Source of the DNA: Myxococcota bacterium
GTDB taxonomy: Bacteria; Myxococcota_A; Polyangia; Polyangiales; JANWZI01
Assembly: GCA_025054695.1 (NCBI GenBank)
Contig: JANWZI010000006.1
Coordinates: 996-64,995, forward strand
DNA: 64,000 nucleotides
Reading direction: 5' to 3'
The notes beneath the pieces were generated by a model. It saw only the letters and a list, made by a program, of their open reading frames with translations, was not told the DNA's origin and made no database searches. The position numbers were made by a program, and so were the translations under genes. Shown here in pieces: positions 1 through 64,000 of this stretch. The number at the start of each line of letters is the position of its first letter. Position 1 is the stretch's first letter.

Positions 1-230
1 ACCGTGGCGATTCGCGAAACGACGTCGAGCACCGAAACCTGCGAGCGGTCGAACGGATCGAAGGCCCCTCCCTCGACCGGCGCGGCGTCGAGCCGGATTT
101 CGACGAGAACTGGGGTCGCGGCACTGTCGTCGGGGCGATCCCACGGCGCGGGCTCCGCTCCCGCACAGGCGCTCGCCGCGAACAGCATCCCCACCCACGG
201 CGCGCAGTTGGTCAGCGCTCGCCGGCTCAC
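1..230 (-). CDS. putative lipoprotein, 5' end only (gene runs off the window start)
   Basis: Not in the ORF track. Reverse-strand reading from GTG 230..228 gives MSRRALTNCAPWVGMLFAASAC/AGAEPAPWDRPDD, a lipobox signal peptide. The GTG overlaps the TGA (229..227) of the upstream gene as GTGA. Confidence 0.45.
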   Translation of the reverse strand, partial: MSRRALTNCAPWVGMLFAASACAGAEPAPWDRPDDSAATPVLVEIRLDAAPVEGGAFDPFDRSQVSVLDVVSRIAT

Positions 231-2692
231 GATTCGTTGCCGATCGCCAGCGAATCGCTGCGCGGAAGGGTGTTTGGATCGACGCCGCGAGGGGCCGGTA
301 GCTCGCGTGGATCGCTCGATGGAGGCGGCGTCGGCGAGGAGGGCCCTTCGGTCGACGACGAAGGCGGCTGCTGGGAAGGCTGAGTCGGGGCACCACGTAG
401 CCGCTCGATGTGTGCGCGGGCGAGGGCCGCGCGGGGCCCGCTTGGAAGCCGCTCCAAGTAACCTTGATAGGCCTGCACGGCCTGCTGCGTCTGCCCCTGG
501 CGCAGGTAGGCATCGCCTAGGGCGATGAACGCGTCGGCGAAGCCGAGCTGAGCGGCCTGACGCAAGTAGCCGATCGCCGATGCGGCCTGCCCCTGTTCTA
601 GCAGGACCTGGCCGAGACCGGTCAGTGCCTCCGAGCCCGACGGACGGGTGCCGAGGGCGGCCTCGTACATCGCACGGGCGAGCCCGAGGTCACCGCGCGC
701 CATCGCCTCGTTGCCAGCGCGTACGTACCAGCCGTAATCGCGAGCCGTCGGTGGTCCACCGGCGCGCGGCGAGTCGCGTGATTCCGTAGCCCGTGACGGC
801 TCGCGGACGGGCGGCGAGGCGCGCTCGGAGGCGGGTGCCTCGGCGACGACGGCGGGCACCGGAGCGGGATCCGGAGCTGGATCGGGGCCGAGTCGGGCTC
901 CGGCGTCGGCGACGACCGCGAGCCGCGCGGGGGCCGGCGGTAGGCCGCGGTCGATGGCATCGCGCAGGGATCGCGCGGCGGTGTGTGCCGGAATGCGTCG
1001 CAGGATCTCGTCGAGCTGCGTGCGCGCGTCCGCGACCTCGCCCCTTGCGAGCAGCGCCCGCGCGAGGGCAAGCCGCGCTCGGACGAGGCTCGGGTCCCTT
1101 GTCACCGAGACGGCCAGCTCGTCGCGGCCGGCGCCTGGAGAAGCCGTCGGCGCGCTCCCCGCGAGCAGACCCTCCACGTAGGCAACGAGCGCGGCGGTGT
1201 GCGGTTCGAGGTCGAGGGAGCGCGCGCGCTGGAGGCTGCTGCGCGCCCCGTCGAGGTCGCCATTGAGTCGCTGCGCGTCCGCCAGCGCGACGAGCGCCGA
1301 GGCGTCATTGGGCGCGGCACGTGCAGCGGCCTCGGCCGCCGAACGGGCCTGGACGGCGTGTTCGCGCGCCTCGCGGCGCAGCGCCGCCGCCTCTCCCGCC
1401 AGTGCAGGCTGCGCGGCCGCGGCGATTTCCAGATCGGAGGCGCGGAACGCGAGGGCCTGGGCGAATGCGGCGTGTGCGCGAGACAGACCGATCATCACGC
1501 GGACGTCGCGCTCCGCTATCGCCGTCGCACGCGTGTACTCGCGGATGGCCTCCGCATAACCCTCCTCGGTGTCGAGCGCGAGCGCGGCCTGCGCGCGCTC
1601 GAGGAACGGCTGCACTGGATCCGCGGCAGGAGCGAGCCCGAAACGAGGGGCGAGAGTCGGCCAAGCCAAGGCCGCGCCGGCTCCGAGTCCGAAGAGCAGC
1701 ACGAGCGCTAGCGCCCACCGTAGGCCCGAACGCCCTCGGGAGGGCCGAGGTGCGGAAGCGTCATCGTCGTCGAGCGTGAGAGCCGGTCCGTGGACGGGGG
1801 TGGCGGAAGCAGCCGGGCGCGCCGACGCGCGCATCGACGGAGCGGGCCGTGGCGGCAAGTCGTGCTCCACGTCGAACGAGGCCCTCGTGGGCGCGATGGG
1901 ACGATGAGGCGGGGCCTGGGGCACGGTGGGGGTGGCCTGTCGCGCGACAGGGGCTGGCGGGACCGCACGAGAGGCCGTCGATGGGCCTTGGACTGCTGGC
2001 AACGGAGCGGTCTTCACGGACGGCGGGGCGACCGTGGGCGGCGGCGGCACGGGCTGCGGGGTCGAGGTCGCGCCGACGCCGAGCAGAGTCCCCTTCGTGC
2101 GCGTGGGCGGAGGCTCGACGGTGGCAATCGCCGCCGTCACCGTCTGGCTTGGCGCCGGCGGCGGGGCCATCGGCGGCGGCGTAAGCGGATCCCGGGCGCT
2201 CGTCGGCGTCGGGGGAGGAATCGGCGGACCTGGCATGGGGGCGGTGGGGGCGTGGGGACGGATGGGTCGGGATCCGTGCGCCGTCGGCTCGGAGGTGGCG
2301 GCTGTCGAGGCCGGAGGTGGAACGAGCGCTGGCGGGGTGCGATCGCGCGTCGGGATGGACGGCGCCGTCGAGCGTGCTTCCGCGGCCGCGAAGAACGTGC
2401 TGAGCTCGGCAATGTCGCCGAGTCGTTTCCAGCCCTCGCCCGAGCGTGAGATGAGGTCGTCGCGGGTCAGATCACCCGACGCGATCAGCCGCTGCAGGTC
2501 GCGCAGCGACGTCAGCGTGACGCTGATTCCGTCGGCCTTGCGGACCGTCCAGGGGCGGGGTGCCGCGGCCGCGTCGCGGAAGACCTTGAAAAGATGGCCA
2601 CAGTTGGTGCACTTGACCGTCGTGCCCCGTTCGCTCACGAGCGTCTCGTCGAACTCGTATTCGGTTCCGCACCGCTCGCACGTGACGTCCAT
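227..2692 (-). CDS. zinc-ribbon (MJ0042-type) / GYF-like / Pro-rich / TPR-repeat protein with one TM helix
   Basis: ORF track 227..2713. MDVTCERCGTEYEF...VKCTNCGHLF is a CxxC..CxxC zinc ribbon that normally sits at the extreme N-terminus, so Met 2692 is preferred over 2713. It is followed by the WTVRKADG..WKRLGDI segment, a long Pro-rich linker, the TM helix LRWALALVLLFGLGAGAALAW and TPR-like repeats. Confidence 0.8.
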   Translation of the reverse strand: MDVTCERCGTEYEFDETLVSERGTTVKCTNCGHLFKVFRDAAAAPRPWTVRKADGISVTLTSLRDLQRLIASGDLTRDDLISRSGEGWKRLGDIAELSTFFAAAEARSTAPSIPTRDRTPPALVPPPASTAATSEPTAHGSRPIRPHAPTAPMPGPPIPPPTPTSARDPLTPPPMAPPPAPSQTVTAAIATVEPPPTRTKGTLLGVGATSTPQPVPPPPTVAPPSVKTAPLPAVQGPSTASRAVPPAPVARQATPTVPQAPPHRPIAPTRASFDVEHDLPPRPAPSMRASARPAASATPVHGPALTLDDDDASAPRPSRGRSGLRWALALVLLFGLGAGAALAWPTLAPRFGLAPAADPVQPFLERAQAALALDTEEGYAEAIREYTRATAIAERDVRVMIGLSRAHAAFAQALAFRASDLEIAAAAQPALAGEAAALRREAREHAVQARSAAEAAARAAPNDASALVALADAQRLNGDLDGARSSLQRARSLDLEPHTAALVAYVEGLLAGSAPTASPGAGRDELAVSVTRDPSLVRARLALARALLARGEVADARTQLDEILRRIPAHTAARSLRDAIDRGLPPAPARLAVVADAGARLGPDPAPDPAPVPAVVAEAPASERASPPVREPSRATESRDSPRAGGPPTARDYGWYVRAGNEAMARGDLGLARAMYEAALGTRPSGSEALTGLGQVLLEQGQAASAIGYLRQAAQLGFADAFIALGDAYLRQGQTQQAVQAYQGYLERLPSGPRAALARAHIERLRGAPTQPSQQPPSSSTEGPSSPTPPPSSDPRELPAPRGVDPNTLPRSDSLAIGNES

Positions 2693-2813
2693 GGTCGCGA
2701 CGGCGACTAGCATATTCGGGGCCGCACACCACGGGAACCACCGGCCACGGGACGTCGTCGAGCTCCGATGGCGTCTGCTGCCCGCCGAGGCGACGCCGTG
2801 CTAGCGTCGGAGC

Positions 2814-3689
2814 GTGCGCGAGGATCTGCGGCGCCTCGCCGACGCGGTGGCGCGTCGGGTCGAACGGCGGCTGATCGAGGAGTTGCGCGCCACGCCCTGC
2901 GAGGCCACGGCGGAGCAGTGCACGGGGGACGGGCTGTGTGCGGTGCGGCGACCCGACGACGTGCGGCGCGTGCAGCAGGCGGGCGCCGTGCGTGTGGGCG
3001 CCTCGCCGGGGATCGGACCGGTGCGCTCCGATCTGGCTGCGATCATCGACCACACGCTGTTGCGACCCGATGCGAGCCGCGAGGATCTCGCGCGTCTGTG
3101 CGACGAGGCCCTCCAGTATCGCTTCGCGAGCGTGTGCGTGAACAGTGCCAACGTGCGCTTCTGCGCAGAGCGACTTCGGGGCAGTGGCGTGCGGACCGTG
3201 GCGGTGGTGGGCTTCCCGCTCGGAGCCGCCAGCACCCACGCCAAAGCCTTCGAGACCCGTCAGGCGATTCGGGACGGAGCCGACGAGATTGACATGGTCA
3301 TCAACCTCGGCGCGCTCAAGGGCCGCGACTACCGGACGGTGCTGGAGGACATCCGCGCGGTGGTCGAGGCCGCCCGGCCACACCCGGTCAAGGTGATTCT
3401 CGAAACCGGGGCGCTCGATCGGGATGGCAAGGTCATCGGATGCGCGCTCGCGAAGGCCGCCGGCGCCGCCTTCGTCAAGACCTCCACGGGCTTCGGACCG
3501 GGTGGGGCCACCGTCGAGGACGTCGCGCTGATGCGCGCGATCGTCGGCGACGACGTCGGGGTCAAGGCGAGTGGCGGCGTGCGCGACGGCGAGACGGCGG
3601 AGCGGCTGGTCGCGGCCGGGGCCACGCGAATCGGGGCGAGCGCGAGCGTGGCCATCGTCTCCGGTCGAGGCGGCACGAGCGGCTACTGA
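2814..3689 (+). CDS. deoC: deoxyribose-phosphate aldolase
   Basis: ORF track. DeoC motifs are IDHTLL, VVGFPLG, DMVINLG, KVILETG, FVKTSTGFG (Schiff-base Lys) and KASGGV. It has an N-terminal extension of about 75 aa and a GTG start. Confidence 0.9.
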   Translation: MREDLRRLADAVARRVERRLIEELRATPCEATAEQCTGDGLCAVRRPDDVRRVQQAGAVRVGASPGIGPVRSDLAAIIDHTLLRPDASREDLARLCDEALQYRFASVCVNSANVRFCAERLRGSGVRTVAVVGFPLGAASTHAKAFETRQAIRDGADEIDMVINLGALKGRDYRTVLEDIRAVVEAARPHPVKVILETGALDRDGKVIGCALAKAAGAAFVKTSTGFGPGGATVEDVALMRAIVGDDVGVKASGGVRDGETAERLVAAGATRIGASASVAIVSGRGGTSGY

Positions 3690-3750
3690 GCCCGCGCCGG
3701 GGGGCCGCACGCTTGCGCCGTCGGAGCGGCGTGATGACACTGAGTGCGAC

Positions 3751-4398
3751 ATGTCTGCCGTCCAGCCCGTCACCGACGCCACCTTCGAGCGCGAGGTCTT
3801 GCGCAGCGAGTTGCCGGTCCTGGTGGACTTCTACGCCGACTGGTGTCAGCCGTGCCGTGCGCTCGCACCCGTGGTCGCCGAGGTGGCGCGCGAGCTGTCC
3901 GGACGTCTCAAGGTCGTCAAGGTCGACACAGATCGCAACCCTCGTGTCGCGGCGGCGTTCGGCATCCAATCCATCCCCACGCTCGTCGTGATGTCGGGGG
4001 GTCAGGTCGTGGCCCATCACGTCGGCGCGCTAGACCGCAAGGGCCTGCTGCGGCTCGTCGAGGCGGCGCTGCCGCGCAACGACGCCGAGGTCAAGCCGTC
4101 CGAGCTCGCCGAACTCATCCGCCAGCGCCGCGCGGTGCCGGTGGACGTGCGCGACGCCGCAAGCTACCGGCGGCATCGCATTCCGACCGCGCTGCACATT
4201 CCCGCCGCGGACGTGGAGACGCGCATCTCGGAGCTGCGCTCGCTCGACGGTCGGATCCGGGTGCTCTACGGCCGCAGCACCGACGAAGCGCGCGAACTGG
4301 CCGAACGGCTCGCCTCGCGTGGGGTGCGCGTCGGCTATCTCGCCGGTGGGCTATTGCACTGGGAAGCCGACGGCCTGCCCGTCGAACGTCCCGCCTGA
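3751..4398 (+). CDS. thioredoxin fused to a rhodanese-homology domain
   Basis: Inner ATG of ORF 3571..4398. The thioredoxin fold carries WCQPC (not WCGPC). The C-terminal rhodanese-like domain ([21 protein letters not shown]...LYGRSTDEA) has Gly where the catalytic Cys is expected. The stop TGA 4396-4398 lies in the arm of repeat E1. Confidence 0.85.
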
Positions 4399-4565
4399 CG
4401 GCACTGCGCGGCTGCGTCGATGACAGCTGCGGCGAGGGCTTCGGAGAGGGGCGCGCATTCAGGCTCGGGCCCGGACTGCCACGCGGAGTCGGAGTCGGAC
4501 TCCACCTCGGTTCCGGACTCGCAGTACGCCTCGGTGGAACCGACCGCCGTGACCGGCGATGCGAC
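4393..4565. repeat. hexamer-tract inverted-repeat intergenic element, copy E1
   Basis: Left arm GCCTGACGGCACTGCGCGGCTGCGTCGATGA contains the TGA of the Trx-rhodanese gene. The tract is of the GGAGTC/GGACTC type (about 4465-4520). Module CTCGCAGTACGCCTCGG, right arm ...CCGTGACCGGCGATGCGAC. Coordinates are +/-10 nt. Confidence 0.7.
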
Positions 4566-4577
4566 GCCGGGCTCGCA

Positions 4578-4689
4578 CGCTCAGCGCCGATCAGGTTGGT
4601 TGAGGGTACGAACCGATGTGCCGAGCCCGAGCTCGAGTCCGCGTCCGAGCCCGAGTCGCGATCAACCAACCTGACCGCCGCCGTCAGAC
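4578..4689. repeat. hexamer-tract inverted-repeat intergenic element, copy E2 (tandem to E1)
   Basis: A perfect 13-bp inverted repeat, TCAGGTTGGTTGA (4591-4603) and TCAACCAACCTGA (4662-4674), encloses the tract CCGAGCCCGAGCTCGAGTCCGCGTCCGAGCCCGAGTCG. The right arm is CTGACCGCCGCCGTCAGAC. Confidence 0.85.
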
Positions 4690-4802
4690 TCCCGGTCGGC
4701 CATCGAATCCGAAAGGGCCTCGCCCCCGAAGGCCGGCGCGCCCGCGGGGCGGCGCCGTGGATTGGGGGCACGGTGGGCTTGTCCCCGACGGCGCGCGGCT
4801 CC

Positions 4803-6896
<2,094 letters not shown>

Positions 6897-7030
6897 GGCC
6901 TTCGCTGTCAGCCAGGGGCTCGTACCCAGCATTCCTGCTCAGACTCCGACCGCGCCTCGATGGATCTCGCTCGGCGCTCCGCGGGCGCCGTCGGCACCCT
7001 CGGGTTGTCAGTTTTGTGTACACTCGCCGC

Positions 7031-7804
7031 GTGTGCCGGCTGCTCGTGCCCTTGGTCGTCGCGCACGTCGCTGCTGCGGTCGCGCCGCGTGCGCTTGCGC
7101 AGAACGAGCGGTCGCGTCCATCGGGATCGGAGACGCCCGCTGACGGGCTGCCTGCCGTGTTTTCGCGACGACCGCTCACCCTTCCGACGTCGCAGTGGCG
7201 GATCGACCTGGTCGTGCGTTTGACCTCTAGCCGCGTGGAGCAACCCGTTCGCGAGCTCGGGATGGATCTCGCGTCGGGCTTCGGGGTGGGTCTGTTCGAC
7301 GGCCTCGAGCTGGGGACGTGGCTCCTTCATTTCCAGATTTCGCCCGGATTCGAGGGCAAGCCGGTGCAGCCCTACGTGCTCGGCCGGCTTTCGCGCGGGG
7401 ACGTCGAGCCAGGTCTCGGATTGCTCGTGCGGCTGGGGCAGAGGCCAGGGCTCGTGTTGCTCGCGCCGGTTCTCGTCCATCTCGGTCCGCGTGTCCGGCT
7501 CGATACGGGCGCCAGTGCGGGCGTGCTGCCCGAAGAGCCCACCGCATATTCGATGCGGTTTCCCGTTCAACTGGCCGTGCACCCGGCCGGGCGGGCTTTC
7601 GTTGGGGGCGGGGGTTACCTCGAGCTCGTCGGTGGCAACGACGAGCCTGCTGATGCCTACGTCGGGTTCGAGCTCTTCGCGGGCACGACGGCGGGCAGGG
7701 GGCCGAACGCCGGCACCGACCTGCGGGTGAGCTTCCACGTCCCGAACGTCGTCGAGGGCTACAAGCTCTGGGTGCTCGCGTTCGGCATCGCGTTCCACCC
7801 CTGA
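7031..7804 (+). CDS. hypothetical secreted protein, possibly an outer-membrane beta-barrel
   Basis: In-frame GTG within ORF 6140..7804 gives the signal peptide VCRLLVPLVVAHVAAAVAPRALA/QNE. GC3-rich codon usage, alternating Gly/aromatic beta-strand-like segments, and a C-terminal ...LAFGIAFHP. Confidence 0.55.
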   Translation: MCRLLVPLVVAHVAAAVAPRALAQNERSRPSGSETPADGLPAVFSRRPLTLPTSQWRIDLVVRLTSSRVEQPVRELGMDLASGFGVGLFDGLELGTWLLHFQISPGFEGKPVQPYVLGRLSRGDVEPGLGLLVRLGQRPGLVLLAPVLVHLGPRVRLDTGASAGVLPEEPTAYSMRFPVQLAVHPAGRAFVGGGGYLELVGGNDEPADAYVGFELFAGTTAGRGPNAGTDLRVSFHVPNVVEGYKLWVLAFGIAFHP

Positions 7805-7939
7805 CGGCCGCGCTTCGATGTTTTCGAGCGCGGTTGCGGCCTCGCGCGCGGGCTCCGTTGCGGACGTGCACTCGAAGGCCCCCCGTGGCCGCAACCCACC
7901 CGCGTCGAGCTCGTCGTCGGATTCCGGGACGCCGTCGTC

Positions 7940-8197
7940 GTCGGACGCACGGTGGCCATCACATGGGTGGACGTAACCGAGGGCTGTTGCGAGTCCGAGT
8001 CCGAGACCGAGTCCAGGACCGAGTCGGAGTCCGAGTCCGAGACTGAGTCTGAGTCGGAGCCCGAGTCCGAGTCCAAGACCGATCCCGAGTGCGAGACCGA
8101 GCTCGAGATAGAGCCCAGGTCCGAGACACTGCCCGAGTCCGGAGATCAAGCCCGAGCTCGAACCGCGGTCCGCTCACCTGGCCGCCGCTGTCAGCGG
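7940..8197. repeat. hexamer-tract inverted-repeat intergenic element, copy E3
   Basis: Left arm GTCGGACGCACGGTGGCCATCACATGGGTGGA, module CGTAACCGAGGGCTGTTGCGAG (7972-7993), 25 in-phase GAGNCS units (7991-8140), right arm GAACCGCGGTCCGCTCACCTGGCCGCCGCTGTCAGC containing the cyclophilin stop. Confidence 0.9.
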
Positions 8198-9168
8198 CTT
8201 CTCGGCTCGTCGCCGCGTCGGCGGCGCTCAGGCCCCTGCTCGGTGGGTCCAGGACTCGCGCCGCGTGGGCGGTCGAACGTCACACCGGGCTGCTCGCGAG
8301 GTGGTGTCGGCCGCGCGGCCGCGGCGCCGCCGGGGACGCGGCGAATGAGCAGCCGCGTGATCGGAACGGGTGTCAGCGGACGGTGATCGGGCCGACCCGT
8401 CTGCGGGACGCGGGCGATGATCGAGACGGTTTCGGTGGGGACGCAGTGGCCGAAAATGGTGGAGCCGCCGTCGAGCTGGGGTGCCGGTCCGTCGGTGATG
8501 AAGAACTGGGCGCCGTATACCCCCGGTCCCTCGTTCGCCATGCACAGCAGCCCGGCACGGTCGTGGTGGCGCAAGGTTTCGTGGATCTCGTCGGGTAACT
8601 GGTAACCGACGCGTCCCGTGCCATCGCCGAGCAAATCGCCACCCTGGATGAGGAAGCCCGGAATGACGCGATGGAACGTGAGGTCGCGATAGTACGGTCG
8701 CCGCACCCACGCCCCGGCCCGCGGATCCCAGAAAGCTCTGAGGCCTCGCGCCAGGCCAATGAAGTTGGCCACCGTCCGCGGCGCGCGATCCGCGTACAGA
8801 TCGCAAAAGAGCACACCGAGGTCCGTCGCGATTTCCGCGACGAGCTGCCCATCGAGAGGAAGGCCGGCCACCGCTTCCTCGAGCGTGAACTGGCCGCCAT
8901 GCGGATCGGGCTCGGTCGGCTCGAGGACGAGTCGTTCGCGCTCACGCGCGGCGCGCTGCTCGCCCGGCCGCGACGGCTGCGGCCCCGCGGTGGGCTCATC
9001 GGCGAAGATCACCTCCGTGCCATCTTCGAGCCGCGCCCGCTGCCCCGATGACCTTGCGCCCTGGGCACGTGGCTCGGGCGCCGTCGAGGGGCCGCCGGAG
9101 CAGTGCACGGTCTCGCAGCCCAACAGCAGTGCGAGCGAGAGCGCAGCGCTCGGTCGCACGATTCGCAT
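8191..9168 (-). CDS. cyclophilin-type peptidyl-prolyl cis-trans isomerase, lipoprotein
   Basis: ORF 8191..9237 trimmed to the Met giving MRIVRPSAALSLALLLGC (lipobox). Cyclophilin motifs are FHRVIPGFLIQGGD and GLLCMANEGPGVYGAQFFIT. The stop (TCA 8191-8193 on +) lies in the E3 arm. Confidence 0.85.
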   Translation of the reverse strand: MRIVRPSAALSLALLLGCETVHCSGGPSTAPEPRAQGARSSGQRARLEDGTEVIFADEPTAGPQPSRPGEQRAARERERLVLEPTEPDPHGGQFTLEEAVAGLPLDGQLVAEIATDLGVLFCDLYADRAPRTVANFIGLARGLRAFWDPRAGAWVRRPYYRDLTFHRVIPGFLIQGGDLLGDGTGRVGYQLPDEIHETLRHHDRAGLLCMANEGPGVYGAQFFITDGPAPQLDGGSTIFGHCVPTETVSIIARVPQTGRPDHRPLTPVPITRLLIRRVPGGAAAARPTPPREQPGVTFDRPRGASPGPTEQGPERRRRGDEPRSR

Positions 9169-9246
9169 CGACTCCGGCCACCCCACCATCCGGCCGCGTG
9201 ATCCGCAATCGACGGTCGCGACCCCGTTCGCGTCCACGCCAACCGC

Positions 9247-10242
9247 TCAGCGCTGTCCCGCGTAGCGCGGATCGCCCGGCACTAGCGCGAGGGCGTAGCG
9301 AATCTCGATGAACCGATTCGATACGGTGCCCGCGGTCACCCCGTAGCGCCTTGCGACCGAGGCCTGGGTGACGCCGCGAACCCCGTGAAGGACCGCGATC
9401 GCGTATTCGATCGCCGCGGCGTAGCTCTCCGGCCGGCACGCCGGTCGCCGCGCGTGGTGCCGGAAGTCTCGCCACAGCGCGAGGGCGGCGTGGATCTGAC
9501 TCGCCGAGAACCCAGCGGCGCCCATGCGCGCCTCGAGCGCGTCAACCACTGCATCGGGTGGGGACGCCGCGCGTCCGCTCGCGTGCGGCGCGGCGGACCG
9601 GTGCCCGAGTCCAGAGGTCCGCGGGGAGCGGGGTGGGCCGGACCGGTCCGCACCCTGTTCGATCCAAGCGAGCAGCTCCCGGTGGTCGCGATTGCGCGGC
9701 GCCGCGCGCACGGCCTCGTCGGCGAGGGTGCGGGCGCGGTCCAGTCGCCCCAGGCGCGCCAGGCAATGTGCGAGTGACGCGGCGATCTCGTGCTCGAGCG
9801 GCTCGATGCGATGGGCAATCTCGAGGTGACCGACCGCTTCGTCGGGACGACCGAGCGCGACGTCGAGAAGATGACCCAGGTTGTGGTGGTACCAGGGATT
9901 GTGCGGCGACTCCTGCAGTGCGCGTCGATAGCTGGCGACCGCAGCTTGGAAATTGCCGAGCAGCGCGTGACACAAACCCAGCAACGCGTGCGCCACGTCG
10001 CCACCGGTGCGCGCCGCGACGAGCCGTCGGAGGTGCAATGCCGCGCGCCACGGATGCTCCTCGATCAGCAATTCCGCCAGGTGGCGATGCGCGAACGTCC
10101 ACGCCTCGCTGCCTTCCGGCGCCACGTGGGAAAGCCGCTCGAGCAACGATTCGACCTCGCGTCGCGGACGGTTGCGACGCAGCGCCTGCTCGGCGAGACG
10201 CAGCAGGCGCGCGTGCGCGGTGCCCTGCGTGCGTCGCGTCAT
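9247..10242 (-). CDS. TPR-repeat protein with a C-terminal HTH-like domain
   Basis: ORF track. TPR-like repeats (ALLGLCHALLGNFQAAVASYRRALQESPHNPWYHHNLGHLL). The C-terminus GVTQASVARRYGVTAGTVSNRFIEI resembles a helix-turn-helix. Confidence 0.7.
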   Translation of the reverse strand: MTRRTQGTAHARLLRLAEQALRRNRPRREVESLLERLSHVAPEGSEAWTFAHRHLAELLIEEHPWRAALHLRRLVAARTGGDVAHALLGLCHALLGNFQAAVASYRRALQESPHNPWYHHNLGHLLDVALGRPDEAVGHLEIAHRIEPLEHEIAASLAHCLARLGRLDRARTLADEAVRAAPRNRDHRELLAWIEQGADRSGPPRSPRTSGLGHRSAAPHASGRAASPPDAVVDALEARMGAAGFSASQIHAALALWRDFRHHARRPACRPESYAAAIEYAIAVLHGVRGVTQASVARRYGVTAGTVSNRFIEIRYALALVPGDPRYAGQR

Positions 10243-10275
10243 GCAGCAAGCGTATAACCCGCGTCCGCGGCCCTT

Positions 10276-11031
10276 TCAAGAACCACGCGCGGTTCGCTCG
10301 CAGTGCACGAGCAAAAAGCCGCCGAACCAGCGCAGCGGTCCCCGCGCAGCGCGCCGCTCGGCGCGAGCGAGCCACGGCGCGACGAGGGCGAACCGGTGCA
10401 GCGCCGCGGCCGGCGTCAGCACCCGGATCCCCTCGACGCGTCGGATGCGCAGCCCCGGCGCGAGCCAGCGCGCGATGCGCGTCGGCGGATCCCAGCGTGT
10501 CGGCACGTCCTGTTCGGTGTGCTGGTGCGAGATCGGACGAGGCCCCGCGACGCGTCGAGCGAGCCACCGCAGGCTCCAGGGGTTGTAGACATCGAACAGC
10601 ACGGCTCCGCCGTCGCGACAGACGCGGGCCATCTGGGCCAGCGCGACGCCCACGTCGGGCACGTGGGCGAGAACCTTGAACGCGTAGACCACGTCGAAGC
10701 TGGCATCGTCGAAGGGCAGGGCCGTGGCGCTCGCGACGCGGACGTCGAGCCCGCGACGCAGGGCGTGCGCGAGCATGCCCGGCGACAGATCGACGCCCCG
10801 CGCGGTTCGCGCCACCTCGGCCGCGCGGCGCAGAAGCAGCCCCGTGCCGCATCCGACCTCGAGCACGTCGCGCCCCGCCACCAGCGGCCGCAGGGCCTCC
10901 CACTGCATCTGGTCGACGAGCGCGTGGTAGCCGTGATGCCTGCACCGTTCATAGCTGGCCGCGAACGCGTCGTAGTAGCGTCGTGCGCGCTCCTCCTGGG
11001 CGTCCTCCTGGGCGTCGGCCTCGGTCACCAC
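10276..11031 (-). CDS. class I SAM-dependent methyltransferase
   Basis: ORF track. Motif I VLEVGCGTGLL, then LPFDDASFDVVYAFKVLAHVPD. Confidence 0.85.
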   Translation of the reverse strand: MVTEADAQEDAQEERARRYYDAFAASYERCRHHGYHALVDQMQWEALRPLVAGRDVLEVGCGTGLLLRRAAEVARTARGVDLSPGMLAHALRRGLDVRVASATALPFDDASFDVVYAFKVLAHVPDVGVALAQMARVCRDGGAVLFDVYNPWSLRWLARRVAGPRPISHQHTEQDVPTRWDPPTRIARWLAPGLRIRRVEGIRVLTPAAALHRFALVAPWLARAERRAARGPLRWFGGFLLVHCERTARGS

Positions 11032-12137
11032 AGCGCGTCGTACACCGCCTCGTAGGCCCGTGCCATCGCGGACCGGTCGTGACGTTCGCGCACGGTCCGC
11101 AGCGCCCTCTCGCCCAGGTCCGAGCGGAGTTGCCCGTCGTCGAGCAGGCGAGCGAGGGCGTGGGCGAGGGCATCGGCGTCCGGCGGCACCGCCACGGCGG
11201 CCCCGTCCTCGGCCAGCTCCGCCGCGCTCGTCCCTTCACAGACGATCACGGGCCGGCCGAGCGCCATCGCCTCGAGCAGCACGAGCGGCAGATCCAGCTT
11301 GCCGCACAGCGTTTCGGTAGGCAGCGCGACCACGTCCGCGCCCGCGAGCCACTGCAGGATCCGCGCGGACGTGCCCGCCCATCGCACGCGCGGCTCGGTC
11401 CCCAAGCGCCGGGCCCGTTCCGCCAGCCGCTCGTACGCCCGTGCGCTCCGCTTGCTCTTCGTTCGGCACGCCATGACGAGCCACGCCTCACGCGACAGCC
11501 GCCCATGGGCTTCGAGCACGCGGAGCGCAGCCGCCTCGTGCTCGAGGTCGCCGGGATAGACGACCACGGGGGCCTGGGCGGGCAACCCGAGGGCGCGGCG
11601 GATTCGCAATCGGGCCGCCGCGGCCGGCGGGGTCAGTGGCGGCGCGCAGGGTGCGATGCGTACGACGCGCTCCCGCTCGAGGCCGGCGTCGAGCAGCAGG
11701 TGCTCGGTTTTCCGCGACAGCACCACGATGCGGTCAGTGAAGCAGAGCGATCGCAGCGAGGAGCCGACCAGCGCTGGGGCACTGCAGACGGTCTGTACCG
11801 TGCGAACGGCTCGGAGGCGGGCGACGAGGCGCGCGGCGCCGCTCGTTCTCGGATTGGGCGTGAAGAAGAAGTGCCACAGGGGCGCTCTCGCCCCGAACGC
11901 GAGCCAGCGCAGCGCGTACAGCGCTTCGTGCGCTCCGAAGCCCGGGCCGCCCGAGGGGGACCGGCGGGGGTAGACGGGCTCGAGTGCGATCCCGCCGATG
12001 TGGCGGGCACCGCCCTGCCGACCCATCCCGCGCGCGGGGTATCGTTCGAGGCCGAGGAGCAGATCCCGCGCGAGGTTCTTGCTGCCGTCGGTCCAGGGCG
12101 GCTCGAGCGGCTTGCTGACGACGAAGACGCTCCGCAC
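11025..12137 (-). CDS. glycosyltransferase, GT-B fold (group 1 / GT4-like)
   Basis: ORF track. The C-terminal half carries GKLDLPLVLLEAMALGRPVIVCEGTSAAELAEDG, typical of group 1 glycosyltransferases. It overlaps the downstream methyltransferase by 7 nt. Confidence 0.8.
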   Translation of the reverse strand: MRSVFVVSKPLEPPWTDGSKNLARDLLLGLERYPARGMGRQGGARHIGGIALEPVYPRRSPSGGPGFGAHEALYALRWLAFGARAPLWHFFFTPNPRTSGAARLVARLRAVRTVQTVCSAPALVGSSLRSLCFTDRIVVLSRKTEHLLLDAGLERERVVRIAPCAPPLTPPAAAARLRIRRALGLPAQAPVVVYPGDLEHEAAALRVLEAHGRLSREAWLVMACRTKSKRSARAYERLAERARRLGTEPRVRWAGTSARILQWLAGADVVALPTETLCGKLDLPLVLLEAMALGRPVIVCEGTSAAELAEDGAAVAVPPDADALAHALARLLDDGQLRSDLGERALRTVRERHDRSAMARAYEAVYDALW

Positions 12138-12260
12138 GCGCTGCGGAGCTAGCCGCAGGCTGCCGCACGCGCCAGCGGACGGCGCAGCCTCCGACCCCCG
12201 CGGCGCGGTGCCTCGCTCGGGTCGGCGGACGGCGAAGCGAACCGGGCCCGCTCATGCGCT

Positions 12261-12788
12261 ATGCTCGATTCCATGAGCACCGAGCCGCCTCCGCCCGCCG
12301 ACGCGCCGCCGGCGGCAGAGGGCCCGTCGAGTGCGCCCGACGGCGCCGACGAGGACGTCTCGGAGCGGGAGCAACGACGACGGGGCATCGAGCGGGCGCT
12401 CCGGGATCTGGTGCGCAAGGCGCTCGAACGCGGGCTCGAGGTGGGCCTCGACCGGCTCGGCAAGACGAACAGCGCGATCGGCGAGATCCTCGGCAGCGGC
12501 CAGAACCTCTCTCGCGAGGTGGTCGGGTTCGTCTTCGCGCAGCTCGACGAGACCAAGAATGCGCTCGTGCGGGTCGTCGCGCGCGAGGTGCGCGAGTTCC
12601 TCGAAGCGACCGACATCGCGGCCGAGGTCCGCAAGGCCTTGACGAGTCTCTCGTTCGAGATCCGCACGGAGATCCGCTTCGTTCCCAACGAGGCCGGCGC
12701 GCTGCGCCCCGAGATCCGCTCGCGACCTACCGTGGCCGTGCGTCGCCGTGACCGAGAGTCGGACGGCGAAACGACGGGGGACGGATAA
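12261..12788 (+). CDS. hypothetical protein
   Basis: ORF track. Strong GC3 codon bias, TAA stop, no motif recognised. An alternative Met lies at 12273. Confidence 0.65.
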   Translation: MLDSMSTEPPPPADAPPAAEGPSSAPDGADEDVSEREQRRRGIERALRDLVRKALERGLEVGLDRLGKTNSAIGEILGSGQNLSREVVGFVFAQLDETKNALVRVVAREVREFLEATDIAAEVRKALTSLSFEIRTEIRFVPNEAGALRPEIRSRPTVAVRRRDRESDGETTGDG

Positions 12789-12837
12789 CGACGGTCGCGT
12801 GGGTCGAGGCAATACGGCGACCCGGATTCTCGCGCTC

Positions 12838-12946
12838 CGCCTCGCGGCGCCGGCCAGGTTGATGGATTGCGCCTTCTCCTCGGACTCGGGCCAGGACTCG
12901 CAACACTCCTCGGCTACGTCAAGCAACGTGACCGCCGCTGTCAGAC
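12838..12946. repeat. hexamer-tract inverted-repeat intergenic element, copy E4 (short tract)
   Basis: Left arm ...GCGGCGCCGGCCAGGTTGATGGA, a short tract CTCGGACTCGGGCCAGGACTCG, module CTCGCAACACTCCTCGGCTACG (12897-12918), right arm TCAAGCAACGTGACCGCCGCTGTCAGAC (12919-12946). Confidence 0.88.
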
Positions 12947-13021
12947 CCGGAATCCGTTTCGGGCGCCGTCGCCAATGCGGCTTCGATCCGCCAGAAGCCG
13001 ATGTCGGCTCGTGCGTCGTGC

Positions 13022-13513
13022 TCAGCGCTCCGAGTCGCCAGCGCACGGAGCCTCCGAAACGCCGGACGCCATCGCGTGCGCCTGCTCCAGATCGGAGGGC
13101 AACGGGAGTCGTGCGCGCTCGAGCGCGCGGCGCAGCGCGACGAGCGAGGAGGCCAGACACGGTGCGACGATCTCCCACGCACCCTGCATCTCCGGCTCTT
13201 CGGACCAGCGCGCAATCGCGATGTTGGCGTCGGCGAGCCACTGCTCGACGCGTGCGAGGGCGGTCATGACCTCGCGGGCCTGTTCGGGTGGACGACGTCG
13301 GGTCTCGGCGCGGTCGATTTCGGCGACCACGCGCCCGGCCAGATCGACCGTCGATCGAGCGTGGCGCAGCGCAGGGTCGGCGCCGCCGCATGCCGGCTGC
13401 GAGGCGAGGGCGAGCAGCGTGAGCAGGCCGCCGGGTGGGCGGCGGGCGCGGCGTGGCGCGCCACGCGCGGAAACCGGCGTACCCGTCGGCGCGCGCCGCA
13501 GAACCCGACGCAC
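13022..13513 (-). CDS. hypothetical lipoprotein
   Basis: ORF track. Lipobox [15 protein letters not shown] and GC3-rich codons. It is divergent from folD with a 28-nt spacer. Confidence 0.55.
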
Positions 13514-13541
13514 CGCCGCGGCATGCTACAAGCGGCCGTCG

Positions 13542-14411
13542 ATGCCGGCCAGATGGATCGACGGTCGTGAGGTGGCGGCGTGCGTGCGGCGTGCCGTGGG
13601 TGCCGCGGCGGCCAGGTTTTCCGAGCGGACGGGCCGCGCGCCGGGCCTGGAGGTGGTGCTCGTCGGCGACGACCCGGCGTCGCATCTGTACGTGCGCAAC
13701 AAGGAGCGCGCCGCGGTCGAGTGCGGCATCCGCGGGCACGTGCACCGGCTTGCCGCGACGAGCACGCAGGACGAGGTGCGGACGTTGGTCGCACGACTGG
13801 GCGAGCGCGACGACGTCGACGGCATCCTCGTGCAGCTTCCGCTGCCGTCGGGAATCGACGCGCGTGCGGTGCTCGATGCCATCGATCCGGAGCGCGACGT
13901 CGACGGTCTTCACCCGGTCAACGCGGGCCGGCTCGCATCCGGTCGTCCGGGGCTGCGGCCTTGTACGCCGGCCGGCTGCATGCGGCTGCTCGACGCCGTC
14001 GGCTTCGACGTTCGCGGTCGGCACGCGCTGGTCGTCGGACGCAGCGCGCTGGTGGGCAAGCCCGTCGCGCTCATGCTGCTCGAACGCGACGCCACGGTCA
14101 CGATCGCCCACAGCCGCAGTACGGACCTCGAATCGCTCTGCAAGCGGGCCGACGTTCTCGTCGTCGCGGTGGGGCGTCCTGGCCTCGTCCGAGGCTCCTG
14201 GATCCGCCCCGGGGCGGTCGTCCTCGACGTCGGCACGACGCGCGGAGCCGACGGGAAGCTGCGCGGGGACGTCGATCCGTCGGCCGCCGAGCACGCTGCC
14301 TGGATGACCCCTGTTCCCGGGGGTGTCGGTCCGATGACCGTGGCCATGCTGCTCGCCAACACCATCGAGGCGGCCTACCGGCGCGCGGGGCTCGAACCAC
14401 CGACCTGCTGA
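13542..14411 (+). CDS. folD: bifunctional methylenetetrahydrofolate dehydrogenase / methenyl-THF cyclohydrolase
   Basis: Inner ATG of ORF 12867..14411. Motifs are [45 protein letters not shown] and [14 protein letters not shown]. The stop TGA 14409-14411 lies in the E5 arm. Confidence 0.93.
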
Positions 14412-14505
14412 CGCCGACGCTCGCGCGGCTGGGGCGAGGAGCGGAACGCGGACTCGGGCTCGGGCTCGCAACACCCCGCCGCCACGTCAAGCAACGTGAC
14501 CGCCG

Positions 14506-14512
<7 letters not shown>
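14406..14512. repeat. hexamer-tract inverted-repeat intergenic element, copy E5 (short tract)
   Basis: It fills the whole folD/aminotransferase convergent gap. The left arm TGCTGACGCCGACGCTCGCGCGGCTGGGG holds the folD TGA. Tract GGACTCGGGCTCGGG, module CTCGCAACACCCCGCCGCCACG, right arm TCAAGCAACGTGACCGCCGCTATCC holding the aminotransferase stop. 24 of 24 nt are identical to E4 (14484-14507 vs 12916-12939). Confidence 0.88.
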
Positions 14513-15654
<1,142 letters not shown>

Positions 15655-15746
15655 CGCCCGCGGACGGTAGTCGCGCGGGGCCACCACGACCAGTGGCATC
15701 GCGCGCGGCACGGGACCGTGACGCCTGCCCTGGGAGCGATCGCGCC

Positions 15747-17315
15747 GTGAGCGAAGTCCGCGTCGGCCTGGTCGGCTGCGGTCGCTGGGGCATGCGGCAC
15801 GCGCGGGTGCTCTCGGAGCTCGGGGTTCTCGGCGCCGTCTGCGACGTCGAGCCGGAACGCGCGGCCGCGGCGGCCGCGCTCGCTGAGGTGCCGGTCGCGG
15901 CGGATCTGGAGTCGCTTCTCGCGCGCTGCGACATCCACGCCGTCGTCGTGGCCACGCCGGCCGCGACGCATGCGGCCGTCGCGCGCCGCGTCCTGGAAGC
16001 GGACAAGGATGTGCTCGTCGAGAAGCCGCTCGCGCTCGACCTGGACGAAGCACGGGCGCTTGTCCGACTCGCGGAGGCACGCGGGCGCGTGCTCACCGTC
16101 GGTCATCTGCTCCTGCACCACCCCGCCGTGGTCGAGCTGCGGCGCCGGCTCCGGGAGGGACAGCTCGGGCGAGTGCGGATGGCTCGGGCGACGCGCGCGA
16201 ACTGGGGTCGCGTTCGGTCCGAGGAGGACGTTCTGTACAGCCTGGCCCCTCACGACGTCGCGGTGCTGTGCGACCTGCTCGGCGAGATGCCGTCCCAGGT
16301 CAGCGCGCGTCTGCTGCGCGTGCTCGGCACGAACCGCGCCGATGCTGCAGTCGTCGGCCTCGAGTTCGCGTCGGGCAGTCGTGCGGAGCTCTTCGTTTCG
16401 TGGCTCGAGCCGGTCAAGGAACACCGCCTACGGATGGTCGGGGAGATGGCGTCGGCCGTTTTTGACGACGGCCGGCCTTGGTCCGAGAAGCTGGTCATCC
16501 TTCGCCACGAGTTGCGGCGCGACGAGGTGGGGGCATGGGAGGCGGTGGGGGGCACGGAGCACGTCGTCGCACTCGAGCCGATGGAGCCGCTGCGGGCGCA
16601 GGCCGAGGACTTCGTCGCCGCGGTGCGTACGAGGAAGGCCCCCCGCGTCTCGGCGCAATCGGCGCTCGACGTGCTCGCCGTGCTCGAGGCCGCGACGCGC
16701 TCGGCGGCGCAGGGAGGGGTGCCTGTCACCCCGTGCGCCCCCGGTGCCGCGACGTTCGTCCATCCGACCGCGGTCGTCGATCCGGGTGCGCAGGTCGGCG
16801 CGGGGACGCGCATCTGGCATTTCTGTCACGTCTACGGAAGCGCGCGCATCGGGGCGCGCTGCGTCCTGGGCCAGAACGTGATGGTCGGGCCTCGGGTGCG
16901 AATCGGCGACGGAGTCAAGATCCAGAACAATGTCTCGGTCTACGAGGGCGTCGAGCTCGAGGACGAGGTGTTCTGCGGTCCTTCGGCAGTGTTCACCAAC
17001 GTCGCCACACCGCGCGCGGCCATCGAGCGCAAGCACGCGTTCCGCAGGACCCTCGTTCGACGGGGCGCGACGATCGGGGCGAACGCGACCATCGTCTGCG
17101 GCGTGACCATCGGACGGTGGGCGTTTGTGGCCGCTGGCGCCGTGGTCACGCACGACGTCCCGGACCACGGGCTCGTCATCGGTATCCCGGCGCGTTTGGC
17201 CGGGTGGCGCTGTCGCTGCGGAGAGAAGATCGAGCTCGCCGGGGAGCGCGGGCGGTGCGTCGCGTGCGGAAGCACGTATCGCCGTGGCGCTGAGGGGCTC
17301 AATGCGGACCCGTGA
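15747..17315 (+). CDS. fusion protein: Gfo/Idh/MocA oxidoreductase (WbpB-like) plus hexapeptide-repeat acetyltransferase (WbpD-like)
   Basis: ORF 15693..17315. GTG 15747 places the Rossmann motif [12 protein letters not shown] near the N-terminus; ATG 15693 is the alternative. EKPLAL motif. The C-terminal half is a left-handed beta-helix ([46 protein letters not shown]...[14 protein letters not shown]). Confidence 0.82.
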
Positions 17316-17520
17316 GAGCGCCGATGGGGTGGATGCCTCGCCCCGTCGTGTGGTGACCCGAGTCGGAGCCGGGGATCGAGCCCGGGGCGGAGACGGATCC
17401 CGGGTCCGAGTCCGAGGCGAGTCGGAGTTCGAGTCCAAGTCCGTGTCCGAGCCCGAGCCGGAGCCCGAGGCCGAGTCCGAGACCGCGCTGGAGGGTGGTT
17501 CGACCGGACCGCACAGCTCA
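17311..17520. repeat. hexamer-tract inverted-repeat intergenic element, copy E6
   Basis: Convergent gap. The left end CGTGAGAGCGCCGATGGGGTGGATGCC contains the TGA at 17313-17315. GAGNCS-type tract at about 17357-17485. The right arm GGTTCGACCGGACCGCACAGCTCAGC holds the hydrolase stop (17518-17520). Confidence 0.75.
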
Positions 17521-18414
17521 GCGGACGGCGACTCCGATGCGGCGATGGGCGAGGGCCGGTAGGGCGCGACGGACGCGTTCGACGGCGGTCAGGTCCACCC
17601 TGGCGATCGCGTAACCGTCGCCATCGGCGTGCTCGGCGACGACCGTGCCCCACGGATCGCAGACGAGCGCGTGGCCGTAGCTGACGCGATCACCGAAGTG
17701 CCGGCCGCCCTGCGCCGCGGCCAGGACCCAGCACTGGCTCTCAATCGCGCGCGCGCGCAGCAGCACGTGCCAGTGATCCTTGCCGGTGGTCAAGGTGAAC
17801 GCGGCGGGAACCGCGAGCAGCCGCGCGCCGCGGTCGACGAGCGCTCGATACAGCTCCGGGAACCGTACGTCGTAACAGATGGACAGGCCCAAGGGTCCCG
17901 CGCACGTCTCGGTCACGATCGCCTGATCGGGCGGACCGGCTTCTATCGTGTCGCTCTCCGCGATTCGCGTCCCGTCCGGAAGATCGACGTCGAACAGGTG
18001 GATCTTGCGGTAGACGGCGCGCACCGTGCCGGTCGGGTCGACGTGGACGCACGCGTTGCGTACGCGATCGGGTCGTTCGCCGCGTTCCCAGAAGCCGCCG
18101 AGCACGACATCGACGCCCGACTCGCGGGCGAGTCGGCGACAGCGATCGAGAATGGGGCCTCCCTCGGGCAGCGGTTCGGCGACCTGAAGCTTGAGCCGTT
18201 CGGGGCCGAGCAGGGCGAAGCATTCCGGCAGCAGGACGAGCCGCGCTCCGTCGGACGCCGCCTCGGACACGAGGCGCTCGGCGACGCGCAGATTCCGCTC
18301 GAGGTCGGGTCCGGAGCACATCTGCACGACCGCGACCCGGACCGGAGGCGCGGGCTTCGGAATCGCCTCGCTCGCCGTGGGCGGCTGGCCGTTGCGCGGC
18401 GTCGTCGCGGTCAA
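17518..18414 (-). CDS. carbon-nitrogen hydrolase (nitrilase superfamily)
   Basis: ORF 17518..18792 trimmed. The E-K-C triad contexts are LLPECF, YRKIHLF and [11 protein letters not shown]. The start is uncertain; I chose TTG 18414..18412, which overlaps the rodA stop (TTGA). The stop lies at the E6 arm. Confidence 0.75.
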
Positions 18415-19514
18415 GTCGAAAACCTCCGGATCGAGACGTTGGTGAGCAAGCCGATGCCGACGAGGGTCGCGAACACGTTCGAACCCCCGTACGAGAACAG
18501 CGGCAGCGTCACGCCGACCACCGGCAGCAGTCCCATGACCATGCCGAGATTGATGACGGTGTGCCAGAAAAGGAACGCGCAGACGCCCACTGCGAGGACG
18601 GCGCCGAAGCGGTCGCGCGCCAGGCTCGCGACGTGCAGCCCCCGGAGCACCACGAACGCGTAGAGCGCGAGGAGCAGCAGCACGCCGAGCAGTCCCTGTT
18701 CCTCCGCCCAGACGGCGAACGGGAAATCGGTGTACTGGTCGGGAAGAAAGTGCAGCTGGTTCTGGGTCCCCTGCATGAAGCCCTTGCCCCACAATCCGCC
18801 CGAACCGATCGCGATGAGGGACTGGCGCGCATGCCAGCCGCTGTCGAGGACGTCCGTGGTCGGATCGAAGAACGCGCGCAGACGGTCACGCTGATAGTCG
18901 GCGAGCACGAAGTGCCAGCCCAGCGGCGCGGCGCCCACCGCGAGCGCGAGCAGCGTGACGAGGGACCTGCGTCGAAGCGGAACCAAAAGCATGACGGTCG
19001 CGAAGATGAGCGCGAGCAGAACGGCGGTGCCGAGGTCCGGCTGAAGCAGAATGAGCACCATCGGCAGGGCGAGCACCAGCCCCGGCGCGAGCAGATCGCG
19101 CAGCGAGCGCTCCTCGCTCCTCGGATCCCGATGCAGCACCTTGGCGAGCGCGACGAGCACCGCGAGCTTGACGATCTCGCTCGGCTGCAACGTGAAGCCG
19201 GCGACCTCGATCCAACGGGACGAGCCCCGAATCGTCTTGCCCACGAGCAACACGAGGCCCAGCAGCACCGTCGCGCCTCCGTACAGCCACCAGGCCAGTC
19301 GTTCGTAGTGCCGATAGTCGATGGCCGCCACGAGGACCGCGGTGCCGGCACCGAGCGTAAGCCAGTAAATCTGCGTGACGTAGATCTCGGCCAATCGCGC
19401 CGATTCGCTGCTCGATGCGCTGTACAGATTGATGACGCCGATGACGGCGAGCGCCGCGACCGCGATGAACAGCGGCCAGTCGAACGCCTCACGCGCTCGA
19501 CGTCCGAGCCGCAT
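18411..19514 (-). CDS. rodA: SEDS-family peptidoglycan polymerase RodA
   Basis: Inner Met (MRLGRRAREAFDWPLFIAV) of ORF 18411..20093. Multi-TM protein with the C-terminal motif LPLFSYGGSN. Its ATG overlaps the mrdA TGA (ATGA at 19512-19516). Confidence 0.9.
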   Translation of the reverse strand: MRLGRRAREAFDWPLFIAVAALAVIGVINLYSASSSESARLAEIYVTQIYWLTLGAGTAVLVAAIDYRHYERLAWWLYGGATVLLGLVLLVGKTIRGSSRWIEVAGFTLQPSEIVKLAVLVALAKVLHRDPRSEERSLRDLLAPGLVLALPMVLILLQPDLGTAVLLALIFATVMLLVPLRRRSLVTLLALAVGAAPLGWHFVLADYQRDRLRAFFDPTTDVLDSGWHARQSLIAIGSGGLWGKGFMQGTQNQLHFLPDQYTDFPFAVWAEEQGLLGVLLLLALYAFVVLRGLHVASLARDRFGAVLAVGVCAFLFWHTVINLGMVMGLLPVVGVTLPLFSYGGSNVFATLVGIGLLTNVSIRRFST

Positions 19515-21391
19515 CAGCGGCCTCGTCCGGACGCTTCGGCCGCGCCCGTCGTGCCGAGGTACTCTTGAAGGATCTGCATGGCGATGGGCGCCGCGTAGCG
19601 ACCGCCGCCACCGCCGTGCTCGACGAGGACCGCGATCGCGACGTGCGGGTCTCCGGCGGGAGCGAATCCCGCAAACCATGCGTGATCGCGCCGGAAGTAC
19701 CAGGCCCGTTTCAGCTCCTCGGCGCCGGCCAGCCGGCCGCGTACCTCGGCCGTCCCCGTCTTGCCCGCAATCGGCACCCCGTCGGGGATGCGCGCGTCGT
19801 ACGCTGTTCCCTGCGGGTCGTTGACGACCCCGTACAGGCCGTCGACGAGCAGGGCGAGGTGCTCCCGCGGCACCCCGACGCGACGGCGAACGCGTGGCTC
19901 GAAGTGCGCGATCGGCGTCCCGTCCGGCTCGCTGATGCGCTCGACCAGGAGCGGTTGGTAGAGCGTGCCGCCATTGGCGATCGCGGCGTACGCCATGGCC
20001 AGTTGCAGCAGCGTGACGCGGGTGTTGCCCTGACCGATGGCGGTGTTGAGCGCGTAGCCCGTGCGCCAGCGACCGAAGTGGCGCTCGTACCATTCGCGCG
20101 TCGCGAGGAACCCAGACGCTTCCGACGGGAGCCCGATGCCGGTCGGTTCACCGAAGCCGAAGCGCTGCGCCATCAGGTTGAGCGACTGCAGACCGACGAG
20201 CTCGGCGAGGCGGTAGAAGTACACGTTGCACGACCGAACGATCGCCGCGCGGAGATCGACCTCGCCGTGCACCTGCGTGCAGCGCTTGCGCTCGCGGCCG
20301 ATCTCGTGGACGCCGGTGCAAGTTACCCGTGCGCCCGGATCGAAGCCGTCCTGCGCCAGCGCGGCCAGGGCGGCGATGGGCTTGAAGGTCGACCCCGGGA
20401 AGTACGTCTCGAACGTCGTCTTGTCGATGAGCGGCCGAAACGGGTTGTCCAGCAGCGCGGCGTACGCTTCGGGTCGGATGCGTCCGCTCAGCTCGTTCGG
20501 GTCGAACGCCGGCTTGGCGTACAGGGCGCGCACCCGCCCCGTGTGCACCTCGACGACGACGGCGGCGCCAGATGGGTGACCGCGGAAGGCGCGGTCGATC
20601 GCCCGCATCAGGTCCATGTCGATCGTCAGCGTCACATCGCGGCCCGGCACCGGGTCGCGCCGCACGGCGCCCGCGGCAAGTCCCCCGGTGTCGGCAGCCC
20701 GCTGCGGGCGTCCTCGTACGTCCACCAGCAGCCGCTGCTCCCCTCGTCGTCCGCGAAGCAGCGCCTCCCACTCGCGCTCGACGCCGGCGCGGCCGACCCG
20801 ATCGCCCGGGCGATACACGTCGTCAACGTCCCGCTCGAGCTCCGCCGCGCTCACCTCGTTGAGGTAACCGATCGCATGCGCAGCGAGGGTGCCGAACGGG
20901 TAGATGCGCTGCGCACGCGGTACGACGTCGACCCCGGGAAGCGACAGGGAGGCCTGCTCGATGGCCGCCGCGCGATCGCGGTCGACGTCGCGCAGCACGA
21001 CGATCTGATGGGTCCGACGGCGCGGCGGAAGCCGTTCGATCCGCGCCGCGATGTCCCGTCGGGTCGCCTCGTCGAGGTTGGCGACGCTCGCGAGCCGAGG
21101 CAGGTCCTGTTCGAGGTCGAACAGGTACGGCGTGACGAGCACGTCGAAGGCGGGCCGGTTGTCGGCGACGATGCGGCCCACCGTATCGCGTATCAGGCCG
21201 CGGCTCGCCGGAAGCGGGATGCGTCGCGTGACGTTCTCCTGCGCGGCGGCGGCCCACGCTTCGTGCTCGATGCCCTGGAGCTGCACCGCGCGCGCGGCCA
21301 GCACGACGAAGGCGGCGGTCGCTCCGACGGCGAGCTTGCGATAGCGACGGCGCAGATCGCCGACGTCGCGGCGTGTGCCCGACAGCCGCAT
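19514..21391 (-). CDS. mrdA: penicillin-binding protein 2 (elongasome transpeptidase)
   Basis: Inner Met (MRLSGTRRDV) of ORF 19514..21628. The SxxK (GSTFKP), SxN (RSCNVYF) and KTG (GKTGTAE) motifs are present. It lies between mreD and rodA. Confidence 0.9.
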   Translation of the reverse strand: MRLSGTRRDVGDLRRRYRKLAVGATAAFVVLAARAVQLQGIEHEAWAAAAQENVTRRIPLPASRGLIRDTVGRIVADNRPAFDVLVTPYLFDLEQDLPRLASVANLDEATRRDIAARIERLPPRRRTHQIVVLRDVDRDRAAAIEQASLSLPGVDVVPRAQRIYPFGTLAAHAIGYLNEVSAAELERDVDDVYRPGDRVGRAGVEREWEALLRGRRGEQRLLVDVRGRPQRAADTGGLAAGAVRRDPVPGRDVTLTIDMDLMRAIDRAFRGHPSGAAVVVEVHTGRVRALYAKPAFDPNELSGRIRPEAYAALLDNPFRPLIDKTTFETYFPGSTFKPIAALAALAQDGFDPGARVTCTGVHEIGRERKRCTQVHGEVDLRAAIVRSCNVYFYRLAELVGLQSLNLMAQRFGFGEPTGIGLPSEASGFLATREWYERHFGRWRTGYALNTAIGQGNTRVTLLQLAMAYAAIANGGTLYQPLLVERISEPDGTPIAHFEPRVRRRVGVPREHLALLVDGLYGVVNDPQGTAYDARIPDGVPIAGKTGTAEVRGRLAGAEELKRAWYFRRDHAWFAGFAPAGDPHVAIAVLVEHGGGGGRYAAPIAMQILQEYLGTTGAAEASGRGR

Positions 21392-21392
21392 C

Positions 21393-21923
21393 TCAGCGCT
21401 CCGCGCGACGCGCGCCGCCGCGCGTGACGCCGACCGCCTCGATCCGCCGGACCAGGGCGAACAACGCAGGTGCCAGCAGGGCGGTCGAAATCGCCGGGGC
21501 CAGGACGGAGAGCAGGGCCGGTCGAGCGTCGTCGAGCGGGAAGGGAGCTGGACGCTCGAAGATGGCGCGAAGAGCGAGAACGGCGCTGCTCGCCAGCAGG
21601 CAGACCACGAACGTGAGCGCCATGCCACTGATCGGCCCGCGGACGAGCAAGCGCAGCCCGGCGCCCCGGGCGACGAGGAACGTGGCCAGGACGACGAACG
21701 TCATCAGCCCCATGGGCAGGCCGCAGAACACGTCGAGCAGATAGCCAAGCACGAAGCACAGGGCCGAGCCGCGCGCCATGCCGACCTCGGCAGAGACGCC
21801 GAGCGCGATGGCGATGGGCAACAGCGGATTGGGCATCCACGGGTGCAACGGTACGCGCGCGGCGAGCGCCGACTCGACGACGAGCAGGGCCGCGCCGAAC
21901 GCGACCAGGAGCACGTTACTCAT
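21393..21923 (-). CDS. mreD: rod shape-determining protein MreD
   Basis: ORF track. Small polytopic membrane protein directly downstream of mreC, with a 4-nt overlap. Confidence 0.85.
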   Translation of the reverse strand: MSNVLLVAFGAALLVVESALAARVPLHPWMPNPLLPIAIALGVSAEVGMARGSALCFVLGYLLDVFCGLPMGLMTFVVLATFLVARGAGLRLLVRGPISGMALTFVVCLLASSAVLALRAIFERPAPFPLDDARPALLSVLAPAISTALLAPALFALVRRIEAVGVTRGGARRAER

Positions 21924-22846
21924 GGCGTCTCACCCGACTCGGGGCCCGCGGGATCGAGCGGCGGCGCGATGTCCGGGTCGAGGGCGAGATCGTCCGGCGG
22001 CAGCGCCTGCTGCTCCCGGGAGCCGCCGAGGATCACGAGCACCTCGTCGAGTCGCGAGAAGTCGACCGCCGGAGTCACCTCGACGCGCTGGAACAGACCC
22101 GAGGGGGCGCGCTCGACGCGGACGACGTGCCCGACGAGGATGCCGGGCGGGAAGTGCTGTCCGAGCCCGCTCGTGTAGACCTCGTCTCCCGGGCGCACCT
22201 CGTCCTCGCGCGACAGCATCTCGACCCGCGACAGGTACCGGTCGCTCGCGCCGGTGCCGCGCAGCATGCCGCGCGCACCGGTCCGTCGGACGACGACGTC
22301 GATGGCGCTCGTCGGATCGACGCTCAGCAGGACGTCGGCGTAGCGGTCCCACACCCGTCGGATCTGGCCGGCCAGCCCATCGGCGGCGATCACGGCCATA
22401 CCCGCCCGCAGCTCGTCGCGGGCTCCGCGGTCCAGTCGGATGCGGACCACGCGGAAAAACGGTGTGACCTCGCGCGCGATGACCCGCGCGCTGAGCGTCT
22501 CGACGCCGACGGCCTGGCGCACGGCGAGCAAGTCGCGCAGGCGGCGATTCTCCTCGTGCACGCCGCGCAGTTCGCGCAGCGCGGCGCGCAGGCGTGCGTT
22601 CTCGGCCCGCAACCGGTCGTTCTCCTTCTTGACTTCGACGAGCCAGACGTAGCGCTCGATGGGCTCGGAGACGGCGAGCGCGAGCTGCGTCGCCACGAAT
22701 TGCACGGGGGCTGCCACCGTCAGCAGCGCGCGGTCGAGCCACGTGGTGCGCGACGGATCGATCAGGCTCGCGCGCAGCAGGAAGAACGGCAGCGCGAGCA
22801 GCGCGGCCGACAGCGCGGCGTCCCGGAGGCGGCGGAACAGCTCCAC
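21920..22846 (-). CDS. mreC: rod shape-determining protein MreC
   Basis: ORF track. N-terminal TM helix, coiled coil (NDRLRAENARLRAALRELRG) and beta-rich domains (GDEVYTSGLGQHFPPGILVG). Confidence 0.9.
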   Translation of the reverse strand: MELFRRLRDAALSAALLALPFFLLRASLIDPSRTTWLDRALLTVAAPVQFVATQLALAVSEPIERYVWLVEVKKENDRLRAENARLRAALRELRGVHEENRRLRDLLAVRQAVGVETLSARVIAREVTPFFRVVRIRLDRGARDELRAGMAVIAADGLAGQIRRVWDRYADVLLSVDPTSAIDVVVRRTGARGMLRGTGASDRYLSRVEMLSREDEVRPGDEVYTSGLGQHFPPGILVGHVVRVERAPSGLFQRVEVTPAVDFSRLDEVLVILGGSREQQALPPDDLALDPDIAPPLDPAGPESGETP

Positions 22847-22877
22847 GTGGCCGTGCGCCCCGCGCAGCCCCCGGGGG

Positions 22878-23960
<1,083 letters not shown>

Positions 23961-24099
23961 TTAACAGATGCTCGCGTCTCGATCAACCGTCCCCTCGCCG
24001 AGGCGCACTTGTGGCGAGCCGGCGCGCGCCGATGCGTGCCGTCGGCTTCGATTGCGTGGGCGCGGCGTCGCCCACCGCGAGGGGCCTCGGGAGCGAGGC

Positions 24100-24300
24100 G
24101 GGAGCGACGGGTCACGGACATGCTCTCGGGCTTGTGCACGGGCTCCGGCTGCGGCGCCAACGCGGGGTCGACGCGCGACGCAGGCCCGGATTCGGACTCG
24201 GGCTCCGAATCGGCCTCGGACTTCGGCTCGCACGACGCTCCGGCGTCGCCTCGCCGACGCGATCGAGCCGGGCGTGCGCGGACCGATCAGCGGCAGACGG
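24100..24300. repeat. degenerate copy of the same element family, E7
   Basis: Left arm-like GCGACGGGTCACGGACATGCTC, a short tract GGATTCGGACTCGGGCTCCGAATCGGCCTCGGACTTCGG, module-like CTCGCACGACGCTCCGGCG, and a right end at the GH1 stop (GATCAGCGGCAGACGG). Weaker match. Confidence 0.5.
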
Positions 24301-25951
24301 ACGGCGCGCCGTAGGGCGGCAGCTCGGCGAGCAGGGTCGCCGTCACTCGGCCCTCGCCCAGGATGCGCCGCAGCACGCGCAGGCCGTCGGTTTCGGTGCG
24401 CGTTCGGTCCGGCGATTCGTAATTGACGCGGTACAGACCGAAACGCGGGCAGAAGCCCTCCGACCACTCGAAGTTGTCCATGAGCGTCCAGTGGAAATAG
24501 CCGCGCACGTCGATGCCGTCGGCCATCGCGCGCGCGAGCACGTGCAGGTGCTCGGCGACGAATCGACCGCGGAGCGCTCCGGTCGCGTCGGCGACGCCGT
24601 TCTCGGTGACGTGGATCGGGAGCCGGTAGCGCCGCCACGCCTCCTCGAGCACCACGCGGAAACCTCCCGGGTAGATGCTCCACTCCAGATCGGTGTGGGC
24701 GAGCCCCGTGCGCCGTTCGGTCTCGAGCGGAAGGCCGGGAATCAGATCGGAGAGCGGCACCGACCCGTCGACCAGCGTCAGCGAGTAGTAGTTGATGCCG
24801 AGATAATCGGCGCGCCCGACCAGGGCGGGGTCCGCGCGCACGTCGCCCGGATCGTCGAGATCGCCGTCGCCGTTACCGTCGAGGTCGCCTCGGACGATGG
24901 CGTCGAGCAGCACCCAGTTGTTGAGGTGCTCGAGACGCCGGGCGGCGGTCGCATCCCGGACGCTGCAGGGCCGAAGGCCGTACAGCGGACGCAGATGCTG
25001 GGCCACCGACACCAGGGCCGCTCGGCCATCGCCGTCGGCGTCGACCGTGTCCGCGGCGTGCAGTGCATCGTAGGCGGCGGCGTGCGCGCGGATCAGGTTG
25101 CGCACGACGCGCAGCGGCAGCTCGTCACCGGGCTCGTAGACGATCCCGGGTGGATGGCGCCCCACCAGATATCCGGCCAGCAGGAGCACCATCGGTTCGT
25201 TGAGCGTGACCCACAGGTCGACGTCTGCGCCGAACTGGCGCCCGACGAAGTCGGCCCATCGGCGCAGATCCTCAGGCGCGCGGTCCGACGCGAAGCCCAT
25301 CGCGCGTCGTTCGTCGAGCGGCGCCCGAGGGTCGAGCCACCAGATCGGAGAGACGAAGTGGTGGAGCGTGACCATTAACGTGATGCCGCGAGCCCGCGCG
25401 GCGCGCACGATGTCGCGATAGCGAGCCAGCGCCTCGACGTCCGGTCGCATCGGATCGGCCTCGAAGTCCTCGCGCCTCGGGAAGAGCCTGGCCCACTCGA
25501 TGCTCATCCGATACGCGTTCATCCCTCCCGCGACGAGCAGGTCCATGTCCCGCTCGTAATGGGTCCAGTGGTCGGGGCCGTCGTCGCTGCGATCCCCGCC
25601 GGTGATGCGCCCCTCCATCTGCTCCCAGGCCCACCAGTCGCTCGCGCGGTTGCCGCCCTCGACCTGATGGCCGGCCGTGGCCGCACCCCACAGGAACGCG
25701 GGCAGACCGCCGTCCAGCCGCCCGCCGGACGGAAGCGGAGGGGAGTCCGCACCGAAGTCCGGGTAGAGCAGGGGATAGTCGGGCGTTCCGGTTGGGCAGC
25801 CGGCGTCGGGCGTGGGAGCGTCGGGCTGCGGCGCATCCGTCCCGTCGCCGCCGTCCGTCGCGCGGGGCCCTTCGTCGCCCCCGCATGCGGCGACGAGTAG
25901 GGAAGCGAGGACCGCAGACGGGGCCACCGGGGCGATGAACCACGGGCGCAC
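24287..25951 (-). CDS. glycoside hydrolase family 1 (beta-glucosidase-like), lipoprotein
   Basis: ORF 24287..26620 trimmed to in-frame GTG 25951, giving VRPWFIAPVAPSAVLASLLVAAC/GG (lipobox). GH1 motifs are FLWGAATAGHQVEG, acid/base TLNEP and nucleophile VTENG. The stop lies at the E7 end. Confidence 0.85.
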   Translation of the reverse strand: MRPWFIAPVAPSAVLASLLVAACGGDEGPRATDGGDGTDAPQPDAPTPDAGCPTGTPDYPLLYPDFGADSPPLPSGGRLDGGLPAFLWGAATAGHQVEGGNRASDWWAWEQMEGRITGGDRSDDGPDHWTHYERDMDLLVAGGMNAYRMSIEWARLFPRREDFEADPMRPDVEALARYRDIVRAARARGITLMVTLHHFVSPIWWLDPRAPLDERRAMGFASDRAPEDLRRWADFVGRQFGADVDLWVTLNEPMVLLLAGYLVGRHPPGIVYEPGDELPLRVVRNLIRAHAAAYDALHAADTVDADGDGRAALVSVAQHLRPLYGLRPCSVRDATAARRLEHLNNWVLLDAIVRGDLDGNGDGDLDDPGDVRADPALVGRADYLGINYYSLTLVDGSVPLSDLIPGLPLETERRTGLAHTDLEWSIYPGGFRVVLEEAWRRYRLPIHVTENGVADATGALRGRFVAEHLHVLARAMADGIDVRGYFHWTLMDNFEWSEGFCPRFGLYRVNYESPDRTRTETDGLRVLRRILGEGRVTATLLAELPPYGAPSVCR

Positions 25952-26049
25952 GGTGGCTCCATGCGCGCTCGCCTCGGGCCCGTCAAGGCGGAACGGTTGG
26001 CTGCACGGGTTCGATAAGGCGACCGCCCGCGTGGCTGGAGGGATCGAGG

Positions 26050-27654
26050 ATGGACGCGCTGCTACTGCGCTATCAAGGCAATCCCATTCGTGAATTTCCG
26101 ATCGGCGACCGCGTGCTCGAGATCGGGAGCGGATCGTGCGCGGACGTCGTCGTGCACGACCGGTCCGTTCCAGCGCGCGCGCTGGTCGTGTGGCGTGAGC
26201 AGGGGCTCGTGCGCATCGAGGACGTGCGTGGCGAGCGGCGTTCGGGATCGCGACCGTGGCCGGTCGGAGAGCGCGTCCGACTGGGGACGTTCGAGGTGGA
26301 GCGCGTGGCCGATGTGGCTCCCTCACCCGCGCGCACCCCGTGCACCGAGCCGTTGATCGCCCCGTCGCTGGCGCGCGAGCCGCTGGCGGTCGTCGTCGGT
26401 CGCGGCGCCGAGGCGCGGCGGCGACGTCTCGACGGACGACCGACGTGGGTGGGGACGGCGCCGGACAACGATCTGGTGCTCGTCGATCCGACGGTCTCGG
26501 CGCGCCACTGCCGGTTCGAGATGCTCGAGGGGGCATGGATCGTCCGCGATCTCGGCAGTCGCAACGGCACGTGGGTGGACGGCGTGCGCATCTCGGTCGC
26601 GCGGATCGGCGCGGGGACACGGTTGCGCGTGGGGCGCACGGATCTGTGGATCGTGCCGCGCGGCGAGCCGGGGGACGCTCGGGCGACGGGCCTGGTGGCC
26701 GTCTCGCCGGCCATGCTCGAGCTGCTCGGCGAGGTGGAGCGCCTCGCTCGCTATCGGTGGCCGGTGCTCGTCCTCGGCGAGAGCGGTGCGGGCAAGGAGG
26801 GCATCGCGCGCGCGCTGCACGATCGGGGGCCGCGGGCGAGCGGTCCCTTCGTCGCCGTCAATGCGGGCGGTCTGCCGCGCGAGCTGGTCGAGAGCGAGCT
26901 GTTCGGCCACGAACGGGGCGCGTTCACCGGCGCCGTGGCGGCGCGTCGTGGTGCGTTCGAGCAGGCCGACGGGGGCACGCTGTTCCTCGACGAGATCGGG
27001 GAGCTGTCGATCGAGATGCAGAGCCGGCTGCTTCGCGTCATCGAGACGGGCGAGGTGCGCCGGGTGGGCGCCGAAGCGACCCGGCGCGTCGACGTGCGCC
27101 TGGTGTGCGCCACGCATCGCGACGTGGCCGCCATGGTCGCCTCGGGTGGGTTCCGCCGCGACCTCTACTACCGAATCGCACACGAGGTCGTTCGCGTCCC
27201 GCCGCTGCGCGAGCGCCCCGAGGACGTCGTCCCGCTGGCGGAACACTTCCTCTTGCAGATCCAGGCCGAGGTCGGCCGGCGCGTGCTGGCGCCGCAGGCG
27301 CGGGAGCGCCTTCGCGCACATCGCTGGCCGGGCAACGTCCGCGAGCTGCGCAACGTCGTGTGCGCGGCGGCCGGTGCCGCCGCGAGCGAGGTCGTCGAGG
27401 CGATCGATGTCGAACGGGCGCTCGCGCGCGTCGCCTCGCTCGGCGAGCCGCCGCGTCCCGAGCAGCTGTGGCAGCGGACCGTCGAGCGGTGCGGCGGAAA
27501 CGTCTCGAAGGCGGCTCGCGCCCTCGGACTGCCGCGCTCGACGCTACGGGACCGGCTGCGGCGCGCCGCGGCGCTCGAGCCGGCGTCGGAGGACGCTCCG
27601 CCCGCGCGCCACGACTCGTCCGATGCCGCGGTCCATCGTAAGCCTGCGGCGTGA
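26050..27654 (+). CDS. sigma54-dependent transcriptional activator with two N-terminal FHA domains
   Basis: ORF track. Two FHA-like modules (the second reads VGTAPDNDLVLVDPTVSARHCRF...VRDLGSRNGTWVDG). The AAA+ domain has GESGAGKE, ESELFGHERGAFTGA and LFLDEIGEL. C-terminal Fis-type HTH (GNVSKAARALGLPRSTLRDRL). Confidence 0.9.
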   Translation: MDALLLRYQGNPIREFPIGDRVLEIGSGSCADVVVHDRSVPARALVVWREQGLVRIEDVRGERRSGSRPWPVGERVRLGTFEVERVADVAPSPARTPCTEPLIAPSLAREPLAVVVGRGAEARRRRLDGRPTWVGTAPDNDLVLVDPTVSARHCRFEMLEGAWIVRDLGSRNGTWVDGVRISVARIGAGTRLRVGRTDLWIVPRGEPGDARATGLVAVSPAMLELLGEVERLARYRWPVLVLGESGAGKEGIARALHDRGPRASGPFVAVNAGGLPRELVESELFGHERGAFTGAVAARRGAFEQADGGTLFLDEIGELSIEMQSRLLRVIETGEVRRVGAEATRRVDVRLVCATHRDVAAMVASGGFRRDLYYRIAHEVVRVPPLRERPEDVVPLAEHFLLQIQAEVGRRVLAPQARERLRAHRWPGNVRELRNVVCAAAGAAASEVVEAIDVERALARVASLGEPPRPEQLWQRTVERCGGNVSKAARALGLPRSTLRDRLRRAAALEPASEDAPPARHDSSDAAVHRKPAA

Positions 27655-28322
27655 ACTTCTTCGGTCACGCCGCGATCGCGCGGGAACGCACCGACCGTTC
27701 GGGCGTCGTCTTCGGCGCGATGCTGCCGGATCTGCTCGCGATGGCACGCCTGCGCCCGCTCGATCCGCTCGACGCGGAGATTCGCGAGGGCGTCGCGCTG
27801 CACCATGCGACCGACGAGGCCTTCCACCGAAGCGCGACGTTCCTCGGGCTGTGCAGGGTCGCTCGGGAGCAGCTGCGAGCGTGCGGCATCGACGGCGCCC
27901 CGGCGCGCGCGCTCGCCCACGTAGGCACCGAGCTGTGGCTCGACGCGGTGGCCTTCGAGGAGCACCCGGTGCGGGAGCGCTACGTGCCGGCGCTCGCCCA
28001 CGGACGCGCACTGCTGCGAGCGGGCGCGCTCGGCGAGCCGGGCGCGCTCGCGCCGCTCGAGGCGCTCCTGGAACGGCTCGCACACGCAGGCCTCGACGTC
28101 GTTTCGGCCGAGCCGCGCGCGTTGACCTTGCGACTGTGCTCGGTGCTCGCACGTCGGCCGCGATTGTGGCCCGGCGCACACGTCGTGGATCGCGTCGAGC
28201 GTTTCTGCGCGGCCCACCGCGAAACGGTACGCCGCGCCGCGGCCCTCCTCCTCGACGACGTCCGCCGAGGAATTCAAGCGAGCGCGCAACCGTCAGCGGC
28301 TCCACGAGGCGCCGACCCCTGA
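27651..28322 (+). CDS. hypothetical protein, possibly acyl carrier protein phosphodiesterase (AcpH)-like
   Basis: ORF track. The N-terminus MNFFGHAAIA..GAMLPDLL..HHATDEAFH resembles the AcpH N-terminus MNFLAHLHLA. The GTG start overlaps the upstream TGA (GTGA). The function is tentative. Confidence 0.6.
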   Translation: MNFFGHAAIARERTDRSGVVFGAMLPDLLAMARLRPLDPLDAEIREGVALHHATDEAFHRSATFLGLCRVAREQLRACGIDGAPARALAHVGTELWLDAVAFEEHPVRERYVPALAHGRALLRAGALGEPGALAPLEALLERLAHAGLDVVSAEPRALTLRLCSVLARRPRLWPGAHVVDRVERFCAAHRETVRRAAALLLDDVRRGIQASAQPSAAPRGADP

Positions 28323-28406
28323 CCTAGGCCGAGGTCGAGCCGAAGCGCGGGCTGGAGCGTGGGCTCCGCGGGCCCGCCGGGCCCGCACGTCGACCACGGA
28401 CTACGG
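28317..28406. repeat. minimal, degenerate copy of the same element family, E19
   Basis: Convergent gap. CCCTGACCTAGGCCGAGGTCGAGCCGAAG... then ...GCACGTCGACCACGGACTACGG, which resembles the E5 right arm GCAACGTGACCGCCGCTATCCGG. Both flanking stops (28320-28322 and 28401-28403) lie in the arm-like ends. Confidence 0.35.
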
Positions 28407-29108
28407 ACGGGTGCAGCGCACGCCACGCGGGGGCTGCACGCGGAACAGCGCGTCCGTGGCGGATGGGTTCCACTGCATCTCGCTGAAGTCGAACCGGTTG
28501 CGGTTGCCTTCGGCATCGACGATGAGCACGCGGCGTACGACGCCGGCCGCGCGGCCCTGGTGCTCGGGCACGTACAGCAGGATGCGCTCGAAGTGGGGAC
28601 TCGGCTGGAGCGAGCGCAGTTCGAGCACGAATCCTTCGGGATAGCCGTGCCGCACGCGGTCGAGGAGGCGAAACGAGAAGCTTTGCTCGAGGCGGCCGAC
28701 TCCCGTCAGGAACGAGAACGCCGCCGGGAGCTGGTCCTCGTCGACCTCGGTCTCGACGCAGCTCGCGGCCAGGCCGCCGCTGGCCGGCTCCAAGTAGCGC
28801 AGCAGACGGCCGTCGGACGCGATGACCTTGCCGCGGGGCTCGGCGTAGTCCCAACGCATGCGCCCCGGTTTGACGAAGAGCACCGTGCCGTGGGACCGGC
28901 GGTAGCGGTCGTACAGCCGCTCGTAATAGGTCTGATGGAAGCGCGCGCGTACCCCGCGCGTCTGCTCGTAGAAGGACTGGACCGCTGCGGCGACCTGCCG
29001 GGCGTCGGCTGGGGGCGGCTGCGCGAACGTGCCCGGTGTGCGCGTGGCCAGCACGGCGCCCAGCGCGGCGAGGGCCGCGAGCGTCCCGTGCGTGTGTGCC
29101 AATCGCAT
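28401..29108 (-). CDS. lolA: outer-membrane lipoprotein carrier protein LolA
   Basis: ORF track. Signal peptide, then LolA-like FHQTYY..GTVLFVKPGRMRWDY..VIASDG and LELRSLQPSPHFERILLYV. Confidence 0.8.
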   Translation of the reverse strand: MRLAHTHGTLAALAALGAVLATRTPGTFAQPPPADARQVAAAVQSFYEQTRGVRARFHQTYYERLYDRYRRSHGTVLFVKPGRMRWDYAEPRGKVIASDGRLLRYLEPASGGLAASCVETEVDEDQLPAAFSFLTGVGRLEQSFSFRLLDRVRHGYPEGFVLELRSLQPSPHFERILLYVPEHQGRAAGVVRRVLIVDAEGNRNRFDFSEMQWNPSATDALFRVQPPRGVRCTRP

Positions 29109-29140
29109 CGCCCGATGGACGTCGCTCGAGGCCCGGCGAT

Positions 29141-29482
29141 TCAGCCCGCTCGCTCGGCGGCGCGGGCGACGGCCTCGCGCACGAGCGGTTCGAGCTCGCC
29201 GCTCGTGTACATGTCGCGGACGATGTCACAGCCGCCGACGAACTTGCCGCCGACGTACAGCTGCGGATAGGTGGGCCAGTTGCTGAACTCCTTCATGCCT
29301 TCGCGGACCTGGGGGTCGGCGAGCACGTCGACCGCTTCGAAGTCGACGCCGAGGCGACGCAGGACCTCGACGACCGTCGCGCTGAAGCCGCAACGGGGAA
29401 AGTTCTTGGTGCCCTTCATGAACAGCACGATCGGGTGGGCGTCGATGATCGCCTGCATGCGCGTGCGGAACGCATCGTCCAT
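29141..29482 (-). CDS. grxD: monothiol glutaredoxin (Grx4 family)
   Basis: ORF track. CGFS active site (PRCGFS) and WPTYPQLYVGGKFVGGCDI. Confidence 0.92.
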   Translation of the reverse strand: MDDAFRTRMQAIIDAHPIVLFMKGTKNFPRCGFSATVVEVLRRLGVDFEAVDVLADPQVREGMKEFSNWPTYPQLYVGGKFVGGCDIVRDMYTSGELEPLVREAVARAAERAG

Positions 29483-29485
29483 GGC

Positions 29486-29755
29486 TCACTCCTTCGGGGC
29501 CGGCACCTCGTCGGGGGCCCGCGTCTCCAGGGCGAGCGCGTGAACCGGCCCCCGCATCAGCTCGCCGAGCGCATCGTAAACCATGCGGTGCCGCTCGAGG
29601 CGGCTCTTGCCGCGGAAGGCCGCGGCAACCACCGTCGCGCGGAAGTGGTCTCCGCCTCCGGTCAGATCTTCGACGGCGACGTGCACCACGCCCTCGATGC
29701 CGGCACGCAATCGTGCTTCGAGTCCTGCCGCGTCGACCACGATGGCGACGTTCAT
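29486..29755 (-). CDS. bolA: BolA-family protein
   Basis: ORF track. An 89-aa protein with DLTGGGDHF..FRGKSRLERHRMVY, directly upstream of grxD (the classic BolA-Grx pair). Confidence 0.85.
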   Translation of the reverse strand: MNVAIVVDAAGLEARLRAGIEGVVHVAVEDLTGGGDHFRATVVAAAFRGKSRLERHRMVYDALGELMRGPVHALALETRAPDEVPAPKE

Positions 29756-29849
29756 CGCTAGGACGCCGGGCGAGCGGTGTCAATGGGCTCGGTGTGTCGC
29801 GGGTGCGATGCGATGCGTCGGGCGGAGCACCGGCGCGTCTTGGGCGAGG

Positions 29850-30090
29850 TCCACACCGAGTCGAACGATGCTCCCGGCCACCTCGGAGGTCTCTGGGCTC
29901 GGGTTCGGCCGCGGGCCCCCTCTCGGACTCGGCCACGGACTCTGGCTCGGCCTCGGGCTCAGCCTCGGACTCTGTCTCGGACTCGGACCCGGACTCTATC
30001 TCGGACTCGGGCTCCGACTCGGTCTCGGTCTCGGACACGTTCTCGGTCTCGGGGTCCGACTCGGGCTCGACGTCGGCGCGCGTCAAAGAC
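29850..30090. repeat. hexamer-tract inverted-repeat intergenic element, copy E8
   Basis: 24 in-phase SGNCTC units (29925-30068). The right arm-like CGTCGGCGCGCGTCAAAGAC holds the stop of the CCP-fusion gene (30083-30085). The left arm is poorly conserved. Confidence 0.7.
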
Positions 30091-32446
30091 AGAGCAGGAA
30101 CGCGACCAGGTCCGCGATCTGCGCGGCGTCGAGGTCCGAGGTGCGCCCGTGGCGGTCGTCGCGGTTGCGCGTGACGAGCACCTCTTCGAGCGTGGCGGCC
30201 GATCCGTCGTGCAAGTAAGGGGGGGAGTCCCACACGCCGAGCAACGTCGGCGTGTCGAGCCCGTCGAGCGTGCCGCCGAGGCGGCTTCCGGAGCCGACGG
30301 TCAGCGTGCCCACGTCGTGCAGACGCGGCCTCGCCGGCTCGAGCCAGGCACTGTCCGTCATGCGCGGCGGGGTGTGACAGCCCGTGCAGCGCGCCTCGAA
30401 TAGACGCCGGCCGCGCTCGACCTCGGGTCGTTCGACGCCCGGTGGGCAATGGGGACTGGGCACTGGATGTGTAAGCGAGCTCACATATTCCGCGAGGGCG
30501 TCGAGGTCCGCCGACAGGCCGGCTTTCGGGGCGCCCAGGGGCGAGTCACGACCGCCGGATCGGAACAGGGCATCGTCGAGCAGACCCGTGCCCCCGAACG
30601 CTCCGCGGATGTCGTGCTCGAAGTCCTGCACCTCGTCGAAATTGGCCGACCAGTGGATCGGGCCGTGCGCGGTGCCCCCCCCACCCCGCAGATCGATCGT
30701 GTTGCGCAGGCCCTCGCCCCGATCGGTGAAGTACCAGACGCGCCGGTCCGAGGCGCCGTCGAGATGACAGTGGGCGCACGCGATGTATCCGTCGCGCGCG
30801 ATCCGCCGGTCGGCTGCATCGTTGAACAGTCGTTTGCCGCGCAGCAAAGACGGCGAGAGCGGCTCGTGGGAAGCCACGGGAAGCGTCGCGACGGGCGTAG
30901 GGGGCCTGCTCCAGTCGCCCAGCGCAAAGACGACGAGCCGGCGCGACAGGTAGGCATCGACGAACAGCCACCGGTCGTCCTCGGAGACCGCGACGCCCTG
31001 GGGCGCATGGCCCACGTCGAGGATGCTTCCCGACTGCGTCCAGCGCAGCACGTCGAGCCGCTCGACCGCGCGCATGCCGCGATCGACCACGTACAGCTCG
31101 TCGCCGTGCGCGTTGAGCGCGCCGGCGGCCGCAAAGCCCCGATTGTCGAACTGCTTGCGCAGCTCGAAACGCTCCAGGCCCGTGGCGATGTCGAGCACCG
31201 AGACGACCGCGCGCACGGTGGTCTCGAACGTCAACGGTCGGGGCCCACGGAATCGCCCTTCGCGCAGCGACGCTTGCAACGAGGGCACGTAGAGCGTGCG
31301 GCCGTCGGGCGAGACGAGCAGATCGTTGAGGTAGCTCGGGACGCCTCCGATCTCGGTGTCCGATGCGTCCTGAGGGTCGACGCGCAGCCGCCACAGTTCG
31401 CGCCGCCCGTCGGTGGGGTCGACGACGGCGATCTGGGCACCGTCGTCCGGCGAGCGCCAGCGGGCGACCGCGATGCGTCCGTCGGGAAGCAGTGCCAGTC
31501 CGCGGGCGTCTTCGACGGCCGGCAGCGGTGGGTCGAGGCGAGGGGCGCCCTCGTCGGGCAGATGCAGGCGCGCGATGGCGCCCAGCGCTTGCAGGCTCAC
31601 CCACGCCTCGCGCTCGGAGACGGCGAGCACGCCGAACGGCCTCGAGGCGTGCGGTGCGGCGACGTCGATGCGTCGATCGGGCTGTCCGGGCCACAACACG
31701 CTGACCGCGTTACCGTCCTGGCAGGCGACCACGAGACGAGCCCCGACCACGGCCACGGTGCGTGGATCGGCCGCGGTGGGCTGCCGTTCCTCGACTTCGA
31801 ATCGGCCCTCGTCGTCCCAGCGCACGAGGGTGACTTCCGCGCTGTCGGGGCTGACGACCGCGACGCGACGCTGGCCGGGCCAGACGGCGACGGACGAAGA
31901 GCGCGATGGTCGAAACACGGGCCGGTGTGTCACGCTGACGCTCGTCGCGTCGGAGCGGCGGCGCCCAAGCGCGTCCCGTACTTCGAGCACCGCGGTGTAG
32001 CGGCCGGGCGCGCCGTAGCGGTGACGCGCGGTCGGATCCTCGTCGGCTCGAGGCTCCTGGGTCCCATCTCCGAAGCTCCACCGGAAGGAAACGGCACCGC
32101 GTGACCGGCTGCCGTCGAAGACGACATCGTCCCCGACGAACGCGCGCAGCGCAGGCCCGGCCTCGGCCACGAGGGGCTCGATCGCGCCCTCAGCGGCCGT
32201 GCCGTCGAAAGGAGGCTCGTCGACGGCGCCGTCGGACGCGTCGGCGGATCGTCCGGACCCACCGCACGCGGCGAGGACGACGAACCCCAAGCCGAGCGGA
32301 CCGCTCGCCAGACGACGCGGCCGGCCCCGATCCGTCGCGCGCTGCGAGCCCTGCGCGATTCGAGTGGATGTCTCCTCTCCGTCCGCGACGCGTCGTCGCG
32401 TCTCGCAGCCGCGCGATGCGGCTGGAGTCCTGCGAGCTCGCCGCAC
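30083..32446 (-). CDS. lipoprotein: PKD domain plus beta-propeller-like region plus C-terminal di-haem cytochrome c peroxidase/MauG-like domain
   Basis: Lower part of ORF 30083..33742. Lipobox GFVVLAAC/GG, PKD (FDGSRSRGAVSFRWSFGDG...YTAVLEVRD), two CxxCH motifs (CAHCH, CTGCH) and the CCP hallmark TPTLLGVWDSPPYLHDGS. The start is unresolved; GTG 32446 is the only canonical upstream codon (see findings). Confidence 0.75.
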   Translation of the reverse strand: MRRARRTPAASRGCETRRRVADGEETSTRIAQGSQRATDRGRPRRLASGPLGLGFVVLAACGGSGRSADASDGAVDEPPFDGTAAEGAIEPLVAEAGPALRAFVGDDVVFDGSRSRGAVSFRWSFGDGTQEPRADEDPTARHRYGAPGRYTAVLEVRDALGRRRSDATSVSVTHRPVFRPSRSSSVAVWPGQRRVAVVSPDSAEVTLVRWDDEGRFEVEERQPTAADPRTVAVVGARLVVACQDGNAVSVLWPGQPDRRIDVAAPHASRPFGVLAVSEREAWVSLQALGAIARLHLPDEGAPRLDPPLPAVEDARGLALLPDGRIAVARWRSPDDGAQIAVVDPTDGRRELWRLRVDPQDASDTEIGGVPSYLNDLLVSPDGRTLYVPSLQASLREGRFRGPRPLTFETTVRAVVSVLDIATGLERFELRKQFDNRGFAAAGALNAHGDELYVVDRGMRAVERLDVLRWTQSGSILDVGHAPQGVAVSEDDRWLFVDAYLSRRLVVFALGDWSRPPTPVATLPVASHEPLSPSLLRGKRLFNDAADRRIARDGYIACAHCHLDGASDRRVWYFTDRGEGLRNTIDLRGGGGTAHGPIHWSANFDEVQDFEHDIRGAFGGTGLLDDALFRSGGRDSPLGAPKAGLSADLDALAEYVSSLTHPVPSPHCPPGVERPEVERGRRLFEARCTGCHTPPRMTDSAWLEPARPRLHDVGTLTVGSGSRLGGTLDGLDTPTLLGVWDSPPYLHDGSAATLEEVLVTRNRDDRHGRTSDLDAAQIADLVAFLLCL

Positions 32447-32478
32447 GTCATGGGCCGCTGCGAGTGCGTCGGAGCCGT

Positions 32479-34149
32479 TCACGGGCCGGTGCGGAACGTC
32501 GCACGGAAGCCCTCGACCATTCGATTGCCGGACAGATCGGCGACGCCGCCGGCGACGATTTCGAGCGTGTAGGACGTGTTCGGTTCGAGCGGGCAATCGG
32601 GGGTGAAGTTCACGATGGCCTCCTGCGCGGACAACTGTCCCCGGACGCGGCCGGCATCGGGTCCCCGATCCGTGGCCCACAGGCGCACGGAGCCTTCCCA
32701 CACGGTCTCGAAGTCCACGTGCTCGTTGAACGAAACGCCGAAGCGCGAGGTGCTCGGCAAGCCCACGGCACCGTCGGGAGGCCACAGCCAGCTGACGCGC
32801 GGCGGGCTGCGATCGGGCTCGGCCTGATGCGGCACGACCGCGGTGCCGCGATCGGGCTCGGCGTCCGCATCCACGCTCAGCACGACCACGTTGCCGATGG
32901 GAGTCGCCGTATCGAGGTCGCCCGCTAGGGCGTAGCGGGCGACCTCGGTGATGCGGGCCGGATCGCGTACGTCGTAAACCACCGCGAAGCTCGATTCTCC
33001 TTGATACGCGAAGCCCTCCTTGACGAACACGTAGCCGCCATTGCCACCCGACTCGCGCAAACCGGCGAAGCGCGGCGCCCTCGGGTCCCGCACGTCCCAC
33101 ACGAGCAGCCCCCCACCGGCGTCCTTGAGCGCGTAGTAGATGAACCCGTCGGCGAACGTGCTGAAGTAGGCCTCGCGCGGCCGGCCCGTGGCGTCCGTCG
33201 CGAGGAAGTCTCCGCCGGGCATCGGTTGGGGCGCTTCCGGATCGGAGACGTCGAGCAGCAGCGTGCGCGGTCCTTCCGCGGTGGTCGCGATGAGGAGATT
33301 GCCGATCACCTGCACCTGTCCGACGCGCATGATGGGCTCGGGCACGTACGTGGCCACGTGGACCGGCCGACGCGGGTCGGTCGCGTCGATGACGTAGATG
33401 CCGTTGTCGGCCCCGCCTGCGTAGACGAACGGGACCTGCCAGAAGGTACTGAGCGTGACGCGCGCGTAGGCGTCCGGATACGCGAACCCTGGCAACGCGA
33501 GGTGCGACGCTTCGGTCGGCTGCGTCGGGTCCGAGAGGTCCCAGAACTGCACGCCGCCTCGGAACGGAAACCGGCTCGTGTCGATGCCGTCGACCACCGC
33601 CCACAGGCCCCCGAGCCGCGAAAAGCCGATGGCGTGCGTCTCGCGCGTGCGTTCGGAGTAGCCGTAGCCGACGCGGCGCGGCGCGCACGGATCGCGCACG
33701 TCGTACAGCGAAATGCCGCCGCCGCCCCATTCCGGCGCCCACGGCATCACGAGGTAGCCGCCGAGCATCGTGACGAGGTTGTGGTGGTCGCTGACGTCGC
33801 CCTCGCCGCCGTCGATGTACGCGCAGTGCGTGCCGAGCTCATGGGGCTCGAAGCGACGGGCTGGCCCGCCGGGGCCTCCGAGCCTGGGATGCGCGTCCGG
33901 CGCCGGGTAGGGGCCGAGAGCGGGGGCGTCGGGTCGGCAACGGTTCACCCGCATCGGGGGTACCTCGTCGCTCGGTCCATCGGCCGCGGCGGCGTCGACG
34001 TCGGGGCGCCCGTCGGGGCTCGCATCGGGCGTCGCGGCATCACGTCGTTCGGAGCTCGGTCCACAGCCGAGGATCCCCCCGAGCCCGAGCAGCAGCCTGC
34101 ACACCGCGCACGTCCATGCCGGGACGATCGCGGCGAGGCGGCGGCGCAT
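32479..34149 (-). CDS. LVIVD-repeat beta-propeller lipoprotein with a C-terminal Ig-like (Big_5/SbsA-type) domain
   Basis: ORF 32479..34224 trimmed to MRRRLAAIV...LLLGLGGILGC/G (lipobox). Repeated xxxxDVxDP units (ISLYDVRDP, VQFWDLSDP, IYVIDATDP, LLLDVSDP, LLVWDVRDP, AVVYDVRDP). The C-terminus VSWLWPPDGAVGLP...NTSYTLEIVAGGVADLSGN is Ig-like. Confidence 0.8.
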   Translation of the reverse strand: MRRRLAAIVPAWTCAVCRLLLGLGGILGCGPSSERRDAATPDASPDGRPDVDAAAADGPSDEVPPMRVNRCRPDAPALGPYPAPDAHPRLGGPGGPARRFEPHELGTHCAYIDGGEGDVSDHHNLVTMLGGYLVMPWAPEWGGGGISLYDVRDPCAPRRVGYGYSERTRETHAIGFSRLGGLWAVVDGIDTSRFPFRGGVQFWDLSDPTQPTEASHLALPGFAYPDAYARVTLSTFWQVPFVYAGGADNGIYVIDATDPRRPVHVATYVPEPIMRVGQVQVIGNLLIATTAEGPRTLLLDVSDPEAPQPMPGGDFLATDATGRPREAYFSTFADGFIYYALKDAGGGLLVWDVRDPRAPRFAGLRESGGNGGYVFVKEGFAYQGESSFAVVYDVRDPARITEVARYALAGDLDTATPIGNVVVLSVDADAEPDRGTAVVPHQAEPDRSPPRVSWLWPPDGAVGLPSTSRFGVSFNEHVDFETVWEGSVRLWATDRGPDAGRVRGQLSAQEAIVNFTPDCPLEPNTSYTLEIVAGGVADLSGNRMVEGFRATFRTGP

Positions 34150-34325
34150 CTTTATTCGCGCGGACGTGGGGGCCATCGGCGCTCGAATCGTACCGCGCGC
34201 GGCGCTCCGGGCGCACATGGCCACGGATGCGGTTCGTCGACCAGTGCCTGCGCGCGGGTCGGTCGTTCGATCGGGGACGCACCAAGGCGTGCGGCGCGCT
34301 AGGATGCGGAGCCGTGCGAACCTCG

Positions 34326-37313
34326 ATGAAATGGCACCCCTTGCTGTGGCTCGTGCTGGTGGTCGGTTGTGACTGCGGGGACGGAACGACCCCTTCGGAC
34401 GCGGGCCCGGCGGACGTTCCGGTCACCGACCGGCCAGCCGTCGACGTGACGGGCGAACAGCCCGAAGAACCGGACGGGGGCGGACCGTGCGTCCGGGTTC
34501 GGACGCTCGGGGCCGACGGCCGGCGCGCGTCGCCCGACGGCATCGGCGGCAGCGGGGACCTCGAGATCGTCAACGGCGTGCTTCGCGCGGTCATCGCCGC
34601 CCCTGCACGCACCGCCCACTACGCGGCAAGCGGAGGCACGCTCGTCGATCTGCACCTGCTCGGTGAAGGCGACTCGCTCAACGAGCTGTCCCAGCTCGGC
34701 AGCCCCGCACAGGCCTCGCAGGTGCGCTACACGGAGCTCGAGGTCGTCGAGCAAAGCGAGATGCGCGCGATCGTGGAGGTGCGCGGGCACGTGCAGCTCG
34801 CGCCTCGTCCGCCCGGTGGCACCGATCCCATCTCGCCGCATCCGGGAACGAATCTCGCCGTGACGACCCGCTATGAGGTGCGCTGTGGCGAGCGCGTCGT
34901 GCACCTCGAAAGCACGCTGACGAACGCCAGCACAACCGAGGTCTATTCGGGCACCGCCCTGCGCGTGCTCGACCTGATGCTGTGGGGTGGACGCTCGCTG
35001 CAGCCGTTTTGCCCGGTCGCGGGGCAGGGCGACCGGTGCCGGCCGTTCGACTTCTCCAATCCACTCGCGAGCCTGGTGCGTTCGCCGTACATCGGCTCGA
35101 CGGGTAGCGTGGCGGGGCCGCCGGCCTCGTTCGCGTTCTACCCGGAGGATCCGACAGCGGGGCCGTTCGTCGGCGTGCACTCGTCGCAGGTCTCCACGTT
35201 CGGCCACTTCGAGCCCGGCGTGGACTACCTGTTCATGGGCGAGTCGCGCACCTATCGGCGTGCCATTGCGGTCGGCGGGCGGGCGGACGGGGCCTCGTCG
35301 ATCGACGTCGCGCTCGAGGCGCTCGCGGCGCAGGGACGGCTGCAAATCGCCACCGTGACGGGGCGCGTCGCTCCGGCGCCCGCGGTCGGAGGAAGGCGGC
35401 CGCTGCCCGAGCACCTCTGGCCGATGGTGTTGCTCGCGACGCCTGCCGCCGAGGGGGACCCGCTCGACCCGGCGCGCTGGACGCCCATCACGATCGCGCG
35501 CGTCGGTTCCGACGGTCGCTTCACGGCGCGCGTCATTGCCGGACGAATCGGCTGGGAGCTGCGCGCGCCCGGTCGCCCGGCGCGGCGTGGCGATGGGGGA
35601 AGCGTCGAGCCCGGTGGGACGCTGGACCTCGGAGTCCTCGACGTGCCCGAGCTGCCCGTCGTCTCGGTCAGCGTCCGCGAGCGGACCGCGAGCGGCCCGG
35701 TCGGCTTGCCGGCGCGCGTGACGGTGGTCGGCGTCGACGGGACGCCGACGCCGCAGCTCGGTCCCGACGGCGGACCGTCGCCGTCGCTCAACCTCGCGCT
35801 CACCGACGGGTTCGGCGAGCTCGAGCTGCGCTTGCCGGAGGGCCGGTACGACGTCTATGCGACGCACGGCCAGCGCTACACGGTCGCGCGCAGGCGCATC
35901 GACGTCGGCGCGGCGGGCGGCAGCGTCGAACTGGAGCTCGTGCGCCTCGACGTCGTCCCGCCGGACATGCTGACGGCGGACTTCCACGTGCACGGCGCGG
36001 CGAGCTTCGACAGTTCCCTTCCCGACCGCGACCGATTGCTGAGCTATCTGGCGGAGGGCGTCGACGTCGTCGTTTCGACCGAGCACGACGTCGTGCACGA
36101 CTACGCCGACGCGCTCGCGGCGCTCGAGGCCGAGCTTCCCCCCACGCGTCGCGGAGCGTTGCGCGCCTTCGTGGGCGTCGAGGTCACCAACTCCGTTCCG
36201 CACGGGGCGTTCCCGAACACCATCGGCCACTACAACGCCTATCCGCTCGCGGTGGTCAGCGGCGCGCGCGCCGGCGGCGCCCCCGACGACGAATACGTCG
36301 AGCCGGGCGCGCTGTACGACCGGATCCGAGCCCTCGTCGGCCCGGCAGGCACGCCGCTCGTGCAGCTCAACCACGGCCGCTCGATTCGCGCGGGCGTGGT
36401 CTGGCTCGGTTACTTCGATTCGTGCGGGTTCGACCCGACCGAGGCCATCGTCGCGGCGCATCCGTGTTGGTCTGGCGTATCCGCGGCGGGCACGCGGCCG
36501 TGGGACATCGACGCGATGGAGGTGCTCAACGGCGTCGCCGACGCGACGTACATCAACAACCTGCGCGATTGGCTCGCGGTGCTCCGTCAAGCGCCCGGCG
36601 GGCGGCTTCCCGTGGCCACGGCCAACAGCGACAGCCACCGCCTCGTCTTCGACCAGGCAGGCATGCCCGTCACGGTGTTGCGCGTCCCCGAAGGCTTGGC
36701 GGGGCTGACGGCCACGCGATTGCGCGATGCGCTGGGCTCGGGCGCGGTCGCGGGGATGGCCGGACCGTTCGTTTGGGCGCGCGCGCGCGAGGTGGGCTCT
36801 TCAGCCTCGCCGGTGGAACCCGGACGTACGGTGCTTCGCGCGCCGAGCGGGCGCGTCGAGCTGGCGCTGAGCGTGCACGCGGCCCCATGGATTCCCGTCG
36901 ACGAGATCCGCGTTCGGTGGAATGGGGAGGTCGTCGTGCGCATCGGGCGTGCGATGCTCGCGCACCCGACCGACCCCTTTGGGACCGAGGGCGTGGTGCG
37001 CTTCGAACGCACGGTCGCGCTCCCGGCCGTCGGCTCGGATGGATTCATCGTCGCCGAAGCGGGGTTCGCGCTGGGTCCCGTCGCGGACGTGGACGGAGAC
37101 GGCGTCGCGGATGCGACCGACCGCGATGGCGACGGAGACATCGACGCCGAGGACGCGAGGCTCGGCGGCATCGACCTCGGAGCGGTGCCCGAGCCGCTCG
37201 GAACGCTGTTCCCCTCGGCGCGTCCCGTCGGCTTCACCAATCCCATCTTCGTCGACGTCGACGGAGACGGCGACTACGACCCACCGAACAGCCCGCTTCC
37301 GCCGGAGGTCTGA
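34326..37313 (+). CDS. large lipoprotein with a PHP/CehA-McbA-like metallohydrolase domain and C-terminal Asp-rich Ca-binding-like repeats
   Basis: Inner ATG of ORF 34116..37313 gives MKWHPLLWLVLVVGC/DCG (lipobox). Motifs are DFHVHGAASFDS...VVVSTEHD and the C-terminal DVDGDGVADATDRDGDGDIDAED...VDVDGDGDYD. The stop TGA 37311-37313 lies in the E9 arm. Confidence 0.75.
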   Translation: MKWHPLLWLVLVVGCDCGDGTTPSDAGPADVPVTDRPAVDVTGEQPEEPDGGGPCVRVRTLGADGRRASPDGIGGSGDLEIVNGVLRAVIAAPARTAHYAASGGTLVDLHLLGEGDSLNELSQLGSPAQASQVRYTELEVVEQSEMRAIVEVRGHVQLAPRPPGGTDPISPHPGTNLAVTTRYEVRCGERVVHLESTLTNASTTEVYSGTALRVLDLMLWGGRSLQPFCPVAGQGDRCRPFDFSNPLASLVRSPYIGSTGSVAGPPASFAFYPEDPTAGPFVGVHSSQVSTFGHFEPGVDYLFMGESRTYRRAIAVGGRADGASSIDVALEALAAQGRLQIATVTGRVAPAPAVGGRRPLPEHLWPMVLLATPAAEGDPLDPARWTPITIARVGSDGRFTARVIAGRIGWELRAPGRPARRGDGGSVEPGGTLDLGVLDVPELPVVSVSVRERTASGPVGLPARVTVVGVDGTPTPQLGPDGGPSPSLNLALTDGFGELELRLPEGRYDVYATHGQRYTVARRRIDVGAAGGSVELELVRLDVVPPDMLTADFHVHGAASFDSSLPDRDRLLSYLAEGVDVVVSTEHDVVHDYADALAALEAELPPTRRGALRAFVGVEVTNSVPHGAFPNTIGHYNAYPLAVVSGARAGGAPDDEYVEPGALYDRIRALVGPAGTPLVQLNHGRSIRAGVVWLGYFDSCGFDPTEAIVAAHPCWSGVSAAGTRPWDIDAMEVLNGVADATYINNLRDWLAVLRQAPGGRLPVATANSDSHRLVFDQAGMPVTVLRVPEGLAGLTATRLRDALGSGAVAGMAGPFVWARAREVGSSASPVEPGRTVLRAPSGRVELALSVHAAPWIPVDEIRVRWNGEVVVRIGRAMLAHPTDPFGTEGVVRFERTVALPAVGSDGFIVAEAGFALGPVADVDGDGVADATDRDGDGDIDAEDARLGGIDLGAVPEPLGTLFPSARPVGFTNPIFVDVDGDGDYDPPNSPLPPEV

Positions 37314-37595
37314 AGGCGGCGGTCACGTCGTTCGATCGCGCATCGGTCGTAGCCTGCTCGCGGGCTGGGGCTTCGTGTCGGACTCGGTCTCGGACTCGGT
37401 CTCGGACTCGGATTCGGTCTCGGACTCGGACTCGGACTCGGGTTCGGAGCCGGAGTCAGGCTCGGGCTAGGACTCGGACTCAGGCTCCGACTCTGGCTCC
37501 GACGCGGACTCCGGCTCGGTCTCGGTCTCAGTCTCGGTCTCGGACCCCGAGGACTGCGTGGCGAGCTCGTTCGAACCGACCGGCGTGCACAGACC
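37308..37595. repeat. hexamer-tract inverted-repeat intergenic element, copy E9
   Basis: The left arm GTCTGAAGGCGGCGGTCACGTCGTTCGA (37308-37335) holds the TGA at 37311-37313. Then GTCGTAGCC, 28 in-phase GNCTCG units (37375-37542), module-like CCGAGGACTGCGTGGCGAG, and right arm CTCGTTCGAACCGACCGGCGTGCACAGAC. Confidence 0.9.
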
Positions 37596-37610
37596 CCGCT
37601 CGGCGTATGG

Positions 37611-38192
37611 CTACGGCGCAGTGCGCTGCATCGCCACCAGCCGTTCGACCCCACGCGTGATCTGCTCGCGTTCGGCCATGGAAAAGCCTTCCCGTTCGCG
37701 CACGACGAGCCCGTTTCGGTCGATCCAGATGCTGAACGGAGCGGCGCGCCTCGGGTTGAGGCGGGTCGTCACGGAGGTGTCCAGGTCGCTCAAGACTGGA
37801 AACGTCAGACCCATCCGTCGGGCCATGGGCCCCGCGCCACCGATGCTCGAGGCGTCGTCCATCGAAATCGCGACGACGACGAGCCCGCGCCCACGCAACC
37901 GTTCGTAGAGGCGTTGATAGAGCGGGAGCTCCTGCCGACACGGCGCGCACCACGTCGCCCAGAACAGGATGACCACGGGACGTCGACCCAGGTGCTCGGC
38001 GAGCGAGAAACGCCCCTGCGTCGGCCCCCCGGGCACCGCGGGCAACGTGAACGTCGCGGGACGCGCGCCGACGCGCGCGCGCGCCGTTCCCGTGGCGACG
38101 GCCGCCGCGCACACCGTCGCCATCGACAGGGCCGCGGCGGCGACGAAGCAACGGGTCGCGCTACGTCGGGCGATGACTCGCATGGGTCGCAT
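37611..38192 (-). CDS. TlpA/ResA-like thiol:disulfide oxidoreductase (thioredoxin fold)
   Basis: ORF 37611..38789 trimmed to MRPMRVIARR... (signal peptide). Active site FWATWCAPC. Confidence 0.85.
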   Translation of the reverse strand: MRPMRVIARRSATRCFVAAAALSMATVCAAAVATGTARARVGARPATFTLPAVPGGPTQGRFSLAEHLGRRPVVILFWATWCAPCRQELPLYQRLYERLRGRGLVVVAISMDDASSIGGAGPMARRMGLTFPVLSDLDTSVTTRLNPRRAAPFSIWIDRNGLVVREREGFSMAEREQITRGVERLVAMQRTAP

Positions 38193-38212
38193 CGAGCCTG
38201 ACCCGCGCGCCT

Positions 38213-40015
38213 CTAGATGCGCAAGACGGCCTCGAGCTCCACGCCTTCGAATGCCGGCACGTCCCGGCACACGCCGTTGGAGCACAGCCTTGTGGCCGGC
38301 GTCCGCCCTGCGAACAGGCGCAGGGTGTGCCGACCATCGCCCAGTTGCCAGCGCGCTTCGAGGCCGGGGTACAGATTGCGGCCCGCGGTGAGCGGACCGA
38401 GCCGAAGGCCCGGCACGTCGCGCTCGGTGTTCCACAGCAGCATGGGAGCGACGGACAGATCGGTGTCGGCATTCGCGTAGCTGATCGTGAGGCCGCCACG
38501 GCGCCATGGCGCGAGCCGCCCGCGGACGTCGCGGCGGCGTTCCTCGCGGTGCTCGAGGCGGATTTCCAGCGCGTGGATGCCCGACGAGAGGCCGAAGTCC
38601 ACCGTACCGTGGACGGTGCTCCATTCGAGATCCCCGGAACCCACGCCTGGATAGGGGGATTGCTCGAGGAACACATGCCGCCGGACGCCGGCGACGACGG
38701 TGAGCGACCAGTCGGTCTCGGCTCCGATCGCGCGCCGTTCGATCTCGAGCCATCCGTGCCCTACCGCGCGCGCCCTCGAGCCCGTCCACGGGTCCTCGCG
38801 GGCGTCGGGAGAGTGACCGTAGCCGGCTAGGCCCGCCGTCGCGCTCCAGGGACCTGGCTCGAAGCCGTGCCCCACGCGCAGGGCCGCCCCGCGCGCGTTG
38901 CTCGCGTCTTCCATGACCTCGCCCGTGCGATCGAGCACGGGGGCGGTCCCGTAGGTGCGCCGGGGCGGCGCGCCGTCAGGCGCGAGTAGGAACGCTCGCA
39001 AATCTTGTACATCGACCTGGACGCTCGTCGGCCCCGCCGACCAGACGACCTGCGCGAGGGCGGCGCGACCCCAGCGCCGTCGGTGCAGGCCGAGGCGACG
39101 CTGCACGTGGTCGAGCCGCATCGCGTCGGCCTCGAGATGAACCGCGATCGAGCCGTCGAACAGCGATGGCGCCGTCATCCGCCAGCCGAGCACCCAGCCG
39201 TCCGCGGTGATCGCGCTCTCGGGGTCCTCGTCGAACCAGGCGCGGACCGCGTGCGCGGCGAGCTCGATGTCTCGATGCGCGCCGAGGCGGCCGCCGCCCT
39301 CCGCGACGAGCAGCACGTCGCGCCCGTCGGGCACGACGGCCATGTCCTCGAGCCGATCGACGTTCTGCGGATTGACGGCGCCGCCGACGGGGAGCAGCAG
39401 GGTGCCGGCCGGACCTCGGGCGTCGCGGAGCGCAGGAATCGCGAATAGGCCCCCGGCGAGCTGTCCGAACAGCCGTCCGTCGTCGTGTCCCACGCGCAAT
39501 CCGCGGTGGCTCGTGTCGACGCCGAGCGTGTCGATTCTCGTCAACGACAGCGCGATGCCGCGGCCGAGCGCGAGCGTGCCGTCTCCGAGCTCGACGAGCC
39601 ACGGCTCCGATCGCCACTGCACGCTGAGCCGCTCGAGCCGGAAGTCGGGACGGATCCGGCAGGTGGGCTCGAGCCCTTCGGGGCACGGCTGGCGCCAGGA
39701 CGCCCCGTCACGCACGAAGAGAGGAAGCAGGGCGTCGAGACGCAGCGAAACCGAGACCCGATCGCCCTGCGCGAGCATCTCGAGGCGCTCGACGCCGACG
39801 AGCACGCGGTCGTCGTGCTCGTGCACGTCCAGGTCGTCGCCGCGCCACTGAAGAAGCGAACTGCTCGTCGCGCTGAGGCTGGTCGGCCCGAGCAACGGCA
39901 GACGAGGTGGCGCGTCGGGCTCTTCGCCTGGACCGGCCGTCCCTCCGGCGTCGGACGATTGGGCCGCGACCGGCGCGCCAATCGCGACGGCCAGTAGCCA
40001 TGCGGCGCAGCTCAC
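38213..40015 (-). CDS. hypothetical secreted protein, probable large outer-membrane beta-barrel
   Basis: ORF 38213..40753 trimmed; its upstream part is only a translation of the E10 repeat tract (PSPSPSPKPS...). GTG 40015 gives VSCAAWLLAVAIGAPVAAQ/SS. The body is beta-rich with Gly/aromatic alternation. The start is uncertain. Confidence 0.55.
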   Translation of the reverse strand: MSCAAWLLAVAIGAPVAAQSSDAGGTAGPGEEPDAPPRLPLLGPTSLSATSSSLLQWRGDDLDVHEHDDRVLVGVERLEMLAQGDRVSVSLRLDALLPLFVRDGASWRQPCPEGLEPTCRIRPDFRLERLSVQWRSEPWLVELGDGTLALGRGIALSLTRIDTLGVDTSHRGLRVGHDDGRLFGQLAGGLFAIPALRDARGPAGTLLLPVGGAVNPQNVDRLEDMAVVPDGRDVLLVAEGGGRLGAHRDIELAAHAVRAWFDEDPESAITADGWVLGWRMTAPSLFDGSIAVHLEADAMRLDHVQRRLGLHRRRWGRAALAQVVWSAGPTSVQVDVQDLRAFLLAPDGAPPRRTYGTAPVLDRTGEVMEDASNARGAALRVGHGFEPGPWSATAGLAGYGHSPDAREDPWTGSRARAVGHGWLEIERRAIGAETDWSLTVVAGVRRHVFLEQSPYPGVGSGDLEWSTVHGTVDFGLSSGIHALEIRLEHREERRRDVRGRLAPWRRGGLTISYANADTDLSVAPMLLWNTERDVPGLRLGPLTAGRNLYPGLEARWQLGDGRHTLRLFAGRTPATRLCSNGVCRDVPAFEGVELEAVLRI

Positions 40016-40019
40016 GGAG

Positions 40020-40335
40020 GCAGACAGGTTACTCGATCGCGGTCTCGGCTTCGGACTCGGCTTCGGACTCGGACTCGGACTCGGACTCGGTCTCCGACTC
40101 GGTCTCGGACTCGGTCTTGGGCTCGGTCTCCGACTCGGACTCGGTCTCCGACTCGGTCTCGGACTCGGTCTTGGGCTCGGTCTCCGACTCGGACTCGGAC
40201 TCGCTCTCGGTCTCGGACTCAGGCTCCGCCTCGGTCCCGGCTCGGCCTCGGGTTCGGAACCGGATGCCGGCCCGGCCGCGAAAACGCGCCTCGGCGCCGT
40301 CCACGAAAGTGGCCGGCGCCGTCGGGTGCGACTTA
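40020..40335. repeat. hexamer-tract inverted-repeat intergenic element, copy E10 (longest tract)
   Basis: 33 in-phase SGNCTC units (40041-40238), including an exact 54-nt duplication (40089-40142 = 40143-40196). The right arm CGCCTCGGCGCCGTCCACGAAAGTGGCCGGCGCCGTCGGGTGC ends at the stop of the 40333 gene. The left arm is weak (CAGACAGGTTACTCGA). Confidence 0.8.
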
Positions 40336-40998
40336 CGACGAAAGCAGGCGGTCCAGGGCGGCCTGGAGCGTCACGAGCCCTTCGCTCGCTCCGTTCTCGC
40401 GGAACTGGATGATGCCCTCGTGGTCGACGATGATGGTCGCCGGCAGCGAGTTGCCCGGGAAATAGATCTGCGTGCGTTGCTCGGGGTCGATGAGCTCGAT
40501 GTTCGTCAATCCGAACGTCTCGACCCAGCGGCGGCACAGCGCGAGATCGGGGGGGCCGTACTCGGCGTCCTGCACCAAGATCTGGATGACCCGCACGCCG
40601 CGGGACCGATAGGGCTCGGTGATGCGCGCCGTCAGGCTCCGGCTCTCCTCGCGGCACGGCCCGCACCACTCGGCCGCGATGTTGATCACGGTCAGCCGTG
40701 TGGCCGGGTCGCACCAATGCTCGTTGTAGAAGGCGTAGGGGGTTCCATCGCACTGCTGCAGCTCGAACGGTCGCAGCCTGCGGCCGAGGCTGGTTCCGTA
40801 GGGCTCGGGCGGTGCCATGCAGCGAGGCGGCGAGGCGTCCACCGACGTGCCCGCATCGAGATCCAAGCCGGCTGCATCCCCGGGCCCGGCGCCCGCGTTG
40901 GTCACGCCGTCACCCCCGTCGTCGCGCCGGCCGTCACAGGCCGTCAGGCCGACGAGCAGGACGATCCCGATTCCTCGAGCCACGCGCGATGTTGCCAT
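40333..40998 (-). CDS. thioredoxin-like (TlpA/redoxin) lipoprotein
   Basis: ORF 40333..41064 trimmed to MATSRVARGIGIVLLVGLTAC/DG (lipobox). Active site AAEWCGPC. The stop TTA lies at 40333-40335, next to the E10 arm. Confidence 0.8.
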   Translation of the reverse strand: MATSRVARGIGIVLLVGLTACDGRRDDGGDGVTNAGAGPGDAAGLDLDAGTSVDASPPRCMAPPEPYGTSLGRRLRPFELQQCDGTPYAFYNEHWCDPATRLTVINIAAEWCGPCREESRSLTARITEPYRSRGVRVIQILVQDAEYGPPDLALCRRWVETFGLTNIELIDPEQRTQIYFPGNSLPATIIVDHEGIIQFRENGASEGLVTLQAALDRLLSS

Positions 40999-41036
40999 GA
41001 CGAAGCACGAATGTAGCGCGGTGGCGACGCGCAGCG

Positions 41037-41948
41037 CTAGCCGAACAGGCCGATGGGGACGCACACGCCGTTTTCGTAGCGCGCGGTGCCGCCCGGCAGC
41101 CGGAAGCTGCGGACGCAGACGTACCCGTCGCTACTTCTGCAATCCTCGTCGACGGCGCACTCCCGCAAACAGACGCCGAGGTCGCCCTCGGCGAACGTCC
41201 CGTTCACGAAGCAGACGTTGCCTTCCGGGCAGCTGGCGCGAGGTAGCCGCTCGCCCGCGAACAACGTGTTCGTGTTGTATCCGGCCGGCAGGATGCAGGG
41301 CCCGACGCAATAGCCGCCGAGCCACCGCGGGGCCATCGCGCGCTGTTCGATGCAGAGCTGAGACAAGCAATCCGCATCACCTCGGCACGGCTCTCCGTGA
41401 CGGCCGCCCTCGGTGGGAACCGTTCCGGCGGCCATGCAGCGGCCGCTCCAGACGTTGCACTGCGCTCCCCCACCACATTCGTCGTCCGATGCGCACACCC
41501 CGATGCAAAAACCCGAGCCCGCGGCGACCTCGTCGACGCCCGCGCACGTGTACCCGCGGCGGCCGCAGTCGAGGCCGTTCAGGCAGCGGTACTCGCAAAA
41601 GTCGCCTTCGGGGCGCCGCAGGCAGTGATGATAGGTGATGCCATCGTCGCAGGGAGTCCGATCCGGTGCCGCGCACGGTACGGTGCACTGTCCCTGCGGG
41701 TAGCCGTCCTGCGGCTTGCGGCAGAACGCGCCCTCGCCGGGACACTGCGAATCGTCGAGGCACGGGCCGAAAATCGTGCTCGGCGGCAGCCCCGCATCGT
41801 GGCCCGCGTCGACGCCGGCATCGGTGGCGCCGACGTCATGGCCGGCGTCCTCGAAGCGACGGCCCGCGTCGCGCCCCTTGCACGACGTGGTGGCCAGAAC
41901 GGAACCCCACAGCACGAGGGTGGCCAGCCGGCGGTCGGGTGTGCGCAT
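41037..41948 (-). CDS. cysteine-rich repeat lipoprotein
   Basis: ORF track. Lipobox LATTSC/KG. Many paired Cys residues in repeated modules (DDSQCPGEGAFC, ASDDECGGGAQC, RGDADCLSQLC, AVDEDCRSSDGYVCV). Confidence 0.7.
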   Translation of the reverse strand: MRTPDRRLATLVLWGSVLATTSCKGRDAGRRFEDAGHDVGATDAGVDAGHDAGLPPSTIFGPCLDDSQCPGEGAFCRKPQDGYPQGQCTVPCAAPDRTPCDDGITYHHCLRRPEGDFCEYRCLNGLDCGRRGYTCAGVDEVAAGSGFCIGVCASDDECGGGAQCNVWSGRCMAAGTVPTEGGRHGEPCRGDADCLSQLCIEQRAMAPRWLGGYCVGPCILPAGYNTNTLFAGERLPRASCPEGNVCFVNGTFAEGDLGVCLRECAVDEDCRSSDGYVCVRSFRLPGGTARYENGVCVPIGLFG

Positions 41949-41967
41949 GGGATGCCCATCATCTCAC

Positions 41968-42170
41968 ACCGACCGTCGGCTTGCTCGCCTGCCGCTCGAG
42001 CTCCGGATCGGCCCCGGACCCGGTCTCAGCCCAAGACGCTGGCACCGTCTTCCTCTCCGTCTCGGTCTCGGTCTCGGACTCGGACTCGGGATCGGGTCCG
42101 ACGTCGGTCTCGGGCACGGAGTCGGGAAACTGCCAGGCGACATCGACCAAAACGACAGCCGCCGTCGGTC
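41968..42170. repeat. probable copy of the same element family, E11 (in a divergent promoter region)
   Basis: Tract GTCTCGGTCTCGGTCTCGGACTCGGACTCGGGATCGGGTCCGACGTCGGTCTCGGG (about 42058-42113). Right arm-like CATCGACCAAAACGACAGCCGCCGTCGGTC. The left arm is weak. Confidence 0.55.
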
Positions 42171-42244
42171 GCCGTCGCGCGCACGCGTCGCGTGCCGGGA
42201 ACGAGGCGCGTCGATCGCGCGATGAAACGTGCGTGCGCCCGACC

Positions 42245-42928
42245 ATGCTGCTCTGCGCGATCGCCGATCTGGTCGCCCCGCGCCGCTGCTGCGCCTGCGA
42301 CGCCGTGCTCCCGGCCGGCTCGTCGACCTGGTGCGCCGCCTGCGAGACGGCGTGCGAGCCGGCCCCCCCGTCGGCGCTTCCTCCGGCCCCGCACGCGGCC
42401 GTGTTCCAGTACGGCGGCGCGATGGCGATTGCGCTTCGCCGCTACAAGTACGCAGGTCGCTCCGAGCTGGCCCGGCCCCTGGGGAACCTGCTCGCCGCGG
42501 CCGCACCCGCGTACGGCGACCTCGTCGATGCCGTGGTGCCCGTCCCCCCGCATCCGTCGCGGCTGCGCGAGCGCGGATTCGACCCGGTGGCGCTGCTTTC
42601 GGCTCCGCTCGCGCGCGCCCTCGGCGTGCCGCACCGACTCGAGGCGCTCCGACGCGTTCGACCGACCCCTCCGCAGGCCGGGCTCGATGCGCGGGCGCGC
42701 GCGGCCAACGTGCGAGGGGCGTTCGTCGCTGCGTCGAAGCGACCGTTGCCCCGGGCGGTGCTGCTCGTCGACGACGTGCGGACGACGGGGGCGACCCTCG
42801 CGGAGTGCACGCGCGTGCTGCGCGACGCGGGCGTCGGATCCGTCTATTCCGTCACGCTCGCGATGGCCACGGGCGATTCCGACGACGACGCGCGGGACGC
42901 GTTCGCGGGGAACGCGGCGTCGTGGTAG
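42245..42928 (+). CDS. comF: ComF-family phosphoribosyltransferase-domain protein
   Basis: Inner ATG of ORF 41666..42928. N-terminal CxxC..CxxC (RRCCACDAVL...WCAACE) and PRTase motif VLLVDDVRTTGATL. Confidence 0.8.
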   Translation: MLLCAIADLVAPRRCCACDAVLPAGSSTWCAACETACEPAPPSALPPAPHAAVFQYGGAMAIALRRYKYAGRSELARPLGNLLAAAAPAYGDLVDAVVPVPPHPSRLRERGFDPVALLSAPLARALGVPHRLEALRRVRPTPPQAGLDARARAANVRGAFVAASKRPLPRAVLLVDDVRTTGATLAECTRVLRDAGVGSVYSVTLAMATGDSDDDARDAFAGNAASW

Positions 42929-42940
42929 GGGCTTGGCGAC

Positions 42941-43402
42941 GTGTCCAGTCGTGCCGAGACGCTCGTGTGCAGCAATCGGAAGCTGCAGGCGCGCCTCGAC
43001 GTCGAGGAACGTCTCGAGGCGGGGCTCGTGCTCACGGGTAGCGAGGTCAAGGCGCTTCGCGCGGGCCGCGCGAGTCTCGAGGGCGCGTTCGTGCGGGTCG
43101 ACGGCGCCGACCTGTGGTTGCACGGCATGCACGTCGGTCCCTTCGAGCACGCCGGCGCCTTCGCCCACGAGCCGCGTCGCGTCCGCAAGCTGCTCGTCAA
43201 GCACCGCCAACGCGAGTGGCTGCGCGGCCGGCTGAGCGGCGGCGGCATGGTGCTTGTGCCGCTGCGGCTCTACTTCCGCGGTCCGTGGGCGAAGGTCGAG
43301 CTCGCGCTCGGCCGGGTTCGCAAGCAGGCGGACCGACGCGAGCAGATCCGCGCCGAGCTCGATCGACGGGAGGCGCGCGCCGTGGTGGCCCGGCGACGAT
43401 GA
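42941..43402 (+). CDS. smpB: SsrA-binding protein SmpB
   Basis: ORF track. Motifs are AGLVLTGSEVKALR, GMHVGPFEH, RVRKLLVKHRQ and KVELALGRVRKQADRRE. Confidence 0.92.
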   Translation: MSSRAETLVCSNRKLQARLDVEERLEAGLVLTGSEVKALRAGRASLEGAFVRVDGADLWLHGMHVGPFEHAGAFAHEPRRVRKLLVKHRQREWLRGRLSGGGMVLVPLRLYFRGPWAKVELALGRVRKQADRREQIRAELDRREARAVVARRR

Positions 43403-43674
43403 GCCTCGTCGCGCGGCGCCCCGATGGCTCGTGCGTGTGGCTCGTCGAGCTGGCGGGCAAGGAGGTTCGGTTGCGCGCCGAGGATCCCCTCCCGCCGGGG
43501 CGGCCGTTGGACCTGGTTTTCGAGCTCCCCGATGGGGCGGCACCGCTCTCGATCAAGGTTTCCACGTGCCGCAGGCTCGGCGAGAAAGAGTACGAAGTGC
43601 GCGCGCGGCTGCTCGATCTGTCGCTCGCGCAGGGTCGGCGCCTCGCGCGATGGCTCGAGACGCAACGCGGCTGA
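43399..43674 (+). CDS. small hypothetical protein (PilZ-like beta-barrel suspected; canonical c-di-GMP motifs not seen)
   Basis: Inner ATG of ORF 43114..43674, overlapping the smpB stop (ATGA at 43399-43402). A 91-aa protein, MSLVARRPDGSCVWLVELAGKEVRLRAEDPLPPGRPLDLVFELPDG.... The stop TGA 43672-43674 lies in the E12 arm. Confidence 0.5.
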   Translation: MSLVARRPDGSCVWLVELAGKEVRLRAEDPLPPGRPLDLVFELPDGAAPLSIKVSTCRRLGEKEYEVRARLLDLSLAQGRRLARWLETQRG

Positions 43675-43975
43675 CGGTGGCGCGTCGACCGCGAGGCTGC
43701 TCGGCGCTGTGGCATCTCGGACGCGAATGGAGGTCCGGGTTGGACTCGGTTCCCGAGACCGAGACCGAGACAGAGTTCGAGTCCGAGTCCGAGACAGAGA
43801 CAGAGACCAAGGCCGAGATGGAGACCGAGCCCGCATCCGACTCCGAGACCGAGTCCGAAACCGAGCCCGAGCCCGACTCGGGGCCCGAGTTCGAATCCGA
43901 GACAGAGGCCGAGTCCGCGTTTCAGTCGGAACCGGAATCCGCGGCCGAGTGGGTGCAGGCCGCGCCGTCAGGAGG
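43669..43975. repeat. hexamer-tract inverted-repeat intergenic element, copy E12
   Basis: Convergent gap. The left arm GGCTGACGGTGGCGCGTCGACCGCGAGGCTGCTCGG holds the TGA at 43672-43674. GAGNCS tract at about 43750-43925. The right arm GCCGAGTGGGTGCAGGCCGCGCCGTCAGGAG holds the EVE stop (43968-43970). Confidence 0.88.
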
Positions 43976-44483
43976 GCGGACGCGTACGCGCGCCACGAGC
44001 GACCGACGCAGGCAGTCCGCCCAGGCGAAGCACGCGGGTGAAGTGGGTGCGCTCGACGGGCTGCACCGATAGCCGGGCACCGGCCGGCTGCGCGACGAGC
44101 ATCGCCCGGAGAAGAGGATCGGCGCGGATCGCGGCGAGCGTGACGGGATGGGGCAGGGCGGCGATGGGCTCGACGTCGACGGACCACCACCGTGGCTGCT
44201 CGGGGCTGCCACGCGGATCAAACCATGGGCTCGAGCAATCGAACTGCGTCGGATCGGGGTAGGGCTCCGAGACGACGCGCCCGATGCCGACGACCGCGGG
44301 CACGGGGCACGAGGAGTGATAGAAGAGAAACGGATCGCCGGGCGACATCGAACGGAGGTGATTGCGCGCGGTGTAGTTGCGTACACCGTCCCAGCGCGCG
44401 CGGCCGTCGCGCTCGAGCGCCTCGTACGCGTAGACGTCGGGCTCGCTCTTCAGAAGCCAGTGGCGCCGTGCGCGCCGGGTCAC
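43968..44483 (-). CDS. EVE (PUA-like, DUF55) domain protein
   Basis: ORF track. Motifs are [38 protein letters not shown] and [15 protein letters not shown]. The stop lies in the E12 arm. Confidence 0.8.
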
Positions 44484-45343
44484 GACGGCGACGCCCCGAG
44501 GGTCCAGGCGCGCCAGATCGCCTCGAGCGCGGGCGCGGCCCGAGCACGCAGCCGTTCGGAGACGTAGGCGGATACGGCCGTGGGCTCGGGATTGATCTCG
44601 ATGGCCGGGCGGCCCGCGGCGCGCGCTGCGACCACCGGTGCCGCAATGTACGGGAACAGACTCGAGGTGCCGATGGAAAAGACGACGTCGAAGCCGCGCG
44701 CGAGCTCACGTTCGAGGCGCTCGACGGCGGCGGGGGGCAGCATCTCCCCGAAAAGCACCACCTCCGGCCGGACGAGCGCGCCGCAGCGCGCGCAGTACGG
44801 GGGGATTTGCAGATGCGCGTAGCTCGGTACCCGGCTCTTCTCGGGACAACGCGTGCACCGAAGCGCGTAGACGTTGCCGTGAATCTCGATGACGTGGCGG
44901 CTTCCGGCCGCCCGGTGCAGCCCGTCGACGTTCTGCGTGAGCACCCAGGTCCGCTCGATGCGCTCACCGATCGCCGCGATCACTTCGTGACCCCGGTTGG
45001 GACGCGCGCCCCGACACGCACTCTCGATGCGTGCGATGTGCTTCCAGCACACCTCGGGCCGCCGACCGAGCATCCAGCCCGACAGCGCCTCTTCGATCGG
45101 GACGCCGTCCTCGGTGTCGGCTTCCTCGTACAGACCCCCGCTGCCGCGATACGTGGGCAAGCCCGAATCGGCCGATAGACCGGCCCCGGTGACGAACAGC
45201 ACCGACCGCGCCTCGTCCAGATGCCGCGCGATTCGCTCGATGCTGCCCGCGGTGGCCGGATCGCGCAGCAACGCATCCACGACCCGGTCCTCGGTTCCGT
45301 CGTGTGCGTGTGTTTCTCCGTCCACGGGTTGGGTGCCGCTCAT
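44480..45343 (-). CDS. cobB: NAD-dependent protein deacylase (Sir2/CobB family)
   Basis: ORF track. Motifs are [27 protein letters not shown] and catalytic His EIHGN. The Zn ribbon is CTRC...CARCG. It has a 4-nt overlap with the EVE gene. Confidence 0.88.
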
Positions 45344-45394
45344 CGCCGCTGAGCGAGTCTACAGTGCCTCGGCGCCGTGGACCCGCGTCCGGCG

Positions 45395-45690
45395 CCCAGG
45401 CCGTGGCGATCGGTTCGGTTCCGCGTGCCGCGTGGGTCGTTCGAGTCCGTGCTCGAGTCGGGCTCCGAGCCTGGACCCGTGCCCGAGCTCGAGCCCGAGC
45501 CCGCGTCCGAGTCCGAGGCCTAGCCCGAGACCGAGACCGTGCCCGAGTCTGAGCTCGAGCCCGCGCCCGCGTCCGAGCCCGAGTCCGGGGCCGAGCCCGA
45601 TCCAGAGTTGCGCCGCGGCGTCGTCCTGCGGCGGACCCGACGCAAGCGTGACGGGCGTCGTTGCGGGGACCCGTTCGTCGCCTTCAGACT
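45395..45690. repeat. hexamer-tract inverted-repeat intergenic element, copy E13 (in a divergent promoter region)
   Basis: Left CCAGGCCGTGGCGATCGGTTCGGTTCCGCGTGCCGCGTGGGTCGTTCGAGTCC. GAGNCS tract at about 45440-45600. Right arms CGCAAGCGTGACGGGCGTCGTTGCGG and CCGTTCGTCGCCTTCAGAC, ending about 10 nt before the ATG at 45698. Confidence 0.75.
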
Positions 45691-45697
45691 CGAGCCG

Positions 45698-46714
45698 ATG
45701 CGCGGCAGCACGTGCAGTTGGATCCTCGTCCTGGCGGCCGTGGGGTGTGGAGACGGCACCACGCCCAACGATCCGCCGCGGTTCGAGGTCGTGCTCGAAG
45801 ATCTTCCGGGTGCCCTCATCTCGGTGTGGGGCCGATCCGCGACGGAGGTCTGGACGGTCGGCGGGGACGAAGGCGGCGGACGCGGCCCGATCGTGCTGCG
45901 CTACGACGGGAGCATATGGCGACGCGTGTCGACCGGGCTCGACGGCGGAGAGCTGTGGTGGGTGCACGGCACGAGCGACGGCGCGGTCTACGTGGGAGGC
46001 ACCGGCGGTGTGATTCTCCGCTGGCGGGACGGGCGATTCGAGCGCATGCCGACGCCGGGCACCGACACGGTGTTCGGCATCTGGGCCGCGGCGCCCGACG
46101 ACGTGTGGGCGGTGGGCGGCACGGGAACGTCCGGTGCGTTCGCGTGGCGCTTCGACGGGCTGTCCTGGCGCTCGGTGGCGCTGCCCGACGAAGTGACCGA
46201 CGCCTCGCTCTTCAAGGTCTGGGGCCGCGGTCGTGATGACGTGTGGTTGTGCGGGAGCCGCGGTCTGCTGTTGCACTGGAACGGCGAGCGCTTCGAGCGC
46301 GTCGCGTCCGGCACCACGCGCACGCTGTTCACGGTGCACGCACGCGACGACCAAATCGCCGTCGTGGGCGGGGCAGGCGAGGGAGTCGTGCTCGAGTGGC
46401 GCGAGGGTGGCTGGCAGGACGCGACGCCACGCGGCGCCGTCATGACGATGGGAGTCTGGCTCGACGCCGCGGATGGGGGATGGGCCGTTGGCCTCAACGG
46501 CGCGATGCTGCGCCGCGAGAGGGGGCGCTGGGTGACCTTCGATTCCGGGATCGGCGTGCTCGGCGGACTGCACGCGGTCTGGGTTGATCCCGATGGGGGC
46601 ATCTGGGCCGTCGGAGGACAGGTGCTCGCGCGCCCGCTGGTCGACGGCACGCTGTTGCATGCCGGCGCGCCGGTGTCGCGATCCATCGTCGACGAGGGAG
46701 CCCTTGCACCCTGA
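45698..46714 (+). CDS. beta-propeller-repeat lipoprotein
   Basis: Inner ATG of ORF 45539..46714 gives MRGSTCSWILVLAAVGC/GDG (lipobox). Repeated blades (VWTVGG, VYVGGTGG, VWAVGGTG, IAVVGGAG, GWAVGLNG, IWAVGG). The stop TGA 46712-46714 lies in the E14 arm. Confidence 0.75.
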   Translation: MRGSTCSWILVLAAVGCGDGTTPNDPPRFEVVLEDLPGALISVWGRSATEVWTVGGDEGGGRGPIVLRYDGSIWRRVSTGLDGGELWWVHGTSDGAVYVGGTGGVILRWRDGRFERMPTPGTDTVFGIWAAAPDDVWAVGGTGTSGAFAWRFDGLSWRSVALPDEVTDASLFKVWGRGRDDVWLCGSRGLLLHWNGERFERVASGTTRTLFTVHARDDQIAVVGGAGEGVVLEWREGGWQDATPRGAVMTMGVWLDAADGGWAVGLNGAMLRRERGRWVTFDSGIGVLGGLHAVWVDPDGGIWAVGGQVLARPLVDGTLLHAGAPVSRSIVDEGALAP

Positions 46715-46985
46715 CGGCGCCGCGCGCACTCGTCGTCGTCGGTCGTCGACTCCGCGTACGCCTCGGAGTCGGGTTCCGTCTCGGACTCGGGTTCCGTCTC
46801 GGTCTCGGTCTCGGGCTCAGACTCGGTCTCCGACTCGGCCTCGGACCCGGGATCGGGCTCAGTCCTGGTCTCGAGCTCGGTCTCGGTCTCCGAATCGGAC
46901 ACGGACTCGGACTCGGCCGCGGTTTCGGTGTCGGCCTCGGATCCGACGCGGGCCGATCCATCCGTTCGTCGCCTTGGAGTGGACT
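46709..46985. repeat. hexamer-tract inverted-repeat intergenic element, copy E14
   Basis: The left arm CCCTGACGGCGCCGCGCGCACTCGTCG holds the TGA at 46712-46714. Module-like CGCGTACGCCTCGG. SGNCTC tract at about 46770-46945. The right end TCCGTTCGTCGCCTTGGAGTGGAC shares CCGTTCGTCGCCTT with E13. Confidence 0.85.
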
Positions 46986-47061
46986 TGTCCGTGCGGTGAG
47001 CCTCGGGCCGGCAGGCAGCGGTCGTCCCGCATCCGCGTTGCGCGTATCGGGGCCCGGCCTC

Positions 47062-47814
47062 ATGACTGCGCCGAAGGAAGGCTGCGTGGACCTCGTCGAG
47101 TCGTCGCAGCTCGGATCACGGCGGCACCCGTGGGAGCTCGCGCGCTGCGACTTCTTCGTTTGGCTGCTGCGTCGGCACCGACTGCTCGTACCGGGCGTCG
47201 TCGCCTACGACATCGGGGCGGGTGACGGCTGGCTCGCCGATCAGCTGCGTGCGCGCTTTCCCGGAGCACTCATCCGGTGCATCGACTCCGGCTACGGGGA
47301 CGGCGCGCCGCCGGCCGCGGGCCCGGACGCGTTGTCGAGCCTGCCACCGACGCCGGCCGATGTCGTGCTGCTGCTCGACGTGCTCGAGCACGTCGACGAC
47401 GACGTCGAATTCCTTCGTGAGATCCGATTGCGTTCGCTGCGGCCCGGCGGGGCGGTGCTCGTGTCCGTTCCCGCGTGGCCTTCGCTGTGGTCCGGGCACG
47501 ACGAGGCGCTCGGTCACCGTCGCCGCTACACGACGGCGTCGGTCCTCGCGCTGTTGCGCGCGGCCGGGCTGCACGTGGTCGAGCACGGAGGCCTGTTCGC
47601 CACGCTGCTCCCCGCGCGCGCGGCGCTGGCCGCGCTGGAGCGCGTCGGTGTGCGCCGCGCTTCCCTGCATTCGCGCTGGGAGGCAGGAGCCCTGACGACC
47701 GCCCTCGTGCGTGGCGTGCTGCGGCTGGACGCCCGCATGGGCGAGGCCGCCGCGCGCCTGCGTCTGCCATGGACGGGTCTGTCCCGGTGGGCGGTGTGCC
47801 GGAGCCTGTCGTGA
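47062..47814 (+). CDS. class I SAM-dependent methyltransferase
   Basis: ORF 46996..47814; Met 47062 is preferred and GTG 46996 is the alternative. Motif I AYDIGAGDGWL, then VVLLLDVLEHVDDD. Confidence 0.8.
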   Translation: MTAPKEGCVDLVESSQLGSRRHPWELARCDFFVWLLRRHRLLVPGVVAYDIGAGDGWLADQLRARFPGALIRCIDSGYGDGAPPAAGPDALSSLPPTPADVVLLLDVLEHVDDDVEFLREIRLRSLRPGGAVLVSVPAWPSLWSGHDEALGHRRRYTTASVLALLRAAGLHVVEHGGLFATLLPARAALAALERVGVRRASLHSRWEAGALTTALVRGVLRLDARMGEAAARLRLPWTGLSRWAVCRSLS

Positions 47815-48587
47815 GCGCACTGGCGACGCCGACGGCCGTCGTCGTGATTCCCTGTTACAACGAGGCCGGTCGGCTCGACCGCGAGCAGCTCGAGGCGCTG
47901 TTGCGCGAGCCCGCCGTCGGCCTCGTCCTCGTCGACGACGGCAGTCGCGACGGGACGGCGGATGGCTTGCGCGCGATTGCCGCCGCGCATCCGGGGCGCG
48001 TCGACGTCGTGACCTTCGAGCGCAATCGGGGCAAGGCCGAGGCGGTTCGCGCGGGCATGCGGCTCGCGCTCGATCGCGGCGCGCGCTGGGTCGGCTATCT
48101 GGACGCGGATTTCGCCACGCCGGCGGCCGAGATGTTGCGGTTGCTCGACGTGATCCGGACGACGGGCAAGGGGTGCGTCCTCGCCTCGCGCGTCGCGCGT
48201 CTGGGCGCTCGCGTCGAACGACGCGCATCCCGGCACCTGCTGGGACGCGTCTTTGCGACGCTCGCCTCGCTCGCCCTCGATCTGACGGTCTACGACACGC
48301 AGTGCGGCGCGAAGTGGTTCGCCAGCGGGCCGGAGCTCGAGGCGGCCCTCGCGCGACCCTTCAGGGCGCGCTGGGTGTTCGACGTCGAACTGCTCGGACG
48401 GCTGCTCGGTCGCATCGACGACGGTCCGGCGCTCCGCGTCGACGACGTACTCGAGGTGCCGACTGAGGCCTGGCGCGACGTGCGCGGCAGCAAGCTGCGT
48501 CTCGGGGCGATGGCGCGCAGCCTCGTCGATCTGGCAGACGTGGCGCGGCGTCGATTCGCGCGAACGCGTCAGCAGCGGAACGGTTGA
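47811..48587 (+). CDS. family 2 glycosyltransferase (polyprenyl-phosphate glycosyltransferase-like)
   Basis: ORF 47475..48587 trimmed to GTG 47811, which overlaps the upstream TGA (GTGA); ATG 47769 is the alternative. Motifs are VVVIPCYNE, VDDGSRDGT, YLDADF and YDTQCGAK. Confidence 0.82.
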   Translation: MSALATPTAVVVIPCYNEAGRLDREQLEALLREPAVGLVLVDDGSRDGTADGLRAIAAAHPGRVDVVTFERNRGKAEAVRAGMRLALDRGARWVGYLDADFATPAAEMLRLLDVIRTTGKGCVLASRVARLGARVERRASRHLLGRVFATLASLALDLTVYDTQCGAKWFASGPELEAALARPFRARWVFDVELLGRLLGRIDDGPALRVDDVLEVPTEAWRDVRGSKLRLGAMARSLVDLADVARRRFARTRQQRNG

Positions 48588-48760
48588 GTCCATGGCCTGC
48601 TCCTCCGCACCTGGCGAGCGCGGATTTCGATCGGTGCTCGGCGGCGTGGGTCGATCGAGTTTGTGGAATCGAGCCTGGCCTCGGACTCCGCGTCCGGCGT
48701 ATCCGCGCCAGCGCACTCGATGCCGAAGTGATGCGCCGTCGCCACGGCCTTCGTCAGACA
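48583..48760. repeat. degenerate, nearly tract-less relative of the same family, E20
   Basis: GGTTGAGTCC at the GT2 stop, a mini-tract CCTCGGACTCCGCGTCCGG, and the right arm-like GTCGCCACGGCCTTCGTCAGAC (compare E9/E13 GCCGCCTTCAGAC). Weak. Confidence 0.3.
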
Positions 48761-48872
48761 AGTCTCGTGCACGGAGGGCATCGCCGCGCCCTTGCCGCCG
48801 TCGGACGCGCTGACTATGGTGCCCAATGCGTGATCCTCTGCGTGGGTCGCGCCTTGCGAGGCGGAGCGAGCC

Positions 48873-51305
48873 ATGGCCGACAAGCCGCATTCCCGGACGC
48901 CCGAGGAACCCGAACCGCCTCGCCTCGACGGCGAGCTCCCGGTCCTGCCCATCCGCAACGCGGTCCTGTTTCCGGGCGCCGTCGCGCCGTTCGAGGTAGG
49001 CCGCGAGAAATCGGTTGCGCTCGTCGAGGACATCGAGAACCTCGCGCAGCCCGTCATCGCGATCTTCGCGCAACGCGATCCCTCCGTGGACGACCCGGAC
49101 GAGTCCGATCTGCACCCGGTCGGGGTCGCGGCGCGCGTGCTCAAGGCGCTCAAGCACAGCTCGGGCAACTACTCGCTCATCCTGCAAGGTCTGGTGCGGG
49201 TCCGCCTCGAGCAGATGACGCAGACCAGTCCGTATTTGAAGGCGCGCATCAGCCGCCTGGAGGAAGTGCGCGCCGAAGACGTCGAGGCCGAGGCGCTCGC
49301 GATGAGCCTGCGTGACGTCGCCAAGCAGGTCATCCAGCTCATGCCCGAGCTGCCGCGCGAGGCAAGCACGCTCATCGACTCGATCACCGATCCGGGTCAG
49401 CTCGCCGATCTGGTGGCCGCCAACCTCGAAGCGCCGGTCGACGAAAAGGCGGGACTGCTCGAGACGATCGACCCCAAGGAGCGCATTCGCAAGGTGCTTC
49501 GGCTGCTCACCCGGCAGCTCGAGGTCCTCAAGATGCGCGAGCGCATCAACTCCCAGATCAAGGAGGAAATGGGCAAGAACCAGCGCGAGTACGTCCTGCG
49601 GCAGCAGCTCAAGGCGATCAAGGAAGAGTTGGGGGAGGAGGACGGAGATGGCGGCGACCTGGACGCGCTCGAGGAGCGCATCAACAAGGCACAGCTGCCG
49701 CAGGAGGCCGATCAGGTCGCGCGCAAGCAGCTCAAGCGCCTGCGCTCGATGCAGGTCGGGTCGGCCGAGTACACCGTCGTGCGGACGTACATCGACTGGA
49801 TCCTCGACGTGCCGTGGCGCAAGGAGACGGTCGACAATCTCGACATCGCCGAGGTGCGGCGCGTGCTCGACGAGGACCACTCGGGCTTGGAGAAGGTCAA
49901 GAAGCGCATCGTCGAGTATCTCGCCGTTCGCAAGCTCAAGAAGGACAAGAAAGGGCCCATCCTCTGCCTCATCGGGCCACCTGGCGTCGGCAAGACGTCG
50001 CTCGGCCGGTCGATCGCGCGGGCGCTCGGGCGCAAGTTCGTGCGTATCTCGCTCGGCGGTGTGCACGACGAAGCGGCGATCCGTGGCCATCGTCGCACCT
50101 ACGTCGGCGCGCTGCCGGGTCAGATCATCCAGGGCATGAAGAAGGCGGGCACGATCAATCCCGTGTTCATGCTCGACGAGATCGACAAGATCGGTCACGA
50201 CTTCCGCGGCGATCCGGCCGCCGCGCTGCTCGAGGTGCTCGACCCGGAGCAGAACGACACCTTCTCGGACCACTACCTCGAGATTCCCTACGACCTGTCG
50301 AAGGTGATGTTCATCGCGACGGCGAACGTCGGCGACACGATCCCGCCGCCGTTGCGCGACCGCATGGAGATCATTGAGATCCCAGGCTACACGCGGCGCG
50401 AGAAGCTCGACATCGCACGCCAGCATTTGCTGCCCAAGCAGCTCGAGGAGCACGGGATCCGGGCCGAGGTGCTGCAGATCGAGGACGCGGCGCTCGAGGA
50501 GATCATCGACCACTACACGCGCGAGGCAGGGGTCCGCCGGCTCGAGCAGCAGATCGCCGCGGTCATCCGGGGCGTGGCGGTGCAGGTGGCGGAGGGCAAG
50601 AGCGGACCGTGGCGCGTGGCCACCCAGGCCGATCTGCGACCCTTCCTCGGACCGCCCCGGTTCACGAGCGACGTCGCCGAGCGTACGTCGGAAACCGGCG
50701 TGGCGACCGGCCTGGCCTGGACCGCGACGGGCGGCGAGATCCTGTTCATCGAGGCGACTCGAATGCACGGCTCGGGGAAGCTGCAGCTCACCGGGCAGCT
50801 CGGCGACGTGATGAAGGAGAGCGCGCAGGCAGCCCTGAGCTTCGTGCGCGCCCGCGCGGCCGCGCTGGGCTTGCCGGAGGACTTCCTGGAGAAGAGCGAC
50901 GTGCACATCCACATTCCGGCCGGGGCGATGCCCAAGGACGGCCCCAGCGCCGGCGTGACGATGATGACGGCGCTCGTCTCGTTGCTCGCGGGCTTGCGGG
51001 TGCGGCACGACGTCGCGATGACCGGAGAGATCACACTGCGCGGCCGGGTGCTCCCGGTCGGTGGCATCAAGGAAAAGGTCCTCGCTGCGCACCGCGCGGG
51101 CATCCGGCGCGTCATCTTGCCCGAACGGAACATGGCGGACCTCGAGGAGGTTCCGGCCGAGGTGCGCGAGACGCTCGAGTTCGTTCCGGTCAGCCGCATG
51201 GATGAGGTGCTTCTGGCAGCGCTCGAGGGCGCCGAACGGCTCAAGCTACGTTCCGACGAGCCCGCGGCAGGCGAGGGGGCTCGGCCGTCTCAGCCCGCGA
51301 ACTGA
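48873..51305 (+). CDS. lon: ATP-dependent Lon protease
   Basis: ORF track. N-terminal LON domain ([14 protein letters not shown]), Walker [10 protein letters not shown], catalytic Ser PKDGPSAG and Lys GGIKEK. Confidence 0.96.
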
Positions 51306-51376
51306 GCCAGACGGCGCAATGGCCTCGCCGAGCAGGTCGATCACCGACGGGAGGTGTGTCTCGGGTCGGCGTGGGA

Positions 51377-51625
51377 GTCTGACGGCGGCGGTCACGTGGG
51401 CTCGATGTAGCCGACGCATGTTGTGAGACCGGGTCCGAGTCGCGTCGGAGTCCGTCTCGTCCAAGTGGGAGTCGGAGCTCGAGACGGAGACCGAAGCCGA
51501 GACCGAATCGGAGTCCGAGACGGAGTGATAGCCAGAGCCCCCGCTGAAGTCCGATTCCCGAGCCCGACCCGAGGTATCCGGGCCCCGACTTCGACGTCGG
51601 CTCGAGCGGTTCCAGCCGTCAGCAC
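51377..51625. repeat. hexamer-tract inverted-repeat intergenic element, copy E15
   Basis: Best-preserved left arm GTCTGACGGCGGCGGTCACGTGGGCTCGA (51377-51405), module ATGTAGCCGACGCATGTTGTGAG (51405-51427), GAGNCS tract at about 51430-51590, and right arm CGAGCGGTTCCAGCCGTCAGCAC holding the protease stop (51619-51621). An extra arm-like fragment lies at 51302-51376, starting at the lon TGA. Confidence 0.9.
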
Positions 51626-52524
51626 CGCACGCGTGGTCGGCGCCGGACGATCACGGCCGCGAGGGCGATCAGCCCCACGGAGCCAGAAAGACGCCACGTA
51701 CCGTGTCCGGCCGCCCGACAGCCGCACCCGGACGGACTGGCGTCGGTGCAGTCGAGATCGAGGCCCCCGCGGGGGGTGGGATCGCAGGCCTCGGGAAGGG
51801 CCCCGGAGGGATAGATGGCGCAGAAGCCCTCCACGTCGTCCCCCCGCAGAACGCGCTTGTCGACTTCACCGGGCTCGGAGTAGCCGTACATCGCGGCGTT
51901 GCGGTCGGCCGAGTGCGCCAGCCCGAAAAAATGGCCGACCTCGTGGGTGATCACGTTCTGCAGGTCGATGGTCCCGTCGGTACATCCCGCCGGCGCAGGG
52001 CAGACGCCGTAGCGACCCCGCTCTTCGTTGATCTCCATGTCGACGTCGTAGATCTCCCCCGTGCGCGTGTGATGCCACACCGTGGTGAGCGCGTAGGCCT
52101 GCGGGTCGTGGTCCCTCTCGGTCCAATCGGCGACGAAGGCGATCACGTTGACGTTGCCTCCGTCCTGGACGTACTGGGCGCGGTCGCAACGTGCGCGGCG
52201 TGATTCGCGCCGCACTTCGAAGCGCGGGCCGGGTCCGCAGTCGAGCGCGAGCCAGGCCTCGAAGGAAACATCGACGATCCGCAGCACGTCGGCGTCGTCG
52301 AGGTCTCGCGCGCCGCGCGCGTCGACGGCGTAGCTCATGCATCGCCGCCGCCACTCGAGCGGGATACCTTCCATCACGCACTCCCCGATGAACGAGGGTG
52401 GGCGCCGGCTGGTCGTCATGCGACACCATGCGCGCGCGGTCGTCGACGTGGACAGCATCGCGAGCGCGACGCCGAGCGCGAGGCTGATCCCCGCGCGCCG
52501 TACAGGTTCAGCGGCGCACTTCAC
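51619..52524 (-). CDS. matrixin-like zinc metalloprotease with a MYXO-CTERM-type C-terminal sorting signal
   Basis: ORF track. Signal peptide, zinc motif HEVGHFFGLAHS followed by a Met-turn (AAMYGY), and the C-terminal GCGCRAAG...VGLIALAAVIVRRRPRVRC. The stop lies in the E15 arm. Confidence 0.85.
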   Translation of the reverse strand: MKCAAEPVRRAGISLALGVALAMLSTSTTARAWCRMTTSRRPPSFIGECVMEGIPLEWRRRCMSYAVDARGARDLDDADVLRIVDVSFEAWLALDCGPGPRFEVRRESRRARCDRAQYVQDGGNVNVIAFVADWTERDHDPQAYALTTVWHHTRTGEIYDVDMEINEERGRYGVCPAPAGCTDGTIDLQNVITHEVGHFFGLAHSADRNAAMYGYSEPGEVDKRVLRGDDVEGFCAIYPSGALPEACDPTPRGGLDLDCTDASPSGCGCRAAGHGTWRLSGSVGLIALAAVIVRRRPRVRC

Positions 52525-53107
52525 CGGTGACGTGGGCCAGGCGCGCGAGGCGAGCGCGCAGCTCCGCCAGAGGCGTGGGGCCGCTCAGGGCTGGCGCAGC
52601 GGGCGCGAGCACGCCACGCGCATCCTGGCGAACGAGCGCCAGGCCTCCTGCTCCCGGCAGCACCAGGTCCCCGGCGGGTGCTTCGACGATAGGAAGAACG
52701 CCCTGAGACATTCCCACCGGCCGAAAGTAGCCGCCGCCGGCACCCGCACGCAGGAAGAAGACCGCGCGCAGCCCCGGCTCCAACGCGGGCTCGCCCTCGA
52801 TCCGCATCGCTGTTTCGCCGATCTCGCCACCGAACGAGCGGACGATCACGCTCGTGCCCACGGCCACGTGGCCCCGCGTCACGTGCAGCACGCGAACCTC
52901 GGCGTCGGTAACGATGCGGCCGAGCGCGTCGAAGCGGCTCGATGCGCGCTCGACGCGGCCTTCGACGACGAGCGTGGAACTACGCACGAGCGCCTCGAGG
53001 TCGAGCGCCGCCGCGAGCGTGGCGCGAGCGGTGGGGAGCGTGCCCGGAAGGGCGAATGCGACCGTCGTGCTCAGGGCGAGCAACGCTACGCTCCGCCGGG
53101 ACCGCAC
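52508..53107 (-). CDS. hypothetical secreted protein
   Basis: ORF 52508..53713 trimmed to GTG 53107, giving VRSRRSVALLALSTTVAFALPGTLPTARA (signal peptide). Its 3' end overlaps the metalloprotease start by 17 nt. Confidence 0.55.
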   Translation of the reverse strand: MRSRRSVALLALSTTVAFALPGTLPTARATLAAALDLEALVRSSTLVVEGRVERASSRFDALGRIVTDAEVRVLHVTRGHVAVGTSVIVRSFGGEIGETAMRIEGEPALEPGLRAVFFLRAGAGGGYFRPVGMSQGVLPIVEAPAGDLVLPGAGGLALVRQDARGVLAPAAPALSGPTPLAELRARLARLAHVTGEVRR

Positions 53108-53139
53108 ATTCGAACAGGATGGGCGAAGCGTCGACCTCG

Positions 53140-53640
53140 TCAAGACGGCCCGGGGCTCGACGACGAAATGCGCCGCGAACCGATCCCGCGTCTCAGCGCG
53201 CGCCACGGCTCGCGCCAGGAGACGGGGGGGGAGAGGGCGACGAGCACCGCCAGCACGACGAGCCCGGCATTGCGAACGATCGGCCAGACGCCCACGCGCG
53301 CGGCGACTCGGCCTCCGAAGCAGCCACACTCGACGTCGATCCCGCGTACGAGCGCGGAGGCCATCGCGACGCCGAACACCACGAGCAACCCGGCGGCGAC
53401 GACGGCGGCGCCGCGTGCATCGACCCCGGTCAGCAGGCTCGCGGCGAGCACCAGCTCGACGACGGGGACGGCGACGGCCACGGGCCCGACGAGTGCGGCC
53501 GGCAACAAGTGGTAGTTGTCGAGCGCCGCCGCGAAGGCATCGGGCTGGACGAGTTTGGGCACGGCCGCGGTCGCGAAGATCGCGGCCAGCACGAGCCGCG
53601 CCGCGAGAACGCCGAGGCTCCTCAGGGACAGTGCCGACAC
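53140..53640 (-). CDS. MauE/DoxX-like membrane protein
   Basis: ORF 53140..53778. Four predicted TM helices and a Cys pair (DVECGCFGG), as in MauE. The start is uncertain: GTG 53640 was chosen and ATG 53676 is the alternative. Either start overlaps the 3' end of the rhodanese gene. Confidence 0.7.
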   Translation of the reverse strand: MSALSLRSLGVLAARLVLAAIFATAAVPKLVQPDAFAAALDNYHLLPAALVGPVAVAVPVVELVLAASLLTGVDARGAAVVAAGLLVVFGVAMASALVRGIDVECGCFGGRVAARVGVWPIVRNAGLVVLAVLVALSPPVSWREPWRALRRGIGSRRISSSSPGPS

Positions 53641-54149
53641 TCTCCGGCCTCCGCAGGCAAGTCGCGCTCGAGCCATGCCGCGATTCCACCCTCGAGCACG
53701 CGAACGTCGGCAATTCCCGCGCTTGCGAGTAGACGCGCCAGTCGCGTCGAAGCGGCGCAGCCTCCCGAGGTGTCGCAATAGGTCACGACCGTCCGTGCCT
53801 CGCGCAGCACCGCCAGGATCGACGGATCGACGGCCCCCGTCTCGGCCACCGGCGCCGAGATGGCTCCGGCGACGTGACCGGCTTCAAACGCGGCGCGCCC
53901 GCGCGCGTCGACGAACACCACGCTGGGCCGGCCGTACAGGGCGGCCGCATCGTCCGGCGAAATCCACGACAACGTGCCCTCCGTGACGGGTGCGGGCGTC
54001 GCAGCCTCCGAGTCGGCTCCCGGCGGTGCGCACGTCAGCGCTTCGGGGGCAGCGGGCGGGAGCGTGGGCAACCCGCGGATCGCGGCCATCCCGACGGCGA
54101 GCAGCCCGGAGACGAGCAACAGGCGAGCGGCCTCGATGCCGATGCTCAT
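53622..54149 (-). CDS. membrane-anchored rhodanese-domain protein
   Basis: ORF 53622..54311 trimmed to MSIGIEAARLLLVSGLLAVGMAAI (TM anchor); the upstream part is a translation of the E16 tract. The rhodanese fold (VVFVDARGRAAFEAGHVAGAI) has the active-site loop YCDTSGGCAAS. Confidence 0.75.
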   Translation of the reverse strand: MSIGIEAARLLLVSGLLAVGMAAIRGLPTLPPAAPEALTCAPPGADSEAATPAPVTEGTLSWISPDDAAALYGRPSVVFVDARGRAAFEAGHVAGAISAPVAETGAVDPSILAVLREARTVVTYCDTSGGCAASTRLARLLASAGIADVRVLEGGIAAWLERDLPAEAGECRHCP

Positions 54150-54199
54150 CGGGTCGTGTAGTACCGCTGCAGGACGCAACCCGCCACGCGCACGCGCAA

Positions 54200-54420
54200 C
54201 GCCGACGGTCGGCGGTCGGCTGCCGCACGACTGGCGGTCGAGGTCCGGACCGAGTCGAGACTCGGGCTGGGACTCGGACTCGGGCTCGGTCTCCGAACCG
54301 GCGTCGGACACGGAGCGCGGGCTCCAGCTCGGACCGCCGGGCCATTGCGACCTCGAAGCGCACCTTGCCGGGGCGAAGGCATCGGGGTCGTCTCCGCGAA
54401 ACGGAGCAGCCCATCGTCAG
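54200..54420. repeat. hexamer-tract inverted-repeat intergenic element, copy E16
   Basis: Left arm GCCGACGGTCGGCGGTCGGCTGCCGCACGAC, a short tract (54240-54300), right arm AACGGAGCAGCCCATCGTCAGCGC holding the permease stop (54417-54419). Confidence 0.7.
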
Positions 54421-55220
54421 CGCCCGGTGCGAGGATCGAGCCGGTCGCGGAGCCAGTCGCCCGTACGATGCATGGCGAGGACGACGACGGCGAGAACCGC
54501 CGCGACTTCGAGCGCGACGTGCGGAAAGCGCAGAAGAACCGACGTCCCCTGGTCGAGCAGCGCGCCCCAGCTCGTCTCCGTCGCCGGCCCCATGCCGAGA
54601 AACCCGAGCGTCGCCTCCGCCACGATGGCTCCGCCCATGGCCGCGCTCGCCTGCACGAGCAGCGGCCCACCCAGGTGCGGAAGCACGTGCCGGAGGAGCA
54701 CGCGCGCCTCGGAGGCGCCGAGCGCCCGCGACGCGAGCACGAAGTCCCGATTGCGCAGCTCGAGCGCGCGCGACCGAGCCAGTCGGGCGAAGACGACCCA
54801 GCCACTCGCGCTGAGGGCGACGACGAGGTGTTCCGGTCCGGGACGTTCGACGAGCGCGAGCAGCGCGACGTGCAACACGAGCGACGGGAACGCGGAGACG
54901 AGGTCCGCCAGCGCCATCACCGCGTGCTCGACGAGCCCACCGCGCATCGCGGCGAGCGTGCCGAGCATTGCACCCAGCACGAGGCTGATGACGACCGTGC
55001 TCGCCGCGATCGTGCCGCCAAATCGCGCGCCGTGCAGCAACACCGACAGCACGTCGACGCCGTTGTCGGCGGTGCCGAGCGGGTGCCGCAGGCTCGGCCC
55101 CTCGTACTGGCGCGCGAGATCGATGGCGTGCGGATCGTGCGGAGCGAGGGCCGGTCCGACGAGCGCCGCGGTCAGGTAGCCGGCGACGACGAGCCTGGGC
55201 CAGCGCGCCTCGGCGCGCAT
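54417..55220 (-). CDS. ABC transporter permease (DppC/OppC type)
   Basis: Inner Met (MRAEARWPRL) of ORF 54417..56330. The ATG overlaps the upstream TGA (ATGA). EAA-loop-like ASRALGASEARVLLRHVLPH. The stop lies in the E16 arm. Confidence 0.85.
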   Translation of the reverse strand: MRAEARWPRLVVAGYLTAALVGPALAPHDPHAIDLARQYEGPSLRHPLGTADNGVDVLSVLLHGARFGGTIAASTVVISLVLGAMLGTLAAMRGGLVEHAVMALADLVSAFPSLVLHVALLALVERPGPEHLVVALSASGWVVFARLARSRALELRNRDFVLASRALGASEARVLLRHVLPHLGGPLLVQASAAMGGAIVAEATLGFLGMGPATETSWGALLDQGTSVLLRFPHVALEVAAVLAVVVLAMHRTGDWLRDRLDPRTGR

Positions 55221-56170
55221 CAGGGCGACACCGCCTCCCGTACCCGCGGATCGACGGCGGCGTGCAGCAGATCCGCGACCACGAAGATCCCGACGTGCAG
55301 GGCCGCGGCGAGCAGCGCGCATCCCTGCACGACGGGCACGTCGCGGTCGAAGAACGCCTCGACGAGCAGCGAGCCGAGCCCCGGACGTTCGAAGAGCCGC
55401 TCGGCGACGACGGCGCCGGAGAGCAGCGCCCCGGCCTGCGCGGCGCCGAGCGTCAGCACGGGGCCGAGCGCCGTCGGCAGCGCGTGCCGCACGAGCGCGT
55501 GCGTTCCGGACAGTCCGCGCGCGCGCGCGGCGGCCACCCACGGCTCTCCGATCGCCTCGAGGGTTGCGGCCCGGCACTGTCGCAGCAGGGTTGCGGCCAT
55601 GGCACCGCCGGTGGCGAGCGCGGGCAAAAGCAGGCCGCGCACGCCGCGGGCCTCCTCGTCGCCCGGCATCGGGAGCCATTGCAGCACGACGCCGAAGACG
55701 AGCACGAGCAGCGGACCGAGCACGATGGTCGGCACGGCGGCGCCGAGCGCGCCGAGCCCCGAGACGATCCGGTCGATCCTGCGGCCGCGGCTGGCCGCCG
55801 CGAGCACGCCGAGCGGAAGGGCCACGGCCCAGGCCACCGCGAGCGCGGCCAGCGCGAGCGCGACGGTGTGCGGCATCGCCTCGGCGATCAACGAGCCGAC
55901 CGTGCGATCCGGACGTCGGAACGAATGGCCGAGCGATCCGTCGAGCAACGCTCGCGTCTGGGAGGCGAGTTGTTCCCCGAGGGGTCTGTCCAGCCCCAGC
56001 GCCCTGCGCATCGCTTCGCGGTCCTCGGGCGCCGCCTGGTCGCCGAGAATCGCATCGACGGGATCGCCTGGAACGAGGCGTACCAGGAGAAAGACGAGAA
56101 GCGCGACCGACAGGACGGTCAGAAGCCCTCGCCCGAGTCGAATCACGACGAATCGCCACACGCGCGTCAC
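55220..56170 (-). CDS. ABC transporter permease (DppB/OppB type)
   Basis: ORF track. Motifs are LVRLVPGDPVDAILG and the EAA loop AARARGLSGTHALVRHALP. Confidence 0.85.
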   Translation of the reverse strand: MTRVWRFVVIRLGRGLLTVLSVALLVFLLVRLVPGDPVDAILGDQAAPEDREAMRRALGLDRPLGEQLASQTRALLDGSLGHSFRRPDRTVGSLIAEAMPHTVALALAALAVAWAVALPLGVLAAASRGRRIDRIVSGLGALGAAVPTIVLGPLLVLVFGVVLQWLPMPGDEEARGVRGLLLPALATGGAMAATLLRQCRAATLEAIGEPWVAAARARGLSGTHALVRHALPTALGPVLTLGAAQAGALLSGAVVAERLFERPGLGSLLVEAFFDRDVPVVQGCALLAAALHVGIFVVADLLHAAVDPRVREAVSP

Positions 56171-56188
56171 GGCGTGGACGAAACGGGC

Positions 56189-56569
56189 TCAGGGCCCCAC
56201 TGCGCAGAAGCGCGCCGTCTCGGGCGATCCGAGCAGCCGCGCGAGCGGCGCGCCGTCCGGTCCACGCAGGGCCGAGGCCCGCACGCATCGGTAGCCCTCG
56301 TCGCGTCGGCAGTCTGCGTCGTCCTCGCACGCGGCCATGCAGTAGCTGACCGCTAGACGCGGCGGCTCAAATCGGAACTCGACGCAGCGCGCGTCGTCGG
56401 GGCAGGTGCCCTCCTCACACGGCGTCATCGTGCAGTAGCCCCCCGGCGAGGCGGTGTCGCAGATCCGATCCCCCTGGACGGAGCAGTCGACGCTCGTCTC
56501 GCACGCGTCGCCGATCCGCGGCTCGCACGCGGACCCGATCGCGACGATCAAGAATAGGCAAGCTCGCAC
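56189..56569 (-). CDS. small cysteine-rich lipoprotein
   Basis: ORF track. Lipobox LIVAIGSAC/EP. It shares the Cys-rich module (CEDDADCRRDEGYRCV) with the 41037..41948 protein. Confidence 0.65.
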   Translation of the reverse strand: MRACLFLIVAIGSACEPRIGDACETSVDCSVQGDRICDTASPGGYCTMTPCEEGTCPDDARCVEFRFEPPRLAVSYCMAACEDDADCRRDEGYRCVRASALRGPDGAPLARLLGSPETARFCAVGP

Positions 56570-56655
56570 AAAGGGTGGAGCATAGTGATGCGCCGCCGGA
56601 TGTCCACGTTGCCCCGTGGAGCGATGCGCAACGGTGCGACGATGCTCTGCCGCCT

Positions 56656-56937
56656 CGGACCCACGGCGGCGGTCACCTGGGGACGACGCGCCCGAGGGCT
56701 GTTATGAATCAAGCCCCGAGCTCAGGTCCAAGTCCAAACCCGAGTCAGACTCCGATCCCGAGCTCGAGCCGGATAGCAGCGATCCCGTCGATCGACGATG
56801 CCGAGGGGCATGGCGATTCCGAGGCCGTTTCAGAGCCCGAGCCGGAGGCCGAGGCCGAGCCTGCGCTCCGAGCCCGACTCCCCCCCCGAGACCGAGGTGG
56901 AACCGCGGCCACCCAACGTGGCCCCTGCTGTCGGACT
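56656..56937. repeat. hexamer-tract inverted-repeat intergenic element, copy E17 (in a divergent promoter region)
   Basis: Left arm GGACCCACGGCGGCGGTCACCTGGGGACGACG, module CCCGAGGGCTGTTATGA (12 nt, CCGAGGGCTGTT, are identical to E3), a GAGNCS-type tract, right arm GAACCGCGGCCACCCAACGTGGCCCCTGCTGTCGGAC (compare the E3 right arm). Confidence 0.88.
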
Positions 56938-57168
56938 CCAGTTCGGTACTCGGGGCGGGACTCGACTTCGAACCGGTTGCCCAAAGCCCCTCGTGCGTTC
57001 CTGCTGGAGGCCGGTGGACGAACGCCCGCGCGGGGCAAACCGACGGCACTCCGCCGGACGTGTACTCTAGACCGCAGTTCCGTGTGCGCGGCGCCGCGTG
57101 TTGAGTGTGGCCAAGCGCCGGCGTCGGCTCGCTTTTCGAGGGAACGGCGCGTGCAATAGGCTTCCCCC

Positions 57169-58521
57169 ATGCTGCGTCGAGTCGAGAGTCGGTCCCATCG
57201 TGGGGCCGTCATGGTTTTCGCGATTGCGGCGGCGGGCTGTGCCATGGAACTGTCCGATTCGGCGGGGACGGGACCGGAGGGCGCATCCATCCATGCCGAG
57301 GTCGAATGCGGAATGTATGGCCGAGCGCCTGGGTCGAACCGCCCTCCCGCGCTCGAGGACGTGCTCGCGGGGGCTCGCTACATCGCCGATGCCGACGGGT
57401 CGATGCGGCTCTCTGCGCTGAGGGTTCTCTCGGCCTACGTGCGCCCCGAGGAACTGCCGACGGAGGCCACTTGGAGCCGCGCGGATCCGTGGATCGTCGT
57501 GACGCATCCCTCGGGCTCCATCGTCTGGACATTCTATCAGGGCGACACCGTGGCGACTGAGTACTGCGTCGCGCCGGACGCACTGCGCCCCGGCGAGCGG
57601 CTGGTGCCCATGCTGGACGTCGACTGGGATGCCGGCGCGCTCGCGCTGGGTCCCGACGGCTTCCGCGAGCTGGAGCCCGATGCGGCCGGTTCGCCCGAGC
57701 ATCCGCTCGTGGAACGGGCGCCAGCGTCCTCGACGAACGAGCTCGACGAGGAGACCGCGCGCGGCGCGACGGTGGCGGTCCGTTATTTGAAGGCGTGCCC
57801 GACGAGCCTGCGGGAATGTCTGCTGTATGGCCCGCTTTCCGACATCGTCGCGGCCGTCGATCCGCTCGAGCCGCCCGGAGGGTGGAACCTGCGACCCGCC
57901 GCTCCGAGCTGGGATCCGGCGTCGTTCCGGGTCGACGGACGGCTGCGGCACCCGCTTTCCGCCGCGGAGTTTGCCGAGATCGAGTGGATGGATCGCCCCG
58001 ACGACGAGGGCAGTCCCGTCGCGGTTCGGGTCTGGATCGTCCGCGCGGATCGGCGCGTGCCCGCCTTCGACTACGAGGTGTGGGACCGACCGATTCCGGG
58101 CTTCGATACGAACATCGAGCTGGTGCGTGACGGCGACCGACTGGTGCTGACGGCGTGGTCGCCGGACACCGGCGTCGGAGCCGTCTCGGAGCACGATGCC
58201 CGAACGCTCGAGCGCATCGGGGCGCCCCTCGTCGTGCGCGCCGAGCCGTACCACGACCTCGGCTGTGACGCAGGACTGTGGTCCATGCGACCGACGCCGG
58301 TGCGTACGGCGCGGGGTCTGCGCATGGCATTGCACGACGGAGGCGCCCGGGCGTGGTACTTCGAGCAGCCGGGGCAATTCGGCGCCGAGGTGCGCGTCAC
58401 CGAAGAGGGGCACCACGCGATGTTCGAGGTGGCCGCGGATGGTTCGCTGCGGCCTGCGCGCGGCTCGCGGCCGGTCGTCCTCGACCTCTACACCGATTCC
58501 CTCTCGTACGCCGACGAATAG
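57169..58521 (+). CDS. hypothetical lipoprotein
   Basis: ORF track. Lipobox VMVFAIAAAGC/AME, GC3-rich codons, no catalytic motif recognised. Confidence 0.65.
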   Translation: MLRRVESRSHRGAVMVFAIAAAGCAMELSDSAGTGPEGASIHAEVECGMYGRAPGSNRPPALEDVLAGARYIADADGSMRLSALRVLSAYVRPEELPTEATWSRADPWIVVTHPSGSIVWTFYQGDTVATEYCVAPDALRPGERLVPMLDVDWDAGALALGPDGFRELEPDAAGSPEHPLVERAPASSTNELDEETARGATVAVRYLKACPTSLRECLLYGPLSDIVAAVDPLEPPGGWNLRPAAPSWDPASFRVDGRLRHPLSAAEFAEIEWMDRPDDEGSPVAVRVWIVRADRRVPAFDYEVWDRPIPGFDTNIELVRDGDRLVLTAWSPDTGVGAVSEHDARTLERIGAPLVVRAEPYHDLGCDAGLWSMRPTPVRTARGLRMALHDGGARAWYFEQPGQFGAEVRVTEEGHHAMFEVAADGSLRPARGSRPVVLDLYTDSLSYADE

Positions 58522-58559
58522 ACTTGAGACGCGCCGACCGAGCGCGTCCGGGTCGTGCC

Positions 58560-60707
58560 GTGCGCGCGTTGCTGAGGCTCGCCGCGACGCTCCCGCTCAC
58601 GCTGCCGGCCGTCGCACGCACGCAGCCGCTCGAGCGGGCCGCGGCGCTCGCGCGGGAGGGGCGGACGCGGGCGGCGCTCGAGGCCCTCGGAGACGAGCCG
58701 TCCGCTGCGGGGCGGTACCTGGCGGCTCGACTGTATGATAGATTACAAAGCTGGGAGGCGGCGGCGGACGCGTACGCCGCGGTGCTCGTCGCGCCGGACG
58801 TCGGGACCGTGCCCGAGGAGGTTCGTGCGCGTCTGCCGGCCCTGGGCGCCATGGCGGCCGCGCGTGCCTGGCGCTGCGACCCGGCGGCCGCGATGCTCGA
58901 ACGTCTCGAGGCCGATCGGGGACCATTCCAGCAGGAGGCAAGAGCCCTGCTCGCGTTGTGCGCGGTCCGCACCCGCTCCGCGCACGAAGCCATGGCGTCG
59001 CTCGAGCGCGCGCTCGCCCACGGCACCGGCGACGTCGATGCGATGGACTTGGAGCTCGCCCTCGCCACGCTCCAGGCGCAGGCGGGCCGGACGCGTTCGG
59101 CGCTGGAGCGCCTTCGAGGGCTTCGGGCGAGTCGACCGGACCACCCCCGCGCGCAGGACGTCGAGCGGCTGATCGCGCAGCTCGGTGGTCCTGCCGAGCC
59201 CACCGTCGACGAGCGACTCGACCGCGCCGAGCGCTGGTTGGCGATCCGTCTCGCTCCGCGGGCGCTCGAGGAACTGGAGCGCGTCGCGTTCGCGATGGGG
59301 GCCGCCAGCCCGACGCGGCGCGCGCGCTTTCACCACCTGCGGGGCAGGGCGCGGATCGCGGCGCGGCGCGACGCGCAGGCCGCGGCGAGCGACTTCGCGA
59401 CGGCGGCGCGGCTCGGCGGGCCGACGGCCGTCGAGGACGCGTTCTGGCACGCTCGCGCGCTCGAGCGCGCCGGGCTCGACGCGAGGGCCATCGCCGCCTA
59501 TCGGCGGTTCGCGCGGACGCATCCGGGCTCCGCGCGCGCGTCGGATGCGATCCGGCGCGCCGCCCTGCTCGAGATGCAGGCGGGGCGCCCCACCGCGCTC
59601 GAACGCTGGCTGCGCGAGGCGCCCTCGGGCGAGGACGCCGACGTGCATGAAGCGGCGATGCGCCTCGGCCTGCATGCGCTCGACCGCGGGCAGGCTGGCC
59701 GAGCCATCGAGCGCTTCGAGCGGGCGCGCCACGCCGCGCCCGACGGGATGTCGCGCGCGCGCGCGCTGTACTGGTCGGCTCGCGCGCATCTGCAGGGCGG
59801 CGCCCGCGACGCGGCGATCCGTGCCCTGCGCGCCGCGCTCGAGCCCGATCCGCTCGGCTGGTACGCCTTGCTCGCGCGCGACTGGCTCTCGCGCCTCGGT
59901 GCGCCGTTCGCGGACGCGTTCGCCGCGCCGCCGGTCCGAGACCCCGAGCCACCGGTTCCTTCGTTGCCGCTGCCGGCGGCGGTGAGCTGGCACGCGCGGC
60001 TCGGATTGCTCGAAGAGGCGCGCGCCGACCTCGAACGGCACGCTCCGCTGATCCGCGCGCGTCTGCCGCCCGAGCGCGCCGACGCGGAACTGGCGGCGGC
60101 GCGGCTCGCCATCGGAGACGTGCACGGCGCATACCGGCTCGCCGTGCGGGGCCATGGGGCGCGCCTCGCGCGTCCCCCCGACGCGGCCGACGGATGGGTG
60201 TGGGCCGTCGCCTATCCGCGGCCCCACGAGGAACACGTGCGAGCCGCGGCGAGCGCCGAGGGAATCGACCCCGAGCTGATCTGGGCCGTGATGCGGCAGG
60301 AGAGCGCGTACGATCCACGGGCCGTCTCGCGCGCCGGCGCGCGCGGGTTGCTTCAGCTCATGCCCGCCACCGCGCAGGCCATCGCGCGAGTGGAAGGCGC
60401 CTCCGTCGACGACCCCGACGTGCTCTTCGAGCCCGCGCGCAACATCGCTTGGGGCGCGCGTTACCTCGCGCGTCAGCGCGCGCGCTTCGGCTTCCCACTC
60501 GCGCTCGTCGCGTACAACGCGGGCGGACACCGGCTCGAGCGCTGGCTCGGAAGTTGGCCCGGTCTGCCACTCGACGCCTTCGTCGAGCGCATTCCCATCG
60601 ACGAACCGCGCAACTACGTCCGTCGCGTCACGGGGCACCTGGCGCGATACCTGTACTTGTCTGGCCGCCCGGACGAGGCCTTCGCGCTGCTCAGAGCGCC
60701 GCGATGA
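58560..60707 (+). CDS. slt: soluble lytic murein transglycosylase (Slt70-like)
   Basis: ORF 58278..60707 trimmed to GTG 58560, giving VRALLRLAATLPLTLPAVA/RTQ (signal peptide); TTG 58524 is the alternative. A long superhelical Ala/Arg/Leu repeat region is followed by the catalytic domain (AVMRQESAYDP, GLLQLMPATA, AYNAGG). Confidence 0.85.
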   Translation: MRALLRLAATLPLTLPAVARTQPLERAAALAREGRTRAALEALGDEPSAAGRYLAARLYDRLQSWEAAADAYAAVLVAPDVGTVPEEVRARLPALGAMAAARAWRCDPAAAMLERLEADRGPFQQEARALLALCAVRTRSAHEAMASLERALAHGTGDVDAMDLELALATLQAQAGRTRSALERLRGLRASRPDHPRAQDVERLIAQLGGPAEPTVDERLDRAERWLAIRLAPRALEELERVAFAMGAASPTRRARFHHLRGRARIAARRDAQAAASDFATAARLGGPTAVEDAFWHARALERAGLDARAIAAYRRFARTHPGSARASDAIRRAALLEMQAGRPTALERWLREAPSGEDADVHEAAMRLGLHALDRGQAGRAIERFERARHAAPDGMSRARALYWSARAHLQGGARDAAIRALRAALEPDPLGWYALLARDWLSRLGAPFADAFAAPPVRDPEPPVPSLPLPAAVSWHARLGLLEEARADLERHAPLIRARLPPERADAELAAARLAIGDVHGAYRLAVRGHGARLARPPDAADGWVWAVAYPRPHEEHVRAAASAEGIDPELIWAVMRQESAYDPRAVSRAGARGLLQLMPATAQAIARVEGASVDDPDVLFEPARNIAWGARYLARQRARFGFPLALVAYNAGGHRLERWLGSWPGLPLDAFVERIPIDEPRNYVRRVTGHLARYLYLSGRPDEAFALLRAPR

Positions 60708-61770
60708 GCGCCTCGCCCGCAGCGCGTGTGCCGAGCGAGCCGCCCACGTCCGGCGTGCAACGGCCCGCCTCAATGGCGTTCCGAACGAGCTCGACAAGCC
60801 GTACTTCTTCTTCGGGCCAGCCCAGGTGCGAGAGCATCATGCCGACGCTGAGCACGGTGGCGAAGGGATTGGCGAGGTCGCGCCCGGCCAGCGGTGGCGC
60901 GCTGCCGTGCACCGGCTCGAACATCGAGACCCGTCCCGGATGGACGTTGGCGCTCGCGGCCATGCCGAGCCCTCCCTGGAGCGCCGCGCCCAGGTCCGTA
61001 ACGATGTCGCCGAAGAGGTTGCAGGTGACGATGACCTCAAACGGCGACGGGTCGCGCACCAGCTCGTAGCAGAGCGCGTCGATGTAGAGGTGTCGCGCCT
61101 CGATGTCGGGGTAGTCGGCGGCGACCTCGAAGAAGCAGCGGTGCCACAGCCCGTGCGCGTGCGGCATCGCGTTGCTCTTGTCGGCCATGTGCACGCGGCG
61201 CTTGCCGTGCCGCCGCGCCCAGTCGAACGCCGCGCGCACGATGCGCTCGACGCCGCGGCGCGTGTTGACGTCCTCGTTGATCGCGATCTCGTCGATGCCG
61301 TCGCGACGCAGCGTGCCCCCGATGCCCGCGTAGATCCCCTCGGTGTTCTCGCGGAAGACGACGAAGTTGCAGTCGGCCGCTCTCCGTCCCCGCAACGGCA
61401 TCAGGCGGTCGTGCAGACAGACCACGGGCCGGATGTTGCAGTACAGATCGAGGCCCTGACGCAGCCCGAACAGGATGTCGCGCGCATAGCCGAGATCGGG
61501 AACGCGCGGGTCACCCAAGGCGCCGAGCAACACGGCGTCGCACTGCTCGCGTACGAACCGGGCGATCGCCGGCGGCCAGCTCGTCCCATCGCGCAGGTAC
61601 CGCTCGGCGCCCACATCGAGCGGAACGATCTCGATCGGGTAGCCGCGCAGCTCGATCAGCCGTTCGAGCACGCCGACCCCCACGCGGACGACCTCCGGAC
61701 CGATCCCGTCGCCGGCGATGACCGCGACCGTCTTCTTGCCGTTCCGTGCCACGGGGCGCGACGCTAGCAT
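60691..61770 (-). CDS. isocitrate/isopropylmalate dehydrogenase-family enzyme (3-isopropylmalate or tartrate dehydrogenase-like)
   Basis: ORF track. Motifs are [24 protein letters not shown] and [25 protein letters not shown]. Its 3' end overlaps the slt 3' end by 17 nt. Confidence 0.85.
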
Positions 61771-61799
61771 GCGTGCGCGCCCCGTCTCGACGCGCGCCG

Positions 61800-62318
61800 A
61801 TGCCCGGACCCGGACCTCTCAGCCATCTGGACGCGCGCGGGCAGGCGCGCATGGTCGACGTGCTCGACAAGCCCATCACCGCCCGCGAGGCGCTCGCCGC
61901 GGGCTTCGTCCGCATGCGGCCCGAAACCCTCGAGCTGCTTCGGCGCGGACGGGCGGCCAAGGGCGAGGTGCTCGGCGTCGCTCGCGTCGCGGCGATCGCG
62001 GCGGCCAAGCGGACGGCGGAGCTCATCCCGCTCTGCCACGGGATCGCGCTCGGCAAGGTCGAGGTGAGCTTCGAGGCCCAGGCCCCGCGTCGGCTCGAGG
62101 TACGCGTCCGGGTGCGCGCGGCGGATCGAACAGGTGTCGAGATGGAGGCCCTTGTCGGCGCGGCGGTGGCGTGTCTGACCGTGTACGACATGCTCAAGGC
62201 CGTCGATCGGGGCATGGTCATCGAGCGGATCGCGTTGCTCGAGAAGCGCGGCGGCCGGAGTGGTCCGTGGCGGCGCGCGGAGCGAGCTGGAGCCACGAGG
62301 CGTCCGCGCCGCGCGTGA
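61800..62318 (+). CDS. moaC: cyclic pyranopterin monophosphate synthase MoaC
   Basis: Inner ATG of ORF 61746..62318. Motifs are [33 protein letters not shown] and YDMLKAVD. The stop TGA 62316-62318 lies at the edge of E18. Confidence 0.9.
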
Positions 62319-62430
62319 GCGGACACCGAGAGCTCTTTCGGACTCGGACTCGGACTCGGACTCGGACTCGGCCTCCGACTCGGTCTCGGACTCGGACTCG
62401 CACACGGTCTCCGCTCGCGCGGATGTCAGC
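62314..62430. repeat. hexamer-tract inverted-repeat intergenic element, copy E18
   Basis: It fills the moaC/membrane-protein convergent gap. CGTGAGCGGACACCGAG at the moaC TGA, 10 in-phase units (62341-62400, 8 of them GACTCG), module-like CTCGCACACGGTCTCCGC, and the right end GGATGTCAGCC holding the downstream stop (62426-62428). Confidence 0.75.
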
Positions 62431-63991
62431 CACCGTGGGTGGGTTCCGCGGCAACCCGCCGCCGCCACACGCTCCAGCGCGGTCCGCGGAATACGGGTTC
62501 GAACACATCTCGTTCGAACGCGATGCGACCCGGGCCGCCGCGCACCAGCACGTACTCGAACCATCCGAGGTCCCGGACGGGATCGACGCGTTCGGGCATC
62601 CATTCCCAGCGTGGGGGGACGCGCGGGGGACGGTCGTGCTCGCGGAAGACGAACGGCGAGTGGGGAAAGTCGGCGAAGCTGAACATGACCGCGCCCCCGC
62701 GCTCGGCCTGCACCCATCCGGCGGCATGAAGGAATGGCGAGAACCCGACGTACCGCGAGCCGCGATCGAAGACGAGCGCAGCGACGCGCGAGCCGCGGGG
62801 AATGACTTCGAGCGCGCGGTCCAGCTCGCCCGTTTCGTGCCGCTCGACCTCGACGAAGGCGGTCGCGACGGCACGCACGTGTACCACCGCGACGAGGGCG
62901 GCGGCGACGACCCAGAGCGCACCTGGCACTCGGCGCGGGGCCGGAAGCAGCGGGACGAGCCACAGCGCGGCGAGCAGGGGGAAGCGGGCCGCGATGGGCC
63001 AGATCCAGTCGTGCGAGGCAGGCGCGACGAAGTAGGCCGCCACGCACAGCGGACAGAGCAGCCCGACGCGTCGCGTCAGGCTCGCGCCGAGCGCCTCGTC
63101 GGGCGACGGGGGCGCGTCGCGCGGGTCGGGGCCGGCGCCGAGCGCGAGGCCGAGCACGACGAGCAGCCCCCAGAGCACGAGCGCGACGTCGTCCTCGGGG
63201 CCGTGCAGCACGTCGCTCAGCCACATCCACAGCTCACGCAGCGCCTCCGGCACAGGTGTGCGAGCGATCTCGGCGCCCGAGGCCGCCGCCAGCGTGCTGT
63301 GACCGGCGGGCGCGTATTGGGTCCACAGCGCCGTCGCGACGAGGCTCGGAACGAGCGGCAGCAGGCGGCGCGCGCTCGGGCCCCAGCCGTCGCCCACGGC
63401 GAGCAGCCCCGCTCCCATCACGAGCAACGCGAACGGAACGACGTGCGTGTAGAAGCACAACAGCGCGACGACGCCGAGCAGGACCGCCGTGCGGAGGCAC
63501 CAGGCGCGCCGCAGCCGAGCGGCGAGCGCGACGCCCCACAGCGACAGCGGCAGCGCCGCGACGAAGTTGAGGAAGCCCAGAACGAGGTGCGCGTTCCAGG
63601 CGAGCGGCAACACGAGCAACGCGACGCGCTCGTCGCGCCCGAGCGCCCGCAACAACGCCCGCATGGAGTAGGGCAACGCCACGAGACTTGCGCCGACGAG
63701 AAGCTTGACGGCGGTCGATACGCCGAGCGGCCACGCGAGCAGGCAGCCGACCGCGTAGTACGCGAGGTACTGCGTGCGCCACGGCTGCAGCTCGAAATAC
63801 TCGGCGAACCGCAATTCGGGATCGCCGTAATCGAGCCAGACGCGAATGGCGGCCAGATGCTGCGGAAGGTCCTGCAGGGGAGGGCGATCGACCAGCCACA
63901 GCGGCACGGTGCTGCCCACGGCGAGCAGCGCGAACAGCGCCTCGCGGAGCGGACGTCGGCGCAGGGCGTCGGGCACCGGGCGCCGCAGCAT
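62426..63991 (-). CDS. hypothetical polytopic membrane protein
   Basis: ORF track. About 10 hydrophobic helices followed by a soluble C-terminal region. The Met at 63991 is only 9 nt from the window edge, so the true start may lie outside. The stop lies in the E18 arm. Confidence 0.6.
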   Translation of the reverse strand: MLRRPVPDALRRRPLREALFALLAVGSTVPLWLVDRPPLQDLPQHLAAIRVWLDYGDPELRFAEYFELQPWRTQYLAYYAVGCLLAWPLGVSTAVKLLVGASLVALPYSMRALLRALGRDERVALLVLPLAWNAHLVLGFLNFVAALPLSLWGVALAARLRRAWCLRTAVLLGVVALLCFYTHVVPFALLVMGAGLLAVGDGWGPSARRLLPLVPSLVATALWTQYAPAGHSTLAAASGAEIARTPVPEALRELWMWLSDVLHGPEDDVALVLWGLLVVLGLALGAGPDPRDAPPSPDEALGASLTRRVGLLCPLCVAAYFVAPASHDWIWPIAARFPLLAALWLVPLLPAPRRVPGALWVVAAALVAVVHVRAVATAFVEVERHETGELDRALEVIPRGSRVAALVFDRGSRYVGFSPFLHAAGWVQAERGGAVMFSFADFPHSPFVFREHDRPPRVPPRWEWMPERVDPVRDLGWFEYVLVRGGPGRIAFERDVFEPVFRGPRWSVWRRRVAAEPTHGG

Positions 63992-64000
63992 GCCACGGGC

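Follow-up and report, generated by a model that had tools for sequence, protein, structure and literature searches.

The window analysed here, a 64-kb stretch of DNA from a Myxococcota bacterium, carries a short composite repeat between its genes, which include those for FolD, MoaC, a cyclophilin and an M10 peptidase (Table 1). The element has the layout GGGAGTCTGACGGCGGCGGTCAC-GTTGCTTGAC-GTAGCCGAGGGCTGTTGC-(GAGNCC)n-GATCAACCAACCTGACCGCCGCCGTCAGAC, that is, a terminal inverted repeat of ~30 nt, one asymmetric module and a hexamer core, and measures ~100-315 nt. Well-kept copies follow a common oriented order: left arm, module (GTAGCC..TGTTGC), (GAGNCC)n and right arm. In nhmmer searches and alignment this anatomy is common to eight copies, whose similarity extends in order over 45-55 nt, from the arm across the module up to the first hexamer, and includes a stretch identical at 24/24 positions in one pair. 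In every case the array follows the module at one constant junction, TG(T/C)(T/G)GC directly before GAG, and the orientation of the two to each other is fixed.

Over ~28-30 nt the right arm is the reverse complement of the left, apart from two C/C mismatches, and the best pair of left ends is ~79% identical by our own count from the alignment. Read directly, the arm has the inner pattern TGAC-N7-GTCA-N7-TGAC, which gives stems of only 4-5 bp; degenerate copies are without these stems. GTAG or GTAGCC is confined to the left-arm side, inward of the arm, with the inverted copy in E37362 as the sole exception, and the right-type arm has none. The spacing between GGTCAC of the arm and GTAGCC of the module is variable (~10, 11 or 22 nt in our own reading of the sequences and alignment). 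The arms and modules quoted in the preliminary description were found in place (arms at 51377-51405, 37308-37335 and 12919-12946; modules at 12897-12918 and 7972-7993).

Table 1. Elements in the window. TRF (Tandem Repeats Finder) marks coordinates of period-6 arrays with 0% indels.
Element	Span	Strand	Array	Arms and module	Gap and neighbouring genes
E4461	4396..4572	-	4461-4508, 8 units	left arm and module ~4515-4568 (nhmmer 4568-4515, E 3e-7)	head-to-head with E4623; outer arm TGA 4396-4398 is thioredoxin-rhodanese gene stop
E4623 (minimal)	4573..4690	+	4623-4658, 6 units	left arm 4573-4604; right arm 4660-4690 (GATCAACCAACCTGACCGCCGCCGTCAGAC)	head-to-head with E4461
E7991	7941..8194	+	7991-8140, 25 in-phase units, decaying up to 8165; TRF 7990-8101	left arm and module 7941-7990 (..GTAACCGAGGGCTGTTGC); right arm 8166-8194	TCA 8191-8193 is cyclophilin gene stop
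E12870 (minimal)	12838..12947	-	12870-12893, 3-5 hexamers	best left arm and module 12894-12947; degenerate right arm 12838-12868	
E14450 (minimal)	14409..14514	-	14450-14467, three hexamers		convergent, filled stop-to-stop; FolD TGA 14409-14411; aminotransferase TAG 14506-14508, at arm-TGA position
E17360	17313..17520	+	17360-17419 and 17419-17484, sub-arrays in different phase	degenerate; right-arm remnant ..CACAGCTCAGCGG	remnant holds CN-hydrolase gene stop 17518-17520
E24122	24100..24286	-	24122-24229, decayed	unrecognisable	co-directional, mreB / GH1 gene
E29895	29880..30085	-	29895-30068, 29 units	left-arm remnant	inner TTGAC of remnant holds PKD-domain gene stop 30083-30085
E37362	37306..37596	-	37362-37547, 31 units, one in-frame TAG; TRF 37378-37545, 28 copies	right-type arm 37306-37337; inverted GTAGCC 37351-37356; degenerate left arm ~37566-37596	arm TGA 37311-37313 is stop of 1028-aa gene
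E40041	40011..40325	-	40041-40255, 33 in-phase units and phase-shifted tail; 54-nt higher-order period	marginal arms 40298-40325 and 40011-40038	
E41986	41975..42171	-	41986-42123, interrupted	marginal left arm 42143-42171	upstream of lipoprotein-like gene
E43755	43672..43970	+	43755-43952, 33 units; TRF 43753-43876		convergent, filled stop-to-stop; TGA 43672-43674 (CTGACGGTGG); TCA 43968-43970 (CCGTCAG)
E45479	45440..45692	+	45479-45598, 20 units, one in-frame TAG; TRF 45465-45600	right-arm remnant ..CGCCTTCAGACTCGAG, ~45670-45692	divergent
E46759	46709..47010	-	46759-46938, 30 units; TRF 46778-46940	arm remnant CCTGACGGCGCCGCGCGCAC from 46709	remnant supplies stop 46712-46714
E51469	51374..51621	+	51469-51522	best left arm 51374-51407 and module (GTAGCCGACGCATGTTGTGAG); right-arm remnant CAGCCGTCAG	TCA 51619-51621 is M10 peptidase gene stop
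E54258	54250..54416	-	54258-54311, short	unrecognisable	co-directional, rhodanese / ABC permease genes
E56742	56655..56948	+	56742-56905, three sub-arrays in different phases	left arm and module 56655-56710; right arm 56913-56937	divergent
E62340	62316..62431	-	62340-62399, 10 units, 8/10 GAGTCC; TRF 62338-62411	degenerate left arm	convergent, filled; arm TGA 62426-62428 ends right-hand gene; MoaC stop 62316-62318 on opposite side

Copy number and the hexanucleotide arrays

The motif (GAGNCS)5, with at most three mismatches, has 187 matches at 15 loci, against 0.02 expected. A 20-mer from the arm, also with at most three mismatches, has 4 hits against 0.12 expected, and a 22-mer from the module has 2 against 0.00. 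The similarities first read by eye thus stand far above the shuffled or chance expectation, and the family is real; the initial figure of at least 20 copies is too high, as we count 17-18 loci. Element spans sum to ~3.85 kb, or 6.0% of the window, a total in which several boundaries are estimates and which agrees with the earlier figure of roughly 4 kb. The density is about one element per 3.5 kb.

Only ~10 arms, in 8-9 elements, are recognised by nhmmer. In E17360, E24122, E29895, E43755, E45479, E46759 and E54258 the arms are reduced to CTGACGG-like stubs. About half of the arrays are without statistically recognisable arms, so that their membership in the family rests on the array together with these short stubs.

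The arrays range from 3 to 35 units, and all those of at least seven units are intergenic. The tract at 40041-40238 does consist of 33 in-phase units, and the description of the units as strictly in phase holds inside the long arrays; it fails in E17360, E40041, E41986 and E56742, which contain phase jumps. Five of the six array positions are ~90% conserved (81-93%), with positions 1, 2, 3 and 5 at 86-93%, and position 4 is random (0.15 bits) and shows no correlation from one unit to the next. At position 6, 74-81% of units have C, whereas the genes of the window favour NCG (53-63%). Array sequences are heterogeneous and locus-specific, and their conservation persists where the arms have decayed beyond recognition. 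Neutral decay does not explain conserved positions 1, 2, 3 and 5 beside a random position 4 and uncorrelated units.

Stop codons and gene ends

Copies are almost exclusively intergenic and concentrated at the 3' ends of genes. Elements occupy seven of nine convergent gaps, three of nine divergent gaps and ~6 of 38 co-directional gaps; array orientation and gap assignment bear out the earlier observation that they occur in both orientations and in all three kinds of gap. About ten neighbouring genes have the outer TGA of an arm as their stop codon, and elements terminate roughly one gene in five in the window. Sixteen gene stops out of 53 are located in or at an element; TGA or TAG followed by C accounts for 11 of them (Fisher p 0.0045). 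The motif CTGAC[AG]G occurs 25 times: six of the nine occurrences within 150 nt of an array are stop codons of neighbouring genes, compared with one of 16 elsewhere. Two of the three frames that enter an arm are closed there; in the array all six stay open. The FolD gene stops exactly at an arm TGA, and its 289-aa product has the natural length (homologs 282-291). So exact a coincidence of arm TGA and native stop is hard to account for by random insertion with subsequent selection.

Origin, decay and alternative readings

Neither a Pfam domain search nor the annotation of the metagenome-assembled genome (MAG) contains a transposase, RAYT or integrase domain in the 64-kb window, as the preliminary description had stated. 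We found no consistent target-site duplication: flanks match at 75% of elements against 47% of mismatched controls, at inconsistent positions, and the majority of outer ends have degenerated or been overwritten by coding DNA. Near-identical pairs of copies are absent, and hence there is no sign of recent activity; nor does the window contain an autonomous copy or a cognate enzyme. The family has no match in our Rfam, plasmid, genome, metagenome and literature searches. Rfam covariance models gave 0 hits at the gathering score and only two chance miRNA hits in E-value mode; blastn of the arm consensus against 72,556 plasmids returned chance hits only and no Tn3-family repeat; and an exact 20-mer arm probe returned no more than isolated single hits from genome, metagenome and viral collections. 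The nearest database relatives share 84-86% identity in Lon and at most 68% in FolD, and three 22-kb lon loci of relatives, including Sandaracinus amylolyticus, contain neither arrays nor arms.

The arms of a single element are no more complementary to each other (5.17) than arms paired across elements (5.18). The two arms of one element thus diverge independently, which argues against selection for a long hairpin. In folding predictions the arms of E4623 pair (z -2.5 and -3.1), as do those of E7991; z-scores for most copies are weak or null.

We favour the reading, with a probability of about 0.6, that these are copies of a lineage-restricted, non-coding, non-autonomous MITE/REPIN-like family with terminal inverted repeats, resident between the genes of one Sandaracinus-related myxobacterial lineage. 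Judged from sequence, it is apparently an undescribed variant of the MITE/REP type of repeat. The initial comparison with MITEs, REPs and BIMEs stands as far as the inverted repeats, small size, non-coding nature, dispersed intergenic occurrence, absence of a nearby transposase and REP-like 3'-end placement are concerned, with mobility itself only putative; the suggested link to RAYT through GTAG is not supported, as GTAG lies inward of one arm only and does not head each palindrome. Under the favoured reading the element would have been spread through transposition by an enzyme whose gene lies elsewhere in the genome, and would have come to rest on stop codons or no more than a few bases from them, at sites that tolerate insertion. 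The arms would decay once inserted. Array length would shift through slippage or block duplication, for which the 54-nt period of E40041 may be the clearest case, and homogeneity could be kept by concerted evolution or selection. Likely side effects are the supply of stop codons, added C-terminal tails such as the ~35 residues gained by UvrC in a MAG contig, 3' hairpins, and breakpoints of recombination and assembly.

A rival reading, possible but in our judgement unlikely, makes the element, whatever its origin, a domesticated 3'-end cassette kept by selection as a bidirectional terminator, an mRNA-end protector or a (CCGAG-N)n platform for DNA/RNA-protein binding. The occupation of seven of nine convergent gaps, often exactly stop-to-stop, suits it, and in the 36-56 kb segment that we scanned, no canonical hairpin-plus-T-run terminator lies in the three occupied convergent gaps, whereas one relative has such a terminator after lon. 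So do the five conserved array positions beside unrecognisable arms, the free and uncorrelated position 4, and conservation at the level of nucleotides and not of codons. Against selection of this kind stand the arm complementarity and fold z-scores given above, arrays that run either with or against transcription and that occupy divergent (promoter) gaps as well, and an array length that varies from 3 to 35 units; concerted evolution across very many arrays could, moreover, mimic constraint. A narrower form of selection, which we hold to be more doubtful still, would make the (CCGAG-N)n arrays not passive microsatellites but a periodic binding platform, on DNA or at transcript 3' ends, for a lineage-specific candidate protein, with the inverted-repeat element as its vehicle. 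It is compatible with the data because five positions are 81-93% conserved and position 4 holds 0.15 bits, units are uncorrelated, arrays outlast arms, and conservation is not codon-like.

It is improbable that two unrelated features merely share the same gaps, namely generic GC-rich stems after stop codons and independently arisen hexanucleotide microsatellites, with the likeness of the arms due simply to the frequency of TGA plus CGGCGG at gene ends. The half of the arrays without significant arms and the many "arms" that amount to CTGACGG plus GC-rich sequence would fit, but the ordered similarity of eight copies, the constant junction and orientation of array and module, and the excess of the 20-mer and 22-mer motifs would not. 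Coding repeats, likened to Rickettsia palindromic elements, are very improbable. They would read (Glu-Ser/Thr/Pro/Ala)n, or (Asp/Val/Gly/Ala-Ser)n on the other strand, as small acidic proteins or C-terminal tails. GAG-NCC does encode Glu followed by one of the four NCN amino acids, which would account for the freedom of position 4 alone, and the six-frame openness of the array, a 92-aa ORF across E40041 (40029-40304, GC3 0.90) and the UvrC ORF in the MAG contig, which runs ~35 codons into an array, point the same way. Yet relaxation at the codon third positions (3 and 6) is no greater than at position 2, and the predominance of C at position 6 is contrary to the NCG preference of the genes here. 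Arrays contain phase jumps and in-frame TAGs; the spacing of arm and module differs, in our own reading, by non-multiples of three; there is no conserved start or ribosome-binding site; convergent gaps bounded by stops hold the array in either orientation; and in the MAG annotation these gaps contain no called genes. The 92-aa ORF is probably spurious. Of the features expected of a translated repeat of the RPE or MIRU type, neither a kept frame nor a codon-like substitution pattern is present.

Hardly credible is an artefact in which metagenome assembly created or inflated the hexamer tracts. The window and a MAG contig of the same strain (L001) do diverge at 46902, inside the E46759 array, where the break is a mis-join or rearrangement, and Logan contigs from the same run terminate in or near arrays. 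But L001, from the independent NCBI MAG assembly, contains E51469, E54258 and E56742 within a 14.4-kb gapless alignment with 5 mismatches to the window and has additional arrays in its non-overlapping 8 kb, and array sequences differ from locus to locus.

If the MITE/REPIN-like elements keep their density (~1 per 3.5 kb, 6% of sequence) across the genome, extrapolation gives copies on the order of thousands in the lineage, which would place it among the most repeat-laden bacterial intergenic landscapes; long hexanucleotide arrays are, to our knowledge, uncommon in other bacterial genomes. Three questions are touched by the family: how selfish or domesticated repeats come to sit precisely at stop codons, how an internal array outlives its own inverted repeats, and why such genomes fragment and may be mis-joined in short-read assemblies. 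In ORF calling, spurious acidic repeat "proteins" can arise and real genes can be extended into arrays. Were the binding platform true, thousands of platforms at gene ends would amount to a repeat-borne, genome-wide regulatory or chromosome-organising system, of which we know no described bacterial counterpart.

Comparison with known repeat systems

The MIRU/VNTR loci of Mycobacterium tuberculosis share with the elements here an intergenic position, a tandem-repeat structure whose copy number varies and a high-GC host genome, and MIRU ends run into the stop and start codons of the genes on either side. Unlike the elements here, MIRUs have units of ~40-100 nt, sit inside operons with no inverted repeats beside them and are probably translated in frame. 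Classical MITEs and TIMEs are small, transposase-less and present in many copies, with terminal inverted repeats of ~30-40 nt; the elements here resemble classical MITEs in their inverted repeats, small size, lack of an encoded transposase and many dispersed copies. TIMEs have Tn3-family inverted repeats of ~38-40 bp (GGGG...TAAG). The outer arm GGGAGTCTGACG (outer 11 nt) resembles what we take to be the Tn3 inverted repeat GGGGTCTGACG, a lead only, and the ACGTAG box presumably stands at the place of Tn3 ACGTTAAG. TIMEs create 5-bp AT-rich target duplications (PMC4133298), which were not found at the elements here.

BrickBuilt of Porphyromonas gingivalis is described in its abstract as a MITE with a minisatellite, in which a spacer-less tandem repeat lies between a "leader" and a "tail"; it has small inverted-repeat ends, is always intergenic, and occurs in tens of copies in a narrow host range (PMC4596501). 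The shared plan of an intergenic tandem-repeat core between inverted ends is, on that description, no more than a similarity of design. Units in BrickBuilt measure 23 nt, as against 6 nt with one fully degenerate position here; host phylum and sequence are unrelated; and its 19 copies per genome compare with ~18 per 64 kb. The abstract does not mention the stop-codon link that is present for the elements here.

Like REPs and REPINs, the elements are short, GC-rich, non-coding and high in copy number, consist of two inverted units around a spacer, and lie mostly between convergent and co-directional genes. REPINs persist vertically and are lineage-specific. The differences are that the arm here is not a clear palindrome of 20-40 nt and has no GTAG/CGTC head, that the spacer is a hexanucleotide array of 3-35 units where that of a REPIN is short and unique, and that the stop is TGA from CTGAC where REPs give TAG from GTAG. 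In convergent gaps REPs lie within 20 bp of both ORF ends; adjacent ORFs often take their stop codon from a REP terminus, and some copies are found within ORFs, uvr genes among them (PMC3733652). The elements described here share with them an inverted doublet and spacer at gene 3' ends, with termini able to supply a stop (PMC3733652).

Architecture and composition of the elements

We favor, at a probability of about 0.6, the reading that the repeats of this window are copies of a lineage-restricted, non-autonomous inverted-repeat element that has spread to gene ends, where it serves as a source of stop codons and possibly of 3′ hairpins, and in which the arms are decaying while the hexamer array is kept homogeneous. 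Each sequence quoted in the preliminary description was re-read from the window and found in its place. Allowing up to three mismatches, the arm 20-mer matches the window four times (0.12 expected) and five successive GAGNCS units match 187 times at 15 loci (0.02 expected); the 22-nt module has two matches against an expectation of 0.00. The observation is in part confirmed; 'at least 20' copies was a slight overcount, as we find 17–18 loci. Together the elements occupy about 3.85 kb (6.0%) of the window, some boundaries being estimates, and all arrays of at least seven units lie outside genes.

With copies oriented so that the core reads GAGNCC and their left ends aligned, the plan is GGGAGTCTGACGGCGGCGGTCAC-GTTGCTTGAC-GTAGCCGAGGGCTGTTGC-(GAGNCC)n-(C)GATCAACCAACCTGACCGCCGCCGTCAGAC(TCCC). 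The ends are mutual reverse complements over roughly 28–30 nt, with two C/C mismatches, and the GTAGCC..TGTTGC module is one-sided. Eight copies have in common the junction TG(T/C)(T/G)GC followed by GAG, and this, with the single oriented plan, indicates that the composite is real and not two features coinciding. Unit number runs from 3–6 in minimal copies (E12870, E14450, and E4623, named, like all copies here, by approximate array start) to 30–35 in the largest. A profile search recognizes only about 10 arms, in 8–9 elements; the other arrays have only CTGACGG-like stubs in place of arms. Read directly from the sequence, the arm-to-module spacing is about 10, 11, or 22 nt among copies, and TGAC, GTCA, and TGAC, spaced 11 nt apart within the arm, make two overlapping short palindromes (e.g., 51377–51405 and 12919–12946). 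A GGATTC motif showed only modest enrichment outside the arms, and that lead was dropped. E4461 (minus strand) and E4623 (plus strand) stand head-to-head at 4396–4690, so their arrays are mutually inverted.

Tandem Repeats Finder (TRF) describes the long tracts as period-6 arrays with 0% indels; the strict phase claimed for them holds within arrays and fails for E17360, E40041, E41986, and E56742, which have phase jumps. The array profile was built from 307 units and repeated on 235 units that TRF had delimited independently of the motif.

Base composition of the hexamer unit, by array position
Array position	Base	Frequency	Other
1	G	0.93	
2	A	0.86–0.88	
3	G	0.86–0.89	
4	any	T.41, C.22–.25, A.23–.27, G.10–.11	0.15 bits
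5	C	0.90–0.92	
6	C	0.74–0.81	G, 0.11–0.18

As codons, GAG-NCC would encode Glu and then one of Ser, Thr, Pro, and Ala, and the array consensus contains no stop codon in any of the six frames. However, window genes use NCG at 53–63% and NCC at 31–39%, opposite to array position 6, and the array 'third' positions vary no more than position 2, which places the conservation at the nucleotide level. In-frame TAGs are present in the arrays, and the annotation of the overlapping metagenome-assembled genome (MAG) calls no genes in the element gaps. We therefore reject the arrays as routinely translated sequence; coding readings, first as a C-terminal sorting signal or a linker of a lipoprotein and then as (E-S/T/P/A)n, were rejected on spacing, phase, stops, codon usage, and the MAG gene calls. 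An open reading frame (ORF) can still enter an array: UvrC in the overlapping MAG contig, L001, continues through a short array and gains about 35 residues, up to a TGA in a degenerate arm. A 92-aa ORF on the minus strand at 40029–40304 (third-position GC 0.90) spans the whole E40041 array (...ESETESESE...AIE*); we regard it as spurious. Automated gene prediction might readily list this ORF as an acidic repeat protein.

CCGAG-N stays constant in old arrays. Single-unit slippage is unsupported as the source of homogeneity, because adjacent units are no more alike than in shuffled arrays (94/290 vs 93.5). Only 31 of 290 neighboring pairs are identical, position-4 make-up varies between arrays (chi-square p 1e-4), and E40041 alone carries a clear recent block duplication (54-nt period, 87% matches). 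The conservative explanation for this constancy is that a very large number of arrays evolve in concert; that selection maintains them as a periodic binding platform seems to us improbable.

Gene ends and arm decay

The gene map of the window was built from codon-position GC and checked against the MAG's own gene calls (46.9–61.3 kb) and Pfam searches of about 50 ORFs. The genes are housekeeping ones, among them mreBCD-pbp2-rodA, folD, lon, smpB, and moaC, and the same gene calls and Pfam searches contain no transposase, RAYT, or integrase domain, in agreement with the preliminary description.

Elements occupy 7 of 9 convergent, 3 of 9 divergent, and about 6 of 38 co-directional gaps. Read by eye, each arm places stops in two of the three incoming frames, with TGA at arm positions 4–6 and 26–28 and, in the first frame, TAG at 31–33. 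The outer CTGAC of the arm provides the TGA stop of the neighboring gene at 4396, 8191, 14409, 37311, 43672, 43968, 46712, and 51619, and at 17518 it does so in a degenerate arm; the stop at 14506 occupies the equivalent arm position and reads TAG, and those at 30083 and 62426 are the inner arm TGA. The convergent gaps of E14450 and E43755 are filled precisely, from one stop codon to the other, and so is that of E17360, with degenerate ends. Overall, 16 of the 53 gene stops in the window fall in or at an element. TGA or TAG followed by C accounts for 11 of these 16, compared with 9 of the 37 elsewhere (Fisher p 0.0045), a comparison that is partly circular in that some boundaries were set at stops. 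A count free of that circularity uses the 25 occurrences of CTGAC[AG]G in the window: 6 of the 9 within 150 nt of an array are stop codons, compared with 1 of the 16 elsewhere. FolD has 289 aa, within the 282–291 aa seen in homologs, and only 9 residues separate the end of its Pfam domain from the stop; the arm therefore starts at the native gene end, not within a truncated gene, FolD having its natural length. For the gene ending at 7804 (window 7802–7940), too, the stop is embedded in TGACGGCCGCG, here 137 nt beyond the recognized left arm of E7991; a second element or an older arm may have left this sequence.

The arms pair with each other in the best copies, E4623 (z −2.5 and −3.1) and E7991 (z −2.1), and the other copies fold no better than shuffles. 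The minus-strand RNA of the E4623 segment alone (4573–4692) folds at −61 kcal/mol (z −3.1). A long-range hairpin under selection was rejected on the weak z-scores of the folds and, decisively, on the complementarity of the arms, which score a mean of 5.17 with their own partners and 5.18 with the arms of other elements. The arms thus decay independently, without compensatory maintenance of a hairpin, which is the pattern of dying terminal inverted repeats and unlike that of a selected RNA stem. No consistent target-site duplication was found, and the three occupied convergent gaps within a scanned 20-kb segment (36–56 kb) hold no canonical hairpin-plus-T terminator.

Host lineage and distribution

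The window has a G+C content of 71.6%. Its Lon protease is identical to that of Myxococcota MAG GCA_033577305.1 (contig JAVQYH010000029.1); the closest other Lon proteins, with that of Sandaracinus amylolyticus among them, reach only 84–86% identity and the next-best FolD match 68%, so the organism belongs to an isolated Sandaracinus-like lineage. A search for closer relatives via FolD found none, its sole high-scoring match being a 424-aa ORF (P0122) on a 1421-nt contig of GCA_033612675.1 (L030). This ORF consists of two partial FolD copies in tandem and is probably an assembly artefact unconnected with the element.

The arm 20-mer has three exact copies in the window. Exact searches gave 12 single matches in 185,579 species-representative genomes, 11 single matches in JGI metagenomes, and 0 in viral contigs, collections evidently without the source genome; no outside match has an inverted partner above background. 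Two intergenic matches by gene stops, in a Byssovorax MAG (L005, 1875–2010) and a 'Bdellovibrionales' MAG (L007, 1215–1350), resemble array-less elements by eye; we treat them as chance because their inverted partners are no better than background. Neither arrays nor arms occur in the 22-kb lon loci of three relatives, S. amylolyticus and two MAGs. After lon, contig L015 of a 68% GC MAG (12440–12760) carries an ordinary GC-hairpin terminator, then a 71-nt unit twice in tandem, and then inverted copies; this different repeat indicates that other Polyangiales have their own intergenic repeat families.

The window and L001 are 99.97% identical from 46902 to 61305 and unrelated upstream, where L001 carries uvrC. 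The break lies inside array E46759 (window 46895–46920, L001 8020–8045); either one assembly is chimeric there or the array marks a genuine site of rearrangement. Logan short-read contigs from run SRR15826901 (L028, L029, and a 1763-nt contig encoding protein P0121) are short and end near or inside arrays; L028, for one, stops within E62340, close to window position 62365. Short-read assemblies of the source genome are probably broken up by the elements.

Comparison with known repeat families

Rfam has no match for the element, and literature searches turned up no account of it. The outer arm GGGAGTCTGACG resembles the Tn3 terminal repeat GGGGTCTGACG; a blastn search of 72,556 plasmids with the arm consensus returned chance matches only, giving no database support for a Tn3-type inverted repeat. 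Tn3-derived TIMEs make a 5-bp AT-rich duplication (PMC4133298), and the element fails on this point, as none was found. By its head tetranucleotide it likewise falls outside the GTAG/CGTC REP superfamilies. A precedent for its design, MITE plus tandem repeat, is BrickBuilt of P. gingivalis, a MITE with a tandem repeat of a 23-nt unit between inverted-repeat ends, in 19 copies (PMC4596501). At gene ends the element behaves as REPs do. These lie mostly between convergent and co-directional ORFs, in convergent gaps at most 20 bp from the end of the ORF on either side; REP termini 'often provide the stop codon', and there are copies inside ORFs, uvr genes included (PMC3733652). Association with gene ends is thus already on record for the class. 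In its workings the element resembles a REPIN or MITE, although it fits no named family.

Follow-up and report, generated by a model that had tools for sequence, protein, structure and literature searches.

Bacterial genomes are normally repeat-poor. The BIMEs of E. coli are REP-type extragenic elements, and bacterial MITEs include Correia/NEMIS, ERIC/IRU, RUP and Nezha. The MIRUs of Mycobacterium sit inside operons, and some of them are translated. All three classes share features with a family of intergenic repeats in an uncultured Myxococcota MAG, and REPINs and REP-BIMEs resemble it in several respects. They are short, non-coding extragenic sequences of high copy number in which two conserved inverted sequences surround a more variable spacer; they prefer gene 3′ ends and convergent junctions, their singlets decay, and they are inherited vertically within one lineage (Bertels and Rainey 2011, PMC3116915).

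The window analyzed here, a 64-kb stretch of this genome at 72% GC, contains 18 units of the family (E1a/E1b-E18; Table 1). A full unit is composed of an arm of ~40-55 nt, a (GAGNCC)n array and a second, inverted copy of the arm. The arm consensus is GTCTGACGGCGGCGGTCACGTTG..GACGTAGCCGAGG..TGTTGCGAG. The array is an imperfect minisatellite of 24-210 nt (4 to ~35 units) with a head-to-tail period of 6 nt (TRF) and no spacers, a pattern that rules out a CRISPR array. Within the hexamer, position 4 is free and the other five show 73-90% conservation; a DGR reading was rejected because the A at position 2 is conserved and the free position is 4. Arrays alone account for 33% of the intergenic nucleotides in the window. 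This arrangement of inverted-repeat arms around a GAGNCC run is a non-coding repeat family that has not been described previously.

An nhmmer profile of the arm matches 15 arms at E<0.03 and three more at E<0.1. At the latter threshold an arm is recognizable in only ~10 of the 18 units, being absent or decayed in 8, and arms paired in inverted orientation are found in E1b, E3, E4, E9 and E17. The internal symmetry of the arm is limited to TGAC..GTCA (4 bp) on either side of GGCGGCG, and the arm lacks a GTAG-type head. REPs, in contrast, are short imperfect palindromes with a conserved 5′ tetranucleotide of the GTAG type, and the arm is neither. The REPIN spacer is a short unique loop, whereas here a hexanucleotide minisatellite that can reach 210 nt takes its place. 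A REPIN doublet also folds into a hairpin, but most copies of this family appear not to. The sole convincing hairpin is that of E1b (z-scores of -2.2 and -4.1 relative to shuffles), E4 and E5 fold no better than shuffled sequence, and duplex energies show no greater complementarity for cognate than for non-cognate arms (p=0.29). Rfam returned no matches at gathering score and, at E<0.5, only two spurious miRNA-family matches located inside arrays.

Table 1. Positions of repeat units and associated features within the 64-kb window.
Feature	Position	Strand	Remarks
E1a array	4437-4532 (with E1b in 4399-4692)	-	
E1b	4574-4692	+	most intact copy; 13-nt exact inverted repeat TCAGGTTGGTTGA
E3	7942-8199	+	arm, ~27-unit array, arm
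E4 polymorphic patch	12722-12945		23 SNPs relative to the sister MAG, mostly at third codon positions
Extra weak arm near E4	12779-12808	+	carries TAA stop of gene 12273-12788; nhmmer E=0.094
E4 inner ('right') arm	12839-12874	+	inverted relative to 12911-12947; nhmmer E=3.4e-5
E4 short GAGNCC array	12870-12911	-	~5-7 units
E4 inner motif GTGTTGCGAG	12897-12906	-	CTCGCAACAC on the + strand; joins arm to array
E4 outer ('left') arm	12911-12947	-	GTCTGACAGCGGCGGTCACGTTGCTTGACGT; holds the 24-mer; best nhmmer match, E=2.9e-8
Segment between the similar arms	13022-14411		163-aa hypothetical gene (13022-13513, -) and folD (13542-14411, +)
E5 right arm	14405-14430	+	degenerate, weak: CTGCTGACGCCGACGCTCGCG; by eye; PWM 93rd percentile only
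E5 inner motif and very short array	14449-14474	-	GTGTTGCGAG; array GAGCCCGAGCCCGAGTCCG
E5 left arm	14481-14514	-	24-mer at 14484-14507; nhmmer E=1.6e-5
E6 array	17347-17505	+	no arm recognizable
E7 array	24110-24229	-	
E8 array	29895-30068	-	
E9	37305-37597	-	arm, ~31-unit array, arm
E10	40002-40329	-	left arm and ~33-unit array; 54-nt higher-order period
E11	41986-42171	-	divergent intergenic region
E12 array	43672-43970	+	~35 units, between two stop codons in CTGACGG contexts
E13	45443-45690	+	array and right arm containing CCGTTCGTCGCCTT
E14	46712-46999	-	array and left arm containing CCGTTCGTCGCCTT
E15	51374-51525	+	consensus-like left arm and array
E16 array	54258-54311	-	
E17	56656-56939	+	arms and arrays in divergent region; arm characters in common with E3
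E18 array	62340-62411	-	

The closest pair in the family is E4 and E5, for which an earlier note on this DNA had claimed a 24/24-nt identical arm preceded by an identical string. Both observations are confirmed. The 24-mer ACGTCAAGCAACGTGACCGCCGCT occurs at 12916-12939 and 14484-14507, in each case on the + strand, with no further copy in the window within 3 mismatches and no match in any of 100 shuffles. The preceding CTCGCAACAC is found only at 12897-12906 and 14465-14474 (0.16 occurrences expected); read on the opposite strand, this inner motif is conserved in E3, E4, E5 and E15. The two units share one orientation, are separated by 1.57 kb and are 88% identical over ~59 nt. Their similarity ends at the element boundaries, and the unique flanks differ. 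In a local alignment of all 36 arm regions, with shuffled arms as the null, E4_L/E5_L scores 33.5, compared with 20.5 for the runner-up and a maximum of 16 for shuffled arms. Some pairs had been said to exceed the family average, and E4/E5 is indeed far closer than any other arm pair; most pairs score at noise level.

The sole very close pair in this alignment consists of physical neighbors, which favors local recombination, gene conversion or duplication. Neighboring units also resemble each other slightly more than randomly chosen pairs do (p=0.023). The E4-E5 identity most likely arose by local recombination or duplication, with fresh transposition a less likely source. Had conversion been very recent, the whole tract would be expected to match, and the observed identity over 59 nt is 88% rather than 100%. 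The perfect 24-nt run lies next to a stretch with 6/10 matches, an arrangement that could alternatively reflect selection on the arm.

The other strings proposed as shared among distant copies are all present where they had been located, but they differ in what they say about sub-families. CCGAGGGCTGTT occurs at 7977-7988 and 56692-56703 in E3 and E17 (0.007 expected), and CCGTTCGTCGCCTT at 45671-45684 and 46962-46975 in E13 and E14 (0.0016 expected). GAACCGCGG has three occurrences where 2.6 are expected, which is chance level on its own, and one of the three occurrences of GTACGCCTCGG is within a gene. Random 90-nt pieces of this GC-rich window often share 10-12-mers. Scored by arm alignment, E3_L/E17_L reaches 20, above the null, while E13_R/E14_L at 14 is borderline. 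E3 and E17 have derived characters common to both arms at a distance of 48.7 kb, the only hint of dispersal in the family. The sub-family proposal thus stands for E4/E5 and E3/E17 and is borderline for E13/E14, and the 9- and 11-mers fall within chance; structure beyond E4/E5 and E3/E17 is weak.

Comparison with a sister MAG (GCA_033577305.1; 99.9% identity, ~60 kb compared) shows length differences only at E4, E8 and E18, together with a break inside E14. The E8 array is 84 nt (14 units) longer in the sister, and the E18 array is 6 nt shorter, the additional hexamer of the window lying at 62366. Because the sister is a short-read MAG, assembly error could explain some of the array differences. 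Sister contig 29 departs from the window at 46902, within the E14 array, sister contig 3 ends at 45608, within E13, and the UvrC of the sister reads through E14. Along the sister contig, the region upstream of the window holds coding DNA only. All length differences are located inside elements, and the family is evolutionarily active.

The earlier note had suggested looking for presence/absence polymorphism between strains, and the E4 site does have two alleles in nature. The window is 95 nt longer than the sister here, a difference that amounts to most of E4; in the sister, two GACCCGG repeats enclose just an arm-like remnant of 23 nt. The sister allele, too, has both copies of the GACCCGG(A) sequence that flanks the difference, and it retains its arms, one of them at the site matching the extra weak arm of the window (12779-12808). 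Synonymous sites of the neighboring gene differ between the alleles as well, indicating that the difference is a recombined haplotype and not a clean insertion or excision. The window allele is reproduced by the independent Logan contig L059 (SRR15826901), and the E13-gene-E14 arrangement by contig L185 from the same run, built with a second assembler. These two contigs, the dissimilar unique flanks of E4 and E5, and the concentration at third codon positions of the SNPs beside E4, which marks them as biological variation, make it extremely improbable that metagenome assembly across repeats produced the E4/E5 identity or the inter-assembly differences as artefacts. Such artefacts would be in keeping with the termination of sister-MAG and Logan contigs within arrays or arms, and the UvrC-E14 junction of the sister could be a chimera.

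The shared strings had been attributed to recent transposition, duplication or gene conversion as opposed to ancient decaying relics. This holds insofar as the family is real and active and E4 and E5 are close, but most copies look decayed and transposition is unsupported. We consider it unlikely that the elements are currently active non-autonomous transposons of the REPIN/RAYT or MITE type, with E4 or E5 a recent insertion from one master copy and E3/E17 and E13/E14 as young sub-families. The inverted-arm architecture, the near-perfect hairpin of E1b and the characters common to E3 and E17 across 48.7 kb point in this direction, as do the presence/absence-like polymorphism of E4 with GACCCGG on either side and the use of the arm TGA as stop codon by flanking genes, which is expected upon insertion at gene ends. 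However, the sister E4 allele is not an empty site: it keeps two arms and both GACCCGG copies, with synonymous differences nearby. No empty site was found elsewhere, no target-site duplication is recognizable at E1b, E3, E9 or E17, most arms are decayed, and the only very close pair are physical neighbors. REPIN systems have a RAYT (Y1 transposase) gene flanked by the same repeats, whereas neither a RAYT nor a transposase is present among the called genes of the ~70 kb covered. Given the lack of a target-site duplication, empty site or transposase, transposition is unsupported, and we infer a mobile origin from architecture only.

Relatives of the family were sought more widely. Arms and arrays are absent from the FolD relatives sampled, the closest of which are only 64-68% identical and not syntenic and so provide no orthologous E4/E5 sites for comparison; P0002 proved to be an unrelated tandem folD. 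None occur in 21 kb of Sandaracinus amylolyticus, viral contigs gave 0 matches, and no arms were detected in 576 kb of metagenome loci bearing hexamer arrays. An exact arm 19-mer has 54 single matches among GTDB representatives, in unrelated taxa; multiple arrays are found at 0/54 of these loci, and the two Myxococcota matches inspected are inside coding sequence and due to chance. The metagenome pattern (GAGNCC)4GAG matches >120 loci, mostly true Glu-Pro/Ala/Thr linkers within genes. Intergenic arrays occur at a few (Ga0075163 contigs, L181), but these have no arm, and none of the metagenome array loci is syntenic with the window. Nothing relevant was found in the literature on the repeat strings, on myxobacterial MITEs and REPs, or on hexanucleotide repeats.

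Units lie outside called genes, overlap stop codons at transcription-unit ends without a fixed orientation relative to the genes, and are found in 8/10 convergent, 6/34 co-directional and 3/10 divergent gaps of the window. Among co-directional gaps >100 nt the proportion is 6/8. The stop codon of a PPIase gene (8191-8193) falls on the 'TGA' position of the E3 arm, and the TGA of the E9 arm is the stop codon (37311-37313) of a 999-aa gene. The TAG stop of a DegT-family gene (14506-14508) lies within the E5 left arm and the folD stop codon (14409-14411) within the weak right arm. A 'gene-end motif' with arm orientation set by the preceding gene was rejected because arms have both orientations in co-directional and divergent gaps; the units concerned are E1a, E1b, E11 and E17. 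Of 54 stop codons, moreover, just 5 exceed the 95th percentile when scored with the arm matrix. Sigma-54 or sigma-70 promoters, integron attC sites and a CsrA sponge were set aside on misfitting spacing and housekeeping-gene surroundings, judged by eye.

This placement raises the question of whether selection maintains arms and arrays as functional sites where transcription units end, such as a terminator or insulator, a supercoil or gyrase site like BIMEs, or a platform for a CCGAG-reading protein, with the 24-mer under purifying selection. Occupancy of convergent junctions and long co-directional gaps is consistent with this, as are the near absence of stop codons in arrays and the hexamer logo, which holds five positions and frees one. 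The same holds for canonical intrinsic terminators, GC-rich hairpins with a trailing T-run, whose number is at chance level over the region (7 versus 4.9 expected), with none at these gene ends or elements. Several observations nevertheless leave such a role doubtful. Arrays take either orientation relative to upstream genes (5/7 informative cases), which argues against a strand-specific RNA signal, and array length, which spans 24-210 nt, is not constant even between genomes with 99.9% identity. Three units occupy divergent promoter regions, 8/18 units have missing or decayed arms, the sister strain manages without most of E4, and E4 and E5 have no stable fold. The stronger proposal, that the family is a 'gene-end module' under selection in this lineage and represents a novel type of bacterial intergenic element whose stop-bearing arms mark nearly every transcription-unit end, is similarly doubtful. 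If true, a putative protein might recognize CCGAG at 6-nt spacing and serve to terminate transcription, insulate convergent transcription or manage supercoils; the length of an array would be a tunable, fast-mutating parameter, and array recombination would drive genome rearrangement.

Because all six frames of an array are stop-poor by virtue of the GAGNCC composition, missing stops are uninformative about coding. The near absence of stops in the GAG-NCC and GGN-CTC frames could otherwise suggest that arrays encode low-complexity linkers, either (Glu-Ser/Thr/Pro/Ala)n or (Gly-Leu)n, of mis-annotated genes, and that the shared strings are conserved peptides. Annotation does extend ORFs into arrays, as in P0121 from E13 and the sister UvrC through E14, and many metagenome hexamer matches are true EP or EA linkers. 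We regard this reading as very improbable, since arrays come after stop codons and ahead of start codons with signal peptides, and the E5 arms overlap the DegT and folD stops. In addition, the frame is not kept from arm to array (the GTCACGT-to-TGTTG distance is 20 nt in E4 and 21 nt in E15), and in-frame stops are present in E9 and E13. P0121 begins inside the E13 array, and the recorded lipoprotein is the 391-aa version with this start; the 338-aa start is not on record.

On balance, E4 and E5 probably belong to a lineage-specific non-coding intergenic family, REPIN- or MITE-like with a minisatellite core, and owe their identity to a local event. An old dispersal phase may have been followed by roughly neutral decay of the arms. 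Arrays gain and lose blocks of whole units, presumably via replication slippage or unequal recombination. The E4-E5 identity would then result from non-reciprocal recombination (gene conversion) or duplication between copies in the same orientation. The repeats probably represent selfish or neutral DNA that the host tolerates at the 3′ ends of its genes, and any putative role in termination or insulation would be secondary. Conserved hexamer positions are hard to square with purely neutral decay and hint at a constraint on CCGAG.

Arrays of this single family make up a third of the intergenic DNA, and all length differences detected between two genomes of 99.9% identity trace to it. The family provides a natural setting in which to study the tolerance of selfish or structural repeats at gene ends in high-GC bacteria without classical terminators. 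The repeats also break short-read assemblies and mislead gene callers, as in the 391-aa NZ898_02385 protein and the sister-MAG UvrC, which are extended into arrays. If the five conserved hexamer positions represent a binding site, the family would represent a novel kind of regulatory or architectural element.

Other known systems share some features with the family and differ in others. Like MITEs, its members have terminal inverted repeats, are intergenic, fall in the 100-330 nt range, form sub-families, and can supply stop codons or alter gene ends; unlike MITEs, they have no recognizable target-site duplication and no known cognate IS, and they contain a tandem array of variable length. The MIRU/VNTR loci of Mycobacterium are likewise intergenic tandem repeats at many loci of a high-GC genome with whole-unit differences between close strains, and the copy-number differences at E8 (84 nt) and E18 (6 nt) between 99.9% identical assemblies are those of a minisatellite/VNTR. 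MIRU/VNTR units are 40-100 nt long, however, compared with 6 nt here, and the arrays of this family are bracketed by inverted arms. Phase-variation microsatellites share the slippage-prone character and the length changes between near-identical genomes. Those microsatellites are located in promoters and 5′ coding regions, whereas the arrays described here lie downstream of genes, at almost every transcription-unit end, and consist of imperfect units whose 6-nt length preserves the reading frame.

The repeat family, the intergenic E elements, comprises 18 arrays in 64 kb. All units follow one plan: an arm (GTCTGACGGCGGCGGTCACGTTG..TTGACGTAGCCGAGG..TGTTGCGAG) is followed by GAGNCC hexamers repeated imperfectly in tandem over 24 to about 210 nt, and then by the same arm inverted (..CAACSTGACCGCCGCCGTCAGAC). 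A profile built from 13 arms recovers 15 arms at E<0.03, all of which (15/15) adjoin an array, and 3 more at E<0.1; at least one recognisable arm is kept in about 10 of the 18 units. The hexamer logo over all 18 arrays (328 hexamers) has five positions that are 73–90% conserved (G.90, A.83, G.83, C.89 and C.73), while position 4 is nearly unconstrained (T.42, C.24, A.23, G.11). Simple neutral decay fails to account for this pattern. In the E10 array the repeats show a further period of 54 nt (3.9 copies, 87% match), which points to expansion by copying nine units at a time instead of one.

The most conspicuous relationship within the family is that between E4 and E5. In a window of 72% G+C, ACGTCAAGCAACGTGACCGCCGCT occurs exactly twice, without a third copy at ≤3 mismatches in the window and with none in 100 shuffles. 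The 24-nt arm identity described in the earlier note is exact in its coordinates and far beyond chance, and CTCGCAACAC, the identical string reported there ahead of both copies, is found at these two sites and nowhere else in the window. The two loci align without gaps over 62 nt at 87% identity (repeat family D7), the match running 24/24, 6/10, 9/9 and 13/16 in element orientation. E5 is a minimal unit: folD and a DegT-family gene lie 94 nt apart, and E5 fills this gap exactly, with the stop codons of both genes inside its arms. The right arm, where folD ends, is weak, ranking at the 93rd percentile of the arm matrix. A weak profile match over the folD start codon (E=0.066; CGATGCCGGCCAGATGGATCGACGG) resembles the E4 inner arm and may be a chance match.

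Features of the E4/E5 region and of other loci in the window
Feature	Position	Strand	Remark
ACGTCAAGCAACGTGACCGCCGCT, E4 copy	12916-12939	+	
ACGTCAAGCAACGTGACCGCCGCT, E5 copy	14484-14507	+	
CTCGCAACAC, E4 copy	12897-12906		
CTCGCAACAC, E5 copy	14465-14474		
E4 outer arm	12911-12947	-	
E4 short array	12870-12911		
E4 inner arm	12839-12874	+	
E4 weak extra arm	12779-12808		holds stop codon of adjacent gene
Profile match at folD start codon	13531-13580		
E10 array	40044-40251		
Co-directional gap, 285 nt	48588-48872		upstream of lon
Co-directional gap, 134 nt	6897-7030		

Similarity between E4 and E5 stops at the element borders, the two are the pair nearest in space, and in a near-identical genome, the sister MAG GCA_033577305.1, the E4 arm has diverged while E5 is identical. 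The E4–E5 identity is thus best explained by a local event between same-orientation copies 1.57 kb apart, which would be gene conversion or duplication. Recent transposition, also proposed in the earlier note, is less likely; neither target duplications nor empty sites were seen at the elements.

Relationships across the rest of the family are more distant. All-against-all local alignment of 36 arm regions, with shuffled arms as the null, gave a score of 33.5 for the left arms of E4 and E5, compared with 20.5 for the next pair and 16 for the best shuffled pair. The left arms of E3 and E17 score 20 at a separation of 48.7 kb, and their right arms are also alike. The E13 right arm and E14 left arm, which are borderline at 14, are like E4/E5 neighbouring arms in direct orientation around one gene. 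Neighbouring units are slightly more similar than random pairs (p=0.023), a result driven by E4/E5. All of the other shared strings listed in the earlier note were recovered in place; the 12-mer of E3/E17 and the 14-mer of E13/E14 are unexpected for the base composition, whereas GAACCGCGG (3 occurrences against 2.6 expected) and the 11-mer GTACGCCTCGG, also present inside a gene, are not. Strings of 10–12 nt are often common to random 90-nt pieces of the window. Within the family, a single local pair is very close, and a single distant pair is moderately so. Since most arm pairs are at noise level, the family appears to be old, with arms largely decayed; the view of the elements as dynamic rather than relics holds for the arrays and some loci, but not for most arms.

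Comparison of the window with the sister MAG (99.8–99.9% identity) reveals length polymorphism at the elements, and every length difference over the approximately 60 kb compared lies inside one. At E4 the window is longer by 95 nt; all that the sister retains between two GACCCGG repeats is AGGCGGGCTCACCCTCCGTGTCG, which resembles the remains of an arm. Of the 23 SNPs in the surrounding patch (12722-12945), most affect third codon positions in the gene at 12273-12788. At E8 the sister is longer by an 84-nt block (14 units), and at E18 the window has one extra hexamer. In this the arrays behave as minisatellites do, gaining or losing entire units, singly or in blocks. Sister contig 3 stops at the end of the E13 array. 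At E14 (L184 18222-20243), sister contig 29 parts from the window at position 46902, within the array, and joins the right-hand part of E14 to uvrC; the uvrC ORF then extends across the short array and the arm and ends with a TGA at window 46997-46999. In the window, and likewise in a Logan contig, this place is occupied by a lipoprotein gene and E13. The cause is either a rearrangement mediated by the array or, in the sister MAG, a chimera that the repeats induced during assembly. Independently assembled Logan contigs (SRR15826901) match the window at E4, E13 and E14, so its structure cannot be put down to a single assembler. SNPs are grouped into a few short clusters (18483-18570, 20114-20200, 38270-38291, 41190-41298 and 42191-42227; 4–10 SNPs per 20–110 nt) separated by long stretches of perfect identity, a pattern typical of a population with recombined or alternative haplotypes.

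A protein-coding reading of the arrays was rejected: the units fall outside genes called in public assemblies, the arm-to-array distance changes frame from copy to copy, and some arrays contain stops in the Glu-X frame. None of the six frames of GAGNCC can yield a stop codon, so the scarcity of stops is uninformative, and gene callers consequently run into the arrays. The first codon of the database protein NZ898_02385 (391 aa; window 45539-46714) lies within the E13 array; a lipoprotein signal peptide (MRGSTCSWILVLAAVGC, beginning at 45698) follows 53 codons downstream, and the N-terminus as annotated is probably an artefact caused by the lack of stops in the array. Rfam contains no match for the elements; the sole hits at E<0.5, to eukaryotic miRNA families inside arrays at 17354-17431 and 45483-45558, are spurious low-complexity matches. 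Terminator-like hairpins with T-runs occur at chance level over the region and at none of the elements. E1b, one of the two units at E1, folds as an extended hairpin (z-scores −2.2 and −4.1); E4 and E5 do not fold more stably than shuffled sequence, and cognate arm duplex energies are no better than non-cognate ones (p=0.29).

Using gene calls trained on, and then checked against, the public annotation, we found units in 8 of 10 convergent gaps, 3 of 10 divergent gaps and 6 of 34 co-directional gaps, or 6 of the 8 co-directional gaps longer than 100 nt. The two exceptions to this near-saturation of long gaps contain neither array nor arm. Arrays alone occupy 33% of intergenic bases. Unit orientation is not linked to the upstream gene (5/7 informative cases). 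Arms were also considered as gene-end signals oriented by their gene, an idea rejected because both orientations occur in co-directional and divergent gaps and just 5 of 54 stop codons exceed the 95th percentile of the arm matrix; two of the five (37311-37313 and 8191-8193) are strong matches. Conservation of five hexamer positions around one free position, together with units at almost every transcription-unit end and no classical terminators, keeps a functional reading alive.

Exact protein matches link the region to the sister MAG, which is not identical to the window, and one protein encoded in the window carries the annotation 'Myxococcota bacterium'; the closest FolD relatives share just 64–68% identity, and lipoprotein homologues in Sandaracinaceae about 50%. 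Arrays and arms are absent from three FolD-relative loci, 21 kb of Sandaracinus amylolyticus and about 400 kb of unrelated high-GC DNA. A metagenome scan with (GAGNCC)4GAG returned many coding Glu-rich linkers and, on other high-GC contigs, a few intergenic arrays after stop codons; the arm profile had no matches in these 576 kb of loci. On these results the arm family seems confined to this lineage, and intergenic GAGNCC arrays may be somewhat more widespread. Long intergenic GAGACC/GAGGCC arrays directly following stop codons were observed in L080, L093, L109 and L135 (Ga0075163 contigs) and in L181, some between convergent genes and all lacking this family's arm.

No description of such elements was found in the literature. 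Membership in the REPINs or bacterial MITEs is not established: neither target duplications nor empty sites were seen, and the called genes in about 70 kb of the genome include no RAYT or other transposase. The plan of the family is nevertheless closest to these two classes (REPINs, PMC3116915), with which it shares inverted arms, a variable middle, extragenic location, a bias to 3′ ends and convergent junctions, and restriction to one lineage; it differs from them in having a hexanucleotide minisatellite core and no palindromic REP unit.

Follow-up and report, generated by a model that had tools for sequence, protein, structure and literature searches.

The window analysed here is a 64-kb stretch of the genome of an uncultured myxobacterium, in which folD (13596-14411, plus strand) and the gene of a DegT-family aminotransferase (14506-15711, minus strand) converge on a short gap. 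FolD matches the Pfam families THF_DHG_CYH and THF_DHG_CYH_C, with the domain end nine residues ahead of the stop and a C-terminal tail inside the range found among relatives, and the facing protein matches DegT_DnrJ_EryC1. The gap, 14412-14505, is filled from the TGA of folD (14409-14411, plus strand) to the TAG of the DegT gene (14506-14508, minus strand). This filling belongs to a non-coding, interspersed repeat family, of which the flagged 107 bases (14406-14512, minus strand; hereafter called E5) are one copy, recognised by sequence, by nhmmer and by a match to family D7. The degenerate left end of E5, CTGACGCCGACG..., is followed by three hexamers (CGGACT CGGGCT CGGGCT), and then by a head and arm on the minus strand (14449-14511). 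The folD stop lies within CTGACGCCGA, with two mismatches to the arm core. The 63-nt head module is matched by nhmmer at 14511-14449 (E=2e-15), and E5 is 87% identical to 12881-12942 over 62 nt (family D7). At the other end, the DegT stop directly adjoins the arm, as GGA TAG CGGCGGTCACGTTG.

How is this repeat built? Direct-repeat families and tandem arrays are present at about 19 intergenic sites, which corresponds to about one element per 3.4 kb and to 6.4% of the 64-kb window. The full unit of about 105 nt runs from an arm through a head into a run of GAGNCC hexamers, with an inverted arm at the far end in some copies, and element lengths range from 100 to 400 nt. The arm consensus is (C)TGACGGCGGCGGTCAC, also written (C)TGACGGCGGCGGTCACGTGG, and the head of about 35 nt follows the pattern ..GA.GTAGCCGAGG..TGTTGCGAG. 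The position weights of the hexamer are G.92 A.83 G.84 N C.89 C.79; that is, five of the six positions are held at 79-92% and position 4 is free. The arm pattern, with at most three mismatches, was matched six times against 0.07 expected. The arrays begin 14-186 nt from the stop, and the arm occupies the intervening space.

The first-pass annotation had assumed two arms per element, and this is correct for some copies: E2, the core of E4, E13 and E16 have clear inverted arms, beginning TG...CA. It is not general, however. The head profile (nhmmer) gave 12 full heads and 3 arm-only matches in 74 kb, and over the 19 elements the left arm was no closer to the reverse complement of the right arm of the same element than to arms of different elements (permutation p=0.86); terminal inverted repeats of the classic type are thus not the rule. 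A coding low-complexity repeat, (Glu-Ser/Thr/Pro)n, was rejected on the basis of the in-frame TAG in E10 and E14 and the register shifts in E16; a coding array also disagrees with the hold on C at position 6 (79%) beside the free position 4, and with the location of arrays after stops in both orientations. The family is a lineage-specific non-coding interspersed repeat, and it is apparently undescribed.

Between convergent genes, E3 (7801-8194, plus strand) consists of a degenerate fragment from the TGA at 7802-7804 (CTGACGGCCG) and a core element (7947-8194) with a head, about 24 hexamers and a right arm, where CTGACAGCGG holds the cyclophilin stop at 8191-8193. E4 (12786-12944, minus strand) has a left arm that starts on the TAA at 12786-12788, and includes a complete mini-element (12838-12944, about 107 nt); the facing gene does not end at the CTGACAGCGG of this mini-element but in frame with it and 78 nt away, at 13022-13024. 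E6 (17312-17521, plus strand), between an oxidoreductase-acetyltransferase and a CN-hydrolase, is a hexamer array with the non-core end stops GTGAG and CTGAG. E10 (37310-37614, minus strand) opens with the well-conserved left arm CTGAAGGCGGCGGTCACG, which holds the TGA at 37311-37313, continues with 28 hexamers and ends on the right at the TAG of an AhpC-like gene. Both ends of E13 (43671-43971, plus strand) begin CTGACGG and hold the PilZ stop (43672-43674) and the EVE stop (43968-43970). In E16 (51302-51622, plus strand), a degenerate fragment extends from the lon TGA (51303-51305) to 51378, where it gives way to a core element; the perfect arm of this core, CTGACGGCGGCGGTCACGTG at 51379, is no stop, and its right end CTGACGGCTG holds the M10 peptidase stop at 51619-51621. 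E19 (62315-62429, minus strand) fills the gap between MoaC and a 521-aa gene, with the stop at 62426-62428 held in its right end CTGACATCCG. E8 (28319-28404, unstranded) is a doubtful member: the 78-nt gap (28323-28400) contains a GC-rich hairpin (folding z=-2.7) and three hexamer-like units, its core mismatches number 3 and 8, and the head/arm profile gave no match in it.

At tandem junctions, the left end of E1 (4395-4566, unstranded), CTGACGGCAC, holds the TGA of a thioredoxin-rhodanese gene, and the head lies on the minus strand at 4558-4506. E2 (4581-4687, plus strand) is a complete 107-nt mini-element with true inverted arms, CAGGTTGGTTGA and TCAACCAACCTG, and a folding z of -4.1; its right arm CTGACGGCGGCGGTCAGG is no gene stop, and the next gene starts at 4773 (annotated start from L160). 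E7 (24103-24290, minus strand) lies between a glycosyl hydrolase stop (CTGAT) and the mreB start, while E9 (29850-30086, minus strand) has about 30 hexamers that reach to 14 nt from the TGA at 30083-30085 (TTGACGCGCG). The longest array, with about 37 units and a 54-nt higher-order repeat, is that of E11 (40000-40327, minus strand), where the head begins 9 nt past a TAA stop and the arm reads CCGAC, not CTGAC. The left end of E15 (46711-47000, minus strand), CTGACGGCGC, holds the TGA at 46712-46714, and E17 (54240-54420, minus strand) is a short array at an ABC permease stop (CTGACGATGG) located two residues past the Pfam domain end. The divergent junctions contain E12 (42040-42168, minus strand), with the head arm CCGACGGCGGCTGTCG and no TGA; E14 (45395-45625, plus strand); and E18 (56660-56900, plus strand), with two heads (56661 and 56772) and the arm CCCACGGCGGCGGTCACC, again without a TGA. 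In an extra 10 kb of the same genome, another well-conserved head begins exactly on a TGA stop (L156:252).

The distribution over junction types is uneven. Nine of the ten convergent junctions had been described as occupied; something does lie between the stops in nine, but clear arrays are found in only eight, the doubtful case being 28323-28400. Elements are present in 3 of 10 divergent junctions and in 7 of 32 tandem junctions, or in 7 of the 11 tandem junctions with a gap of more than 100 nt. In the tandem cases the element adjoins the stop of the upstream gene, and 50-190 nt separate it from the following start. Relative to the upstream gene, the arrays run in both orientations.

Next, we investigated how the element ends are related to the stop codons. 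We placed the gene ends by independent codon-model gene calls and by Pfam matches on the flanking genes, which reproduced the stops annotated on the plus strand (4396-4398, 7802-7804, 14409-14411, 17313-17315, 28320-28322, 37311-37313, 43672-43674, 46712-46714, 51303-51305 and 62316-62318) and on the minus strand (8191-8193, 17518-17520, 24287-24289, 30083-30085, 43968-43970, 51619-51621, 54417-54419, 62426-62428, 14506-14508 and 28401-28403). The first-pass annotation had put the core CTGAC(G/A)GCGG repeatedly at such stops. With up to two mismatches, the core does recur at 11 of 24 element-facing stops, but the exact core is a stop only once: the literal CTGACRGCGG occurs five times in the window (1.2 expected; 2 of 100 shuffles reached five), and just the occurrence at 8185-8194 coincides with a stop. 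The stops at 17313, 17518, 24287, 28320, 51303 and 62316 are without the core (three to six mismatches). The shorter CTGACGG is found 22 times, 15 times inside coding sequence and six times as a stop codon. The proposed comparison of stop contexts supported the link, as the core (up to two mismatches) is present at 11 of 24 element-facing stops, at 0 of 29 element-free stops in the window and at 3 of 57 in three element-free relatives; CTGAC itself is found at 11 of 24 element-adjacent and 0 of 29 element-free genes of the window (Fisher p=3e-5). These counts refute a stop context that is simply preferred by the genome. In addition, 11 of the 12 TGAC stops have C at position -1.

In about half of the gene-facing ends, the stop codon of the adjacent gene coincides exactly with the outer end of the element, C-TGA-CGG... 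The sample comprises 24 gene-facing ends and 15 recognisable arms from one genome, and the ends of degenerate arms in it are partly set by the position of the gene stop, which favours such a coincidence of end and stop. Eight profile-supported arms face a gene end: four abut the stop exactly, one is 9 nt away and three are 74-143 nt away; between each of these three and its stop there is an older degenerate fragment, the start of which is on the stop or no more than 7 nt from it. Gene stops are never found further into an arm, although the other arm frames carry stops, and no gene reads into an arm in either other frame.

Does the CTGA belong to the element? In the 12 arms with the outer flank read, the 18-nt arm core has at most five mismatches (at most three in the better copies), and the outer tetranucleotide next to ACGG is CTGA in six, CCGA, CCCA, CGCA or GCCA in five, and GATA in one. 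The left arm of E2 (4582) has CTCA in the place of CTGA. Judged from these sequences, CTGA looks like the flank of the arm rather than its core. The non-stop arms at 4687, 12944 and 51379 nevertheless read CTGAC. Moreover, GGGAGT is common to the three or four youngest arms, just outside CTGAC; the conserved unit may therefore extend past the TGA, which would make the TGA element-borne and counts against CTGA as a target. A conserved GGGAGTCTGAC at all young copies would have the same meaning.

Two readings of the placement had been offered. That the elements target stop contexts or gene 3' ends is favoured by the C-TGA boundary, which exceeds chance, by the arm frames and by the placement in tandem junctions. 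That insertions replaced the native 3' ends, leaving the last codons element-derived, is not general. The similarity between copies ends at the base before the TGA, with none upstream of -1, and the last 60 coding nucleotides of element-adjacent genes have no hexamer-array excess over element-free genes or random coding windows (Mann-Whitney p=0.25 and 0.38). Consistently, the Pfam domains of element-adjacent genes are complete, and end 2-27 residues ahead of most of the stops checked (53 in the cyclophilin and 33 in the glycosyl hydrolase). In the comparison for identical C-termini, the FolD, EVE and Lon tails vary in length across all relatives. At most a few possible exceptions were found: the tail of 12261-12788, the last two codons before 37311-37313, the last 11 DegT residues and UvrC in another assembly. 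On the explanation favoured below, the stop codon and the whole 3' flank are common to the gene and the element, and the protein is unaltered.

A role as a bidirectional terminator or 3'-UTR stabiliser had also been suggested. The location fits this role, but the hairpin is unsupported. E5 folds more weakly than its own shuffles (z=+2.1 and +0.1), and the mean folding z is about -0.9 over the 19 elements and -0.7 over coding controls; in most copies the folding does not surpass that of shuffles, and the E4 core has z=+1.0. Terminator-like sites with a T-tract number 6 in positions 1-20000, against 4.4 expected, which is chance level, and none of those in the scanned 20 kb is at an element. The stable G+C-rich hairpin with a T/U tract that defines an intrinsic terminator is lacking in the elements. 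The idea of a hairpin maintained by covariation was ruled out by the non-covarying arms of one element and the ordinary folding z-scores.

A second, near-identical assembly (GCA_033577305.1) reveals the variability of the family. The 107-nt mini-element of E4 (12838-12944) is found in the window but not at the corresponding locus of contig 3 of that assembly; the site is within a 220-nt tract about 20% divergent between the assemblies, and is thus not a clean empty site. The arrays of E19 differ by one GAGTCC unit, and three of the single-base differences lie within or adjoining E18 (56634, 56723 and 56726). In the two contigs that overlap the window, the other assembly ends or mis-joins inside arrays: contig 3 ends inside E14, and a different upstream sequence (uvrC) is joined within the E15 array.

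Outside this genome, the family was not encountered. The lon-anchored loci of three Sandaracinaceae relatives (S. amylolyticus and two MAG contigs; 66 kb) contain no arrays, and synteny around lon is not conserved in them, so these relatives offer no orthologous empty junction for comparison. In two of them, lon is followed by an ordinary hairpin in the place of the element of this genome. In a folD-anchored scan of 80 loci from GTDB genomes, the element was clear in none; the single putative array match is L011, and the best match of the scan is only 62% identical. A metagenome scan with GCGGCGGTCAC-N(18-30)-TGTTGYGAG gave 72 matches, all chance and none with arrays, and Rfam returned no family for the whole window at the gathering threshold. 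In the literature searched, we found neither the hexamer strings in a relevant context nor a description of repeats in Sandaracinus. No transposase, target-site duplication or autonomous copy was found by Pfam on the scanned window genes and at the inspected flanks (74 kb).

The family, its anatomy, density and non-coding nature, the statistical link between its ends and stop codons, the coding tails without element sequence, the variability between two assemblies and the absence from the relatives are established. How did the elements come to lie at the stops? With confidence evenly divided, we favour the explanation that the sequence pattern suggests: the family may be a mobile or recombining repeat, similar to MITE, REP or BOX elements, that inserts or survives right at the C-TGA stops of terminal genes. 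It would behave as a small non-autonomous mobile or recombining element, and new copies would most likely be joined to the chromosome directly at 5'-CTGA-3'—a TGA stop preceded by C. The hexamer run would lengthen or shorten by slippage, which would produce elements of 100-400 nt. Copies landing inside genes or promoter regions would be removed by selection, and the survivors would be the elements at transcription-unit ends, chiefly between convergent genes. We infer that the family spreads by transposition, that it targets CTGA and that selection produced the convergent bias. The narrower claim, that the element integrates specifically at stop codons by C-TGA joining at the last base of terminal genes, is doubtful. 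Against the favoured explanation as a whole, both ends read CTGAC inward in complete copies (E13 and E16), and a one-sided target does not explain this; a single insertion cannot put both ends on two pre-existing stops, unless these are almost adjacent. Such a choice of stop codons as targets is not known to us for bacterial MITEs, REPs or IS elements, and none is described in the literature searched.

Compaction after insertion would bring the arm and the stop together in another way. An arm carrying its own TGA would land anywhere downstream of a gene, later short deletions by slippage between the C-TGA of the gene and that of the arm, which are 4-nt direct repeats, would drop the spacer, and the arm TGA would replace the native stop with the protein unchanged. 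This would account for arms that adjoin stops exactly and in frame, and for the surplus of C at -1 (11 of 12 TGAC stops), and it agrees with the older degenerate arms that abut stops while several young conserved arms are still 9-143 nt away, with the 9-nt spacer retained by the TAA-stop gene at 40333, which is without TGA microhomology, and with the CTGAC of the non-stop arms at 4687, 12944 and 51379, which fits an element-borne TGA. Yet one specific deletion would be required at each of a dozen loci, arms abut the TAA at 12786-12788 and the TAG at 14506-14508 without such microhomology, and the outer tetranucleotide is more variable than the arm; we regard compaction as unlikely. Slightly less probable still is a selected 3'-end module, with an RNA or DNA role at gene ends—bidirectional termination, 3'-end protection or factor loading on CCGAG/CUCGG—and a need for the unit to start where translation ends. 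The absence of general secondary structure (mean z about -0.9 against -0.7; the flagged copy +2.1), the use of either array orientation relative to the upstream gene, the three elements in divergent, promoter-containing gaps, the absence of the family from all relatives examined, and the fourfold range of copy lengths together with the variation between two near-identical assemblies all argue against a selected module, even though eight or nine of the ten convergent junctions and most tandem junctions with a real gap are occupied, five of the six hexamer positions are held at 79-92% around a free position 4, resembling a CCGAG constraint, an element takes the place of the ordinary hairpin that follows lon in two relatives, and canonical terminators with a T-tract are no more frequent than by chance in the 20 kb scanned. 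REPs near stop codons reportedly affect translation and mRNA stability in E. coli, as attributed to Liang, Rudd and Deutscher in 2015, and this would count for a selected module.

Replacement of the native 3' ends, by insertion into the last codons, with the element then encoding the C-terminal residues and the stop, is already largely refuted as a general rule, and we consider it very unlikely. Its case lies in single loci: the tail of 12261-12788, RRRDRESDGETTGDG, resembles an array (its score is in the top 4% of coding windows) and sits in a hypervariable tract, the codons before 37311-37313 (GAG GTC) resemble the GGGAGTC outside young arms, 27 DegT residues lie beyond the Pfam domain end, including the 11-residue tail cited, and, on contig 29 of the other assembly, the uvrC ORF continues for about 37 residues into an array, past the ends of its homologues. 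The uvrC case, however, depends on a join in that assembly that is probably wrong. Taken together, the last 60 nt of element-adjacent genes have no raised array scores (p=0.25 and 0.38), nothing is conserved upstream of -1 and the Pfam domains are complete; furthermore, no gene ends at the in-arm TAG or second TGA, where random-phase insertion would place two thirds. That there is no real link, CTGACGG being a common stop context or a chance product of a 72% G+C genome, is extremely improbable. The literal 10-mer is found only 5 times against 1.2 expected, with 2 of 100 shuffles reaching that number, and CTGACGG occurs 15 times within coding sequence, as such a chance product might; against this, the core lies at 11 of 24 element stops, 0 of 29 element-free stops and 3 of 57 in relatives, and 6 of the 22 CTGACGG occurrences are stop codons.

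If the favoured explanation is right and the link to stops reflects insertion chemistry, the element would use a harmless site in a compact genome, the base after the last codon, and this would explain how one copy per 3-4 kb is tolerated. If integration is indeed at stop codons, the stop would be reused or replaced with the protein untouched, by a family that would come to make up half of the window's non-coding DNA, and possibly half of the genome's. In practical terms, the arrays break and mis-join metagenome assemblies and can lengthen ORF calls, as in uvrC, and their whole-hexamer variation between near-identical genomes makes them possible strain markers. Since the scanned 20 kb contains canonical terminators only at chance level, the family is also a candidate for studying transcript ends in uncultured Sandaracinaceae.

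Among known repeats, the family resembles the REP/BIME/REPIN elements, which are mobilised by RAYT tyrosine transposases, as it is short, high-copy, extragenic and mostly downstream of genes. Many REPs of E. coli are only a few bases from a stop codon. REPs are found between unidirectional and convergent ORFs (PMC3733652), and the extragenic placement here, mainly downstream of genes, is of this type (convergent 9/10, tandem 7/32, divergent 3/10). In contrast to REPs, which are imperfect palindromes of 20-40 nt that fold as hairpins, the arm and head have no internal palindrome; there are no fixed inverted doublets, and the internal hexamer array is without a REP counterpart. GTAGCC occurs in the heads at 51379 and 12944 and in the E10 arm (37311), as GTAACC at 7949, and is replaced in other heads; it lies inside the head, not at a palindrome end. 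No RAYT gene or Y1 transposase domain was seen by Pfam among the scanned window genes (74 kb).

Bacterial MITEs, such as Correia/NEMIS of Neisseria, share with the family a length of about 100-400 nt, a non-coding nature, a dense distribution and, in some copies, inverted terminal arms, as well as a possible presence/absence difference between near-identical genomes (the E4 mini-element, in its divergent tract). Unlike in MITEs, the inverted arms are not general and the interior is a variable microsatellite, not a fixed sequence; the inspected flanks have no direct repeat as a target-site duplication, and the ends CTGAC...GTCAG are inverted. The BOX elements of Streptococcus pneumoniae, boxA-(boxB)n-boxC, are modular, intergenic and dispersed. 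The likeness is one of plan: two end modules, the first of them conserved, enclose an internal tandem unit in variable number. The internal unit is 45 nt long in BOX against 6 nt here, the sequences are unrelated and so are the hosts.

The placement also recalls IS elements, which are enriched between convergent genes, as explained by selection against insertions upstream of genes (PMC2942039). A convergent bias from selection on insertions is thus documented for IS elements (PMC2942039) and REPs (PMC3733652). Intergenic IS elements differ in that they carry transposases and have no reported link to stop codons (PMC2942039). Finally, the GGGAATC and GGGGAYT heptamer arrays of Xanthomonas and Nostoc occupy about 200 or more intergenic loci, with a preference for sites near a stop (within 50 bp) or overlapping it (PMC4692102). 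Their G-tract units form quadruplexes and are without a conserved flanking module, whereas GAGNCC is tied to an arm and a head, and neither GAGNCC nor its complement GGNCTC contains a G-tract of at least three for a quadruplex. The two systems nevertheless have in common dispersed tandem units of 6-7 nt, located near stops and rare between divergent genes.

The window has a G+C content of 72%, and its Lon protease is identical to that of GCA_033577305.1, a metagenome-assembled genome labeled Myxococcota bacterium at NCBI (hereafter called the "MAG"). The Lon protein of Sandaracinus amylolyticus is 86% identical, and the host is therefore an uncultured relative of the Sandaracinaceae. Genes were called with a self-trained codon model, and most element-flanking genes were checked against Pfam. 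The flanking genes are ordinary and complete, encoding thioredoxin-rhodanese, cyclophilin, FolD, DegT aminotransferase, CN-hydrolase, glycosyl hydrolase, LolA, AhpC-like, PilZ, EVE, Lon, M10 peptidase, ABC permease and MoaC proteins. Each stop codon listed in the first-pass annotation was confirmed as the first one in frame in such a gene, as called by the codon model.

Within the window, tandem GAGNCC hexamers occur at about 19 intergenic sites (copies E1–E19), and four further sites lie in the 10 kb past its end. Position 4 of the unit is free, and the weights are G(.92) A(.83) G(.84) N C(.89) C(.79). In many cases a conserved ~63-nt module (the "head") comes ahead of the array; it is composed of the arm (C)TGACGGCGGCGGTCACGTGG followed by ..GA.GTAGCCGAGG..TGTTGCGAG. 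A profile built from nine heads detected 12 full heads and three arm-only matches in 74 kb, and the arm pattern, allowing three mismatches, has six matches against 0.07 expected. A small number of copies form complete mini-elements (~105 nt) that end in an inverted arm, namely E2 (4581-4687), the core of E4 (12838-12944) and the flagged E5 between folD and DegT (14406-14512; 103-107 nt). Other copies have grown to 300-400 nt or are composite, as in E3 and E16, where an old degenerate fragment adjoins a younger copy. Altogether, the elements cover ~4.1 kb, or 6.4% of the window, and account for about half of the non-coding DNA in it.

The arrays are not coding sequence: in-frame TAG codons lie within those of E10 and E14, the register shifts within that of E16, either orientation follows stop codons, and hexamer position 6 is kept as C. 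A 91-aa ORF entirely within array E11 (40029-40304, minus strand) nevertheless passes a gene model based on codon usage, since GAG-NCC resembles the codon bias of the genome; ORFs of this kind could be mistaken for genes of acidic repeat proteins. At 45524-45610, the 391-aa ORF 45539-46714, which has no Pfam match and is preceded by an in-frame TAG (45521-23), can start only within or just past array E14. With GTG 45539 as the start, its first 20 residues (VPESELEPAPASEPESGAEP) would be array-encoded.

The elements occupy nine of the ten convergent junctions, as first reported, one of them being doubtful (28323-28400). They are present in 3/10 divergent and 7/32 tandem junctions, and in 7/11 of the tandem junctions with gaps exceeding 100 nt. 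The sole convergent pair without a gap is formed by an SLT-domain gene and an isocitrate/isopropylmalate dehydrogenase-family gene, whose ends share 17 nt (60691-60707); the stops read ATGAG and CTGAG.

How is the element end related to the stop codon? The first-pass annotation had proposed that the arm core, CTGAC(G/A)GCGG, repeatedly contains the stop of the adjacent gene. In its literal form this is too strong, since CTGACRGCGG occurs five times (1.2 expected) and coincides with a stop only at 8185-8194. The looser form stands: scored over ten letters, the first lying one base ahead of the stop, the core is present with at most two mismatches at 11/24 element-facing stops and at none of the 29 element-free ones. 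CTGAC itself shows the same partition (11/24 versus 0/29; Fisher p=3e-5), and stop codons account for six of the 22 CTGACGG occurrences in the window. In three element-free relatives, only 3/57 genes carry the core at this stringency; the context is therefore not the usual gene end of the lineage, which the first-pass annotation had itself named as the outcome that would refute its proposal. Among the eight profile-supported arms that face gene ends, four directly adjoin the stop and one lies 9 nt past a TAA. The remaining three are 74-143 nt away, behind older fragments that begin at the stop or within 7 nt of it. A well-preserved head in the 10 kb past the window begins exactly on a TGA stop.

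The proposal that the last codons of many proteins are element-derived is not supported. Upstream of the stop, the copies share only the C at -1 (11/12 TGAC stops), and in genes adjoining an element the final 60 coding bases contain no hexamer-array excess over either element-free genes or coding windows drawn at random (p=0.25 and 0.38). Random cutting into genes would place two thirds of the ends at the arm's stop codons in the other two frames, and no gene terminates there. The distance from Pfam domain end to stop is 2-27 residues at most stops checked (cyclophilin, 53; glycosyl hydrolase, 33), and the FolD and EVE tails are at or near the range of relatives, although the variability of these tails precludes a strict test.

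Four possible exceptions were observed: the array-like, polymorphic tail of 12261-12788, the two codons preceding 37311-13, the last 11 residues of DegT, and a uvrC ORF in the MAG. The last, annotated on contig 29 (673 aa; L001 1-1127), lacks a stop at the usual place and reads ~37 residues (DADVGSDSDSAAVSVSASDPTRADPSVRRLGVDLSVR) into a hexamer array on a probable mis-join. Its homologues cover just ~89% of the query, and the tail is either genuinely array-encoded or a mis-join artefact.

Does the TGA belong to the gene or to the element? The evidence points both ways. Three non-stop arms (4687, 12944 and 51379) also read CTGAC, and four of the best-preserved arms have GGGAGT, or a sequence close to it, in common just outside CTGAC, which speaks for an element-borne TGA. 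On the other hand, among the 12 arms with the outer flank read at the core, the letters outside ACGG are CTGA in only six, CCGA, CCCA, CGCA or GCCA in five, and GATA in one; the left arm of E2 (4582) has CTCA. The arm core is much better preserved than these four letters, which speaks for a preferred flank. We prefer a model in which the element would join the chromosome at 5'-CTGA-3' and harmful insertions would subsequently be lost. The main rival is that the elements reached the stops by loss of a spacer via CTGA...CTGA microhomology. The arm-to-stop distances, with half of the eight arms exact and the distant ones behind older fragments at or near the stop, lead us to favor joining at CTGA followed by loss. 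Of the explanations first offered, gene-end targeting is a plausible one; element-coded tails do not hold as a general rule, and a hairpin terminator lacks support.

The last judgment rests on folding and on a scan for T-tract terminators. Against dinucleotide shuffles, E5 folds worse on the plus strand (z=+2.1) and like the shuffles on the minus strand (z=+0.1); E19 has z values of +0.5 and -1.75, and only E2 forms a real hairpin (z=-4.1). The mean z over all 19 elements is about -0.9, versus -0.7 in coding controls. The arms of one element do not co-vary, and in the first 20 kb hairpins followed by a T-tract are no more frequent than chance would give. These results thus lend no support to a classical bidirectional terminator; the periodic CCGAG/CUCGG array, which is unstructured, may have a role.

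Where they align, the window and the MAG are ~99.8-99.97% identical, but the elements vary between them. E19 differs by one GAGTCC unit (62338-62343), through either microsatellite-type slippage or assembly, and three single-base changes lie in or beside E18. At E4, a 95-nt length difference corresponds to a complete mini-element present in the window only. It lies inside a 220-nt, ~20% divergent tract (12722-12943, against L160 18970-19100 in the MAG), which spans the last 22 codons of gene 12261-12788, with TAA or TAG at the same stop position, and the element. The surrounding 12.7 kb (1822 to 14493) are identical, and the appearance of the tract suggests an imported allele or gene conversion. 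Furthermore, MAG contig 3 ends within array E14 (45597), contig 29 joins 7 kb of unrelated upstream sequence containing uvrC within array E15 (46902; L001 1-1029), and 45598-46901 is in neither contig. Logan short-read contigs likewise terminate in arrays. Six other single-base differences (1343-1821) cluster in the low-complexity middle of an 828-aa zinc-ribbon/TPR gene (227-2713); this middle part is also rich in GAGNCS hexamers, although coding.

Neither arrays nor arms are present in 66 kb of lon-flanking sequence from three relatives, S. amylolyticus among them. The 80 folD loci contain no clear element, with a single putative array match at one locus; the arm-plus-head pattern retrieved nothing from the metagenome collection, Rfam gave no match, and literature searches found no description of the element. 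Other repeats were observed elsewhere. In one relative, GGGGACGGTCTACACTTTTCAACTTTCGGCTGGGCCGCGCGCATGCGGATGAAACCCGGGCGG recurs downstream of lon in both direct and inverted orientation and has no sequence relationship to the element (ENA contig_51087; L083 12440-12830). In another Myxococcota MAG, folD is followed by a tandem repeat of 12 nt, (CCAAGAAGGCCA)n, that probably encodes a lysine-rich KKAT repeat protein (L002 9907-9970).

The element is best filed as an interspersed repeat of the MITE/REP/BOX kind, and its general behavior is already known from other systems. REPs are found 3' of genes and in convergent gaps (PMC3733652), selection accounts for the enrichment of IS elements between convergent genes (PMC2942039), and the dispersed heptamer arrays of Xanthomonas and Nostoc overlap stop codons or cluster no more than 50 bp away from them (PMC4692102). 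New features are the modular build from arm, head and hexamer microsatellite, the density of copies, and an element end that registers exactly on C-TGA, a potentially interesting link to the stop codon.
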